Shown here piece by piece: positions 1 through 64,000 of a DNA stretch of 64,000 nt (its first letter is position 1; every line of letters begins with the position of its first letter). Below the pieces are notes generated by a model. That model did no database searches, was not told the origin of the DNA, and saw only the letters and a program-made list of their open reading frames with translations. Where the stretch lies: NCBI RefSeq assembly GCF_001447785.1, contig NW_015170280.1, positions 852,122 to 916,121 on the forward strand. The letters run 5' to 3'. Made by a program: the position numbers and the translations under genes. This DNA is from Gekko japonicus. Lineage: Eukaryota.

Positions 1-375
1 TTGTTGGGTGTTACAACTTAAAACACTTCAGTATTTACTGGGTTAATGATGTTTGCTAAGTCACATGTTTGTTTGTAACCAATCTATTTAGATTATAGGA
101 TGCCCGGGAACTTTGGAGCTAGTTTGTTGCTCTGATTGGAAACCAAGGTGCCAAGTATTAGCATTTTATGGCTTTTCTTCCGTCTTTGTGTTTCTTTGTT
201 CTGACCGAGAAGACGCCATGCCATTCCAGTTTTACCTTTTAGCTGTAAGGATGTAGGCATATAAGCTCTTTGTTATTTTATATCCTGTGTACCCTTTTCC
301 CATGTTAGGTTATAGTAAACTTTTATATTCTTTTAAACACACCCTGGACTCTGGGTAAGTCTGGGTAAGAGCACA
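1..375. mobile_element. possible LTR remnant (truncated by window edge)
   Basis: Shares short motifs (GCCCGGGAA, TCCTGTGTACCCTT) and layout with the copia LTR at 37980-38410; ends not defined. Confidence 0.3.
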
Positions 376-614
376 GGGATGGAGCAGGGAGGCAGGTGCA
401 GAGGGCATGGCTGGAGAAAAAAGGGAAGGGAGCCATAGAGACAGAAGCCAATGGCAGATGGGCTCAGATGAAATGGCAAGCTCCATTCAACAGCTGAATT
501 TTTGGTGTTCCGGCTGACTCTGCTCCTGCCTGGTAAACAGATAATTTACCTGGCTGTTGTGGTGTGTGTGTAGATCTCACAGCAAGCAACGCTTGAGAAC
601 CAGGAAAGATTTTT

Positions 615-620
615 TTTATT
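615..620 (-). terminator. NDUFS5: AATAAA polyadenylation signal of NDUFS5
   Basis: TTTATT on + strand about 180 nt downstream of the NDUFS5 stop codon. Confidence 0.6.
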
Positions 621-800
621 CCAACCAGCAACAGGCAGTGGCATACACTGAAGCAGAGTTGGATAGCAACAGGACAGATGCAAGAGCCCATCTTGGCTCT
701 CTCACACAGACGGCACTGGTAGAATAAAAATCCCCAACTCCAAGCTGACAGGCAGCGAAGCACTCTCTGTTCTGCTGTCTTGAGGGTCTGCAGCAAATGT

Positions 801-905
801 TCAAGGGTCAGTGTCCAGTTTCCCTGCGTGGTAGTCAGGTGGGGTGTATTTCCCCGCCTTTATCAGCTTCTTTCTCTGCTCTAAAATTGTCTTCATGCGT
901 TGCAT
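801..905 (-). CDS. NDUFS5: NADH:ubiquinone oxidoreductase subunit S5, last coding exon (MQRMKTILEQRKKLIKAGKYTPPDYHAGKLDTDP*)
   Basis: Hand translation; CAG acceptor at 908-906 after a pyrimidine tract; KLIKxGKYTPP motif of the NDUFS5 C-terminus; TGA at 803-801; gives a 106-aa protein with the upstream exon. Confidence 0.93.
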   Translation of the reverse strand: MQRMKTILEQRKKLIKAGKYTPPDYHAGKLDTDP

Positions 906-1335
906 CTGCCAGGGAGAGAGGGAAAAAACAGTGGCAGAGAATTCGGATGCCATCTGGGCAGAGCAGGCAAGACTTTTTTAAAAAAACTGAAAAATGAGAT
1001 AATTCCTGCCCCTGACATGGCTTCATTTTAATAGCCCTCATCACACTCTCACTCCCTGGTCTTCAGGACCCACCTGTGGATTGTGCCACAATCTATACAA
1101 GCAGCACCCCTCCCCTCTTAAAAGGGGAGAATCACCAGGGCATTTGTTTCTGTACATGAGGAGGCAAAGGAAGAGAGAGTGCCCTTTTGACTGTGGCATA
1201 GGAGGAGGAATTCCAACATATCCAGCTTTTTTTCTCCTCTGTGCATGATAAAAATGCATCTGCCAAAATCCCCTCTTGCACCCAACCACTCAAAGATCAA
1301 AGGAGCCTTGCTGGGCTCCCTCCCTCCCTCCCTCC

Positions 1336-1464
1336 NNNNNNNNNNNNNNNNNNNNNNNNNNNNNNNNNNNNNNNNNNNNNNNNNNNNNNNNNNNNNNNNN
1401 NNNNNNNNNNNNNNNNNNNNNNNNNNNNNNNNNNNNNNNNNNNNNNNNNNNNNNNNNNNNNNNN
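1336..1464. other. assembly gap within a (CCCT)n microsatellite
   Basis: Run of N flanked on both sides by CCCT repeats. Confidence 0.95.
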
Positions 1465-1809
1465 CTCCCTCCCTCCCTCCCTCCCTCAGCATGGCTTTAC
1501 TGACCATAGCCTTAAGGCTAACCTCATTAATATATTTTGAATCTCCCTTTTCCCTTCTGAGTCTGCAGTAATTGTTGTTTTTTTTTTAATTTTCTGCTGA
1601 ATTACTAAAAGATAAGATGATTTAGTAACATTCGGATCCCTATCCCACAGTAGAAAGGAAAAACACTAATCATTGCTCATAAACTCATCCTTCTATAACA
1701 ACAGGGTTATCCACCTATCTCTATCTTCACTTAACAGCAGCAGAAAAGAAGAACATATGTGGAAAAATATTATAAGCAACTTCTCACGTTGCAGGTTGGG
1801 ACTAGAGGT

Positions 1810-2315
1810 CCAAAAATATAGAAGCTGTAATTATGTACAAAACCCTTATAATCTCACAATAATGATACAAAAAATAAACAGTCAAATTGAAAAATATTAA
1901 TTCCCAACAGGTATCAGAAAGATGGACGAACTTCCCCGGAGCTTTGGCATTCGTTTCGTGAAGAACTTCTTCCAAACATCAAGATGTGATAGTGCTGCTT
2001 CTTATTCCATAATGTGTAAATCCAGTACAAAAGGTAGTGGAATCCTATATGTTGAACATGTTCTTACATAACAAATCCTTCCATCAACGGGCACATGAAG
2101 TAGGCTGCTAGTACACTTTGTGTGCCCGTTGACACTATCACATCTTGATGTTTGGAAGAAGTTCTTCACGAAACGAATGCCAAAGCTCCGGAGAAGTTCA
2201 TCCATCTTTCTGATACCTGTTGGGAATTAATATTTTTCAATTTGACTGTTTATTTTGTATCATTATTGTGAGATTATAAGCATTTTGTACATCATTACAG
2301 CTTCTATATTTTTGG
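1810..2315. repeat. long inverted repeat (arms 1810-1994 and 2133-2315) in NDUFS5 intron
   Basis: Arms are near-exact reverse complements, e.g. TTCGTGAAGAACTTCTTCCAAACATCAAGATGTGATAGTG / CACTATCACATCTTGATGTTTGGAAGAAGTTCTTCACGAA. Confidence 0.95.
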
Positions 2316-3427
2316 TTTTCTACACTAGCTGCAACCCCTCAGTTTTGTTGGGTCAGCAAGGGTGTTAACACCACTCTGATTCTTGCACAGTGATCAGACC
2401 AGCAACTTTCACCAGCCCTTGGTTTGCGCTGAGAGTACTCATGTTTTTATGGGGTGGGACAGTTATGACACAGAGGGGGAAGATGAGAACAGAAAGGAAC
2501 TTGGAAAAAGAAGCTGAGCTCTCTAGCATCGGTTTGAGGAAGCTTCAGTTTGCATTGCAGTTTTATAAAAGGGATGCAATTTGAGCATTCTTACCTATAA
2601 AATAAGCAATGTATCTTGCATAATTTCAAAAAAAATAAAGGTATTTGTTGACTGATTTACAGCATTTGTTAGCTGCCTTTCTACTTGGTGGAACTAAAGG
2701 TGGCTTACAATGCAAATAAAACCATGATTATAAAAAACACCTAAGAGGCCACAATTTAAAATCTCAGTTAGGACTGCCAATAAATAAAAACTAAATAAGT
2801 CAAATGCAGTCCTAAAACTGTCTTCAACTGCCTCTTGAAGATCAAAAGTGAGGGGGGCCAGGCACACCTCTCTGGGGAGGTTATTCCATAATGTAAAAAG
2901 CCTAGAAACTATTTTACTTCACTATATCTACGTTCTGTATCATGCCTAATATGCTTTGCTTATTCAACTTGCTACCATCCTAGTACATTGCTTACTTGAT
3001 GTCATTCATACACTGATTGTACTGATTTACACTGTGTAACCCGCTTTGAGCCTCACTGAGAACAGCAGACTAAGTATAGCAAATAAGCTTAAAGCCCAGC
3101 CTTTCAGAATGCATAAAGGCTCCCTGCTGGGTTTTAAAACAATATGTTTAATGGTTTTAACCACCACTAGTATTGCTCTCCTATTTATGAAATACCTAAA
3201 ACAGAACAAACAGGCTCTTAACCTTCTCCATTTTCCCCTCCGAGAATGGTTTGGCCAAAATAGGTCACCCAGTGAGCTTCGTGGTGGAGGAGAGGTTTTG
3301 AACCCAGGTCTCCTCTGGACCTTATCCAACAGCCTGCCTATGTTATTTCTCTTCAGGCACTCTCTTCTCTGCACACCATGGGAACCAGCTCTTGCGAGAG
3401 GTGTACCTCCGAGCTCCCCCCCCTTAC

Positions 3428-3643
3428 CATTTTCTGCTTGTTGAGGCATTCATAGAGATCATCTATCTCTATCTTGCACTCCTTCTGGGCTCGGATCTGC
3501 CCAATGCCATCGGCGCATTCCAGCCACTCTTTCTCAAAGGCATGGCATACAGAAGCTCGCTGGTATGGCTGCTTGGCACTCTGGATGGTGAGCCACTTGT
3601 CGACATCAATGCCCAGCTTGTCTTGGAGATCCAATAGCGGCAT
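3428..3643 (-). CDS. NDUFS5: NDUFS5 first coding exon ([17 protein letters not shown]...ECLNKQKM)
   Basis: Twin CX9C motifs ([22 protein letters not shown]); acceptor CAG 3648-3646 two nt before ATG; GTAAGG donor at 3427; 216 nt. Confidence 0.95.
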
Positions 3644-5049
3644 GGCTGAGGGGCAGAGGAAAGCAAGAATGGGGACTGATATCCTATGCGCAGATGACCC
3701 AGGGTGAGTGCTGAAGTAGATTTGGAAGGGACCATGATTTCAAGGAAAGAGGTAACTGCAGAAGGATTAAGCATTTCACCAGCAGGGGAGAAATCCAAGG
3801 CAATAATAATTTTGTTTGCATATTGGGGAGGGGTGATAAATTAAGCTAATGACCCCCCCTTTCAGGTAGCCAAAGAACAGATATTTCTCTCACACCCGCC
3901 CCCTTTAAGACTACCACCCGCCACTTAGCCTACAAAGTTATCATGAGGGTATTTGATGTGGCAGAATGAGCCCATCCAAGGCACTTCTGTACGACAGAGA
4001 ATTTACCTAGCTGGCTTGGGTCCCAAGTCACTAGACCTCAATGAGGAATTTCCACATCCCCTCCAAGAGAACTGAGCCCTATGCTGCCACCACCAGAGCC
4101 ACCTGCCACCAGTCCAGCCTGTCTGGAAACAAAACTATCTCTTTCTTCAAAGGCCCTTTGAAGATTCTTCTTCAAGCCTTACCAGGGCGCCTACTCCTGG
4201 GGATGCCTTGCCTACGGTCGTCATTCAAGCCCAGGCAAGAGTCTCCCCACCTTCTCTTTATACATGGTGACATGTGTGGTAGGATGGCATTTGAGCATGC
4301 AGAAGGATCACCACACCCCCCACCAAAATTTAACTTCACTTATATTTGCAGTCAGCAAAAAAGCAGTTTGGCAAGCACTCCTTCCCCCTTCAATAGGACT
4401 AGGACCTCTCCTAGAACTCTCCTAGACTCAAGAGGTCAAGTAAACTCAGTGGCCAGGATTCTGTCTTCTGCCAGGGAACAGGCAAAATCTCTCCCAGGAA
4501 ACTCTAGAGGAGGCTCTCCTTCCACCCTTTCCATCCAAACAAAGGAATCCCTCCTCCTTTAAGTGCCCATCAGATGCCAAAGACTTCCATTTGTGGTCTT
4601 TGGCCCAACAAGATGGATGACAGATGTACTGCCACTCTCCAGTGGCAGCCACAGATCATCTCCCTGTGCTAACAAAACTATCTGTGTTCCATAAGGAGAA
4701 GTAGGTGGTCAAAGGCCAGAGTGGGCAGGATGGCCCTAGGAATGCCAGCCTCCAGCTGGGATCTGGGATCTCCAGGAATTACAGCTCATCTTCAGACTGC
4801 AAAGATCAGTTTCCCTGGAGAAAATGGATTCTTTGGAGGGTGGCATTGCACCCCACTCATGTCCTTGTCCTTCCCAGGCTCTATCCCCAAATCTCCAGGA
4901 GTTCCCCAGCCTGCATCTGACAACTCCCTCATCCCCTGCCAGGGAAGACTTGGCAACCCTAGATGGACCACAGCAGATTACAGGTTCCCATGCAAATCGA
5001 AAGCTCCCACCACATATTTTTTTCTTCTCGTGAAGTTTCTTTAATCATT

Positions 5050-5720
5050 GGCGAGCCATTCCAAAACGGGAGCCTCCGCCCATAACCTAAAGCAGCTCCA
5101 CCCCCTCTTGCTTTCTCGTTCTCCTGCACGAGGAAAACGGAGTTTAAGACAGCCTTGCCCACGCAAGGCGACACAGGGAAGACCGCTCCGCCTCGCCAGC
5201 CTCGCCTTTAAACAGCAGCCAGCCTGCTAAGCTGCCAGACACGAAAGGAATAGCCCTCCCCCATGCTCCATGATCAGAGGTAGACTGTCGCTGCACACAG
5301 CCTGCCTCGTTCCAAAGACACAGACACACCCAACCCAACCCTCCCCCCAAAAGAGCCCCGTTTAGACCCCCGCACCTGCTCTTCCTCTCACTGTCCTTGC
5401 AAGTCTTTTACAACACCGCTGCCGTCAACGCGCCGCTCACTTTCACGACACTCCGGCAGCTCCTGAGCGACTGAAGTAGGGAAGGGACGGCTGAGCAGAT
5501 ATTACAAGCTGGCGCCCCCTAGCGACCAGGAGGAGGAATCAGCGCCACCTCGCCACTGCTTCTCGTTCCTGCGCGCTGGATTTTTTCAACCGCACTAGGA
5601 GCCCTCTGCAGGATTTAAGCGGGAACGGCACGCAGAGATGACGTTTTGATTTGGTTGTTGTTGTTTTTAACCTGGATGGACCGTTCCATATGTGCACTGT
5701 GTGCGCGCACGCGAAGATTT
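5050..5720 (-). promoter_or_regulatory. NDUFS5: CpG-rich NDUFS5 promoter / non-coding exon 1 region with CTCF-like motif at 5510-5528
   Basis: CpG enrichment; candidate donors AAA|GTGAGC (5440) or CAG|GTGCG (5375); TGGTCGCTAGGGGGCGCCA on - strand. Confidence 0.6.
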
Positions 5721-7337
5721 TGACATCTGCCCATCCTAGGTGTGAATTTGGGTAATTGTCTGGCGGAGGATTTTTTTAAAGCCAGCGTTGTATGCAGTCT
5801 TGTTGACAAGCCATGGTGTGATGAAATCTGTCCCATTCCTGATTGTTTTGGATAGAGGTCTGACGTTGGACCATCCACAGGAAAAGTAAAATTGTAAGGG
5901 AAAATGTGGAGAGCAAGAGGCATTTGCAGACCCCCCCTCCCATTAGAACTGATACGAAATGACAGCTACATTTCCTCTGCTTTAGGAAGCCAACCCCCTT
6001 CCCAAGATTGCAGTGCTGTGACTGTTTACCTGGAAGCAAGCCCAAAGCCAGGATTCTTTTTTTTGGGGGGGGGGGATTTAAATTTTTAAGAGGGCAGTTA
6101 AATTACACTTAATTAAATTAATCTGAATGCCTGTCTCTAAAGGGGAAGGCTCCGAGCCTGTTTCTTGTCCTTCCTTTCAAGGGACTTCATCTGAGTTCCT
6201 TTCCACAGGGCAAGAAAGCTTAGAAGGGCACTCAAGAGTGGTACCTTCAATACATCTCCAACATCTTTCTTGCCCTGTGGGAAATACTTATTTAAATGCC
6301 TTCTAAGCTGTCTTTTCCTGGGCTCCATGATGCCCCCCCTCCCAAAAAAAATCCACAGTGGGAGGGACAGAGAAGACCAAGGGCAAGCTGCAGCGCTTTC
6401 ACCCTGGCCGCTGCCAGCAGCAGGCAGCAGCGGTCTCTCCTCAAAAAGAAGGTTTCTGGCATGGCTGTTTGTGGGGCAGGGCTTTTAATTAAGGGGCAGG
6501 GCCCCAACATGCCCCACTGTAGCTCCAGGCCTGCCTGGAAGTCCAGCCCTATGGGTCACCATAGGCTGGCTGCAACTTGACAGTGCGTTCCATCACTAAG
6601 TCCAACAGACCAAAGTGGGACTTGTTCCCTAGCAAATGTGTACTAGATTACACCCTAAAAAGTTTGGAAATGGTGGTGGTATAGTTGCCAACTTTTCCCC
6701 CAACAAGGCTCCTGTCCCTGTAAGACACTGTGTGACTGGAAGAAAGTTACCAGCTGATGCTTTGCACAGCAGGCAGCCACACAATGTTAGTTTTTAAAAT
6801 TGCTATGTAGAAAGAACCAACCATTACTCCAACAGCAATCACAGAGCATCTCCACACGGAGGTTTTGCTCCACCTAGGCTTCCTTACAGCAGCACTGTTT
6901 TCAGGATCATCCATATGACCTTGTCCTCTGTTCATCCTGCTTCTTTGTCCCACCCCACCTTTACTACAATCTCTCCCCAACATGGCTTAATACCATCTTT
7001 GGGGAAAGACTGCAGCCCTTTTCACACCATGTGGATGAGAAGATTGCATGCATCTGCATCAACTCTGCAACAAAAAAGTCTAGAGAGTTACTTAAAAAAA
7101 AAGTAAACTGGGAAGTAGTACATTGTTGCAATAGATTGTTATAATACTAAAATGATCTTTCAATTATTCTTTAAAAAGCCCCCCAGGATTTTTTTTGGGA
7201 GGGGGGGAATGATAGTGATGGGCCAAGGCAAAAAAAGTATGGAGTCAATGTTTGTGTGGATGCCGTTATTGCTGCAAAACAAGAGCTATATGGAGAAGTG
7301 TTTCTGTGTGGAAGCAGCCCAGAATGCCACTGAAGGG

Positions 7338-7543
7338 CAGTGTTCCCTCTAAGCTGAGTTAGTGTGAGCTAGCTCACAGTTTTTTAGCCTCCAGCTCACA
7401 CATTTTTGTCTTAGCTCAGGAAGGATGGCTCCAGAGCAAACTAATTTATGCAGTAGCCAAATTGCTCACTCACAACTTTAATGCCAGTAGCACACAAAGT
7501 ACAATTTTTGCTCACAAGATTCCGCAGCTTAGAGGGAACATTG
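7338..7543. mobile_element. hAT-type MITE
   Basis: TIR CAGTGTTCCCTCTAAGCTG / CAGCTTAGAGGGAACATTG, 8-bp TSD CTGAAGGG; second copy at 55979-56184. Confidence 0.9.
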
Positions 7544-8649
7544 CTGAAGGGGTAGTGATGGGGGTGAACAGTGGGAAATACTTATTGCCTTGACAACCCA
7601 GCAATGCCTGGCTGGCCTTTGTTGGCCAGAAGATGCTAAAGCAGATGGACTTCTGGACTTATCCTTCTCATCTTTCTAATCATGAGTGCATGTGGGAGTC
7701 AAACAGGTACACTTACAAAATTCCCCCGGCAATGCACCAGGTTGAAATTCAACAGCTGAACCTTTCCCCCAGCTGTGGAAATGCAGTGAAAGGGGCTGTT
7801 GTGGATTTCTACTCCTTATCTAGGTGTTGAAGGCCCGGCCATAGAAGAAATATATGGGGCAACTCAAGGGGCTTTTCTAAACCTCCGAAAATGTCTGGGC
7901 TTCTCCAAAACTAGTTCTGGGTGGAGGGAATCAGCTGCTGCTGTGCATTGTTCTGTTCTGGTCCAAAGGTGACTTTTGCTTTGATGACCTCTGCTGTCCT
8001 TTTTTAGCATACAAAGCCTGGTGAGCACTCAGCAAATCCTTGCATTCCACAGGACATGGTCACATGTTGGGCAGACCCCATCTGAACTGCAGATGGTATG
8101 ATTATTTTAACTCTTGATGGACAGCAGCCTGCTCAGCCTGTGATCCACCCAGCTGAGGTCAGCAGCACACCCATCATCCTGTCGATTGCATTGACTCACT
8201 CTGTGTGGTCCGCCTTGGGTCTCAGTGAGAAAGGTGGGCTACAGGTAAAACAAATATAGAAATGTATTGTGGCCTGCAGGCAGGCAGCCAAAGGGCTTAC
8301 AACACCTCCAACAGGCCACCTTATGAGGCTGGAGGGCTGCAAGCAGATGCAAAAATGGGATGTGGTGTGTGTCTCAAGTTAGAGGATGCATTGCTGAGAA
8401 CCAGTCTGGAAATAGCATATAGAAAGTGTCATAGAAAATGCATTTTTTAATAAAAAAGGGCAAAATCTGCCACCCCCCAGAGTGCACATCTGCTGTCAAG
8501 TGAGGCATAAGCCAGAGGACATCTCAGACCAGTCAGTCAGGCTATGCTGGTGTCAAGGAAAACTGGACCCCAAGTTCAGTTCCTTGTTCTTGCATTAAAG
8601 CGTTGGTTCAGGCTTCATATCAAAACTCAGGCCTGAAACATGGGGGAAG

Positions 8650-9960
8650 AGATCAAAGGGAAACATCTAAGTATATTTTGTCTAGCATTTTACTGTTGTT
8701 GACTAAGTCATAGGGGCGACTCAAACTGGCAGTTTTCCAGTCCATGTAGGCGTTTGTGATTTTACCTGGTCCAAACCAGTCCTGATGTGTGTACGTGGAA
8801 AGTTGTGATATTCCCGTGGTTGGGAGTAATTTTTTGTTATTGTCCCATGTTTTGATAGTTGCTTTCAGGAGAATGTTGATAATTTTGGGTCTTAGAGTTG
8901 CCTTAATTCAAAAGATCTCTTGCAGGTCACGGGGTGAAGTGTAAGATTGCTCAATTGTCATCCAGTGCTTTCCCTGGTCTTTGTGTTGCATTTGTACCGC
9001 CCACGCAAGGATCGCGGCCTGGTGATATGCTCGAAGCGAGGGGAGGTTGAGTCCTCCTTGCTTGTCTATCCTATGGATGACAGTATGATTTACTCTTGGT
9101 TTTTTTCTGTCTAAGAAGAAGCATGTTAAGAGCATTTGCTAGGAGTCCAGGTCTTTTTTGGTGATAAGAATAGGCAGGGCTTGAAAAATAAAAATAAACA
9201 CAGGCACTATAACACTTTTAATCAGATGAAACCTGTCAGGGAGGGATAGTTTAAGAGCTTTCCAGTTTTCTATCTCAATCCTGATGTTTGCGGCGAGTTT
9301 GTGGTAGTTAGCTTTGACCAAGTCTTTTAAGTTTATTGGAATATGGACTCCCAGATATCTCCAGGATTCCATTATCCACTTATAGTGGTGTTGCTGTTGA
9401 AGGTCAAGTTCCGTTGTATGCTCAGTGTTTATTAGATAAATCTCAGATTTAGTGAAGTTGATCATAAGCCCTGAGATACCACCAAATAATGCAAGTTCTT
9501 CCTTAATAGAGAGTAGCAAGTTCGCAGGGTCTGAGATGTATAAGGTGAGATCATCAGCATAGAGGCAGGTTTTGTGTTCTATCCCATTGGTGTTAACCCC
9601 CTTAAAGGTTTTCTTTTGCCAAAGTGTTTCTGCCAAGGGTTCGATAGCCAGGGCAAAAATTAATGGGGAAAGGGGGCATCCTTGTATGGTTCCTCTGTTG
9701 AGCTGTACTGTGGGGGAGCTGACTCTGTTGACCTTTATCTTGGCCCTGTTATTGGAGTAGATGGAGTGCAACATTCTTCGGAATGTTTGCATAGGGAGAG
9801 AATAAACCTAATCTCCACCGAGTCAAAGGCTTTTTCAAAGTCCACTGCAAGAAAAGCTGTTTTCCTCCCTATCTTTTTTCATGTAGGATGATGTCCATTG
9901 TTCTACGGATGATATCTGATATTTGCCAACCTGGAATGAAAACCCTCTCTATCTCAAGTG
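8650..9960 (-). mobile_element. L1/Tx1-clade LINE ORF2 fragment (reverse transcriptase), decayed
   Basis: ORF 9139-9792 has GTIQGCPLSPLIFALAIEPLA, LYADD and RYLG; in-frame stop then GGLNLP in ORF 8908-9135. Confidence 0.9.
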
Positions 9961-10112
9961 GTTAACCCTGTAGGTTCGAATCTCTCCATTTAGATACTAC
10001 TGCTGTAGTTGGATGAACTGTGTTACACTGTATCTTTGCTTAATGCACTGTATGTTAAATTAAAATTAATAAAGATTATTTTTTTAAAAAAAGAAACATC
10101 TGGGGTTTGTCA

Positions 10113-10459
10113 TAGGCTTGCCAAGCCCCCGCTGGGGGTGGGTAAATTCCTGCCCGGGAGGCCCGTTACCCGCCGCTGGCGGATCGGGCCCCGGGGGGAA
10201 CTCCACCCCCTGCCGGAGGGCGTCCCCAATGTGATGATGTCACCCAGAGGTGACATCATCATGCTGGCCACGTGGTGGGGGGACACTCTATGAATCGAGG
10301 GAAAACTCTATGGTTTTTCCTCAAATCACGGTGCCCCGCCCCCAACGTGGGCGACGCGATGACGTCACTTCCGGTGCTGTTATTGTGGTGCGAGCGAGGA
10401 GACTCCCAATGGAGCCAGGAATCCCCCCGCTTTGCAGGTAAGTCGACTTGGCAACCCTA
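10113..10459. mobile_element. hAT-type MITE, TAGGGTTGCCA TIR family
   Basis: TIRs TAGGCTTGCCA / TGGCAACCCTA, 8-bp TSD GTTTGTCA; related copies near 4740-4960, 12230-12428, 12982-13372, 14332-14858, 46186-46403, 47100-47290. Confidence 0.88.
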
Positions 10460-11600
10460 GTTTGTCATGAGAAAGTTCAGGTCTGATTGGGTGCATCTGA
10501 ATGACACAGACAAAAGGAGCCACACCATTTGTTCACTGAATGCACACCTCACTCTTTCTTTGATGCTTGTCTTACACTTCAGAAGGGAAGCATTCCATCA
10601 TAAAAACTGTTTCTCTTCTGAAACATTTGTTGTCACAGTTCCATGTCAAGATAACTTCAGTAATCTGAGTTTTGGATTGGCTAAAAGGGCCCCAGTCTGT
10701 CCAAATCTTAGACATTAACAAGTTAAGCTTTTCTCTGGTTAGTTGTTAGTTTTGAGCAAGCCAGCTTCAGCTCTCCTGGAGGCAATGGGCTGATCCTGTC
10801 ATGGGTTAGACACAGGCCTGGCACACAAAGAGACTGGAAAGATGCCTGACTTCACCAATGGTAACTATAAATTAGGGTATAATGTTACTTAGATTTCTTG
10901 TTTTTTCTGCTCATTGCTTTTTTCTCTAGGAAATATTCTTGCACTCTTTAATTAAAAAAATACTTTGACTATACCTGGTTGTTCTGTACTTCAGAAGCTT
11001 CAATCTAATTCCAGTTCCTTAGGCTTAAAAGAGTCCATCTACCAAGTTAATTGTTGTGGAAACTCATTTCTGCAGGTAACCTACTTTGCACTGTTGGTTT
11101 TCTTAATTCCCAGTAGGGTTAGAAGCTTACCCCTTGGCTTCTGACTGTGTGGGTAGTTCAAAGTGCTGGTGGCAGACTACCATACTGGTGAGTGTGTGGA
11201 CACCCCCCCCCCATAGTTTTGTAATTTTGAGCTCTGCCCACCCGTAGCAAGGATCCCCCGGATTGGGAATTCTTGACAGCTGGAAGTCTTTAAAGGGTTC
11301 AGGGTATGTTGACTGACTCCACTCCGACACACTGGTTCAAGGAGGGATCCTTAGCCAATGCAGGACGGTGATGGTCACATGCATGAATACAAACAGAGCA
11401 AAGAGACCGTGGCATTAGGAGGAACAGGATTTATGTTGCATACTTAAAAACCACACCGCGCTGGGGAGAGAAAAACAGCTCCCACTTGAGGGCAGAAAAC
11501 GCAGGGGGTGCAGGAAGGCTGTTGAGAGAGAAAGTGCGGTAGGCATCTCTTGGGAGGAGGGTCCTCCCCCCCACACATCGGGGTGACCCTTCAGCTCAGC

Positions 11601-11748
11601 TTACATGATGCTTGCTGGAGCAAAGACGGGGGCGACGCACAGGGTGTCCGTGATCTCCCAGCCACAAGACAGCGGGGCGCATGTGCTCTCCCGATCCTCT
11701 TCTTCTGGCGGCAGCAGCAGCTTCCCCTGCAGGAACTGCACGGCTTCC
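11601..11748 (-). CDS. AZIN2: antizyme inhibitor 2, coding exon 9 (last; ...CAPLSCGWEITDTLCVAPVFAPASIM*)
   Basis: C-terminus LSCGWEITDTLCV..VFxPASIM is characteristic of AZIN2; CAG acceptor 11751-11749; TAA stop. Confidence 0.95.
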
Positions 11749-13518
11749 CTGCACCAACACCCAAAACAGAACAGAGCAGAACCCAATCAGCTCCCAGCTT
11801 GCTTTTCTGATCCAACAGTTGGCAGCTGCTTTGGGTCTCTCGTGTGGGGGAAAGGTGTTCGATAAATGCATTTAAACTAAATTTGTGGGGATCTCAGGCT
11901 AAATCTGACCTGTGCCCATTTGCACAGAGATGTACAGAATACCCTTTGGGGTTTTTCTAAAATTATTCAAAGGGTTCAAAGCCATTCACATACATTGCTT
12001 ACAATCAAGAAGAGACCCCTATGAGCACTGCTATCCCCGTTTTTCAGATCAGGGCTCAGAGGACTTGCCCAAATCTGCCTGGGAGAGTTCAGAACTGAGG
12101 CCAAGACAATTTAGGGGCACAGCTCAGCCTCTTCGAATAGAAACAGACATGTCTTCTCAGCAGTTTTTAAATAGAAGCAGTGCGGGGCCCTGAACTGGGC
12201 TGGGGCAGTGATGAGAACTCCAAGCCAAAGTTGCCAGCCTCCAGGTGGGGCCTGGAGATGTCCTGGAATTACAGCTTGCTCTGCAGACTACAGAGACCCA
12301 TTCCCCTGCAGAAAATGTCTGCTTTGGAAGGTGGACTCTTTGATATTATACCCTGCTGAGGCCCCTCCTCTCTGCAAACCCCACCCTCAAATCTACAGGA
12401 ATTCCCCAATCCAGACTTGGCAACCCTACCCCAAGACATTAGTAGCCGTGGAAGGGCAAAGAAGAGGCATCTGCTCTTTGGCAGGGTGCAGTTTCAACTG
12501 GCAAAAGCATCAGGGAGGGAGAGCTGAACGCCCTCTCTCCCTGTGTCATTGCCCCGATATGAATCAGGGCCGTTACACAGCAGCTATTTCCTTTAATAAG
12601 ATGTACAAAGTTTCAGACAGGGCAGAAGTTATACAAAAATGTTTAATGTTGCTGAAATGGATAAAGTATCATGTATGTTAAAAGGGAAAGATGAATCTAT
12701 TTTTGAAAAAAATTGGATCAAACTGTATAATTGGAAACTAAGCTTGAAGGGTTAGGCCAAAAAAGCTCAGTTATAGAGTATGGAAGTCAAGGCTGCCTTC
12801 CACAGCAAATTTGTATAAATTATCGACTATGTGTTTGTTTACGGCTTTGAAGGAAACTTAATAAAAATATACTAAAAAAAATAAATAAGATGCACCCCTG
12901 GATCACTCAGTACCACATCTCATCTGGCTGTTCACTACTTCCATGTTGTGCTGACTTGTGCCATTCGAAGTGGAATGCAATTAGGGTTGCCAGCTCTGAG
13001 CTAGGAAATTCCTGGAGGTTTCAGAGGTGGAGCCTTGGGCGGGTGGCATTTGGGGACAGGAGTGACCACAGCGGGTTACAATGGCATAGAGTCAGGATAG
13101 CTAGCAATCCAAAACAGTCCAGTGGAGCCTGAGTGGCGGGTGTTGCCTTCTGACACACTTCTGGTGGTGCCAGGGGGTGTGGCATATGCAAATAAGTTAT
13201 GCTAATACGTTATGCTAATGAGCTCCTGCACCTCTTTTTCTACAAAATGACCCCTGCATAGAGTTCACCCTCCAAAGCAGCCTTTTTCCCCAGGGGAAGT
13301 GATTTCTGTACCCTGGAGATCAGCTGTAATTCCAAGGGATCTCCAGGCCCCATCTGGTGGTTGGCAACCCCTAACTGGAATCTGCATTCCATGATGCAAA
13401 TGTGGCCCCTCCCACATCCAAGCCACCTTCCTTGCTTGGCTCTTTGACATTATACCCTGCTGATGTCCCTCCCCTCCCCCTTTCTATTCTCACAAGGAGT
13501 TCTATAAAATCCTCTCAC

Positions 13519-13733
13519 CAAGCCACCCTGGACATGGCATAGTAGATCCTCGCTGGCTGCGCTCCACTGAGGGAGGAGGAAGCTGTTCTTGTGTTGGCCC
13601 CCATGGTCTCAAAGATCAACCAGTCCCCAATGTGCAGTTCAGGGAGTTCCATGCTTTCTGCAATGCGGTCCAAGCCATCCGTGGTAGGCCCCCAGAGACT
13701 GCTGCTGTACAAGGGGGGATCGGGAGACAGCTT
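13519..13733 (-). CDS. AZIN2: AZIN2 coding exon 8 (KLSPDPPLYSSSLWGPTTDG...YAMSRVAW)
   Basis: ODC-family C-terminal domain; AG/GT boundaries; 215 nt, phase consistent. Confidence 0.95.
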
Positions 13734-13884
13734 CTGCATTTGGGGGGGGGGGAGTTAACAGACAGTAAAAGTGCTCGCCTGATCTGTGATTCCCTGTAGC
13801 CCAAAGGACAAGAGACGGACACAAAATAGCTGAAATTCTCAGACGCTGAATTTCTACATCCAATACCCATTTCTATGAAGATAT

Positions 13885-14020
13885 TCAGGTGGGTAACCAT
13901 GTTGGTCTGAAGCAACAGAACAAAGTTTGAGGCCAGTGGCACCTTTAAAAGCCATAAAGTTTAATTCTGGGTATAAGCTTTTCTGGTCTTAAAGGTGCAA
14001 CTGGACTCAACCTTTGTTCC
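13885..14020. mobile_element. Penelope-like element terminal fragment with inverted duplication
   Basis: GAACAAAGTTTGAGGCCAGTGGCACCTTTAA... inverted against ...TTAAAGGTGCAACTGGACTCAACCTTTGTTC; same motif recurs near 27875, 29830, 36055 and 48360. Confidence 0.6.
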
Positions 14021-15529
14021 ATTTCTATGGTTGCACATGGAGCCACATATCAGCACAGGTCCTACTGACGATATCAAAAGACCATGAGGCAACCAACAAT
14101 TTAAAGGCAGTGTCCAACAAAAATATGTATTTATTTATTTACTTAATTTAATTCAACAGGGGACCTTATTTGGATCAAAAGGTGGCATGTAATTTAAAAA
14201 AAAATAATGAATAAATAATTTTATACCCTGCCTTTCTCACCAATGGGGACCCAAAGTGGCCTACGTTGTTCTGCTCTCCTGTTTTAGGCTTTACAACATC
14301 TACCCTGTTAGGTGGGTTTGGCTGAGAGAGCTAGGGTTGCCAGACCCCTGGCCCCAGCAGCGGTTTCCCTGATTTGAGGGGCTCCTTCCCACTGCAGCCA
14401 GCTGGCTGACGGGGGAAGCGCCACTCAAAAGAGCGACCACCCAGCCACCCCTACTGCAAGATTTAAAGGGCCCTCCAGCTGGCCCTTTAAATCTTACAGG
14501 AGGGAGGGAGGGAGGGAGGAAGGAAGAGGGGTGGCCGCGCACCCGAATGTAGGCATGTGCGGACTCCGCCCCCGCTTCTTCCCAATAGCATTTAAAGGGT
14601 CCCTGTTGGGAAGGGCAGGGGCCGTGCACCTGCACTCCAAGCCACGAATTTGTGAATTTGTGGCTTGGAGTGCAGGCGTGTGCCCCCCCCCCCGCCTCTT
14701 GCCAAAAACATTTAAAGGGACCCTTTAAATGCTTTGGGCAAGAGGCTCCCCATGTGATGATGGCACTTCTGTGTGACATCATCACATTGGGGACATCCCC
14801 ACCCCTTACAGTAATGCCCCCCAAAAGTCCCACGCCTTTGAAGGACCTGGCGACCCTAGAGAGAGATGATTCCTGGAGATCACTTGCGCAAACAAGTCAA
14901 GCCATAAGCAAAAAGAAAGCACCATCAAAGTCGGCTACCAATTGGACCTAGGGGTGGAATGGGGACCAGCAGTCACTGCGAAGGGCAGTCCAGTAATTTC
15001 AGATTACCTCCAAAGACTGCATTTGGACCCATGGGGCAAGCCATGAATGACCCAAGGAGTGCTGCCCTGGCCCCACCCCCTGCCTGGGTTTTATCATAGA
15101 CCAAGTAGCACATTCAGTGATGAAGAGTTGAGCAGGATGCTTTTTTAAACATGTTCAATGTCTGCTTTTTCTTTCCACTCTTTACAAATAGTGTCGGCAG
15201 GCCCAGGCCCGCAGCTGCCAAGGCCCCCTGACTTCCATCCAGCCCCCAGGTCCCCCAGCTCTTTGGGCCACCTGGAGGACTCCCCACCGCTGCCCCTTCC
15301 CCAAGCATAGCTAGGCAGAGTGTGAATACTGCAAAAGTGAGTTTTTTAAAAATATATTTTTTTAATTTTGTGATGTCAGCCCCCCCTCCCCAAAATTACA
15401 GAATCCTGGCTACGGGCCTGTGTCGGTGCCTTGGGCATCTCTGGCAGAGATCAGAAAGCTCTCAGCCATGTCCCCAGCAAACCACTAAGCTGCCTCTCTG
15501 CTGACTGACAGTCTCACACATGAGCAGAT

Positions 15530-15745
15530 GCATGAAGCTGCCTTATACTGAATCAGACCCTTGGTCCATCGAGATCAGTATTGTCTATTCAGACTGGCAG
15601 CAGCTCTCCAGGGTCTCAGATGGAGGTCTTTCCGATCACCTACTGCCTGGTCCTTTTTAACTGAAGATGCTGGGGACTGAACCTGGGACCTTCTACATGC
15701 CAGTCAGGTGCTCTGTCACTGAGCTATGGTCTCCCCCTCTCCCTC
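15530..15745 (-). mobile_element. tRNA-derived SINE (Squam3-like); copies near 24108-24318, 46540-46630, 59745-59940
   Basis: tRNA-like head ATAGCTCAGTGACAGAGC...GTCCCAGGTTCAGTCCCCAGC on - strand; multiple dispersed copies. Confidence 0.75.
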
Positions 15746-15755
15746 CCTCCCTCCC

Positions 15756-16090
15756 TGTAATGTATTCAGCCTGACATGCCCGGACTTGCCCGGGCTGGCC
15801 AGGCACAATTCCTATGTTAGCTTCAGTCGAAAGACAAAGGATCCGGAGGATCCTAGCCGGCCCTATCAAAAGGGCTAGCTTCCCAGCCGGGAGACCAATG
15901 GTCACCCGGTTACTGTAAATAGCCTATCAGGAGTAGGGGGTGTGTTTAGGTATGCTTGGTGGCGGGTTTTCTGAACGTATATAAACCGGCCTGCGAGCCG
16001 GTCAGTTGTCTTTGTCCTGAACTAAATAAAGGTATGCTTAGCTGAAATCACTCTCCGTCTGCATACTTTTCACTCCCCAATTTATTTGAT
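15756..16090 (+). mobile_element. possible solo LTR
   Basis: Starts TGTAATG, contains TATATAAA then AATAAA, LTR-like length; 3' end and TSD not established. Confidence 0.35.
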
Positions 16091-16419
16091 ATATGGGAAG
16101 GAGGACAGAGAGTCGCAGAATGTGGCTCAGTGCTAGAGCATCTGCTTGCCATGAAGAAGGTTCCAGGCTCAGTTCTCCCTCCGTCCCCAAATCAGGGTCT
16201 GGAAGAATCAAAATGCAATCTAATCAAAGTCACAAACTAAGATTATTATTTAAAACTACACAGGTGTTCACATTATATAATTTCCAAGGTATTTGCTAGA
16301 TGAGATCAGCCGTCTCCCACGTTGCCACTCTAGAGAGTTTCCCAGATTCTGTGCCAAGCAAAGGTATGGTTCCCCCTGTGGTTCTGTATGAGAGACCCCA
16401 AGGGCAAAGTTCTCTTTAC

Positions 16420-16532
16420 CTTGTGCAAGACTGGGACTGGGCATGTGTTGTTGAAGATGACAGAGCTAAAGGAACCATAGACGCCATCATTCAGGTGGTA
16501 GACGAAGCTCTTTTTCCTTCTGGGGTCTTCCT
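16420..16532 (-). CDS. AZIN2: AZIN2 coding exon 7 (EEDPRRKKSFVYHLNDGVYGSF...LHK)
   Basis: NDGVYGSF ODC motif; AG/GT boundaries; 113 nt. Confidence 0.95.
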
Positions 16533-17208
16533 CTGGAAGATGGAGAGGAAGTGCAACACAGGGCAAGCTTGTGATGTCTTCGGATACTAAAAACGATGTC
16601 TAACAGAGGAGGGGCCCTTGGGTGATGTCTGCCCTGCGCATGGTGGTGCATCCCTCCTTGTCTTATGGCACCTTTTGACCAGTGGCAAGCATTCATCATC
16701 CTGGCTATGTGCAAAAAAGCCACAGTTTTGCAGGCTACCACCAATCTGGTGTGTGTGTGTGAGGCATTATTTTAGGGGCGGTGTTATGTGGAGTTCTGTT
16801 TTTTATTTTGAATTTCTAAGCTGCTTTCAGCTCCAGAAAAGTTAGGGGTGTAAATATTTTAATTAAATATATGAACCTTCCCTCCATGGAAAACCAGAAG
16901 TGTGGAAAACTGGAGCTTCTGCACATACCAATCAGGATGTGTGTGACTACCCCAACAGCAGCTCTCCAGGGCTGTTTAAGGAAGCAAAAAAAGCGGGGGG
17001 AGACTTAAGCCCCCCCCCCAAGTTGAGGTCCCCATCAGAACCCATAGTTTTGTCACTTGGGGGCTCATTCACAGGCCTCCCATCATAGATGGAACTAGGA
17101 GAGTGCCATGGGCAGAACAGAAAATACTGGGGTATCTGGGGCTCTGGGGAAAGCTGTTTTTTTTTTTTTTTTAGGTATAGGCACCAAATTTGCAGCAAAG
17201 CTGCTAGT

Positions 17209-17544
17209 AAAAAGGTAAAGGTAAAGGTTCCCCTGCTCGAAAGTCAGTCGAGTCCGACTCTAGGGCTGCGGTGCTCATCTCCGTTTCCAAGCCAAAGAGC
17301 CAGCGCTGTCCGAAGACGTTTCCGTGGTCATGTGGCCGGCATGACTAAACACAAAGGCGCACGGAACGCTGTTATCTTCCCACCGAAGTGGTACCTATTT
17401 ATCTACTTGCAATTTCTTGCTTTCGAACTGCTAGGTTGGCAGGAGCTGGAACTAGAGACGGGAGCTCACTCCATCATGCGGCACCCAGGTCTCGAACTGC
17501 TGAACTACTGACCTTCCACAGCCTGCAGTTCAGCGTCTTAACCT
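17209..17544 (-). mobile_element. Sauria SINE
   Basis: (ACCTTT)n tail, core GCAGTTCGAAAGC...GTAGATAAATAGGTACC, 11-bp TSD AAGCTGCTAGT (17198-17208, 17545-17555). Confidence 0.92.
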
Positions 17545-19052
17545 AAGCTGCTAGTGCCCCTCCTCAAAAAAAACCCCAAGTCTCAAAAAGATTGGACCAG
17601 GTGGTCCAATTCTATGGGCCCCCAAAGAACTCCAAGCCAACTGTGCAGCTTGGAGAAGTCCAAAGGAGTTTAAAAGGCTCGCAGTCCCTTTAAACACCTT
17701 CTAGGTGAACCCGCCAGCCCAGAACTAGCCAGGGCAGTGGGAGCTCAGAGCTCCACATTGCCCTGGCTGGGGCTGGCTTGTGGTATACCTGATACACCCA
17801 AATAAAAGCAAAAAAAAAAAAATTGGCTTTTTTTCAGGCTCAACTATATCGGTAGCCAAATACAGATCTCTGATCTGTATTCGACTTAAATAATACCAAA
17901 AAAAATACTGATAAGACTTTTGAGTATTTTTTGGTTCAGTTTATGGGGAATGCACACCCCTATAGGGGAGTGGTTAAATGGAGAGGAAAGGCACCCTCTG
18001 TGGCTTCTGCAATGCACTTTCAGGGTCTCAGAATGAAGTGGGTGGCAGCAGGTGACCCTAATGGAAAATCCATTCTGCATTTTTATTGCAACTCTTACTT
18101 GTACTGTAATGTATTTCAATGGAGCCCATGCAAGTCAACTGGTATTCCTGGCTCTCATTATTTGCAATGGGCCTTCAAGTGTTTCCCATTGTTTCCAGTG
18201 GGCAATCCTGTCCTTCCTTTTAGTACATCCCCTCAGCAGGACCTCCTTCGCCAGCCCGCCTCCTGGCCTCTTCCTGGTGGGACAAGCTGTTGCTGAATAA
18301 TGGCCTCCATTAAGGCTCCAGACTTGATCTTTCCTGCTTACACTGGTTAGATTTAGGAAATGTGGAAATGGAGCTATTGGAATTTCAAGAAAGCTCTATC
18401 TGGAAAAATAAATTATATGACCTGTGTGAAACACTTGAGAAGACAGAAGGATTGCTTTCCTTACTTTGTTTGGATCATCTTATAATTGTGAGCAGCTGTT
18501 TTCAGCTTTGAATTATATCAAATCTGACACCAGAAACAGACTAACAGATGACCTGAGAGCTGCACGTGTTGCTCTCAAACTTACAAAGTATGAGCCAAGG
18601 TTAGAATAATTATCAGCATGCAAATAACAGCAAAAATCACACTAATTGTTCAAAAGCATGCCAAATGCAAACTTTTACCTTTCAATAAAAAGTTGTTTGT
18701 ATCATTGAAAGCTCTGTTATTGTGTTTTTCTTTTAAGACAAAAGATGTTAATGTATGAGTTATTTTTTCTAAACTAAACCCTCAGTATTTAGGTTAAATT
18801 GCCCGTGTTGGCACTTTGCGATAAATAAGTGGCTTTTGGGTTGCAGTTTGGGCACTCGGTCTCTAAAAGGTTCACCATCACTGCCCTATGATATTCGTAC
18901 GGATTCTATAGCAAATAGACCTTTAATATTTGATTCAGGTTCAACAAGAGTGGGCAGTGGGGGGGAGGGGTGCCAGCAGACCACCTGCACCCAGGCTCTC
19001 TTTCGGCATGGAATCCAGACATGATGGAGGGAACATGCTCCTTTGCCAGCTG

Positions 19053-19111
19053 NNNNNNNNNNNNNNNNNNNNNNNNNNNNNNNNNNNNNNNNNNNNNNNN
19101 NNNNNNNNNNN
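19053..19111. other. assembly gap
   Basis: Run of N. Confidence 0.95.
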
Positions 19112-19872
19112 CCCCCTTAAGCCAGGCTGCTCTAGCTTAGCTTTTAAAATCAGAATGGCCAGTCTGGCCTTCCCAGCTGCCTTTTTAAAAATGGACACTT
19201 TCATATTTTTACTTTTACATTTAAATAATACAACTTTTGAATTTATCTTTAAAAGAGGCCACATGTAGGTCAGAGGAAATATGAGAAAAACTTTGGAAGG
19301 AGAGACTCCCTCCCCTCCTGTGTGTAAATGGACTACGGTGACATAGGCGTTTTTCAGATTGCCTTAATGTTCCATTTTCATTCCCTGATGTTACTGTGTT
19401 GTTGTTTTTCTTGTATCCAGTCAACTTCATTAACATCCCAGTGCTGTCCTGGTCTTTCTTTCTTTCCCCCCCCATTCTTTCCTAAACTAGTTTTTCTGGT
19501 ACTTTTTTCCCATTGTGGAATGAATCTGCCAGATAGCCTCTTGCTTGGAATGTGAATATTTTCCCCCACCTTGTGGATTGCCACCCAAAACCCACCCAGA
19601 AAGGGCAGGTTTGGGCAACGAACTTTAAAAATATATATTTGCATGCCGGCACTGAAACGTTTCAGTGCTGGAGGGCGCCTGTGCTGAAACAAACAGTCAG
19701 TCCCATTGGGAGGTGTGCTGCCCCAGCCAGCATTTAACTGAAGTTAAATAGAACTGCCATATATCTTTAAGAGCAGTGGTCCCTGGGAATTGAAGTCTTT
19801 AGTTAGACATCCCACAGCATCCCTGTGACTGGCTGATTAACAGTCATTTCTGGCACACAGAGGCGCGAGGAT

Positions 19873-20122
19873 TAGGGCTGCCAAATGCCCCCAGGGGGCG
19901 GAATTCCCCCCCGCTTTCGAGCCCCGATTTCCACTCCCGTGGAATCGGGGCCCAGGGGAAACCCCACCCCCGCGTGCGCGTCACACTCTTTGTTTTCCCC
20001 TCAAATGGCGTGGCCCTGCCCCCAGCGTGCGACTTCACTTCCGGGTGACGCGCTACACGCGCGCGCCTAAGACGCCGGCCGGGAGCCCCCCACTCCCAGC
20101 CAAAAAACATTTGGCAACCCTA
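19873..20122. mobile_element. hAT-type MITE, TAGGGTTGCCA TIR family (CpG-rich copy)
   Basis: TIRs and 8-bp TSD GCGAGGAT. Confidence 0.88.
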
Positions 20123-21527
20123 GCGAGGATTCGAGTTTACAGCTCTCTTCCCGTGGCCTTTGTTCTCTTTTAACGGCAAGGAGGTGGGAACGCGCAATCC
20201 TTTTCACCATGAGCCAGTGAACTGAATTAGATTACAAAAGATGTGAACTTCAGCAGTTATTCAGCCTGATTGACTGTACGTAAGGACATCTTCTGAATGC
20301 ATATGGAATTTAATAAAAAGTGATTTAATTCTACTTTGCTCTGGCCGTGTGTTGAATCACGTCCAGAAAGCGCTGTTGACTTCCGACTTAGCGCTAGACG
20401 GAACAGGAGGCCTGACACCAACTCCTGCAGCTCTGCTTATACAGGAAGCTGACCAAAGTGATCTTGTGGGGGTGGGGGGATGGAATTCTGCAACTCCAGT
20501 TCCTTAAAAACCAGCTCTTGAGGTGTTTACCAGAACAATGTAGAGAGACACTGAAGGAGATACATGTGTCGGTGGGGGAAGATGGGGGGGGGGGGGAGCA
20601 ATATCCTGGCTACTGTGAATGCCCTGGATCCCATACCTACCCCTCGCTTTATACCAGAGTAGATGTACTGAAGCCAATGAAGCTTTGTGCCCTGCCCATG
20701 TGTTCTGGGACAGGCTTGGGTGACACTGACGGCTTCATGAAGTGATACCTCTTAACTCCAAAGTAAGGCCCAGGAAGGGGAACTGGAGCAAGGAAGGGAC
20801 TTTCATGGAGCCTTTCCTCTCAAGAAAAGGCACAGGCACTGGAGATTAGGGCAGGCTTATCCTGGAAGTGCCACTCTCCATACATGCTTACTTGAGCATA
20901 AGCCACACTGAGCCACTCAGAGAGATCACTTAAATGCAGGAAAAGAGGCAACCAATAAGGGTTGAGACACATACACCAGGAACAACCCTCAGCTGCAGTG
21001 TGATGGGCGGGGAATGTACCTTAACAGGGATTGTGCAGCCCCCTTGAGGCTGCTGAAATGCTGCAATGTTTCAGCACATGCACAAAAGCCCCCCGAACCC
21101 CCCCCCACAGAAAATCAATCCTCAATTTGATTGTGAACAGACAGAATCATGACGGTGTGGGTGGAAACATGTAAGCAGGGGTCTTTTGGGGCCGGAGCGT
21201 GCCGGAGTACTGCTCTGGCACCCCAGGAGCCGGCACAAATGGTGGCAGAGGCAAGCCCCACCCCCAGCTCCCCGCGCCAAAGTGCTGCGACCTGGAGGAA
21301 GCCCGAAGAGCCCTGCATCCGGCTTCCCCAGGCCCACGGTGAAGCGCTGCGGCCAGGGGGACGCCCGGAGAGCCCCACCGCTGGGTCCCCCGAGCCCGTG
21401 CAGAAGCGCTGCAGCTTGGGGGAGGCATGGAGAGCCCCGCCACCGGCTTCTCCGGCCTGCGCCAAAGCGGTAAGTAAGGGATCCGTGGGGGCAGGGGTGG
21501 CGGGGGCTTGATGGGGGGGTGGGAGAG

Positions 21528-21740
21528 TCTCCCTCCCTCCCTCCATCTCTTTGCCATCTTTCCCTCCTTTTTTCCTTCTCTCTTTTTATCCCCTCTTTCC
21601 CTCCATCTTTCCTTCTCTTTCTTTCCCTCTTTCCTCTTTTTATTCCTTCTTTTCTTCCTCCTTTCCTTCTTTCTTTCCCTCTTTCCTTCCTTCTTTCCTT
21701 CTCTCTACTCTCTCTCTTTCCTTCTCTCTTTCCTCCTTCT
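21528..21740. repeat. polypyrimidine (CT-rich) low-complexity tract inside a GC-rich MITE-like segment (about 21100-21931)
   Basis: Almost pure C/T; segment ends AAATGACCCCTG like the copy ending near 13256. Confidence 0.8.
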
Positions 21741-22265
21741 GTGGCCCAACTCTAGGCCAGCTGGGGAAGGGAAAGGGAGGCTTTTGAAGATCCCTCCCCC
21801 CCTTTTGCTTCCCCTTCTGACATCAATTCCGGTGATATCAGGGGGCATGGCATATGCTAATAGCCCAGTAGCTCATTAGCATACCATATGCTAATGAGCT
21901 CCTGCAGCTTTTTTCTATGAAATGACCCCTGCATGTAAGTGTGAACTGATTGCACTGATAATGTGATCATTCAAACCAGCACAACACCCATGAAAATGCA
22001 AAAGGTGGTTGTAGTTTGGGAAATGCCATAGCAATGATTACATGTGCAGAAGCACTATAGCACCACAACTACCAGGCAGAGTCCTTGGCACTTATAGTAG
22101 AGTCTGAACTTGGCTCTGGCTCCAGCAGAGCTCTCAACCACTAGGGCAGGAGCTTAGATGCTGAGAAAAAAGGGTCTTTCTCCAGGGTTTACTTTGCAGC
22201 ATGCAAAGATCATTCATGCTTTGCACATCTGCTCAGAGACTGTCCCTTTCTCTGACCAAACCTAC

Positions 22266-22428
22266 CGTCAGAGCCCAGTTGATCCAGGGGAACTTCCTTC
22301 TTGGCAACAACGTTGACCGCAAAGGTAAAGGCTGAATCCACGTAGTAGCGTCCCAGTTCTGCAATTATCTCCACCCCACAGCCTTCTGGGAAATGCAGGT
22401 CTAAGGCAGAGTTGACCACAGTTGTTGT
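22266..22428 (-). CDS. AZIN2: AZIN2 coding exon 6 ([30 protein letters not shown]...)
   Basis: AELGRYYV motif (AZIN2-type of ODC AEPGRYYV); AG/GT; 163 nt. Confidence 0.95.
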
Positions 22429-22704
22429 CTGATTAAGTAGGGAAACGAGTCCAAAATTCTGTTGTTACTGACATGCAGACATGAGGTCCAACTAAGTTCT
22501 CTAGCTTGTGCTCCAGAGCTGTAAAGTGAGCAGTGCACTCATCCCTTCTGTAACAGGATCTCCAATTAGGATGAGGCATGCATGCTCTTCAGTTAAATAT
22601 GCTAGGACTCACTGAGAACCTGCCACAAATGTATAGCTTCCCCTTCCCCTCAACATCTGTCAAGTGTTAACATTTTGGCTTGTATTCAGATCTTTCCTGA
22701 TTGG

Positions 22705-22890
22705 GGTGATCCAGGCTAGCCCGATCTTGACGCTAAGCAGGATCACCCTGGTTAGTACTTGGATGGGAGACGACTGAGGAAGTCCAGGGTCGCTATGCAG
22801 AGTCAGGCAATGACAAACCACCTTTGAATGTCTCTTGCTTTGAAAACCCTACAGGGTCACCATAAGACTTGATGGCACTTTCCACCACTA
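22705..22890 (+). mobile_element. 5S rRNA-headed SINE (5S-Sauria-like); further copies near 25215-25395, 29410-29620, 30490-30690, 48620-48740, 54420-54520, 63430-63640
   Basis: 5S-like GCCCGATCT...GCTAAGCAGG...CCTGGTTAGTACTTGGATGGGAGAC followed by an RTE-like GGCAATG(G/A)CAAACCAC...TTGAAAACCC tail. Confidence 0.85.
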
Positions 22891-23067
22891 CTCGATTCAA
22901 CAGTTAGTACCCTAATATATCATCTACGCAGAAACTAAGATTTCTGTTATTGCTATGAAATTATTATTCAAGTAACTACTAGCAAAATACTCAGCGTTAC
23001 TATGGCCTGAGTGTTCGTGGTGATGGCACTGTTGGAGGAGCATCTTACTTCGAAGTAAGTACTCAGG

Positions 23068-23677
23068 GGGAGCGGTGGCACAGAGGATTTATCCTCTGGT
23101 TATAAGTAGTAACATCTGAGCTGAACAGGCTTGCTGTCAGTTCTAGCCTTGCGCTGGTGTGAGCTGCCAGCCTTGTCCCCAGCTCACCGTCTACCCAGCG
23201 GTTCGACAGCTTCGGCGAGTAGATAAAATGGGTACCACTCCTTAGAGAGAGTGGGCACACTGAAACCCCCCCCCCTCGTGAGGTGGAACGGTGTTAGCCG
23301 GCGAACGGAAGTCCAGCTCGCATGATGGAAAGCCTAGAGAGATCTCCTCGGCGTGAAGAAAAGCCTGTAATGGGCCGTCCGGCCAGGCAATGGCAGTGTG
23401 GCACTACAACTCAAGGAGTCTGGAGAAAAGCTGACGCCATCAAACTCGGCCGAGGAAAAATGCCATTCCGGATCACGTCTCATCTGCATCTGAACGAAAC
23501 CCTCGTCGGCTGAGAATGTGTGCAATTTAAGATGTATATATGTTGTCCTCCCTTACCCTACAAAGCATTGTTAGTCCCTCGTGAAAAATGAGTAACTGTA
23601 AATCGCTCAGAGCCAGCAAGCTCTGCAGGATTGAGTGAGGAATAAATTGAAAGATTATTATTATTATTATTATTATA
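23068..23677 (+). mobile_element. composite SINE: Sauria-like head, unique CpG-rich body, L2-like tail with (ATT)n
   Basis: GGGAGCGGTGGC...GCGGTTCGACAGC...GAGTAGATAAAATGGGTACCACT head; GTAAATCGCTCAGAG...AATAAA...(ATT)n end. Confidence 0.55.
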
Positions 23678-24433
23678 TTTCAGGGAACCCTGGGGGTGGT
23701 GCCATTTAGCTCCAAATGCTCTGTCTCGACATGCTGCACACTTACCCTTTTCCACCCCCTGCCAGTAAGAAAGCTGGGCCATCTGGGGGGGGGGGTAGGT
23801 CTTGCTCCCACCCCAATATGTCCCCAAGGGAGTGAGCGGCAGCCATCCCACTCTATGGGAGAAAGCACAGGGATATCGTGGGAGGGAGGAACCTCCCTGC
23901 CTTGGCACAAGAGGTAAGGGTCAGTTTTCGCCCCCTCTCAGCTGTGTCCCAGAATACCACCTGTCAAAACCCCTGAGACCAGAATCCTGAGTCTGCCCTG
24001 CCCTGGCCCTTCCACTACTCAGTCCCATCCTGGGCTCTGTTATTTGGTGTATGGGTGAAGCGTGTCTTGCTTAAGGCCACCAAAGAAACTTTTTGTCTTA
24101 GGGGGAACATATGAAGCTGCCTTGTACTGAATCTGGACCTTGGTCAGTCACAGTCAGTATTGTCTACCAGGACTGGCAGCAGCTCTCCAGGGTCTGAGGC
24201 TGAAGTCTTTCCCATTACCTACAGCCTGGTCCTTTTAACTGGAGATGCCAGGAACTGAACCTGGGACATCCTGCATACTGAGCAGATACTCTGCCATTGA
24301 GCCACAGACCCTCCCCCATGGCTCTTGCCCACCTTGATCCAACTCCCTCTCCCCTGCCCCATCTAGTAAAGGGTCTTTCTCCACACCAGACCATCTCCTG
24401 CATGAAAGAGGGAATGCTAGAATATACTTGTAC

Positions 24434-24599
24434 CTCTTCAAAGCGTCCTCTAGTCTCTTCGGCACCAGGAAATCCACCTCCAATACCCAAGAGGCACATT
24501 TTGTAGCCCAGCTCTGCACCCATTTTGAAGACCAGGTGAGCATCTGCTATGGATTGAGTGAAGATCTGAGGATCGGTACAGCCGCTTCTAATGTGGAAA
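24434..24599 (-). CDS. AZIN2: AZIN2 coding exon 5 ([11 protein letters not shown]...LGIGGGFPG...RFEE)
   Basis: GGGFPG glycine loop; TAG acceptor, GTACAA donor; 166 nt. Confidence 0.93.
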
Positions 24600-25047
24600 C
24601 TAGAAAAGAAGGCAGGTGGGTAACTGCGTTGTTTTTTGGAAGTGTTAATTCCACCACAGGCCTGAGTCTCTACTCTCCACTCTGTGAGGACCCTTCCTCA
24701 ACCTCATCCCCCTGCTGCTCATGGAGACCACCAAGGACCGAATACTGGCCACCACCTTGGGTGTACTCATGCCACATCCTTCTCCTTTTTCCTCAGCAGA
24801 GAGCTATCCCCCATTATTCTCCTCCATTCCTGAACATTCCGGTTCATCCCAATATGTCCTCCGTGGTTGTCCCTTCTTGCTTTTGGATAGGCATCTCAGA
24901 ATCAGGCCTTGGCTGCCACAGTGCGCTAGGGAGGGAGGGGAGAGGGAGGCCACGGCCTGGCTGGCCAGCCAGAGCACTTTTGCAAGCCAGAGGTGGGAAA
25001 TCAAAAGCCCCCTTTCCTTAATTCATGCAGGAAATTCTGCTACCTAC

Positions 25048-25182
25048 CTGACTCCGACCACCTCCACATTCATATCCTTTGCAGTCTCTAGCAGATGCCG
25101 GCAGGATTTCAGGGTGGCACCAAACCTCATAGTTGGATGGCCAGAGGATCTAGACTCATCAGTCGCTAGGCTCAAAATCATT
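25048..25182 (-). CDS. AZIN2: AZIN2 coding exon 4 (MILSLATDES...MRFGATLKSCRHLLE...VVGVS)
   Basis: Hand translation (absent from ORF track); CAG/GTAGGT boundaries; 135 nt. Confidence 0.93.
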
Positions 25183-26929
25183 CTGTGAAAAGATGGGGGG
25201 GGGGGTCACTGAATTTGGCTGGCTGGATGGCTGGATGGCTCAGGCTAGTACCTGGATAGGAGACAACCAAGGAGTTCTAGGGTTGCTATGTGGAGGCAGG
25301 CAATGGCAAATCACCTCTGTTTATGTTTTTGCCTTGAAAACCCCATGGGGTTGCCATAAATCAACTGTGACCTGACAGGATTTTCCAGCACCACTATTAT
25401 TATTCCCTCTGCTAAGGGGTTACTATTCATTTCACACCAAAAGTGTGTGAGGCGCTGTACACCTAGAAGCATAGAAGTCACACAGCCAACAGAGATGCTG
25501 CTTCACACTGGGCTGGGCAAAAGCCTCATATTCTGCACACGGGATGCTTTTTTAAATAAGATTTTCCTATCATTTTATTTGTTGATTGCTTCTCTTTCCT
25601 ATATGTCCAAGAACGCGGTTACTGGTGGACAGTGGGGCCGTGTGGGACAAAGACTTGCAGCTAGGAGATCTGAGCAGGAAAAAAAATCACCTGGTGGTAC
25701 TCTTCTTGGCTGCACCCCTTTGGCATTTGGGTGGGGAATACATATTCAAGTGTTTTCCCATATAAAAAAAACCCTGCTGACATTTAGCAAAAGATGTGAT
25801 ATTGAAACAGGAGTCACCATGGATTTCGCTCTTGTGGGGACAGCCACAGTGTCTCCACAATGTGAATAATTTTTCATTGGCTCCACTTATTTATTTATTT
25901 ATTTGTTAGATTTTTACCCTGCCCTCCCGCCAAAGTGACTCATGGCGGCTTACAGTAGTTAAAAACCAGTATACAATTAATAGAATATCAAGTCTAAAAT
26001 AATACAATCGATAAAATATCAACACACAACTTATTAAATTTAAGATTAAGATGTGGCGGCCATCTGTTATAAAGTACAAGTAGTTATGTGGAACGGTCAG
26101 TGTGGTCAGACTATTGAAACGCTTGCCGGAACTTATACCCTGCCTTTCTCCCCAGCAGGGACCCAAAGGGGCTTACATCATTCTCCACTCCTCCATTTTG
26201 TCCTTAAAAACAACCCTGACAGCTAGATTAGGCTGAGAGTGTGTGACTGATCCAAAGCTAACCCTGCGAGCTTTTGTGGCAGAGTAGTGATTTGAGCACC
26301 CTGGGTTTCCCCAATCCTAGTCCAACATTCTACTTACTACACCACACTGGGTAAACCATGCACAGTCAAAGCACATCGGCTGTCATTAAGACAACACATG
26401 CACGTTTATTCATTTAATTATTCATTCCTTACATTAGTGTATACTAATTTAAAAATAATGGGAAAATATGGGGAGAATAGGGAGGTGAGTTGATGACTGT
26501 GCAGGTAGCAGCCAATTAGCACTGTGCATGGTCAATTTCCTTTGCAAATTCACAAAACTGTTCCCACCCCCTCCCCCTAGAGCTCAAATCTGGAGAAACA
26601 ATGCTTGGTTTGTACATTATTTGATGCACTTCTGTAACAGCCCAACTACTCCTATAACATTACAGTTGCTCACACACTCCCATATCAAGGTGAAAACTTC
26701 AAACCTAGCCTTCTCCTTAACCTCCCAGTTCTTCTTTACAACCGTGAGGGCTAGAAACCTCTTTTCCCTGGAACCCTGATGGATCTGAACAAGGGCACTG
26801 TAACTTTCGTGATAATCAAAGGTCTAAGGTTCACAACTTTTGTTCTTGTTGCTCAAAGCTCTTCTGTTCATGGAAACGACCCTCCACCCCACTCCACCCT
26901 ATATCCCCACAAGTGCTGTGTATGCCTAC

Positions 26930-27102
26930 CTGGCAGATGGGTGGTTCCGCGCTACCTTCCCAAGCTCCACTTCATTATCAAAAGTCATCAGCTGCACCCC
27001 TTGGCTGGCTGCATACTTGATCTGGGAGATCTGCTTGCAGGGGCCTGTACAGATGATCCTGTTCGGTGGGACTCCAGCACTTTTCGCCAGTGCCAGCTCT
27101 GG
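26930..27102 (-). CDS. AZIN2: AZIN2 coding exon 3 ([10 protein letters not shown]...[12 protein letters not shown]...[11 protein letters not shown]...)
   Basis: PCKQ and TFD motifs; AG/GT; 173 nt. Confidence 0.95.
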
Positions 27103-27869
27103 CTGGAGGGAAAGCAAAAGGCATTGGAAGGGGTGGATTGACTGGGCACTATGAGGTTCAGTCAGGCCCTGGACTCCCTTGTCTCTGTGCCATCATGGGC
27201 AGAGTAAAAAGCAGGCATTTCAAGCCAAACATTACAGACCAGAATCCACCTGACCTGGAGGCCAGAGAATCCTCCTGACCAGGTGTGCTAGAGACCCACT
27301 GCTGCCCCACTACCTGCAAGGGAGCTCCCAGGCCAGCTATCACTCCTCCTTTTGAGACTTTCTTTCCATCCACTTCTTGTGGATTCCTGCCCCTGTAATG
27401 GCCTGCTAGCTGATTCCCTGATCTGTTCAGCCCTATCGGGTTCGAATGGATGGTGGGACCTTCTGAACGGCAAACCATGCCTCTGGTTTCCTGTCTGATC
27501 TCAGGCTTCCTCATCAGCTCTTGGGCCTCAGTCTTCCCAACACTTAGAATGAAAGCAGACATAATACAACAAAGACAAACATTCTCTCAAGACAAGCAGC
27601 AGACATCTGCCAGCCCTTTCCACTCCTGCTTCAGGGAGGCATCCCACTTCTTTTATTTTGAAAGGGTCAGGTGTACGTCATCAGTCTACATGTTCCAATT
27701 CTTCATCATATTTGGGGGGAAGAACAAAAACATTTTTGAAACAATTGCAACCCAGCTGCTGGGGATGTATGGAGACTAACTTATCAGCAGTATTCACAGC
27801 TGCCTTTTACTGCAGACTTGCAGAATTGAGATTGTTCATTTTTTCTGAAACCCCCGCCCCCCAGGAAAT

Positions 27870-28162
27870 AAAATTTGAGTCCAGTAGCACTTTCAAGACC
27901 AGCAAAAGTTTCCATGAGACAAAGCTCATTTTGTCAGATAAAAATGAGACAATCCATCGGTCCTTATATCCAGGTCAGAACACGGGACATCAAAAATCTC
28001 AAAACTCAGAAACCAGTGGGTGAACATTTCAGTATTCCAGGACATTTCATTGCTGACCCTAGAGTGGAAGGCAGTTCTACTACAGAGAAGCTTCAAAGGG
28101 AGATTACAATGTGAGTTTGCTGGACTAGAATACATCAAGTTCAGGACAATGGACACCCTAAG
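27870..28162 (+). mobile_element. Penelope-like element fragment (GIY-YIG endonuclease C-terminus), continues at 29383-29410 after the hAT insertion
   Basis: KPVGEHFSIPGH...VLLQRSFKGRLQCE translation typical of PLE GIY-YIG domains. Confidence 0.75.
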
Positions 28163-29374
28163 CAGGGCCGGCTCACCTGCTAGGCGAACTAGACATTCGC
28201 CTAGAGCGCGGGCTGCCCCTTAGGGCACCAAACTGGACTGGGGGAGTGGCAGCGGAGGAACCGAGGAGGAGGAAGACTCGTGAGCAGGGCTCCTCCGGTC
28301 GGAAGGGGAATCAAAGCAAAGTGATTTGTTTGTCACGCGCCCACCAGGGACAAAGACTCTGCTGTCGTTCGTTGCAAGACTGTGGCCTGCGTCTCTTTTG
28401 GGAAGAGAGGGGGGGCAAAGCCTCTTCTTCCGGGGTCAGTCCCATGGGAGCATCCGGTCTCCCCCGCCACGAATCAGAGCTCCCCCCCTCCCCAGCCCTC
28501 TCTCCAGCGAGGCACATGGGCGATGGAGGTGGGGAGGGACAGGCTTGTCTCAAGACAGGGCACATTTGTAAAAGAAACCCGGCAGGAGCGATGGAGCTGC
28601 TTGCCAAGCTGCAGACAGATCCAAGCCCACAAAAAGTGAGGCGTCCAAAGCGCCGCCTGCCACCCTCTTGCAGCTCTTCTTATGGGATTTCACCACCTCG
28701 TGAAACAGGAACGCTTCACCAGCTGCGCTCCTCAGCGCCTGCCTACCAGGGGTCTCTCCGGGGGCATCATGAAGCCTGTTGCTGGCCGGGCACGAAGGCG
28801 ACTTGCTCTGGCAGCAATGGGCACTGTTGTGTGCTCTCTGGCACCGTTGTGTTGCGTGTTCTCCGGCGCTGCACAGGGCCTGGCCCTTGGAGGAGGGGGG
28901 CACCTCCATTGTGCTCCGATCCCCCCCCAGTCGACCACGCTGAGCCAGGTGAGTGCTGCTGCAGCAGGCAAAGGGCGGGGGGAGGGCAGGGGGGCTGTCC
29001 GCCTTCGGGTCGCACCACCGTTGAGTCCGCTGCCTGCCTGGCCAGCCACCCACTCCGGCTTGCAGGCCAGGTGGAACTTCCCGGGGTGGCCTGATGGGCA
29101 GCGAGCAGACAGAAGCCGGGTACAGGCACTGACTGCAGACGCGCCGGGGACTGCTCGGGCCTGGGCTCTGCTCACGCACATCTCCCCCAGCGGGCTGGGC
29201 AAATGGGAAGCCGATCCGGGCAGGGGCGAGGCTAGCTTGTGGCACCTGGCGCCCCCCCCCAGGCGTGTTTTTGGGAGGTCTTTAGGCCCCACCGGGAGGT
29301 TGGCATCGCCTGGGGGGCACGGGTGCCACAAGCTGGCCTCGCCTAGGGTGCAGAAACACCTTGGGCCAGCCCTG
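28163..29374. mobile_element. non-autonomous hAT DNA transposon (1.2 kb, GC-rich)
   Basis: TIR CAGGGCCGGCTCA / TGGGCCAGCCCTG; 8-bp TSD ACCCTAAG (28155-28162, 29375-29382). Confidence 0.9.
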
Positions 29375-30703
29375 ACCCTAAGGCTGAATAGGGACATAGT
29401 ATTCTTATCCTTTTTTGGCATCAAGTTGCACCTGACTTATGGGGACTCCCATGGGGTTTTCAAGGCAAAAGACATTCAGAGGTGTTTTGCCATTGCCTGC
29501 CTCTGCATAGTAACTCTAGACTTCCTTGGTGGTCTTCCATCCAAGTAGTAACTAAGGCTGATCCTGCTTAGTTTCCAAGATGTGATGAGATGAGGTTAGC
29601 CTGGGCTACACAGGTCAGATTACAGATGCTTATTTTCTGCATTTCCCACCTCTGTGAATATCTCTGTGCATAACACCTAGCCCATTTTGCATTGTACTTC
29701 TGCATCCTGACTCCACCAGACCCTTCCTGGTAACACCTCTCCTATCTTCTGACCTGGATATAAATGCTGATGGATCTTCATTCTCATCTGGTGGTCTGTG
29801 AAGACAGCTTAGACCCTGGAAAATGTTATTGGTCTCGGAGGTGCTACTGGACTTAAGTTTTGTTTTACTACTACAGCCACCTGCAAAAGAAGAAATGACA
29901 CATCCATGGTGAATATCTTGAGGGTACTTTTGAAACATCCCCACAAAGGACATAAGTGTCTTTCCAACTTGAAACTGGACATTTGATGCTGGTGCAAAGA
30001 AGCACAAAAAGGAGAATTTATTTTGCCGTGGATAGTAGCTAGCAAAAGGACTTGGGGCGAGGGTTGTTTGAGATTTATGGATCATGATGGATCACCATTA
30101 GTCCATTAACATTTATATAATATTTATATGAGAAACCTATTTGTAGAAGATAACTAGCAACACATTTCATTAAAAAAGATAACTAGCAACACATTTCATT
30201 AAAAAATCATCAACACAATCTTTTACAAATGCTTTGTATGAACCAGTACTTGTTAGCAATATCAATGCAGATGTTTTTGTTCACACATGTGGATTAGTTC
30301 TCCCTTCCCTTCTGTGCTGCTACGATCATGATATAGATAGCAGAACAGGACTGGGGTTGTGTATGCCCTGTGGTGAACAACTATATCTAATAATAAAGTG
30401 TCCAGACTCCACAACAGACACAAAAGCAGAACTAGGCCTCCCCCATACTCGGGGAATGCCCTGGAAATGCAGGGTGGGGTGGGGATTTTTTTTTTTGCCA
30501 TCAAGTCTCAACTGACTTGGCAACCCCATAGGGTTTTCAGGACAAAAGATGAACAGAGGTGGTTTCCCATTGCCTGACTCTGCATAATAATATTGGACTT
30601 CCTTGGTGGTCTCCCATTTATGTACTAACCAGGGCTGACCTTTGCTTCTGAAGAGATCAGGCTAACCTGGGCTATCAAGGTCAAGGTAGAAAAATAAGAC
30701 TTT

Positions 30704-31294
30704 GGGCTTTTCTGCATCCTCACTTTCCTCGCTTGTGTGTTCCTGTTGTTTCAGCCTTCTGAACATGTTTTGCTCCCTCTAGTGGTCAATTTGATATATT
30801 ACTTTATGGCTGTGATCAGATGAGCACCTTGATTCACTGCTGTTGCTTCTCCCCAATGGATTTAAAGTGCTCATTCAGATGGCAACATCTGTCTCTCATC
30901 CCACAGTCATCAGCTTCCTGTGCTCACACCAGACTTTCCCAACATTGCAGAAAGTCCAGTATTTATGTATCCAACCGGTTTCACAGCACTCCTATGGATG
31001 TGTCATTGCTCTTGCGTGGGGAAGCCATTTGGGAAGTCAGATTGCTGACTTCCTGTTTTGCTGCCATTTTGGGGGGTGTTACCAACCTGCGCATAAGCAG
31101 ATAAGTGCTTTTTCGTCCCGTCCCCCCCCCCCCAGCCTATGTCTGGCATATCTCCATGAAGGTTTTTATGCTGCACACAGAGTGATATTATATTGAATCG
31201 ACCACTAGAGGGAGCAAAACATATGCAGAGCAGTAAAAAATACCCAAAGCAACAAGAACACACAAAAGAGAAAAATGAGAATATGGATAAGCCC
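30704..31294. mobile_element. MITE (Harbinger-like termini) with subterminal 23-bp perfect inverted repeat
   Basis: GGGCTTTTCTGCA...TGGATAAGCCC ends; ATGTTTTGCTCCCTCTAGTGGTC (30765-30787) is the exact reverse complement of 31200-31222. Confidence 0.65.
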
Positions 31295-31567
31295 TCTGTA
31301 AAGTATGTAAAAGAAGAATTATTTTAAAAAAAATGTCTGAGGAGGATTGAGCATGCCCCAGAAGGGAGAGAATGTTGAGAGTCAGTTAAAGAGAAAAGTT
31401 GTGGAGGAGGGGGAGCCTGCTTAAGCACTGAATGCTTATACAGCTCCTGGAGGAAGAACGGGGGCGGGGAGGTTGCAAATTGCTTCTCCCTCCTGCAATT
31501 CCCCACCGTGCGTACTATTAAAGTAAAATCCAAATTCCAAGGGGCCTCAGTTTTGCAATGATCCTAC

Positions 31568-31741
31568 CTTATTGGCACATCCAAATCCAACCCCCAGTCC
31601 TGCCAGCATCTGGACCACTCCCTTACTGCAGTTACACTTTGGAGCGTAGAAGGGCTTGACACGGGGCAAAGCTTTGAGGAGGCGCAAATGTTTCTTCACC
31701 ACATCTCCAAGATCTGCCACAAAGAAGGCTTCTTGGCTACC
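31568..31741 (-). CDS. AZIN2: AZIN2 coding exon 2 ([18 protein letters not shown]...PFYAPKCN...GFGCANK)
   Basis: Hand translation; PLP-lysine motif FYAxKCN; CAG/GTAGGA; 174 nt. Confidence 0.95.
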
Positions 31742-32409
31742 CTGGAGACCAGGAAGGAGATTTAGCAGTCTTATTTCTGGGGCAAATCACCCAATTTATT
31801 TTAAAATTGTTATATCCACTTATTCAGACAGTTATCATTTAAGGCAGACGACAGTACATGCGGTCACCACTGTTAAGAGTTGAATGTATTTCACTGAACT
31901 TCACTTGCAGTAGTTCCCGATTATAAACCCGTACTCAGGGCCTAACTCTGAGAAGTGATGAGAGTGGGGTAGCCTGGGCCATCCAAGTTAGGGCAATATC
32001 TAACTACATGATGTGTTTTTCTTGCATCCTTCCTTCCCAATCAAACGTGTGCTCCAAGTTCCCAGGTATGCAGGGCTGATTTCAATCAGGACTGTGGGAA
32101 GCAGGGGCTTAAGCCTTCCCTCCACATCATTTCCCCAACCTGAAATCCCCCTCCCTTACTATTTGCCCTTTTGGGGAAACCGTGTTTACCAATGAGCTGC
32201 ATATAAGCTGCCCCATTGGGGCAAATAACACGTTCATTGCAGGTGGGGGGGAAAGCATGGGGGAGACACCACCCCCCGCATGCCAAACCCTGACCTCTTC
32301 ATATTCCACCCCCAAAATCACCAGGTATTTCCCAACCCAGAGCTGGCTATCTCTCTCCTTGCCTTGCTAAGACTCAGCTGACCTGGCCATGCTGATGCTT
32401 TTGTAAGTT

Positions 32410-32945
32410 TGTGGCTGGACTACCGGATGGCACTCTACACAGGGCTGCCCCTGAAGACAATCCAGAAACTGCAAGTGATTCAGACTGCAGCAGCCGGATT
32501 ATCATCAGGGCCCAGGGGCTTGCTGACAGGAACATACCCATCTTAAAAGAACATAATTAGCTGCCAGTTTTTTCCACTTCAAATTTTCCTTTAAAACTCT
32601 TCATGGCCTTAGCATCCACATATCTAACAGGCTGCCTCCCCTCATCTGTCTTTGTGCAACACCTTCACACCAGCCGTTCCCCCATTTAAAGTAGCCTGCC
32701 TGGTGTCAACCAGAGCCTCTGCATTTTCCATTATAGTTCCCACTCTTCACAAATTTTCAGGAAGTGCTGCAAGACCATCTTATTCACCAGGGCTTTTAAT
32801 GGGGGTATAACCTGCAGGCATCTTTTGGCTGGAGGAAGGTTATTGAGAGTCTTTTATTATGTTCACTTTGCCATGTTTTTGTAATGTTTTAATCATAAAC
32901 TATGAGGAAAGACAGGATATAAATATTTACATAAATAAATCAATA
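32410..32945 (+). mobile_element. L2 LINE 3' fragment, decayed
   Basis: Translates to ALYTGLPLKTIQKLQVIQTAAA...PILKE, typical L2 ORF2 C-terminus; ends in (TAAA)n. Confidence 0.75.
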
Positions 32946-33318
32946 AGTGATGAAAACCATTGATGATCACTCTTATTTGGCATAACTTATTTCCCTCCTT
33001 CTTATCACGGGGAAGAGCAAGGAGTGGAATACCAACTGAAGCCCCACTTCTGGAAAACTTTTGGGTTTAATTATTCTTCTGACTTCAGAGGTCTTATAAC
33101 ACATTGCGCACAATGCATTTAAGCATATTTTCAGAACCCTAAAGGCTAGAAACATTTCTGTAGTCTTGGGATTCTCGTGAAGCTCCCCTCTCTTTCGGTG
33201 ACATGTCCCTCTGCTGCTGACCACCTGGAGAACTCTTCAGCTATGTCCTCCCTTGACCCCTTTTCTGCTGCCGCTACCACCTGTTGGCAGAGGGGAGCGT
33301 GCATGAAGAGCCTCTTAC

Positions 33319-33417
33319 CCTCTGGGAAGCCTCCTTTAGGAGGCTCTCCATGAGATCCTTCATGGTGAAACCCTCCTCCACCATTGTGACATCCAGTTCA
33401 TCCAAGTAGCCGGCCAT
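33319..33417 (-). CDS. AZIN2: AZIN2 coding exon 1 (MAGYLDELDVTMVEEGFTMKDLMESLLKEASQR); exon begins at 33490
   Basis: MAGYL...MVEEGF N-terminus of AZIN2; in-frame upstream TAA; GTAAGA donor; acceptor TTTCACAG at 33491; nine exons sum to 1386 nt = 461 aa + stop. Confidence 0.95.
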
Positions 33418-36400
33418 CGTCACCACCGAGGGAGAATCTTGTATCTCAAATCTCTGTTGGAGGGGGTGTAGTTTTTAAGTATGCAACACACTGTGAAAGG
33501 AACAAAAAAGGAAGGATAGTTAAGCCCTTCTCGAGCCATCCAAGCCAAGGGAAGACATTTAGCCGTGGCTTTCCCACTTTCTACCTGAGCATTTTCAAGT
33601 TCTTCTTCTCTTCCAACCATAAAGGCTAGAAAATTATTTCCTTTACTTGAAAACTGAACTTTTTAGGGTTATGATGACCTGGTACTAACTGGTTTGGTGT
33701 AGTGGTTAGAGTGTGGAAATAACCTCTAGGAGGCACAGGTTTTAATCCCCGCTGTGCCATGGCAGCTTGCTAGGTGATCTTGGGCCAGTCAAATACTCTC
33801 TGCCTAACTTTCCTGAGAATGCTGTTGTCAGGAGAAAATAAAGAGGAGAACAATGTAAGTGGCTTTAGGTCCCCATTGAGGAGAAATGCAGATTATAAAT
33901 GAAGTAAATAAAATAAACAAATACCCTAGCCAACTTTTAAAATGCGCAGTTCAAGCTCCTTTTTCTTATCTGGGGCTGCGACCACATGCACAATTAGACC
34001 CGCCATAGGCATGAATGCTGGGCAGATTTAAAGGATGTGATCAGACAACAACATCTGGGAAGTGCTCCAAAGCCATTGGCAACCTGTTCTGCTTTGCTGC
34101 AGAAGCGAAGTTAAAAGGCACCAGGGAAAATCTGGTAGAAAACGTGTTGCGACGGGCCACAGATGGAGTTTCCTGTCTGATCACTCCAGTGCACTCTCAT
34201 GGTGTCGGGATGGTCTGATCAGGCCATTCCAACTCTGTGCCATGTTTTTTCCCCCTCTTCTCAGTATGTGCATCATCACAAACTCCATAGGGAGCCCTCA
34301 GTGCGGAGGCGCGGTTCATTGATTCCTCGTTTAAGCTCGTCGGAGACAAACGGCAAAAAAAACGCCGACTCACGTGTGGTTGCGTCTGATCACGCAGTGG
34401 CGGGCTGTGTCTGCAGCTTCCCAGGACTGTGTGATCACGCAACTGCAGGTCAAATTTCTCTGAAGGAAATAACCTTGCTCCCCCCCCCCACCCCCTTTTC
34501 TTTTTGGCATGTGTGACCACAACCTTTGACTCTACCCCTCAGTGCCATTATGAAAGGAAAACCAAACCAGAAATGTATATATTTTTAAAACTTCTGCTTT
34601 CAGGTAAACAGCACTGGTGAAGAAGAAACAAGAAATCAGAAAGTTAGCAACTGTTATATCATCAGGTACTTTTATGTGGATATCTGTGACGTGATAGCAA
34701 GAATAATACAGTCTTCCAAGTGGGATATCTGCAAATAACTCTCAGGAACAGGGAGATCTCATTCCCCATCAGCGCCCACTTGTTCCACTCTTTGAGCTCT
34801 GCCTAATTCCTCCACCACTGGCTCCTTCTCCCTCCCCTGCCCTCCTGTCATCTCTTCCCCCTCTTCCCCCACTGCCATCTCTCTCTCCCCCCCCCCATCT
34901 CGCTTATTGCCATCTCTCTCTCTCTCTTTCTCTCCCTCTCTCTTTCATCCTGATCCTACTGCCTCTTACTCCTGCCCACCCGCCTCCTCTGCTGCACACT
35001 GTGGCATCTTCTACTGCAGTTGCTATGCAACCCCCAAAATGGCATGGTAAGATCTCGTGACATAGCATTGTGAGATCTTGTTTTTCGTTTAACAGTTGGG
35101 GTTTTTAAATCTCCTCACATTTTTTTATTTTTCAGAGCTTTTCTGTAAACTTGGGGATATCCCTAGGTTTGTAGAGACAGATCTCCCCTACCTGTACACG
35201 GCCTACTTAGACAGATTTTTTGATCTGCACTCTTGGACCATGTTCAGAATAAGATACAAAGATTGTGCCAAGGAATCTTTGTTGAATTAATGTATTAATA
35301 ATAAGTGGGTTTCAATACATAGAAGGCAGTGTAATGTTTTGTTTTGTTTTAAATATGTCTGTTTGTGGTTGTCAATGATGAAGTATTCCATATTTTGCTG
35401 AGACATGTGTATAGTAATAGGTGCTTTCCACCACTCTTTTGGTAAGCAAAGATGGGATTTGTGCATGCAGTTCAGACAAACAACATTGGGGTCACATGAT
35501 GAGAGAGAACTCTGGCCCCAGAACTTCTAATCTTGGAGCAGGTCCACCAAATATGATGAGGGCCGTCTTTTCCACACACCCTCCATCAAAGTTCAGATTT
35601 ATTTGCTGAGACCATTTAAGACTATTGGATGGGAGGTACTCATACTTTGGATACAGTTTCATTAATACTGAGACAGCTTGATATTAACAGTTGTGCTCTC
35701 CAAATTTCATTTCAAGTCTCCTTGGTAAGGGGTTCCTCAAAACCTCTTTCCCAGAGTCCCACACACTTTGGAGGAGTCTTCCAAAAGAGTGACCCTAATG
35801 TTTGAAGACATAGGAGACTGCCCCTCTACATAGATTAGACTCTAACTGATCAACTCTCTAAAATGGGTCAAGTCTCTGCTTATTGAGGGGGGGACTGGTG
35901 TTTAGCAGAAATTAGCTATGCAGATATTGATACCATGGGACATGAGTCCCTTCCATTTTGGTGCTTAATTCTCCCATGGTTAATATTATGCTGTGCGGCA
36001 GGATACCACAGAGCCTGTTCATCTTGTTGTGATATCCCAGTTTTCAGATAGATTTGAGTCCAGTAGCACCGTAGAGACCAACACAAATTTGAGGGTATAA
36101 GCTTTCAAGAGTCAAGGCTCCCTTAATCAGATACGAGCAGTTTTCAGAGTTGCACAATTGAGATGCCTGACTAAAACCAGGTAAATATTCAATTAACAGC
36201 TCAATCAAACTACACAATCTCATCTATCTTTCTCAGACTTCACTTGTATTTGAGCTGGATGAGTTATTGATATGAGGCCTGTTCAATTTAGTTGCCATAC
36301 CAATTTTTCCAAGGACTTTCTCCCCATTACTTTTTTTTCTTGGTTAAGCCATTTTAGGTATTTTGGTTTCTCAGCATTGTATAGTATTGTACCAAGGTGA

Positions 36401-37979
36401 AAGACCTCGCAAATTAATTTGAGGCAGGGGGAACTGAGTCTTTCCCCCTAGATCCATATAGAACACTGGATTTAAAACCGACCTTTTAGCCTACCCGTAT
36501 GAATTTATCAAATATAGTTTGCAACTCTTTTATTAATGGGTTTTTTAAAAGAAATAATTATTAGCAATTTGGGAGGGGGAATCATCTTCAGGGCCACCGT
36601 TCTATGTAGAGATTAAATATTTAAGGTGCTCCATTGCAAGATATCCCTCTGGATGGTGTCCATCAGTTTCAACTGATTGTTTTTAAGCTGCTCTGTTTGT
36701 TTCGTAGTGATGTTAACCCATAAATACTTCTATCAGGATATTACCCATTTGTAGGGGGTAGTTCAGTGAGAGCAATCTGCCCTCAGAAGAAGATGAAGCC
36801 ACCTGGTTTCCTGACAGCCCTGGGGGTTTCTCCATCTGGTATAACTAGCAAACACAGTTTGGAATGGCAGAGGGATGTATATCTCCTTGTGAGCAGTGGA
36901 CATGATTGATCATAATTTATATATTACTTTTTTATCCCACCTTTCTTCCAAGGAACCAAGGTAGAGTATGCTGTCTCCTCTCCTCCAATTTACACTCACA
37001 ACAACCCTGTGAAGGAGGAGAGGTGGACAGTGATGGTCTTAATGTCACCAGGAGAGATTCATGGTAGAGTGGAGATTTGAACCTGGGTCTCTCAGTCCTA
37101 GTCTGAGGCGCTAACCATTACACCACACTGGCTTTCACTCTCTATACACTCACACTCTGGTATTTGAACTTGGGTACAAAAGGTTGTGTGAAGTTTCCCC
37201 CTAGAAGAATCACAAAAGCAGGAGACTCATTGCTCCTTCCAAAGTTAGCATAGGGAAACCTACCAATTATGTGCATTTATATCACTTGCAACTACCCACT
37301 TAACTTTCCCAAGGAATGACAGAAAGCCGAAGAGGAACAGCTGAGTCAAGTCTGATGTTTTCATGTCTCTGGAAGAAAGAAAAAGACTTCTGGCTGCTTC
37401 CAGAATTTGGCTTTACTCACATGTTTGGACTGTGCTGTAACAAATACATTAAAAATTCTCCATCAAAGTCACCCAAATTCTGTGACTGATACAGTTTATG
37501 CAAATGATGCAACTTGTCTGATTCTCATATTTTGAATAATTCATTCAAGGGGAGGCGCATAGGCCGGGCAATCTCTGGATCCTGTTTGGAAAATGTATTT
37601 TCTTTCCCCCACCCAGTTCCACTAGGCACCTCCCACATGTTTCCAAGTATATCTTTATCCCCATAAGGACTAGAGACTTCCTTCGAAAACAAGCAAACTG
37701 AGATTCTTAAAAATCTGCATTCTGTAATCAAAGCACATTCTGTGGCTTTTCTCCACTGTCGGAATCACAGCAAACACACAGACTTCCAATACTATGTTTT
37801 CGGCATCTTGAGAGCCTTAAGCTTGTCCTCTCTACAGCACAGTAAAAAAACAAACTAAGGCTGATAGCAGAAGCCACAGGAACTGGACAGGATCCCACCC
37901 ACACAATCTGTACTCGTGGCTGCTTTGTTTTCCCTTTGCGCTGGGGCTCTTAAAGAGATCTGTCCATGGATACATTTTT

Positions 37980-40060
37980 TGTTGGAAATATGTTTGTGTT
38001 GCAAGGTCTAATTCAGTCATTATAGGGTTAATCTGTTTACCTTGTGTGCTATTGTTTAGACTGGCCTGGAAGGGAAAGCTGGCACAGAGCAAATGGGAAG
38101 ACAGCCCGGGAAATCTAAATCTGTTTACTCACAATCATTGGTTAATGCATCCAAGTGATTTCCTTCTAGGGGTCAAGAAGAAGAAGAATCTCCATTGTTA
38201 TTCTTGCAGTTGTTGGTGGGAGACGGTGTGGTTGGTCTGTTCTGTAGCTGTAGAGATGTAACCTTAGGTCTTTGTTATTTTGTACATTTTCCTGTGTACC
38301 CTTCCCTTAGAAATAAAGATTTTACACAGAAAGAAATGCCTCCTCTCTAGTGAAGCAAAGATCCATTGTAAACTCTGAATATCTAAGTATTTTTGCTAAT
38401 TTCCCCAAAATATTCTGGTAGCAGAGGATGGTTTGATTAACTGATTTTTTTGCCTGATATGCCTAAGATAAGAAAGTTTCAAATGCTTCACTGGATCGAG
38501 AGAGATTTGCTAGGAGCTAATTAGCAGCTGCAAGGCTTGATTTTAACACAACAATTTTTTTCCTGCAATTTTACTCTCTCTGCAAGTTGCATACCGTAGC
38601 TGTGAAAGGTTACAACCCAAATTCACATTTATTTGAGGATCTGCCTATGCCAGCCTTGCATATGCTAACAAGCAGCTGAGAACTATTTCTGAAGTTTTGT
38701 TTTCAAGTTTGGAATCATGATGGAGGAGAAGCCAATTGCTTGCAGCCAGCCACTCCAGCTGATTGCTCTAAGGAAAGGATTAACCCCACAAGTCCCTGCT
38801 CAGTGCCTGCTAAAGCCTGCAGATCAAGCACGTCTTCCAGAGCTTCATCTTCAACAGATGTTTCATGCCAGAGATCCCAATCCAGGGGGATTAGGTCCAC
38901 TGAAGTTAACCCAGCATAATTTTAATTGGTGGCTCACCTTCCTTAGCAATAGACTGCAAATATTTGGGGCTGAAGATGTCTTAACAAAGAGAGCCCCTGC
39001 AAGTGAGCCAGAGAAAAGCGCCTTTAAAAGACAAGATGGCTATGCCAAGTCCTTGATTATGGGTTCAGTTAATTGCCATGATGTGCATAGTCTGTGTACC
39101 ATAGAAACCTCCAAGCTAATGACTGAATACTTGAAAGAGAAGTATGGAGGGGGAACTACCAGTAAGATTTATTACTTGAAGGCTCAGATTGTTGACTTTA
39201 AAGGAAAGTGACTCTTTGCCTGAGCAGTTAAAGAAGCTAATGGGGACTTACAAACAATTGAAAGTACTTGGGAAGACTCCTGACCAGTTAGACATGATTG
39301 CTGCTATACTGAACGGCCTTCCCCGTGAGTTACAGAGGACTAGCAATGATTCTAAGAAACCAAAAGGATCTAACACTGATGGCTTATTGAAGATTTTAAA
39401 GGAGTATGACTCCAGAACTAGTTAGGATGCTTTGTCCAATGAGATGTCTGTTCTGAGTTTGAAACATGCACGCAGATTTTAAAGGGAAAAGAAAATTGAA
39501 TGTTTTATATGTGGTGAAAATCATCTGGCCAGGGACTGTGAATTTTAAAATGCCAGAAATTGTGAATTTAAAAGGGATGCCAGACAAAAGGCCACTGGTG
39601 CACGTGTTCAGACTGAAAAAGCGACATCTGGTGGAAAAGGAAATAATAGCGGAGGTTTTAGACCTCAGGCAAAGGGAAATTTTCATGCAGCCAGCAGAAG
39701 CCATGCTTTTAGAATCTGTGATGATGAAAATAAGAAAATATTTTTAGTAGACTCTGGATCCTGTATACACATTTGCAAATATGAGGACTTGTTTTCTGAA
39801 CTTGATACTAACAATAGGTCTGAAGTGTACCAGGCTAATAGGGAACCTCTCAATGTAAAGGGTGTTGGGACAGTGCCAATTAATCTCCTCACTATAAGTG
39901 GAGAAGTGGTAGTTGTTAAATTAAAGAATGTGACTCTGATTCCTGAAGCAGCTGATAATTCCAGGGGATGATCAAGTCTCTGGAGCAAGGGTGAGAGAAA
40001 AACGGACCAAGTATAGCCAACTTCTGGGCTTGTACATGTAGCATTCAATACAAAGTAAAC
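37980..40060 (+). mobile_element. Ty1/copia LTR retrotransposon remnant (5' LTR, PBS, gag, protease; integrase/RT missing)
   Basis: LTR TGTTGG...(about 38410) with AATAAA; PBS TGGTAGCAGAGGATGGTT (38416-38433) complementary to the initiator tRNA-Met 3' end; frameshifted gag 38717-39425; zinc knuckle CFICGENHLARDC; protease LVDSGSCIHIC; VKGVGTV...LKNVTLIP. Confidence 0.88.
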
Positions 40061-40648
40061 CCCTCTACAAATGAGAGGGTAGAGTGTTCAATCCCTGGCA
40101 GCTCCCCCAGTTAAAAGAGCAGCTAGGGTTGCCAACAAGTCTAGAGAAACATATCCTCTCCCTTTAATAAAAAAATAATGGGCTCTTGAAGTTTTTCACA
40201 GCATGGCGGTAAAGAACGTCCCACAATAAATAGCACCCCATTAAGCTTCTATTAAGTGGACAGGACATTTTTCTCCCTGGTAACCCTAGGGACAGCTGAT
40301 ACTGCAAATAGCCTTTGCTGCCCAAGACCCTGAAAAGCTCCCACCACAGAAAAGACCATACCAAGACAGATGGATTATGGACTGTTTCTATATGGATGCA
40401 TTGCTCTGTCTTCCCACTGTTTTCAAGAGCATCTGCATGATGTTATCCCGTTTGTCCTTCTTCATTTTCCTGTCATCTTTCCATACCTAGTTTGATATGA
40501 TCTTTTTGGAAAGACCACAGTCAAAGTGACTTTGGATATTGTTTAGATGGAATGGTGCACATTTTGGCAGGTCCCACCCACATCAGTGCTATTTCCCTCA
40601 CCTCTGGCCCTGTGGCAGCCATGCCCTCCCACCTATATACTTAGCGGG

Positions 40649-40772
40649 TATAAAGTATTGAGACTGAAGCATAGCATAGTGATTTCAGCTCATACTTTAC
40701 TTAAGAATTAGGAAAACTTGAGATACAGTAGCCGGCCAGAGGCCATTTTAAATACAAGTACAAACTACACCC

Positions 40773-40806
<34 letters not shown>

Positions 40807-40981
40807 GTGATAGGATTATATACAAAGTTATTGCAACCTTAGGTTCCCTTGAGGATCCGGGTGGCCTGATAGGCTGGCTCTAGGATCCTCTCCTTCTATT
40901 GTCTAGGGATGCAAAGCTAGGCTAGTTCACATGGCCACATGGAAAGGCGACCGCATGCATGGTCGCCGTTAGTACACAACA
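40649..40981 (-). mobile_element. solo LTR related to the gypsy LTR at 49529-49836
   Basis: Shared GATTTCAGCTC, CACCCAACACACAC..CGTGATAGG and TAGTACA.AACA; 5-bp TSD GCGGG; contains (CA)n. Confidence 0.85.
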
Positions 40982-42615
40982 GCGGGATATTAAGGCTTTT
41001 TAAAAAATCAGTACTTAATAGACTGCTATAGTGCTATATTTTAACAACAATCTATTTCAGCTATGTATTAGTTCCCAGTTCTCACTTAAATAAAGTAAGT
41101 TTCTAAACCCTTTCTTTTGGAGTTGTAAGGGGTAAAAGTTCAGGCTGCACATTTCCATTTATAACTCAGCAATGAGAAAACTGTAAGACAGTTATGATGC
41201 TGTAGTGATTTGACAGTTACTGTTTTCTTAAAGGCCTCCACTGGTGGAAAGGGGAAATGGCAGCCATGAGGGTGGGGTGGGAGCTGTGGCAAGGGAAATG
41301 CAAATAAAACATCTGTGTAGATGCTCCATTGCTGTTGTGAATGCATTCCAGCTTCAGGGAGAATCAACCATTGATTAGTTTCTGGACTGGGTTTCAATCA
41401 GCAGAAATGGAAAATTGGATGGACATGTTTTAGGTTCTTAGGCAAGTCCAATTCAACAGTTACTTCATTAATCAACCAAACCACTTTAAAAGGACCAATG
41501 TATTTCCATGCCAATTTTCGACAGGACTGAGAAAGTCGCAGATTCTTTGTTGACACATCTACCCAATCTCCAGGCTTCAGAATCCAACCATCCACTTGTT
41601 TCTTGTCAGCCTGGTGCTTGTAAGCTGCCTTGGCAATGTCTAATGTCTCACATATCTGTGGCCATGAGTCCCTTAATGCTTGACACCAGTCGGATGCCTC
41701 CCCCTTTCCCGGGGTTTGAGGTTAGAAAGGGAATCGAGGGGCTGTCATAGCCGAGAGCAGCTTTGAATGGTGATACTCCTATAGATGAGTGGTGAGAATT
41801 ATTATAACAAAATTCAGCTAAAGTCAGTAATTCCACCCAATTGTCTTGTAGATAGTTTGTGAAACACCGTAAGTATTGTTCAAGTGTTTGATTAACACGT
41901 TCCGATTGCCCATCAGTCTCTGGGTGGTAGCCACTGCTCAGCCCCCGTTCTATCCCCATGAGTTCCATGAGCTCCCCCCAGAATCTTGAAATCAATTGGG
42001 AGCCCCTGTCCGTTATTATCTTGGTAGGCAAAGTGTGTAGTCTGAAAACATATTTGAAAAATGCTTTAGCCAACATCCGTGCTGTTGGCAAACTGGGGAA
42101 TGGAATGAAATGGGCTTGTTTGGAGAACAAATCCACCACCACCCAAATTACTGTCATGTTTTTGCTAGGAGGTAAGTCTGTGATAAAATCCATGGAAATC
42201 ACCTCCCACGGTCTACTTGGAGTTGGTAATGGTTTTAATAATCCAGGGGTTTTTCCTTTCCGGGGTTTGCACATGATGCAGGTTTGGCAGGAGTGTACAT
42301 ACAGAGATAAATCCTTGCACATGTGCGGCTATCAGAATTGGCGTTGTAGTAGGTGCAGTGATTTGACAAAGCCCGTGTGGTCAGCCAGTTTAGATCCATG
42401 GACCAGGAAGAGCACGGGGGCTGCAAACGGGGAGGAGGCTGGCTAGATGAAGCCTCTGGCCAGGTTTTTGTCAATAAATTTCCGTAATTCCACTTTCTCC
42501 CAGGGGCTCATAGGATAGAGCTTTCCCTTGGGCATCTTGTGCCCCAGCAACAACTCAATCGCACAGTCTGAGTTGTGGGGGGGGGGAGCTCATCGGCTTC
42601 TTCTTCGGCAAAAAC

Positions 42616-43188
42616 TCAGGTTAAGTCTTTATACTCCTGAGGAATTTTAGCGAGGTCCTCAGTAGCTAAACACGCCCGCACTTGAGTGCTGTTGGGAGTT
42701 ATACCCCACTTTGGGTTCCACACATGGCTCTGGCACTTGAGGGAGATGAACTTGATAATCCTATCACCCCACAGAATATAAGGATCATGCCCATGGAGCC
42801 ACGGGTTTCCCAACACCATGGGAAATCTAGCCCCCGGGGACACAATGAAAGTCCATTCTTCCCAATGATCCCCGGCCCCCATGCGTAATAGTACAGTCTC
42901 AAATCTACAGGGTTCTTTCATCGGGGACCCATCCATTTGGGTGAAGACTAACGGGTCGGCCAACCGGACCACATCAGCATCCAGTCCCGAGACCAAAGAA
43001 GGGTTAATCAGATCTCGCCCGCACCCTGAGTCTATGAGACCCCGAATCCTGATATGCGTGCCCATGGCCGGGTTCATAAGAGTTACAGTCACAAAAAAGA
43101 GGGGTGGATAGCTGCTCACCACTTTAGGTGCCTCCGTTGCTGGGTCCTGCTCCTCCACGCCACTTACAGCAGGACCTGGCCTTTTCCC
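42616..43188 (-). CDS. retrotransposon aspartic protease, -1 frame relative to gag
   Basis: LIDSG catalytic motif and VLGNPWL; frame is open from the slippery site at 43188 to TGA at 42616. Confidence 0.75.
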   Translation of the reverse strand, partial: GKRPGPAVSGVEEQDPATEAPKVVSSYPPLFFVTVTLMNPAMGTHIRIRGLIDSGCGRDLINPSLVSGLDADVVRLADPLVFTQMDGSPMKEPCRFETVLLRMGAGDHWEEWTFIVSPGARFPMVLGNPWLHGHDPYILWGDRIIKFISLKCQSHVWNPKWGITPNSTQVRACLATEDLAKIPQEYKDLT

Positions 43189-44454
43189 GCCGGTTCCATC
43201 TCCTCCTCTCCACTCGACTCATTCTCCAGCACATCCGCTCCGGCTTGCAGGGCGCGGGGGGTCCTGACTTTCGCCGTCCCTTTTTTGGGCAGGAAGTCAC
43301 TCTGGTGCTTGTCACATTCTTTTGGTCTCGCTCCTCTCACCTCCCCCGATGGGCAGTTGGCGGCGAAATGCCCCCGCTCCCCACATTTTAGGCAGACTCC
43401 CTGTTTTATCCGTTGCTCTCTGACCGATGGCAACTGCGAGGTGGGCTTTGCCTTGGGGTGGGGTGGTGCCAGTGCCCTTCCTGCCGCTACTGCGTTATCC
43501 AACCGCATGGTGCGCAGTCTGCTCTCGGCACTCTCCGCTTCCCGCATCCAGGCTGCCAAGGTTCTAGGGTCTCGGGTCCCCATGACTGAGTTCCGAATGT
43601 CCGTATTCAGTCCTAACCGGTACTGCTGCGCAAACACCGGGTCGGACCAATCCCGGATTTTGGCTGCTTGCCGGTGGAACTCAGTGGAGTATTCCCAGAC
43701 AGATAATTTGCCTTGTTTGAAAGTGCGGAGGAACGCCTCTGCCTTCTCACCCGCAGTGCAGTCCTCGAACCAGGCTCTTAGCGCCCACATAAAGGCATCC
43801 ACGCTCCCCAGTTCCATAGCCTTCAGGTCATGGAGGCCCGCATACCAGGTAGTCGCTGCACCCCGCAAGCGGGAAGCAATGAAATCCACTTGTTGCTCCT
43901 CATCAGGGAACAGATGAGTCCAGCTCTCAACGAACTTCATCACCCGTACAATGAAAAAGGAAAGGTTCTCCGGGTCACCATCAAATGTTACGTCAAATAA
44001 GTCCTTTGGCCGTGGCATGGCCAGCAGTGGTACGGGGCCTGCAGGCGGCGCTGGCTGTGGCGGCAGCGGAGGAGGGGGGGAGATGGCGGGGGAGGCGGCT
44101 GAGGGGCCAGCTGGCCGGCCCCAGTCTCTGTCTTTGCAGCGGTAGGTCACCCCCTTTCCCCAAATGCACAGGGATGAACGATACTGCCGACCAAGGTGTG
44201 CCCCCCCATCTGTTGACACCGGTCCTCCTGAGCTTGCTTTCACCTGTGGGGCCGTAGTCACTGGCGCCCCCGTTCCTGAAGTCATCAGGATGGGTACCGC
44301 CGGTGCTGTCGTGGTCAGGGCCGTGGTGGACACCGTCGTGGGTACCGTCACTGGCACCGCTGTGGTAGCTGGTGTAGGCACCGACGTGGTGGTCGGGGTA
44401 GTCCCCAACGTGGTTGTCGGGGTAACCCCTGCCCCCCCCCCCGGTGCCGCTCAT
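43164..44454 (-). CDS. retrotransposon Gag (PEG10/RTL-like capsid + CCHC knuckle), one-base frame slip in a G11 run at 44432-44442
   Basis: 414-codon open frame 43164-44408; ATG at 44454 joins it if the G run is 10 rather than 11. Confidence 0.75.
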
Positions 44455-44529
44455 CTCGTTCAGGAGAGAATCAGTCCGATGGGGAAAAGGAGATTCCTAA
44501 CAATTTCTGTCAGGTTCAACAGCAAGTAA

Positions 44530-45032
44530 TAATCTCGTTACTCCTTGCAACAGCACGCCTGACAATAGCATCGTGTTGGAAATTGCCATTGCCACCAATG
44601 GTATCTGCTTGGCATGAAAAAGTTTGGGAACAATTTATGATGGCGAAAATCTCAGATAGGGTACATAGAACACAAACTCCACAGTCTTCCTATTCCAAAT
44701 TTGATTCAACCTGGTTTCCAATATTTTCATATCTCACCACCCATGATATACTTCCTGCAAACCCGCATTATCATAAATGGTTACTAATGTAAATCACTAA
44801 TTTATAAACCGGGCAGGACTAGACAAAATTGGTATTCCTTATGCCTCTATCCCTGCATACTATGGGTAATGGGTATTATAGAAGATTTCTCTGTAAGAAA
44901 GTAAATTCAAATTTGATTGAGCTTTCATACATTATTGTAATGCTCTTCTAAGTTTATGTATCTACTTTGCTGACAGCTGTATGGTATAAATCACTCTGGA
45001 AAAAATAAATAATCTACAAAAAAAAAACAACC
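44530..45032 (+). mobile_element. 5'-truncated L1 inserted into the gypsy LTR
   Basis: ATARLTIASCWKLPLPPMVSAW...KFDSTWFP L1 ORF2 C-terminus, A-rich tail, 10-bp TSD CAGCAAGTAA (44520-44529, 45033-45042). Confidence 0.85.
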
Positions 45033-47444
45033 CAGCAAGTAAATCTCCACACACGATTCCAGGGAAACGTTATGTTTATTAGATTACAGGTCCGTTGCCA
45101 TGATCTACAGGGATATTGTTAGGAATGACAATGGGGAGGATGCATCCCTTCATATAGCGTGATGCTGCAAATGGCTAAGCAAATGAAATCCAAGCACGCA
45201 GGCGGGAATTCTCCCGGTGGGAGGTTACATAATGAACGGGAGAGTCTCCGTGCCAAGGGTGGAACACAAGCCCTCCCTCTTCCTCAAGGTTAGTCAGATA
45301 ACCCAGTCTGGCAGCGCCTGTTCGCATGGTCTCAGGAGCGCCTCCCTATCGCTGTTTACAGCAAGCAAGCAAAGTCAGCGAGCAAGCATGCGACGTAGCG
45401 CCACAGTCAGGAAAGGACACATACACATGTAAAATGGCAGCTAGCTGACACATGGTCTGACTCTGTGTAAAGGAGCTACAGTACAGCTTGTTCTTTTGGT
45501 CCCTGGAAGCACAAGTCCTTCAGAAAGCATAAGCCCTTAGCACAGGTCCTTGTAGCCCCACAGATCTCTGCCCCTCCCTTCTTCCTGAGCATCAGTGAGC
45601 TTTTTGAATTATTTCCACAGAACTGGTCACCTGTATGCATTTTTAAAGGAAAGCTCCACAACCAGGGAAGTGCATGCCCAATGGTCTCTGTGGATGCATT
45701 TTCCCTTGAAAAATCAATAACGATATGCAGAATGTGTTCAACGTAGCAAAAAGTGCTGGCAGAGGCACAGGCAGAAGAGGCAGGACTTCTGGCCTTCAGG
45801 GCACACTACTCGGGTGCCATACAGGTGAGATGGTTTTTTTAACGAGTCGGGTCTGGAGATCAGAACCAGACCATGGAGGGAAGGAGAGACTTTGCTCCCG
45901 TACCATTTTCCTGAGCCAAAATGGTCGGGGAGGGGTTCTTTACCTCATTTTGGAGCTGCATATACAGCATTCCACATGCAGCCCCACAGTGGACCAAACA
46001 ACACCCCCAAGGACTTTTTGGTTCAGAAAAAGGCACAGGGTGGGGAGTCAGAGGTGTGTGTGGGGGAGTTATTTCACCAATTTTGCTGCTCCACGTGGCA
46101 TATTTGTGCATGTGGAGCAGCAAAATTGGCAAAGTAACTCCCCACCCTGGTGTTTTGTGTGAAAAAAAACTGCTTGGATAGGTAGTAGGGTTGCCAGCCT
46201 CCAGGTAGGGTCTTGAGATCTCCTGCTTTTACAACTGACCTACAGCTGACAGAGATCAGCTCCCCTGGAGAAAATGGCTGCTTTAAAGGGCAGACTCTAT
46301 GGCACTGTACCCTACTGAGGCCCTTCCCTTCCCCAAACCCCGCCCTCTCCTGGATCCACCCCCAAAGTCTCCAGGTATTTTTCAGCTCAGACCTGGCAAC
46401 CCTATTGGGTAGGCAGGAACCCAAATAGGCTCTCCTTTTGTTTTGTTTTAAAGAAGCAGTTCCCCACAGCTGCTATGTGGCTGTTAGGAACACATGAAAA
46501 CATAAGAATAGATAACATGTGGTTTGACTGTCAGGAAGAGAGATCTTCCCTGACCCTTTTTAACTGAAGGTTGCAGGGACTGAACTGAGGACCTTCTGCA
46601 TGCCAAGCAATTGCTCCACTATGGAGCCACAACCCCTCCCCTAAATGGGAAAGTTCTCTCTGCCTGTTCAATGTGTTTGGATATAAGGATTTCTACAGTA
46701 ACTATTTTAATAGGCTTCAAACAAATACAGTTCCCCCAAGTACCAATGTCTCTCTCATATTTGGGTCGTGACCATGAGTGAGAAAGCAGGCATGGAGTGA
46801 AGGAGACCTTCCAGACTAAGGATGATGAGTACGAAAGTGTGCCTGACACTCTGGCTTGTCCCTCCGCCTCTGTTCCCTCCTACCCCTGTAGGTTCCCTCC
46901 AAGAACTGAAGTGGCAGCCTCACCAGGTCCCGAAGCCTTCCTCCTTCCCGGGTGGCTAGGTGTAATGCCAGGGGGGTTCTCCGGTGAACTCTGAGCTTTT
47001 GCAACACCCCGAGGCGCAGTTGCTGCTGGGGATCCGAGATCTCTGCAAGGGGAGGGAGACCCACATCATTACCAGGATGCTCAGGCAGACTGTTTGAAAG
47101 GGTTGCCAACCTCCAGGTGGGGCCTGCAGATCTCCTGGAATTACAGCTGATCTCCAGATGACACAGATCACTTCCCCAGGAGAAAACAGATGATTTGGAG
47201 AGTGGCCTCTATGGCATTATACCCTACCCTACCCTCTCAACCCTCCATCCCAAATCTCCAGGAATTTCCCAACCCAAAGTTGACAACCCCAGGCAGACAA
47301 ACCAAGAGACTCTGCCCTGCGCATCCAGTGCCGTCACCCCTAACCTGGCAAACCAGCTTCCTTCTTCTTCCCCTACCTCCTCGAGACTCCATCCCCTACA
47401 CTAACCCCACCCACAGAGGTTGATCCACTTTCCCCTCCACCCAC

Positions 47445-47580
47445 CTTAAAAAGCATTTAAACGGATTTTGCCCATGGGTCTCCCAAGAGTAAATATAGGC
47501 TTCGGCAGTGGCTGCTGCTGCTGCTCCTCCTCCCCCCACTCCAAAGCCTACACCATGCAAAGCAGCACCAGCTAATCCTG
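47445..47580 (-). other. AZIN2: putative non-coding exon 1 of AZIN2
   Basis: Lies just downstream of a TATA box and ends in a good donor TTTAAG|GTGGGT at 47445/47444; assignment to AZIN2 is inference. Confidence 0.55.
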
Positions 47581-47603
47581 CCCTCAGGAGGCATGCTGGT
47601 CCC

Positions 47604-47678
47604 TTATATACAGCAGCTCCCCCTCCATCTCTGCCTCACAAGGGTTGCCTTGGCAACCAAGCACAGCATTCTGATTGG
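47604..47678 (-). promoter_or_regulatory. AZIN2: core promoter: TATATAA (47604-47610), RFX X-box GTTGCCTTGGCAAC (47644-47657), CCAAT (47674-47678)
   Basis: Three motifs in canonical order and spacing on the - strand, upstream of AZIN2. Confidence 0.6.
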
Positions 47679-49528
47679 ATGAGGGAGATCAAATAGAGCC
47701 CAGGCACTCCATCCCCCTCTCTCCCTCCCTCTTCTCATCTTCTGCATTCAGAAGGCTAGAGGCTCTGGGCAGAAGCATGATGGAAGATTGGGGAATTCCA
47801 GAAGAGGAGGGGAGGGCAACTCTCACAGCAACAGAGGCTGCTTTTGGGGGGATAGTTAATGCTTTTCCAGCAGACCCAGAGACTAGACCAGGGCTGGCCA
47901 TGCACAGTGTTTGTCCTCCACCCAATTCTAAGGACTGCAGACCTGCAGACACTGAACCTGGGGATCCCCTTCCAAACTGTGGGGTGCAGCCCCTGGAGAC
48001 AGCCTTTGCTCCCTTCTAGTTGTAGGATTCCCATGTGCTTGTGAAAGTGACATGTGCCCCTTTCTCTCCTTCCCTAAACATGAGGGTGGTGGCTTCCAGA
48101 ATAATATTTTTAAAAAAAAAAAATAGGCTGCCAAAGATCCTGTGTCCGACAGTGGATTTGTGATGGGATGCAGCAAATATTTTGATTCTTCCCAATATCC
48201 TTCCCGGCTCCAGACTGTTGTAGTGGAAGGCAAAGTGCCTCCAAGCTCATTCCCCATCTGCCATGAAGCTCTGTGTGTGAACTTGGGTTGTGCACTCCCT
48301 TTCAAGCTAACCTACACCACAGAAATACGCAGTGACTCAACGAAAGCTCATACCCTGCCACAAATTTGGTTAGTCTTTAAGGTAGTGCTGGACTCTTGCT
48401 CTTTTCTACTGCTACAGACAGACTAACATGGCCACCCATCTTGATCTACACCACAGGGTGGTTGTGAGGTTAAATGGAGGAGGAGAAAATTAGATGTGCT
48501 GCCCCAAGCTCCTTGGTGGAAGGGCAGATTAAGAGCGTGACAGACAGAGCTCGGCCCCACTAAGGCCACGGCTATCACTCATAGTTTAACTGAAATGTGA
48601 GATTACTCTGGAGTAGGTAGTTCAGTTAAGTACTAAGATGGGAGACCACCAAGGAAGTCCGGGGTTGCTACACAGAGGCAGGCAATGGCAAACCACCTCT
48701 GAATATCTCCAGCCTTGAAAGCTGGCTGTGACTTGACAACTCCTTCCAGCAAGAAGTTGCTAGCCTGCAACACTGATCATGCTTTCCACAGGCTGGGGCT
48801 ACACACACACACAAACACATCCCTGAATATTCGTTGCACAATAGCAATTGTTCCCAACAAGATGGACTCACCTGCACAGGAGAATTCAGTTGCAAGTGAC
48901 TGTGTAAGCCCCACCGAGAGTAAAAGAGCCAATGCTAAGCAGACGCATCCTCAGTTTGTCTGCTTTAATTGCTCTTGGCAAATGGAAAGAAGCCGAGAAA
49001 GTCATGCTGCTTTTGAATCCTTTCCTGCTTGCTGACTAATCCCTCTGCTTGCTTGCACAAAATGGTATCTTGGCTCCTCACTGTCATAGCGCCAGACAGG
49101 GCAGTTCTGGAGGTAAAAATGGCCCCAAAAAGGACCCATCTCCCAGAAGAGGAGGGAGTGGAAGAGCAGACTGCCAGCTTCATGCAGGGTGAGGGCCACT
49201 TGCTTGCCAAGGCTTGCCCACCATCCTCACATATGGCCACCCCTGCATAAGGTGAGTTTTCTTCATTCAGGACAGGGGGGGGGAGGTAACACCCTAGACC
49301 ATCAGCCCACCAATCTGCCCTCAGGGCTGAACACCAGCAGTCTAATTCTCTGCATGCCTGCAGACAGCAGATAAGCCATGTTTACTTAGCATGTTAAAAA
49401 ACTCAAGTGTATACTGGAACCAAAGCACAGAAATGTAACTAACTAAAATGTGCAGTGTGCATGAACAGCGTAAGTACGTGCATATATGAATAAAAATGAG
49501 AACTTTCTCTTTAAGATTCCAGGATCAG

Positions 49529-52500
49529 TGAAAAGTACTGAGACCAATGAGGGATTTCAGCTCTCATACTTTTATTTGTGGTTCGGAACAAGACAAAAAA
49601 ACCCGGCTCACAGGCCGGCTTATATCCCAAGGCAGCACACACACCCAACACACACCCACACCCGTGATAGGTATTTACAGTGGCCGAGAGTTCCATAGGT
49701 CCTAACTAGTGTCCTAGTCCCTGGATTGGTGCGGCTAGGATCTGTGCAGCCCATTGTCTCTCGGAACGAAGCTCTGAGACTTTGCCTGACCTTATGGAGA
49801 TCTAGTCTTCCACGTGGTCGGACCTAGTACATAACACCCCTCCCTCCTTGGTCCAGAGTACACATGCACACATAGTCTTTGAGATAAGCAGGTGCTTTCT
49901 GTTCTCTGGAGGAGCAGCAAAGTTCTGTGGCAAAAGCTGGGGCTGAAGCCGGTACACATGACGGAGGGCTGGGGGGCGTCGGCTGTGGCGGCTCTTCAAT
50001 AGGAGTCTTGTTCAGGGAAAGTTCGTTGTTCCGAAGTGGGTCTCCGGAGTGTTGGCGAGGCGACCTGTCCGATAGTGGCCCGTTGGTGTTTCCCAGGGGT
50101 GGCTGCTACAGGGGAACTGCGGCAGGTTCTGGGGTTTCGAGGTCCCCGGCGTCTTCTGGGTCTAACAGCAGAACTCGCCAGCGTAGTTGGTCGACGTGGT
50201 GCCAGAGGAGTTGGCCATCTTCACCCGAAACCTCATAGGACCGGGGGCCCGGGATCCACGACCGTACATGGGATCCTCCGGGAAGAACCCTCTAGCCACC
50301 ACCTGTTCTGGTGCTCGATTGGGGTGGAGCTGATCCAACTGAGTCGTCAATCGCCATCCCATGAGGAGCTCAGCCGGGCTGTGTACCGTTGCTGTATGTG
50401 GGGTTGTTCGTTGTCCAAAGAGACACGCTGCCAACTTGTAATCCCAGTCTGGGGAGTCCATTCGTCTTAGCGTTTCCTTAGTGGTCCTGATCATCCGCTC
50501 GGCCTGACCATTTGTAGCTGGGTGGAACAGAGTGTACCGGATGTGATGAATCCCGTAATAATTGGCAAATTCCAGAAAGTCTGCAGAGGTGAACGCTTGA
50601 GCCATTGTTGGTGACCAGTGTGTCAGGGATCCCTTGGGCACTGAAGATTCTCCACATGGCACGGATGGCTGACTTTGATAATGTGGAGGGTACCGGCACT
50701 ACCTCCAACCACTTGCTGTAGGCATCTACTAAGATTAAAAAACAGCTGACCTTGAAACGGTCCTGCAAAGTCCAAGTGAAGGCGGGACCAGGGACAGTGT
50801 GATCATTCCCAGGTCCGGGTGGGAGCTCTGGGAGGTTCCGGCCTGGATTCTTGGCATGCAGTGCAGTATTTGACAGTGTCTTCAATATCCTTTTTTTTTT
50901 ATATATAATAATTTTTTTATTGATTTTCAAAACCTTATTAAGACATAACACACCCAAGCCCTTACCTCCACCCAAAACAAAGTACAAACGTATACACCCA
51001 CCACCTACATAAAACCACTCTCTAGGTATTTTTCCCATGTTTGATTACTGATAATATGTGATTATATACACAACCTCTTCATTAATTCTATTTTCATAGA
51101 TACTATTTCCAGATATCAAGTAACTATTTCCAGATACCAAATACCATTAATTAAAAAAAAACAAACAACAACAACCAATTGCATACACAACTCGAACTTC
51201 CTCTCTTAGGTTTCACTTAATTCACTTATATTCTGCTGGTAAACCACTCAGATTAGTCAATTGGATTGTTACTCAAATTATAAGCAGTAAATAATATGGT
51301 ATTATAAATGGTACATGTTTTGTCACCTTCCCTCTTCACTTTGCAGTTAAAGCATCTGTGCATGCACTCTCAATAATAATAATTATAAACTATAAGCCTC
51401 TTACACCTGTCTGGCTTAAAAATCATAAGGTAAATTGCTTTTACTGTATTATTGCTTTAAAGCTATCTTTTAATATCTTTTTCTAACCCATTTCAATTAA
51501 CTGTAGTCTGGCCTTGATTCATTCATAAACTTTCTGATTTATCCACCTTATCTTTTAAATTTATCAAACCACCTCCATCTCATACCTAGAAGTTACTTTC
51601 CTTAATACAGGACCTCTTATAGCTCACCTCTTTTCAAATTTAATTCTCTAAAGCTATTTTTTAACTTTTCCTTTAACATCTTACATTGAACTATAATCAA
51701 ACTTTAATTCATACAGAATCTTTTTGAATTGTCCACTTTACCCGTCAAATTTATCAAGCCGCATTTTATCTAGCCACATCCATCTCATATCTAAATTTTA
51801 CTTTCCTTAGTACACAACCACTTATACTTCAGTTCTTTTTGGGTTTCATTTTCTCTGCTTTCACTCTTGTGGCGATAATCTTTGTATTCCTTGTCTTTTT
51901 GGTAGTATTCTATGTTCCAATCAAATTGTTTGGTTCTAAAGTCTGTTTTTTTCCTTAAGTCTTTCTTCCTTTTTCTTCTCTTTCTTTTCTCCGTTTTTTC
52001 CCTATGGAGCTGGTTCAGCTGGGAAATTTTTTCACCTCTTCCTGTTCTCGCCTTTTCATCTTCCTTCCTCCTAGGCACTGAATCACTTTCTCGGGTCTTA
52101 ACTCGCGTCGGTAAATGGCACATAGAGCATTTCCTCTTGTTTAGCTGGTTGTAGTTCATGTTTTCCTTGGAGCCCTTTAACGTAATCTGTGCTGCTGTCT
52201 TCTTTATTTACAGGGCTCCATACCGTTTCTCCTATTTTATCCCAGACGAGGTTAAGTGCATTTCCTAGCTCTTCTCGAAGGCTTTTTTAAAATTGTTCAG
52301 ATCTAAGTTCAGTTAGTATTGCCTCCTTTATCGTTTTACATAACTCGGCTGTGTCCATTTTTTTTCCTGTTCTTTATTTGTCTCGGTCTCCTCTTCCTCA
52401 AACGGAGGCAACCTTTGAAAGTCCTCTTAATCCTTTTGCCCTATTTTAAAAGTGGTATAAGTTCCAGCAGGATGCTGTTTCTTACCCCAGTCGATGCGTT

Positions 52501-54400
52501 TGGTCTCCGTTCCCAAACTCTTCCTGGCCGCTTCTTTTACCATTGGGGAAAATCCGGTAGGGGATAACTTGTTTCCGTTTTAATTTGTTCAGCTTATGGT
52601 TGCAAAGGTATCCTTGCAGGTTTAGGTATCCTTCACCAACATGTAAACACGGACATAAAAGTGCTCTTCAAGCCAAAACAAAATAAAATAAAAAAGACAG
52701 TGGTTTAAAATTGCGGATGGTCGCTGCTAAGCAGGAATAGCGCGGACGCCATGTTCCTGCGCTGCCTAAACGCTCCTGCGTCGGGGCGTGCCGGTACACC
52801 CTCCCCCGTCCTTGCCATGGAAAAAAGGGGGGGCCGGTAAAGCCTCCTGCCTTGGGCTCCCTTCAGGAGACCCAAGCCGGGGTCGCCCCGAATTCGGGGC
52901 CCCCAAAAGAGCGCGAAGGAGTCAGGCGTTCCTCGGAGCTCCGAGGAAAACGCCCTAGCACAGCGCATTTCCGCCGGAAGTCTTCTCGGCCTTTTGGCTG
53001 GAAAAGCATTATCTACCTAAGTGTCTTCAATATCCTGGTCCAACCCCAGCCACCAAACATAGCTGTGGGCGAGCGCTTTCATCCGGACGAGCCCGGGATG
53101 ATTCTCATGTAGGGCAGTGAGGACTCGAATTTGCAACAGTGCTGGAATCACCACCCGACCTCCCCACATCAGGCAGCCTTTGTACGATGATAGTTCATCC
53201 TTCCTGGAAGTAAAGGCCGTAAACTCAGGGCCCCCACTGGCCACGGGCCACCCCCTCCCCACCCAGTCCAGGACCCAACAGAGGATGTGGTCCCTGGCCG
53301 GGAGGCACGCCACTTCCTTGACATGGGCGGGCCAGTTGGGGAGAGCCTCCAAGAGAGCGACTTGGTGGGCAGGGATGGGGTCGGCATCCTGGGCGGGCAG
53401 TGGAAGGCAACTCAAGGCATCCGCATGCCCCACGGCCTTCCCAGGCCGGTGGACGATCACATAGTTGTATCCCGCCAAGAAAATCGTCCAGTGGAGCACC
53501 CGGGGAGACACCATCTGAGGCGTCTGGTGATCAGGAGTCAGGAGGCCCAGGAGAGGTTTGTGATCCATAATGATTGTAAAGGGCCGGCCATACAAGTAGT
53601 GGTGGAATATTTTTACTCCCGCCACAATCGTCAATGCCTCCTTATTGATTTGCCCGTACTTGCGCTCAACCGATGATAAAGTCCTGGAATAATATGCGAC
53701 CGGCATCTGGTGGCCAGCCGGCTGGCGGTGACCCAAAACCACCCCCACCCCATAAGGAGATGCATCACAGGCCAGCACAACAGGCAACGACTCATCAAAG
53801 TGTGAAAAAAACAGCGTTAGATGTCAAAAGTCCCTTGACCACGTGAAAAGCAACTGCCTGTGCAGGGCCCCAGACCCAGGGGGCGTCTTTGTCCAGTAGG
53901 CGGTGGAGCGACTCCACCACCGTGGCTTTCAGCAGCAGAAATAAGTGATAAAAATTAAGCAGGTCCAAGAAGGCCTGCAGTTGGACTTGGAAGAGGGTGG
54001 AGGCGCTTGCGTGATGGCAGTGACCTTGTCATCCATTGGGCTGAACTCCGGGGATTCCTTTGAGGAGAGAATCCATGAAAGATTGGAAAATTCTGGGTGC
54101 CACACAGACCCCAAATTGCAATTTGGTCACCTTCATTGCACACTGATGCGAAATCCTGCGCCCTGAGTTGATTGACACCCAAAATGCAGATTCCCAGCTG
54201 TCCAAACCATAAGAGGCCCAGCAGACTTGTGAGCCTACCCTCCACCACCAGCAAGTCCAAATCCCCCTTGAAGTCTTTAAATTGCACCCTGAACTTGCTC
54301 CAGCCCCTAACAGCCACCGAGTTTTTGTTAAAGTCCCGTAATGTTAATGTTATGTCCGCTGACCGCCACCAGGGGCCAGCGAATACCCCAGAGCTTGACT
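49529..54400 (-). mobile_element. second Ty3/gypsy element (Mag/K02A2.6-like), decayed: protease end, RT remnant, RNase H, integrase, PPT, 3' LTR 49529-49836
   Basis: CDASPYGVG, PVAYYSRTL, DHKPL (53017-53787); LHENHPG..SYVWW; VDAYSKW, HPATNGQAER; PPT GGAGGGAGGGG (49837-49847) abutting TGTTAT. Confidence 0.92.
50891..53019 (-). mobile_element. 2.1-kb L1-mobilised retroposon lacking ORF2 (HAL1-like), inserted in gypsy integrase
   Basis: 16-bp TSD AGTGTCTTCAATATCC (50875-50890, 53020-53035), poly(A) tail, CpG-rich 5' end, K/E/R-rich ORF remnant 51791-52159, no RT motifs seen. Confidence 0.8.
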
Positions 54401-55639
54401 TTGTAAGAACAATGGGGACTAGGCTCCTAGTCTCTCATCCAAATACTAGCCAGGGCTGACCCTGCTTAGTTTCCGAGATCTGATGAGGTCGGGCTAGCCT
54501 GGGTCATCTAAGTCAGAGTGCACCAGGGAGACCTGAGTTCAAATCCCCACTTGCTAGGTCGTCTTGGACAACAGTGCTTTTCCTCAGCCTAACCTACCTC
54601 ACTGGACTGTTGGCAACAATCAAATAATGGGGGGGGATGACCATGGGCACCATCCTGGGCTCCTAGGAGGAAAGGAAAAATAAAAGTAAGGAACTACCCC
54701 TATTCCAGCCTCAAAAGACCTCAGAAAAGTGAGCCAGTTCTTGCCACAACTCCCCCACCCTGCTTTGTTTGCTGTTTCCAGATGGGAGCTTGGCAGTGCC
54801 CCCAAGGATTGCAACTGGCACAAGGAAAACCATAAAAAAGAAAACATACTAGCAAAAAAGAAAAAAGAAGAAGGCTCACGTCTGTGTCAATGGCCCTGTT
54901 CTGTTACTCAGAACTACAGCTGTCCTACTGGCTTAAGAGATGCAATGCTAAATCTGAAGATTCAGCAGCTTACTTCAATCCTATATTGCACTGTGCTTGC
55001 GTCTGTGAAACCACATGCTGAGCAGCCCTAATGGTAGAGGAAGTAGGAAATAAATGTATGGCCCCGTTCACACGGAGCATTTGCCGCGCTAAAGAGATGG
55101 ATGATAGGCGGATTTTCCGGGCGCGATCACACCGCAACATCTGGGAAGCATAGCGCTCCCGTGGCTTACCCGTGGCTTCCCGCCGAAGATGTGGATTAAA
55201 AAACTAGTACCTACGAGGTACTAGTTTCCAGAAGATGCGGGGCAAGGGCAGGCGTCTGATCACGTCCCGTCCTAGTCCCGTTGCAAACCGGTTACTTTTT
55301 TCCCCCAGTCTGCACAGGATGCGCACAATCATGTGCATGCTCACCTTCTGGTGAAAAAAAATTCCCGATTGCCACGGAAGCGGCGCCTAGCGATTGCTGG
55401 TGTGATCACGCCCCACCGCTTCTTTGCAAGAGAGCCGTGTGATCGGCACCTCCCGCACTAACAACGGGACCTCTACGAGACGTATGATCGTGCGGCCACG
55501 CGTTGTTTTGCTCCGGGGCAAACAGCCACGCTCCCCCCCCCCGCATCACTTGCACAGCCCTTAAGAGCAGGTTGTGGGGAGAGGGAGAGAGGAGTGCCAC
55601 GGGATCTCATGCACACGTCTTTCACATCAGCTACTACCT

Positions 55640-55950
55640 GGTCCATGGAAGCAGTGACAGACTTCATGTTCCTGGAATCCAAGATCACTGCAGACAGTGA
55701 CTGCAGCCGTGAAATTAAGACGCCTGCTCCTTGGGAGGAAAGTGATGCCAAACCTTGACAGCACAATAAAAAGATTGAAGGTCAAAGAAGGAGGGGACTG
55801 CAAAGGATGAGATGGTTAGACAGTGTTACCGATGCAATGAACATGAAATTGAGCAAACTCCAGAGGATGGCGGAAGACAGGAGGGCCTGGCGTTATGTGG
55901 TCCATGGAGTCGCAGAGTCGGACTCGATTGTGCCACTGAACAACAACAAA
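55640..55950 (+). mobile_element. RTE/BovB LINE 3' fragment with internal deletion
   Basis: CCAAGATCACTGCAGA...GAAATTAAGACG joined to GGATGAGATGGTTAGA...GTCCATGGAGTCGCAGAGTCGGAC; CTGAACAACAACAA tail. Confidence 0.88.
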
Positions 55951-55978
55951 AGTGCCAGTACTCAGCTGGGGATGTGGG

Positions 55979-56184
55979 CAATGCTCCCTCTAAGCTGTGG
56001 AGTCTTGTGAGCAAAAATTCTACTTTGTGAGCTACTGGCATTAAAGCTGTGAGCGAGGGATTTGGCTGCTGCATGAATTAGCTTGCTTTGGAGCCCTTCT
56101 TCCTGAGCTAAGACAAAAATCTGTGAGCTGGAGGCTAAAAAACAGTGAGCTAGCTCACACTAACTCAGCTTAGAGGGAACATTG
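55979..56184. mobile_element. hAT-type MITE (inverted copy of 7338-7543 family)
   Basis: Same TIRs, 8-bp TSD GATGTGGG. Confidence 0.9.
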
Positions 56185-56689
56185 GATGTGGGCCATGGAA
56201 TGCTTTGCAAGGATGCAGAGATCATGCTGCACATGTGTAAAGGGCATCCACTACAAGGGACCCTGAAGCACAGCTGATTGACTCCTGTGACACAGCGTCT
56301 GGGGCCAGCAACCAAACATCTGGGGGAGAATGAAAGGTCAGCCCCATTCTCTCTTCCCAGACCTGGTACATACATGGAGAAGGTGGTAGAATCCACTGCA
56401 TCAGGCAGGATAAACCTCTGATTTCCCCTTTGCACCAAAAAGTCCCTGCAAATGGAAAGCCAGCGAAACAAGACCAGTTTTTTGCCTGAAAGGTGGGCTG
56501 TTTGCAGAACCATCCCAACAACAAGCATTTCCCCTGCAGTTTGACACGGTAAAATCTCCCCACCCCGTCCTGTTTCCTCATCTGTACCGCACGTGTGAAC
56601 CAGTCCGCCGTGCACATAGTTCAAACGACTGGAAAAACACTTGATGTGTACCTTGCAATTCGACATACAGGGTGAGGGGTTAAATAAAT

Positions 56690-56972
56690 ACGGGAGCACA
56701 CACAGCGCCCGGGACGACCGAAAACGCCACTCTCCCAAAACACACACACGTACTAGAAGCCACGCAGGCGCGCCACCCACATCCCGTCCTTTTGGTCGGC
56801 ATGACGCTCTCCAATCAGAGCCCATAAGGTGGCGCTCTCCCGCGCCTATTGGGTATGAAGTGCATCCAAAGCGGGGGGCGGGGCTAGAGCAGGGGCCAAT
56901 GGACAGGTGTGGGGGGCGGGCTTCCCGGCACATGCCTTTCCTCCGGGAGGGCCAAGCAAGGGGATAGTTGTG
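56690..56972 (+). promoter_or_regulatory. AK2: AK2 CpG-island promoter with CCAAT and GC boxes
   Basis: CCAAT 56811-56815, ATTGG 56848-56852, CCAAT 56896-56900, GGGGCGGG boxes near 56876 and 56913; high CpG. Confidence 0.75.
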
Positions 56973-57077
56973 ATGGCTCCGAGCGCGGAAAGTGGAGAGG
57001 GAGCCCTCGGCCGGGGGGTCCGCAAAGGCATCCGGGCTGTACTGCTGGGGCCGCCCGGGGCCGGGAAGGGAACCCAG
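56973..57077 (+). CDS. AK2: adenylate kinase 2 exon 1 (MAPSAESGEG...IRAVLLGPPGAGKGTQ)
   Basis: P-loop GPPGAGKGTQ; CAG|GTGAGG donor. Confidence 0.95.
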
Positions 57078-60000
57078 GTGAGGGGACCCAGGTGTCCGAG
57101 AGTCTCAGCTGCCTCTTGCTGGAGGAACCTAGGCGCTTTAGCGGGCCCCGTAGGAAACCTGGAGCGGCGGCGGCGGCTGTCTTGCTTTCTTTCTTCTATG
57201 CTGGGAATGCCCTGGAATCTGGGATTCCAGCGCGCTCAAGCCCCTGGCTTCTCGCAGTCTGAGGAGGGTTCATACGTGTGGCGGGAAATGAGGCGAGTTG
57301 AATGGGCTGCAAGAGGTGGTTTCCAATACTGAAAGTGCCTTTGTGTTTTTTTTTAAAAAGGTCAGTGCAACTTGCACAGCAGGAGGTCAATGCAAGTAGT
57401 ACACTAGCGCAACGTAACTCTTCTCACTTAGCTTGCTGTGCCGGTTTTACAGTTTTTAGCCCTGGGGAGCTTTCCGTATTGTGGTTCAGCCGTCTGCCGC
57501 CCCTTCTAGGGTGCAGAGAAAGGGAACAAATGGCAGAAGCAACTTGCAAGTAGGGGAACTTCCATAGAGTGCCCAGACAAGTAGTCTACATCTGTAAGCG
57601 ACTTGCTTCAGTGGATCTGAAGGTTAACCCTTTGCAGCAGATGTTTTTACTCCTAATATAAATTTTACTTGAAAGGCGTGGAGTCTGAATAGGTTCCTTG
57701 TTTGGGTGCTTCCCCCCCCCCTTTTTGAGGCAGGCTGTTCTGCCTTATGAATCAGGCCTCGTGATGTCTTGAATTTGGTTGCACCTTCAGTGCATGAACA
57801 TCTGGAGTTGCTTGCCTTGTGCATCTTCTGTGTGTGTCCCGTACAGCCCCTGGTATCTCCAGAGAAGAGGCAAGGCCTCAGCCTTGGTGATTCCCTGACA
57901 CTTGGAGTAGGGAGACCTGGATGGTGCTGGTGTTTCTTGAGAGATGTGCTTCCTGTGCATGTGTGTGCCCTGCACCCTTTCTCCCACAAAGTAGTACACC
58001 TGCTTGTAGAAGCTGCATTCCTAGTGGTAAAAATTTGAGGGAAGTGCCAGTCCTGTGGCTGGTATGTGAAATAGATGACTGGGGTAGAATATCTTCTCAT
58101 ATTTTCTCACCCTATTTTAGGACCAGCTGTTTCACTTAAAACTGGACCTTCCAAAACACAAAGTACTTTTGGGGTGGGCTTCCACCCCTGTGTGACCACA
58201 GCTTCCCTCTTTGCTTGCCCTGAGTAATCTCCCTTCTGTTTTGTTGCAAGGCATACAGCTTGCCCTTTGTGCTATCTTGGGTGGGGCACAGTGCCATGTC
58301 TGAAGTAATCTGTCAAGTTGTTTCTTAAAAACTTTTCTTGCAAAACTAGTTTCCTTCTGTATATTTCAGCAATTCCCAAACGGCTCTGTTAGTTTCACTG
58401 CTTTGGCCTTGCGTACCAGAGGTCAGATTCTGATGGACTATGTAATTTTGCCCCCTCTCTGCATTTGGGGTGATTGAATGGTCCAGCCACCTGGTACAGG
58501 GGGTTGCCCTAGCCCTCAGGAGGCTGCCTCTTGCATCTCTGCATGAGTTACTGTTCTCATCTCCTTCTAATAAATCCTAACAACATATTTTTATGTCTGT
58601 AAGAATGAAGTGTCTCCATATTTCATTTCAGAAAATAATTAAGAAAAAAGGTGTTCTTTGGCTATAGGTTGTTTGGGAAACCCAAATTAATGTGTTGCAG
58701 GGGGTGGGGAAGACTCATGAGGTTAAAGGTTGGGCATCCTGGAGCCATCTTTGCTTTCCCTTACCTTCCTCTGTACTGTTACCTAATCCCCCCACCCCTC
58801 TTCCATTCAATTAGCAGTCCTCTCTCTTCCTTCTGGCCCACAACCCCATCAGTTCTGGGTAGGGGCAGTAGTTTGAGTCTGCTGTCTATACAACACTTAG
58901 CACATTGGAGGCTGCATCTTTTACTCAGCGAGCATCTATCACTGAGGTAATACATAAGCTTCTGACTTAGAGAGTTCTTCAATGGCAAGCTTTCTACTGA
59001 AGAGTTCTGTGTAACTCGGAAGTCTGCATACTCTTGTATCATTAACATTTGGTCTAGTGAAAAATCCTACATGTATGCTTTGTGTTGTCTCCAGGGTATA
59101 GCAGTCACTGACTGAAGGTAAGAATACACTGAGGGTGCTAGTTCCTGGTTTTCTTTCCTTCTCTAAGTATTACAGGTATAATGGCTGGATCTTGCAACTG
59201 GAATTTCAGATAATATTTTCTGCTATTCACAGGCTGGTCATTACAATCCCTTTTTCTCTGCTAGGAGGTGAATGTCTACCACAACCAAGCCCCTGCTGCC
59301 AGGAGAGGGCAGTGCGGGCGTCACTGAGACTATTCTTCATATAACACATGATTTAATTGCTTAAGATGTGGTAGTAGACTATAGCCCATCCTCTGCTATG
59401 CAAAACTGGCCACCTCTGCTTATCTTTTGCTTTGAAAACCCCATGGTCCTGGGGTCACCATGAGTGGGCTTTGACTTGAAGGTACACAATTATTATTAAA
59501 GATGTGATGGCTGCTAACGTAAATTGTTTTGGAAAAAGTTAGAGAAATTCATAGCTGCTGACATACCTGCCCTCTATTAGCTATGATAGTCAAAGGTGGA
59601 CTGGCCATTTAACTGACAGGGAAAGTTCCCGGTGAGCTGATGTCAAGTAGAGTCAGGCCTTGGGTGCTCTGCCTGTGCTGCAGGGGCCTCTTAGTGCAGA
59701 CTTGGTCAGTCATCCAGTGATAGGAGTCGACTCACCTGTACCATTGAAGCGGCCTTCTACTGAGTCACACCCTTGATCCATCAAGGTCAGTCTTGTCTGC
59801 TCTGAATGGCTGTAGCTCTGCACCGCCTCAGGTCTTTCACATAATCTGCTACTTCATCCTTTTAACTGGCGATGTCCAGGATTGAACCTAAGACCTTCTG
59901 CATGCCACACAAATGTTCTGTCACTGAGCCATGGTTCTTCTCCTATCTGCTCCTAGTTGATGGCACTGCAGAAGGATGCAAGGGGTGAGCCAACACCCAT

Positions 60001-60356
60001 TGATGGCATTGCTGGCCAGACCTAAGTTTTTGGCTTGCTCTCCTGGACCATGCGAACTTCTTAGTCCGCCCCGATGCCTTCATGTACAGAAGCAGTATAC
60101 CTGATGCAGTGGGTGAGGAATGGGCAAGGGTAGTGACTTCATTCCATCCTTGTTGGCTTCCTAGAAGCATTTGGCTGGCCTCTGATGGAGATGGGATGTG
60201 AGACAACATAGTCCGGGCTTTCCTCTTCCTTCTTGGCCATCTGGACTTCCTTCTCCCAGCTCCTGAGACAGCATAAGTGATGGCTGGCTGGAGGGAAGGT
60301 GTTTGGCAGGCCCCGTTGCAGGTATCACTTTTCCACCAGCAGTTCTAAATTCTTGA

Positions 60357-60602
<246 letters not shown>

Positions 60603-62385
60603 TGAAGCCCTTCCCTTTTCCCGGATCCATTGAGCCTCTTCTCCCCCTCCCCCGGTATACAGAACGTATGTGGCTGGCAGCGATCAGATCTCTCCCCAAA
60701 GATAGGCTCCAGCCCTTAATGTGTATCCTGGAATGGAAATTTACAACCAGGGTGGCGTGCAGGCCAGAGACTTACTGAGTAAAGTGTGGGACCTTGTGTG
60801 CACGTTCCCCTTGCCATTCTGGTTGTAAATTTTATGTGTGAAATGGTTTAATAGAGTGGAATTTGGCATTCAAAGCATCTTTAATTTTATTTTAGACCCC
60901 CTCCCCCATTCCGAGCTGCAGAGATGGAAGACTTCTTCTCTCCATCCATCCCGCTTCATAGTTGTGCTTGGATTTGCTGCCTGCTGAAATACATTGGGGG
61001 AAGACAGCTTGCAAATACACAATGGAGGGGGGCATTTATTATCGCCTGCCGGAAATGGAGGAGACTTGGTTGCAAGGGGATTGTTCCTCTCTCCTTTGCA
61101 CCTCAGGCCTGGTCAATAACTTAAATATTTCTAGTTTGAAGGCTTTATGTTACATTGTTTTTTGAAGGAAGTAGCACTTTTGTTTTTTCTCTCCCACCCC
61201 CCTCTTCCAATTTGGACTTGGAAAGCTGAAAGTTTAAAAGAGTTGGCCTCATAAAGGCCCTTCTTGCTTGCATGCTGCTGCTTTTGCTGACCACTGTGGA
61301 CCCAGAGCAAATGGCTTCCTTTTGTTCTGCAACTGCTGGGTGGCCTCCAAGTGTGGTTTTGTTATTGTTAGAGCAGAGCTGTGATGGGTCACGCAGCCTT
61401 CTGCTATTGCCGGGCTAGGAGAGGCGGGGCCTTGGCAGAAGCAGCTGCGGGGGGCTAGATAAAGCTATTGTCCCCTAGAGCCAATAATCTGCCTTGGCTA
61501 GGTGCCTCACCCCTGGACCTTGGGACAGGAGATAATGGGAAGTCATTCCATGCTCAGGGCATCAGAAATGCTCTTGTGTATGTCAGTTAATATAAGATGA
61601 ATACATTTGAAGTACCTGGGGAAAGTCAGGCAGGAGACTATTTTCCGGCCCTTAGCTGTGAACAGAATGCTTACCTGGCAGCACCTCTGCTTGTGCAGTC
61701 TTCTAGACCACAGTGGCCCTCAAGTGGATGGCAGGTACAGTGTAGAAAGTTGCTTACAGAGCTATTAGATTTGGTTGCCAAGTACAGCTGCCTTCGCACT
61801 ACAGCTGTTCAGAAGTCAAATGTCAGGGAGAAATTGCTTTGACCCCTGGAGTGCTGGAAAATCATGGGTGCAGGACACTGTGCTAGAGTTCTTGGCCCTT
61901 CCTGGTTTCCAGGCCTCTTGTGCAGCGATTTCTCAAATGGGGGGGGGGGGTCAGGAGGACCTGATGAAAGTGAGTTTGAGACTTTTTTGCAGGTGGTCGC
62001 GAGCCCAGGAGAGAGGAGGTGGAACAGAATAAGCTCAGATCAGCAACTCTGGGAGGCCTAATGGCCATTTTGGGTTTGCTTCTGTACATGTACAGGAAGG
62101 CCACAACATGTTGCCCAACAGTAATATATGCTTATAAATGGTAAAAATGAAGCATAAAACTTGCATGGAATCAATAGCTGTGAGATTCTCGTGTTTTTGT
62201 GTTGAGCAAGGAGTTAATCTGCAAGCGGAGCCCCCAAAAGTAAAGCAAGCATAGAAGTGGGTCCCACTTGAATACTCTTCTACTTCTTGAATTTCAAGTT
62301 TTATTTTGTGAAGAATTACAGGAGGAATTTTGCAGTGGGGGGGGGGGGGTCCAATTCTGCAGGGTGGTCCAGAAGGCCAGGTTGA

Positions 62386-62745
<360 letters not shown>

Positions 62746-63763
62746 TAGAGGCCTTTTGTGATGTGGTGGTCTCGTCATATAGGGTTTGTAGTTAATTTAA
62801 GGGGCTGGTCAAACGCTCCTGGCAGATCCTGGATTAGTTCAGAGCTAGTTCTTTTGGTGCAGAGGAAACAAACCGGCCCAATCCAGTTTGGAGCATGACT
62901 AATATCAGAGCTGGCCCCGCAGCTGTGCCATCCAATTCATTGCCTGCAGTGGAACAGTAGAGGAGGGCACCAATGCACTGCAGGGGCTCAACTCACCCCA
63001 TGGGATCAGCTGCGTGGGGAGTGACTGGCATTCCCACTTGGGACAGCTGGATCCAAGCCAGGCCCCTCTGCCAGTGCTGCAGGAGTTGGCTTGGGGCCAG
63101 CCGGTAGTGGTGCAAGCCTGGGGTGGGAGTGGTGCCCCTTGCTTTGGGTAACACAGTCCCTTGAATCAGCCCGGAATCAGGAAGCCTGTCTTTTTTCAAA
63201 GGTCCTCTTATTTAGAGCAAGGAAATATGGGTAGCTGTTGCTTTCTTTTTCTTTCCCCCTGAAAAGAAAAGCAGTGCAGAGTGGAAATTATGGCAGTGCT
63301 ACTGAAGCAGCACTATGAGAGGTTCTAGCAAGAAGGTGTTTTCCTGCTGGTGTGAATTTGGGAGTCTGTGGAAGTGCAAGGCCACCTGCGAGTTCTGAGT
63401 TGGGCGTTCTCGTGGACTCCCTTTTTTTTTTTTGCTGTCAAATCACAGCTGACTTAGGGTAACCCTGTGGGGTTTCAAGGCAAGAGAGATTCAAAGGTGG
63501 TCTGCCAGTTGCCTGCCTTCATCTCGCAACCCTGGTATTCATTGCTGGTCTCCCTTCGAAATACTGACCAGGGCCAGCCCTGCTTAGCTTCCAAATTCTG
63601 ATGAGATCGAGGTAGCCCGGACCATTCAGGTCAGGGCTGCATGCTCCTACTAAGCAGCAATTCCCAAGCCTCTCTCTCTCTTTAAGCAGCCTAGCTTGAT
63701 CTGAATCTACCTGCTCTGTGCTGTAATAAACTTTCTCTCCCTTCCCTCTTGAAATGTTAACAG

Positions 63764-63858
63764 CTTGATGAGCTCATGGAGAAGAGGAAAGAGAATCTAG
63801 ATTCCGTCATTGAATTCAGCATCGCCGACTCCTTACTCATCCGGAGGGTCACAGGACG
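63764..63858 (+). CDS. AK2: AK2 exon 4 ([32 protein letters not shown]); gene continues beyond window
   Basis: Hand translation; CAG acceptor, GTAAGA donor; 95 nt. Confidence 0.95.
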
Positions 63859-64000
63859 GTAAGAACTGGATTCTGTGGGGGAATGAGTGTCATTAGTTCT
63901 TCTGGGGTGGCTCGGGGCAAGCACTATGCTGAGCCCAAATAGGAAGGTTACAAAGGGGGGAGCCTTGTGGGCCTGCAGCAGCACAATAGATCCGGAGTTC

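What the first reader, a model, noticed from the sequence alone, without database searches (positions are those of the whole stretch)
11432..33490. AZIN2 5'UTR and 3'UTR carry a 26-nt perfectly complementary pair: candidate RNA-duplex mRNA circularisation switch
Seen: the first 26 nt of the ATG-containing exon (33490-33465; mRNA UGUGUUGCAUACUUAAAAACUACACC) are the reverse complement of 3'UTR segment 11457-11432 (GGUGUGGUUUUUAAGUAUGCAACAUA), about 145 nt after the stop. All 26 positions pair. The only two DNA-level differences both give G:U wobbles in the sense mRNA but A:C mismatches on the other strand, as expected if pairing is selected at RNA level. Neither arm lies in a recognisable repeat, and the arms are 22 kb apart in the genome but flank the CDS once spliced. 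The 5' arm starts exactly at the splice acceptor and ends 47 nt before the AUG. Inference: the helix closes the mRNA into a loop, could block 40S scanning, and could be polyamine-sensitive, because polyamines stabilise duplex RNA and ODC/antizyme/AZIN mRNAs are known for polyamine-dependent translational control. I recall conserved UTR structures being noted for vertebrate ODC-like genes without an assigned function, so novelty needs a literature check.
Basis: partly seen in the sequence, partly recalled or inferred. Interest (0 to 1): 0.9.

Follow-up and report, generated by a model that had tools for sequence, protein, structure and literature searches.

The report
AZIN2 mRNA end-to-end 26-bp complement
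In a lizard-type AZIN2 gene, the first 26 letters of the start-codon exon are an almost exact reverse complement of a stretch in the 3' untranslated region; the match is real and far beyond chance and could close the messenger RNA into a loop, but I could not test whether it is a selected switch or a harmless copying accident.

Summary
Minus-strand 33490-33465 and 11457-11432 pair at all 26 positions in the sense RNA (24 Watson-Crick, 2 G:U; -38.2 kcal/mol).

- **Not chance, not a repeat.** The match is sharply bounded and unique in the window. No transposon family covers either arm.
- **Gene.** It is a squamate AZIN2 with nine coding exons. The N gap lies in an intron, between exons that match consecutive residues of the ostrich protein.
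- **Both arms should be in the mature mRNA.** The acceptor position is shared with a bird. No poly(A) signal lies between the stop codon and the 3' arm.
- **New here.** The 5' arm is at least partly ancestral. Its first 9 nt fit bird and horse AZIN2 leaders, so the 3' arm is probably the younger partner.

Whether the helix is selected remains open. The G:U argument is weak (chance about 0.11-0.25), and both changes are C-to-U on the sense strand. Polyamine sensing has no support.

My odds are about 0.4 for a selected translation-restraining helix and about 0.38 for a neutral inverted micro-copy.

The parts
33465..33490 (-). 5' arm: the first 26 nt of the ATG-containing exon (5'UTR)
   Evidence: The first 9-14 nt fit bird and horse AZIN2 leaders.
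11432..11457 (-). 3' arm in the 3'UTR, starting 144 nt after the stop codon
33491..33516 (-). Polypyrimidine tract and AG acceptor directly upstream of the 5' arm
   Evidence: Read. The same exon start is inferred in Tympanuchus, where three isoforms converge at it.
33415..33417 (-). AZIN2 start codon (A at -3, G at +4), 47 nt after the 5' arm
11601..11603 (-). AZIN2 stop codon TAA
33322..33417 (-). Coding part of the ATG exon (approximate 3' limit)
   Evidence: tblastn against ostrich AZIN2, residues 1-32
31568..31741 (-). Coding exon 2 (approximate)
26929..27099 (-). Coding exon 3 (approximate)
25050..25184 (-). Coding exon 4 (approximate)
24431..24601 (-). Coding exon 5 (approximate)
22266..22437 (-). 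Coding exon 6, the last one before the N gap; ends at ostrich residue 302
19053..19111 (.). Assembly gap, inside the intron between coding exons 6 and 7; not filled
16420..16533 (-). Coding exon 7, the first one after the gap; starts at ostrich residue 303
13518..13754 (-). Coding exon 8 (approximate)
11604..11747 (-). Coding part of the last exon (AZIN2-type C-terminus)
11430..11435 (-). CATAAA, a weak poly(A)-signal variant overlapping the end of the 3' arm; a GU-rich stretch follows at 11407-11386
10947..10952 (-). ATTAAA, the only common-type poly(A) signal within 2 kb after the stop; the likely 3' end of the mRNA

Best explanation
The two arms are parts of one AZIN2 mRNA. There they can form a 26-bp helix that ties the 5'UTR, 47 nt before the AUG, to the 3'UTR, 144 nt after the stop. 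The helix closes a loop of about 1.55 kb that holds the whole coding sequence.

The 5' arm is the older partner. It sits at a splice acceptor shared with birds, and its first 9-14 nt are shared with bird and horse AZIN2 leaders. The 3' arm most likely began as a short inverted copy of that exon start. It has since been kept because the helix restrains expression.

The most likely mode is a barrier to the scanning 43S complex. That would hold the mRNA in a closed, poorly translated state until a helicase or a first ribosome opens it. Such a duplex could also serve as a landing site for double-strand RNA-binding proteins.

Shown: the complementarity, its uniqueness, the gene model, and the energetics. 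Inferred: that both arms are in the mature RNA, that the helix forms in cells, that it is selected, and that it lowers translation. I treat polyamine dependence as unsupported.
For: - **Pairing and uniqueness.** The pairing is exact and statistically unique.
- **Energetics.** The duplex is -38.2 kcal/mol. It stays at about -23 kcal/mol after paying 4.4 and 10.8 kcal/mol to open the local structure. The full helix survives in the co-fold of both contexts. The best 5'UTR-3'UTR duplex is 6.9 sd better than 300 dinucleotide shuffles.
- **3' arm in the mRNA.** No poly(A) hexamer lies between the stop and the 3' arm. The candidates are CATAAA at the arm's end and ATTAAA 649 nt after the stop.
- **Acceptor.** Three Tympanuchus isoforms with different upstream exons converge exactly at the homologous exon start. 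A helix shared by all leader isoforms therefore has to begin at the acceptor.
- **Ancient 5' arm.** The exon start TGTGTTGCA fits the lizard, bird and horse. Shuffles reached the observed alignment score in 8/500 (bird) and 15/500 (horse) trials.
- **Differences.** Both keep pairing as G:U in the sense RNA only.
- **Precedent.** The p53 mRNA has a 5'CS/3'CS duplex that controls translation (bioRxiv 10.1101/2022.07.24.501301).
Against: - No orthologous 3'UTR could be read, so conservation and covariation of the helix are untested.
- No RNA reads were available, so the acceptor, the poly(A) site and the helix itself are inferred.
- A perfect, bulge-free 26-bp helix looks young rather than long maintained.
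- The bird 5' arm differs at 7 or more of 26 positions. An amniote-wide helix would need as many compensations.
- The G:U pattern has a chance probability of about 0.11-0.25.
- By published thresholds (own knowledge, Kozak), -38 kcal/mol is only a moderate barrier to scanning.
Confidence: 0.4

Rival explanations
1. It is a neutral by-product. A short inverted templated insertion, from break repair or replication template switching (possibly using the gene's own transcript), copied 26 nt of the exon start into the 3'UTR in a squamate ancestor. The two C-to-U changes since then are ordinary drift. Any helix in the mRNA is incidental and without selected function.
For: - The copy is sharply bounded with random flanks.
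- The original match was apparently perfect. At position 21 the 3' arm and the bird agree on C; at position 2 the bird and horse agree with the 5' arm.
- Only 2 of 26 positions differ, which suggests a fairly recent event.
- Germline inverted templated insertions of 25 bp or more are a documented class of mutation (PMC8421209).
Against: - Documented events copy templates within about 100 bp. Here the template is 22 kb away.
- I saw no junction microhomology.
- The copy would have to land by chance in the 3'UTR of the same gene, on the pairing strand, and start within 0-2 nt of the exon boundary. My rough estimate for such a joint placement is about 1e-5 per event.
- Both later changes happen to preserve pairing.
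Confidence: 0.38
2. The 3' arm matters mainly for 3'-end biology. It carries a CPE-like UUUUUAAGU and a CAUAAA hexamer followed by a GU-rich stretch. Pairing with the 5' arm would mask or unmask proximal polyadenylation, or cytoplasmic polyadenylation, in testis or brain.
For: The motifs are at 11450-11442, 11435-11430 and 11407-11386. No AATAAA occurs within 2 kb after the stop.
Against: These are motif matches only. They are short, common and unvalidated. No 3'-end data were available.
Confidence: 0.07
3. It is a DNA-level element: two inverted copies of a protein-binding site that flank the coding region, for example loop anchors or a shared enhancer motif.
For: The copies are in inverted orientation around the coding region. 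The exon-start sequence is conserved across amniotes.
Against: - No known motif was recognised.
- Conservation of the 5' copy is equally well explained by splicing or leader functions.
- A 26-bp identical site is far longer than typical binding sites.
- The G:U-compatible changes would be irrelevant at DNA level.
Confidence: 0.05
4. It is pure chance complementarity.
For: The scan covers very many windows, and the features were picked out after the fact.
Against: - 0 of 100 shuffles gave the match.
- The duplex z-score is -6.9.
- The expected number of such helices between one 73-nt leader and one 650-nt 3'UTR is about 1e-9 (my own calculation under uniform base composition).
Confidence: 0.02

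Closest known systems
p53 mRNA 5'CS/3'CS long-range duplex (Chen and Kastan 2010, as described in bioRxiv 10.1101/2022.07.24.501301)
   Same: Complementary sequences in the 5' and 3' UTRs of one cellular mRNA form a double-stranded region that controls translation.
   Different: The p53 duplex is imperfect, with an 8-nt bulge, and works through RPL26 and nucleolin, as shown by mutation. Here the helix is a perfect 26 bp, no protein partner is known, and nothing has been tested.
Flavivirus genome cyclisation sequences (review PMC7999817)
   Same: Pairing between the 5' and 3' ends closes a long RNA into a pseudo-circle and switches its use.
   Different: Those are viral genomes. The helices are shorter and conserved with covariation, and they serve replication rather than cap-dependent translation of a cellular mRNA.
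ODC mRNA 5'UTR/3'UTR co-operation (Lorenzini and Scheffler 1997, cited in PMC5872159)
   Same: In a paralogue of the same family, the two UTRs jointly set translational efficiency.
   Different: That effect was attributed to a cellular factor, not to a defined base-paired helix. It is a mammalian ODC, not AZIN2.
AZIN1 leader controls: uORF/uCC and 5'UTR G-quadruplex (PMC6313458)
   Same: Polyamine-linked translational control acts through the leader of an antizyme-inhibitor mRNA. In the window, one frame through the 5' arm ends ...LPRW-stop 2 nt before the AUG.
   Different: Those mechanisms act within the 5'UTR alone and involve no 3'UTR partner. Their presence in AZIN2 was not established here.
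Germline inverted templated insertions (MMB-TI, PMC8421209)
   Same: A short inverted copy of 25 bp or more of a nearby sequence with sharp ends.
   Different: Described templates lie within about 100 bp and show junction microhomology. Here the partner is 22 kb away and no microhomology is seen.

Membership tests
5'UTR-3'UTR cyclisation duplex of a cellular mRNA (p53 type) | Complementary sequences in the 5'UTR and 3'UTR of the same sense transcript | tested here: met
   All 26 positions pair in the sense RNA. The arms are placed by the gene model.
5'UTR-3'UTR cyclisation duplex of a cellular mRNA (p53 type) | Both sequences present in the mature mRNA | not testable with these tools
Indirect support only: a conserved acceptor and no poly(A) signal before the 3' arm.
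5'UTR-3'UTR cyclisation duplex of a cellular mRNA (p53 type) | Conservation or covariation of both arms across species | tested here: inconclusive
   The start of the 5' arm is shared with bird and horse. No orthologous 3'UTR was obtainable.
5'UTR-3'UTR cyclisation duplex of a cellular mRNA (p53 type) | Effect on translation shown by single-arm and compensatory mutants | not testable with these tools
   This needs an experiment.
Transposon-derived inverted repeat pair (TIRs, or SINE pairs in opposite orientation) | Arms belong to a repeated family and similarity extends beyond a short core | tested here: not met
   There are only two copies in 64 kb, flank complementarity is random, and a 600-nt and a 500-nt context are both unique.
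Transposon-derived inverted repeat pair (TIRs, or SINE pairs in opposite orientation) | Target-site duplication outside the arms | tested here: not met
   The outer flanks differ (read).
Inverted templated insertion (MMBIR or theta-mediated end joining) | Short inverted copy with sharp ends | tested here: met
Inverted templated insertion (MMBIR or theta-mediated end joining) | Template close by, with microhomology at the junctions | tested here: not met
   The partner is 22 kb away. No junction microhomology is seen. The described class uses templates within about 100 bp.
Inverted templated insertion (MMBIR or theta-mediated end joining) | Empty site in outgroup species | not testable with these tools
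   No orthologue DNA was available.
Inverted repeats that drive back-splicing (circRNA) | Arms lie in the introns flanking the circularised exons, with a donor downstream of the 3' arm | tested here: not met
   Both arms are exonic, and the 3' arm is in the terminal exon.
Polyamine-responsive uORF/uCC of ODC homologues (AZIN1 type) | Conserved upstream coding region ending in a Pro-Pro-Trp type stall motif | tested here: inconclusive
   One frame through the 5' arm ends ...KILPRW-stop 2 nt before the AUG. The upstream exon and start codon are unknown.
Rfam cis-regulatory RNA families | Match to a curated covariance model | tested here: not met
   No match at E up to 1 in 10000-12000. The 5' region was not sent, see the report.

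The most novel reading that the evidence does not exclude
The 26-bp helix is conserved, with compensatory changes, across squamates or more widely. It works as a bistable closing switch of AZIN2 mRNA whose stability, and hence AZIN2 synthesis, responds to polyamine concentration. That would give the polyamine circuit a feedback sensor built from an RNA duplex between the two UTRs.
Probability: 0.1. Interest if true: 0.85.

Novelty: new member of a known kind. Interest (0 to 1): 0.55.

Why it matters
Defined base-paired contacts between the two UTRs of a cellular mRNA are very rare. The p53 case is described as "very uncommon among Eukaryotes".

AZIN2 sits in the polyamine circuit, where nearly every component (ODC, antizyme, AZIN1) has unusual translational control, while none is described for AZIN2 in the papers searched. 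A selected closing helix would add a new control point and a clean, mutable model of mRNA circularisation by RNA-RNA pairing.

If it proves to be a neutral micro-copy, it is still a neat natural example of how such helices can arise in one mutational step.

Tried and rejected
- **Transposon or TIR origin: rejected.** No family, no extension and no target-site duplication.
- **Chance: rejected**.
- **Helix extending across the exon junction into an upstream leader exon.** I scanned every GT donor upstream of 33490. The best runs (8-9 pairs, G:U allowed) are at the level expected by chance, and none lies in the likely exon 1 region.
- **Masking of the acceptor in the pre-mRNA: set aside.** The 3' arm is transcribed 22 kb later than the acceptor (inference).
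- **Back-splicing: rejected.** Both arms are exonic.
- **Rfam** found nothing in 10000-12000.
- **Searches that came back blank, which says nothing either way:**
  - a peptide search with the stop-free 61-codon frame of the 3'UTR;
  - a metagenome scan with the last coding exon;
  - findings searches by words.
- **Tools unavailable.**
I did not adopt it.
Full report
**Observation**

On the minus strand, 33490-33465 begins right after a long polypyrimidine tract and AG. Positions 11457-11432 lie in the sequence after the AZIN2 stop codon.
- The 26-mer occurs only at these two places in the window with up to 3 mismatches, in opposite orientation and with 2 mismatches. None of 100 dinucleotide shuffles gave this.
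- In the sense RNA every position pairs: 24 Watson-Crick pairs and 2 G:U, at arm positions 2 and 21. The energy is -38.2 kcal/mol. The opposite strand would have two A:C mismatches and -32.1 kcal/mol.
The stop TAA is at 11603-11601 with 143 nt between it and the arm. The AUG is at 33417-33415, 47 nt after the arm.

**Gap and gene model**

- Ostrich AZIN2 (458 aa) aligns exon by exon over its whole length to nine minus-strand exons, from 33417 down to 11604.
- The exon ending near 22266 covers residues up to 302 and is followed by GTAGGT. The exon starting near 16533 begins at residue 303 and is preceded by ...ttccag.
- The gap 19053-19111 therefore lies inside that intron. No coding exon is missing, and the gap bears on neither arm. 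I did not fill it.
- The closest named protein is a Varanus komodoensis AZIN2 fragment, 76-86% identical over the two best-matching exons. Birds are about 60% identical. The window is therefore squamate AZIN2.
- I handled the exons one by one by reference. I did not build or search a joined spliced mRNA or protein model.

**Are both arms in the mature mRNA?**

This could only be inferred.
- *5' side.*
  - AK2 exon 1 lies on the plus strand at about 56975-57080, within a CpG-rich stretch. It is head-to-head with AZIN2, so the AZIN2 promoter is probably there and the ATG exon is internal.
  - Three Tympanuchus AZIN2 isoforms with different upstream sequences converge exactly at the residues that correspond to the window's exon start. 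The split codon ends in T in all three. So the acceptor position is shared with a bird, and several alternative leader exons join it.
- *3' side.*
  - No poly(A) hexamer lies between the stop and the 3' arm.
  - The only candidates within 2 kb are CATAAA, overlapping the last bases of the arm (11435-11430, followed by a GU-rich stretch), and ATTAAA at 10952-10947.
  - Either choice keeps the arm in the RNA.

**Not a repeat**

- Of 72 inverted pairs seeded on 14-mers, this is the only short, high-identity pair that is neither low-complexity nor part of a longer transposon match. Its flank complementarity is 0.25, which is random (compare).
- A 600-nt and a 500-nt context around the arms hit nothing else in the window beyond chance 12-13-mers.
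- There is no target-site duplication and no junction microhomology.

**Energetics**

- The 5' arm is unpaired in the local minimum-energy fold. Opening it costs 4.4 kcal/mol, and opening the 3' arm costs 10.8 kcal/mol.
- That leaves about -23 kcal/mol net, and the co-fold of both contexts keeps all 26 pairs.
- The best duplex between the 73-nt leader part and the 671-nt 3'UTR scores -68.5, against -40.8 +/- 4.0 for 300 shuffles, a z-score of -6.9.

**A glimpse of other species**

Orthologue DNA was out of reach. However, some predicted N-terminally extended isoforms translate the homologous leader.
- Back-translation of the Tympanuchus peptide aligns without gaps to the first 37 nt of the window's exon. 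Shuffles reached that score in 8 of 500 trials.
- The Equus peptide (C-V-A-Y-F...) aligns to the first 14 nt, with 15 of 500 shuffles reaching the score. Both alignments start at exon position 1.
- The first 9 nt, TGTGTTGCA, fit all three lineages, so the 5' arm is at least partly ancestral to amniotes.
- The bird differs at 7 or more of the 26 positions.
- The two differences between the arms can be polarised:
  - At position 21 the bird (a Pro codon) and the 3' arm both imply C, so the T in the 5' arm is derived.
  - At position 2 the bird and horse support the G of the 5' arm, so the U in the 3' arm is derived.
- The original match was therefore probably 26 of 26 Watson-Crick. Both later changes are C-to-U on the sense strand.

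**Weight of the G:U argument**

- A random substitution in a helix gives G:U in a given strand about one time in three, or one in two if it is a transition.
- Two such hits therefore have a chance of about 0.11-0.25. This is suggestive, not strong.
- The fact that the helix starts at the exon boundary is better explained by selection. With alternative upstream exons, only sequence from the acceptor onward is common to all isoforms. An arbitrary DNA copy would end within 0-2 nt of the boundary in only a few percent of cases (my estimate).
- Against long-term selection stands the bulge-free perfection of the helix, which looks young.

**Mechanism**

If both arms are in the RNA, a helix of this strength should form in at least part of the molecules.
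- It lies 47 nt before an AUG in good context and after the leader exons. The most direct consequence is a barrier to scanning and a closed, poorly translated state.
- The arms are about 1.55 kb apart, so re-closing would be slow once ribosomes load. That would give switch-like behaviour (inference).
- By published thresholds (own knowledge, Kozak's hairpin experiments), -38 kcal/mol is a moderate barrier, not an absolute one.
- Binding of double-strand RNA-binding proteins, or editing, are alternatives.
- The 3' arm also carries a CPE-like UUUUUAAGU and the CAUAAA hexamer, so masking of 3'-end signals is a minor rival.
- Nothing links the helix to polyamines beyond the gene's pathway.

**Literature**

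- Papers holding AZIN2, UTR and translation describe no such element.
- A review of antizyme inhibitors reports leader controls only for AZIN1: a uORF and a G-quadruplex.
- The nearest precedent is the p53 5'CS/3'CS duplex, called very uncommon among eukaryotes. Others are flavivirus cyclisation and a functional co-operation of ODC UTRs attributed to a cellular factor.
- Inverted templated insertions of 25 bp or more exist as germline variants, but the described ones have templates within about 100 bp.

**Limits**

- I worked on it only in local scripts on the closed machine, and I ran Rfam on the 3' region alone.
- A peptide search of the 3'UTR frame and a metagenome scan were blank.
- No human sequence was used.

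**Verdict**

This is a real, unusual and well-placed complementarity.
- Function is plausible but unproven: about 0.4 for a selected helix that restrains translation, and about 0.38 for a neutral micro-copy.
- The polyamine-switch reading is about 0.1.
- One comparative alignment of squamate AZIN2 UTRs would settle most of this.

Noticed in passing
window 33420-33490, minus strand: One reading frame through the 5' arm stays open across the exon start and ends ...KILPRW-stop just 2 nt before the AZIN2 AUG. This recalls the Pro-Pro-Trp ending of the AZIN1/ODC upstream conserved coding region. There is no AUG in the 73-nt leader part of this exon.
   Followed up: partly
window 11386-11450, minus strand: The 3' arm contains UUUUUAAGU (CPE-like, 11450-11442) and CAUAAA (11435-11430), followed by a GU-rich stretch (11407-11386). 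This may be a weak proximal poly(A) site. No AATAAA occurs within 2 kb after the stop.
   Followed up: partly
window 11461-11477, minus strand: A polypyrimidine-AG motif that looks like a splice acceptor sits 3 nt upstream of the 3' arm, inside the 3'UTR.
   Followed up: no
window 56975-57080, plus strand: AK2 exon 1 (Met...GPPGAGKGTQ) lies within a CpG-rich stretch at 56.5-57.5 kb, head-to-head with AZIN2. The AZIN2 promoter is probably there, about 23 kb upstream of the ATG exon.
   Followed up: partly
window 41648-44408, minus strand: A Ty3/gypsy-type retroelement remnant lies in the AZIN2 leader intron. It has gag with a CCHC knuckle (43164-44408) and an integrase core (41648-42322).
   Followed up: partly
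window 9139-9792, minus strand: A reverse-transcriptase (RVT_1) fragment lies about 1.1 kb beyond the likely AZIN2 poly(A) signal.
   Followed up: no
window 10334-10374: A tight cluster of ETS-like (CCGGAAGTG), CRE (TGACGTCA) and GC-box (GGGGCGGGG) motifs in CpG-rich sequence. It resembles a housekeeping promoter, about 0.6 kb beyond ATTAAA.
   Followed up: no
window 1803-2322: A near-perfect palindrome: arms 1871-1994 / 2133-2256 at 98% and 1803-1872 / 2253-2322 at 91%. It lies next to the first N gap (1336-1464) and may be a hairpin-forming mobile element.
   Followed up: no
proteins P0043 and P0270-P0282 (Equus AZIN2 isoforms): Predicted N-terminally extended horse, donkey and zebra isoforms read through the homologous leader. 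They contain a variable poly-Gln run, from a CAG repeat, between the conserved exon start and the AUG.
   Followed up: partly
window 16552-16560, minus strand: The 9-mer TGTGTTGCA of the exon start recurs in the polypyrimidine region just upstream of coding exon 7. BLAST rates this as a chance-level hit.
   Followed up: no
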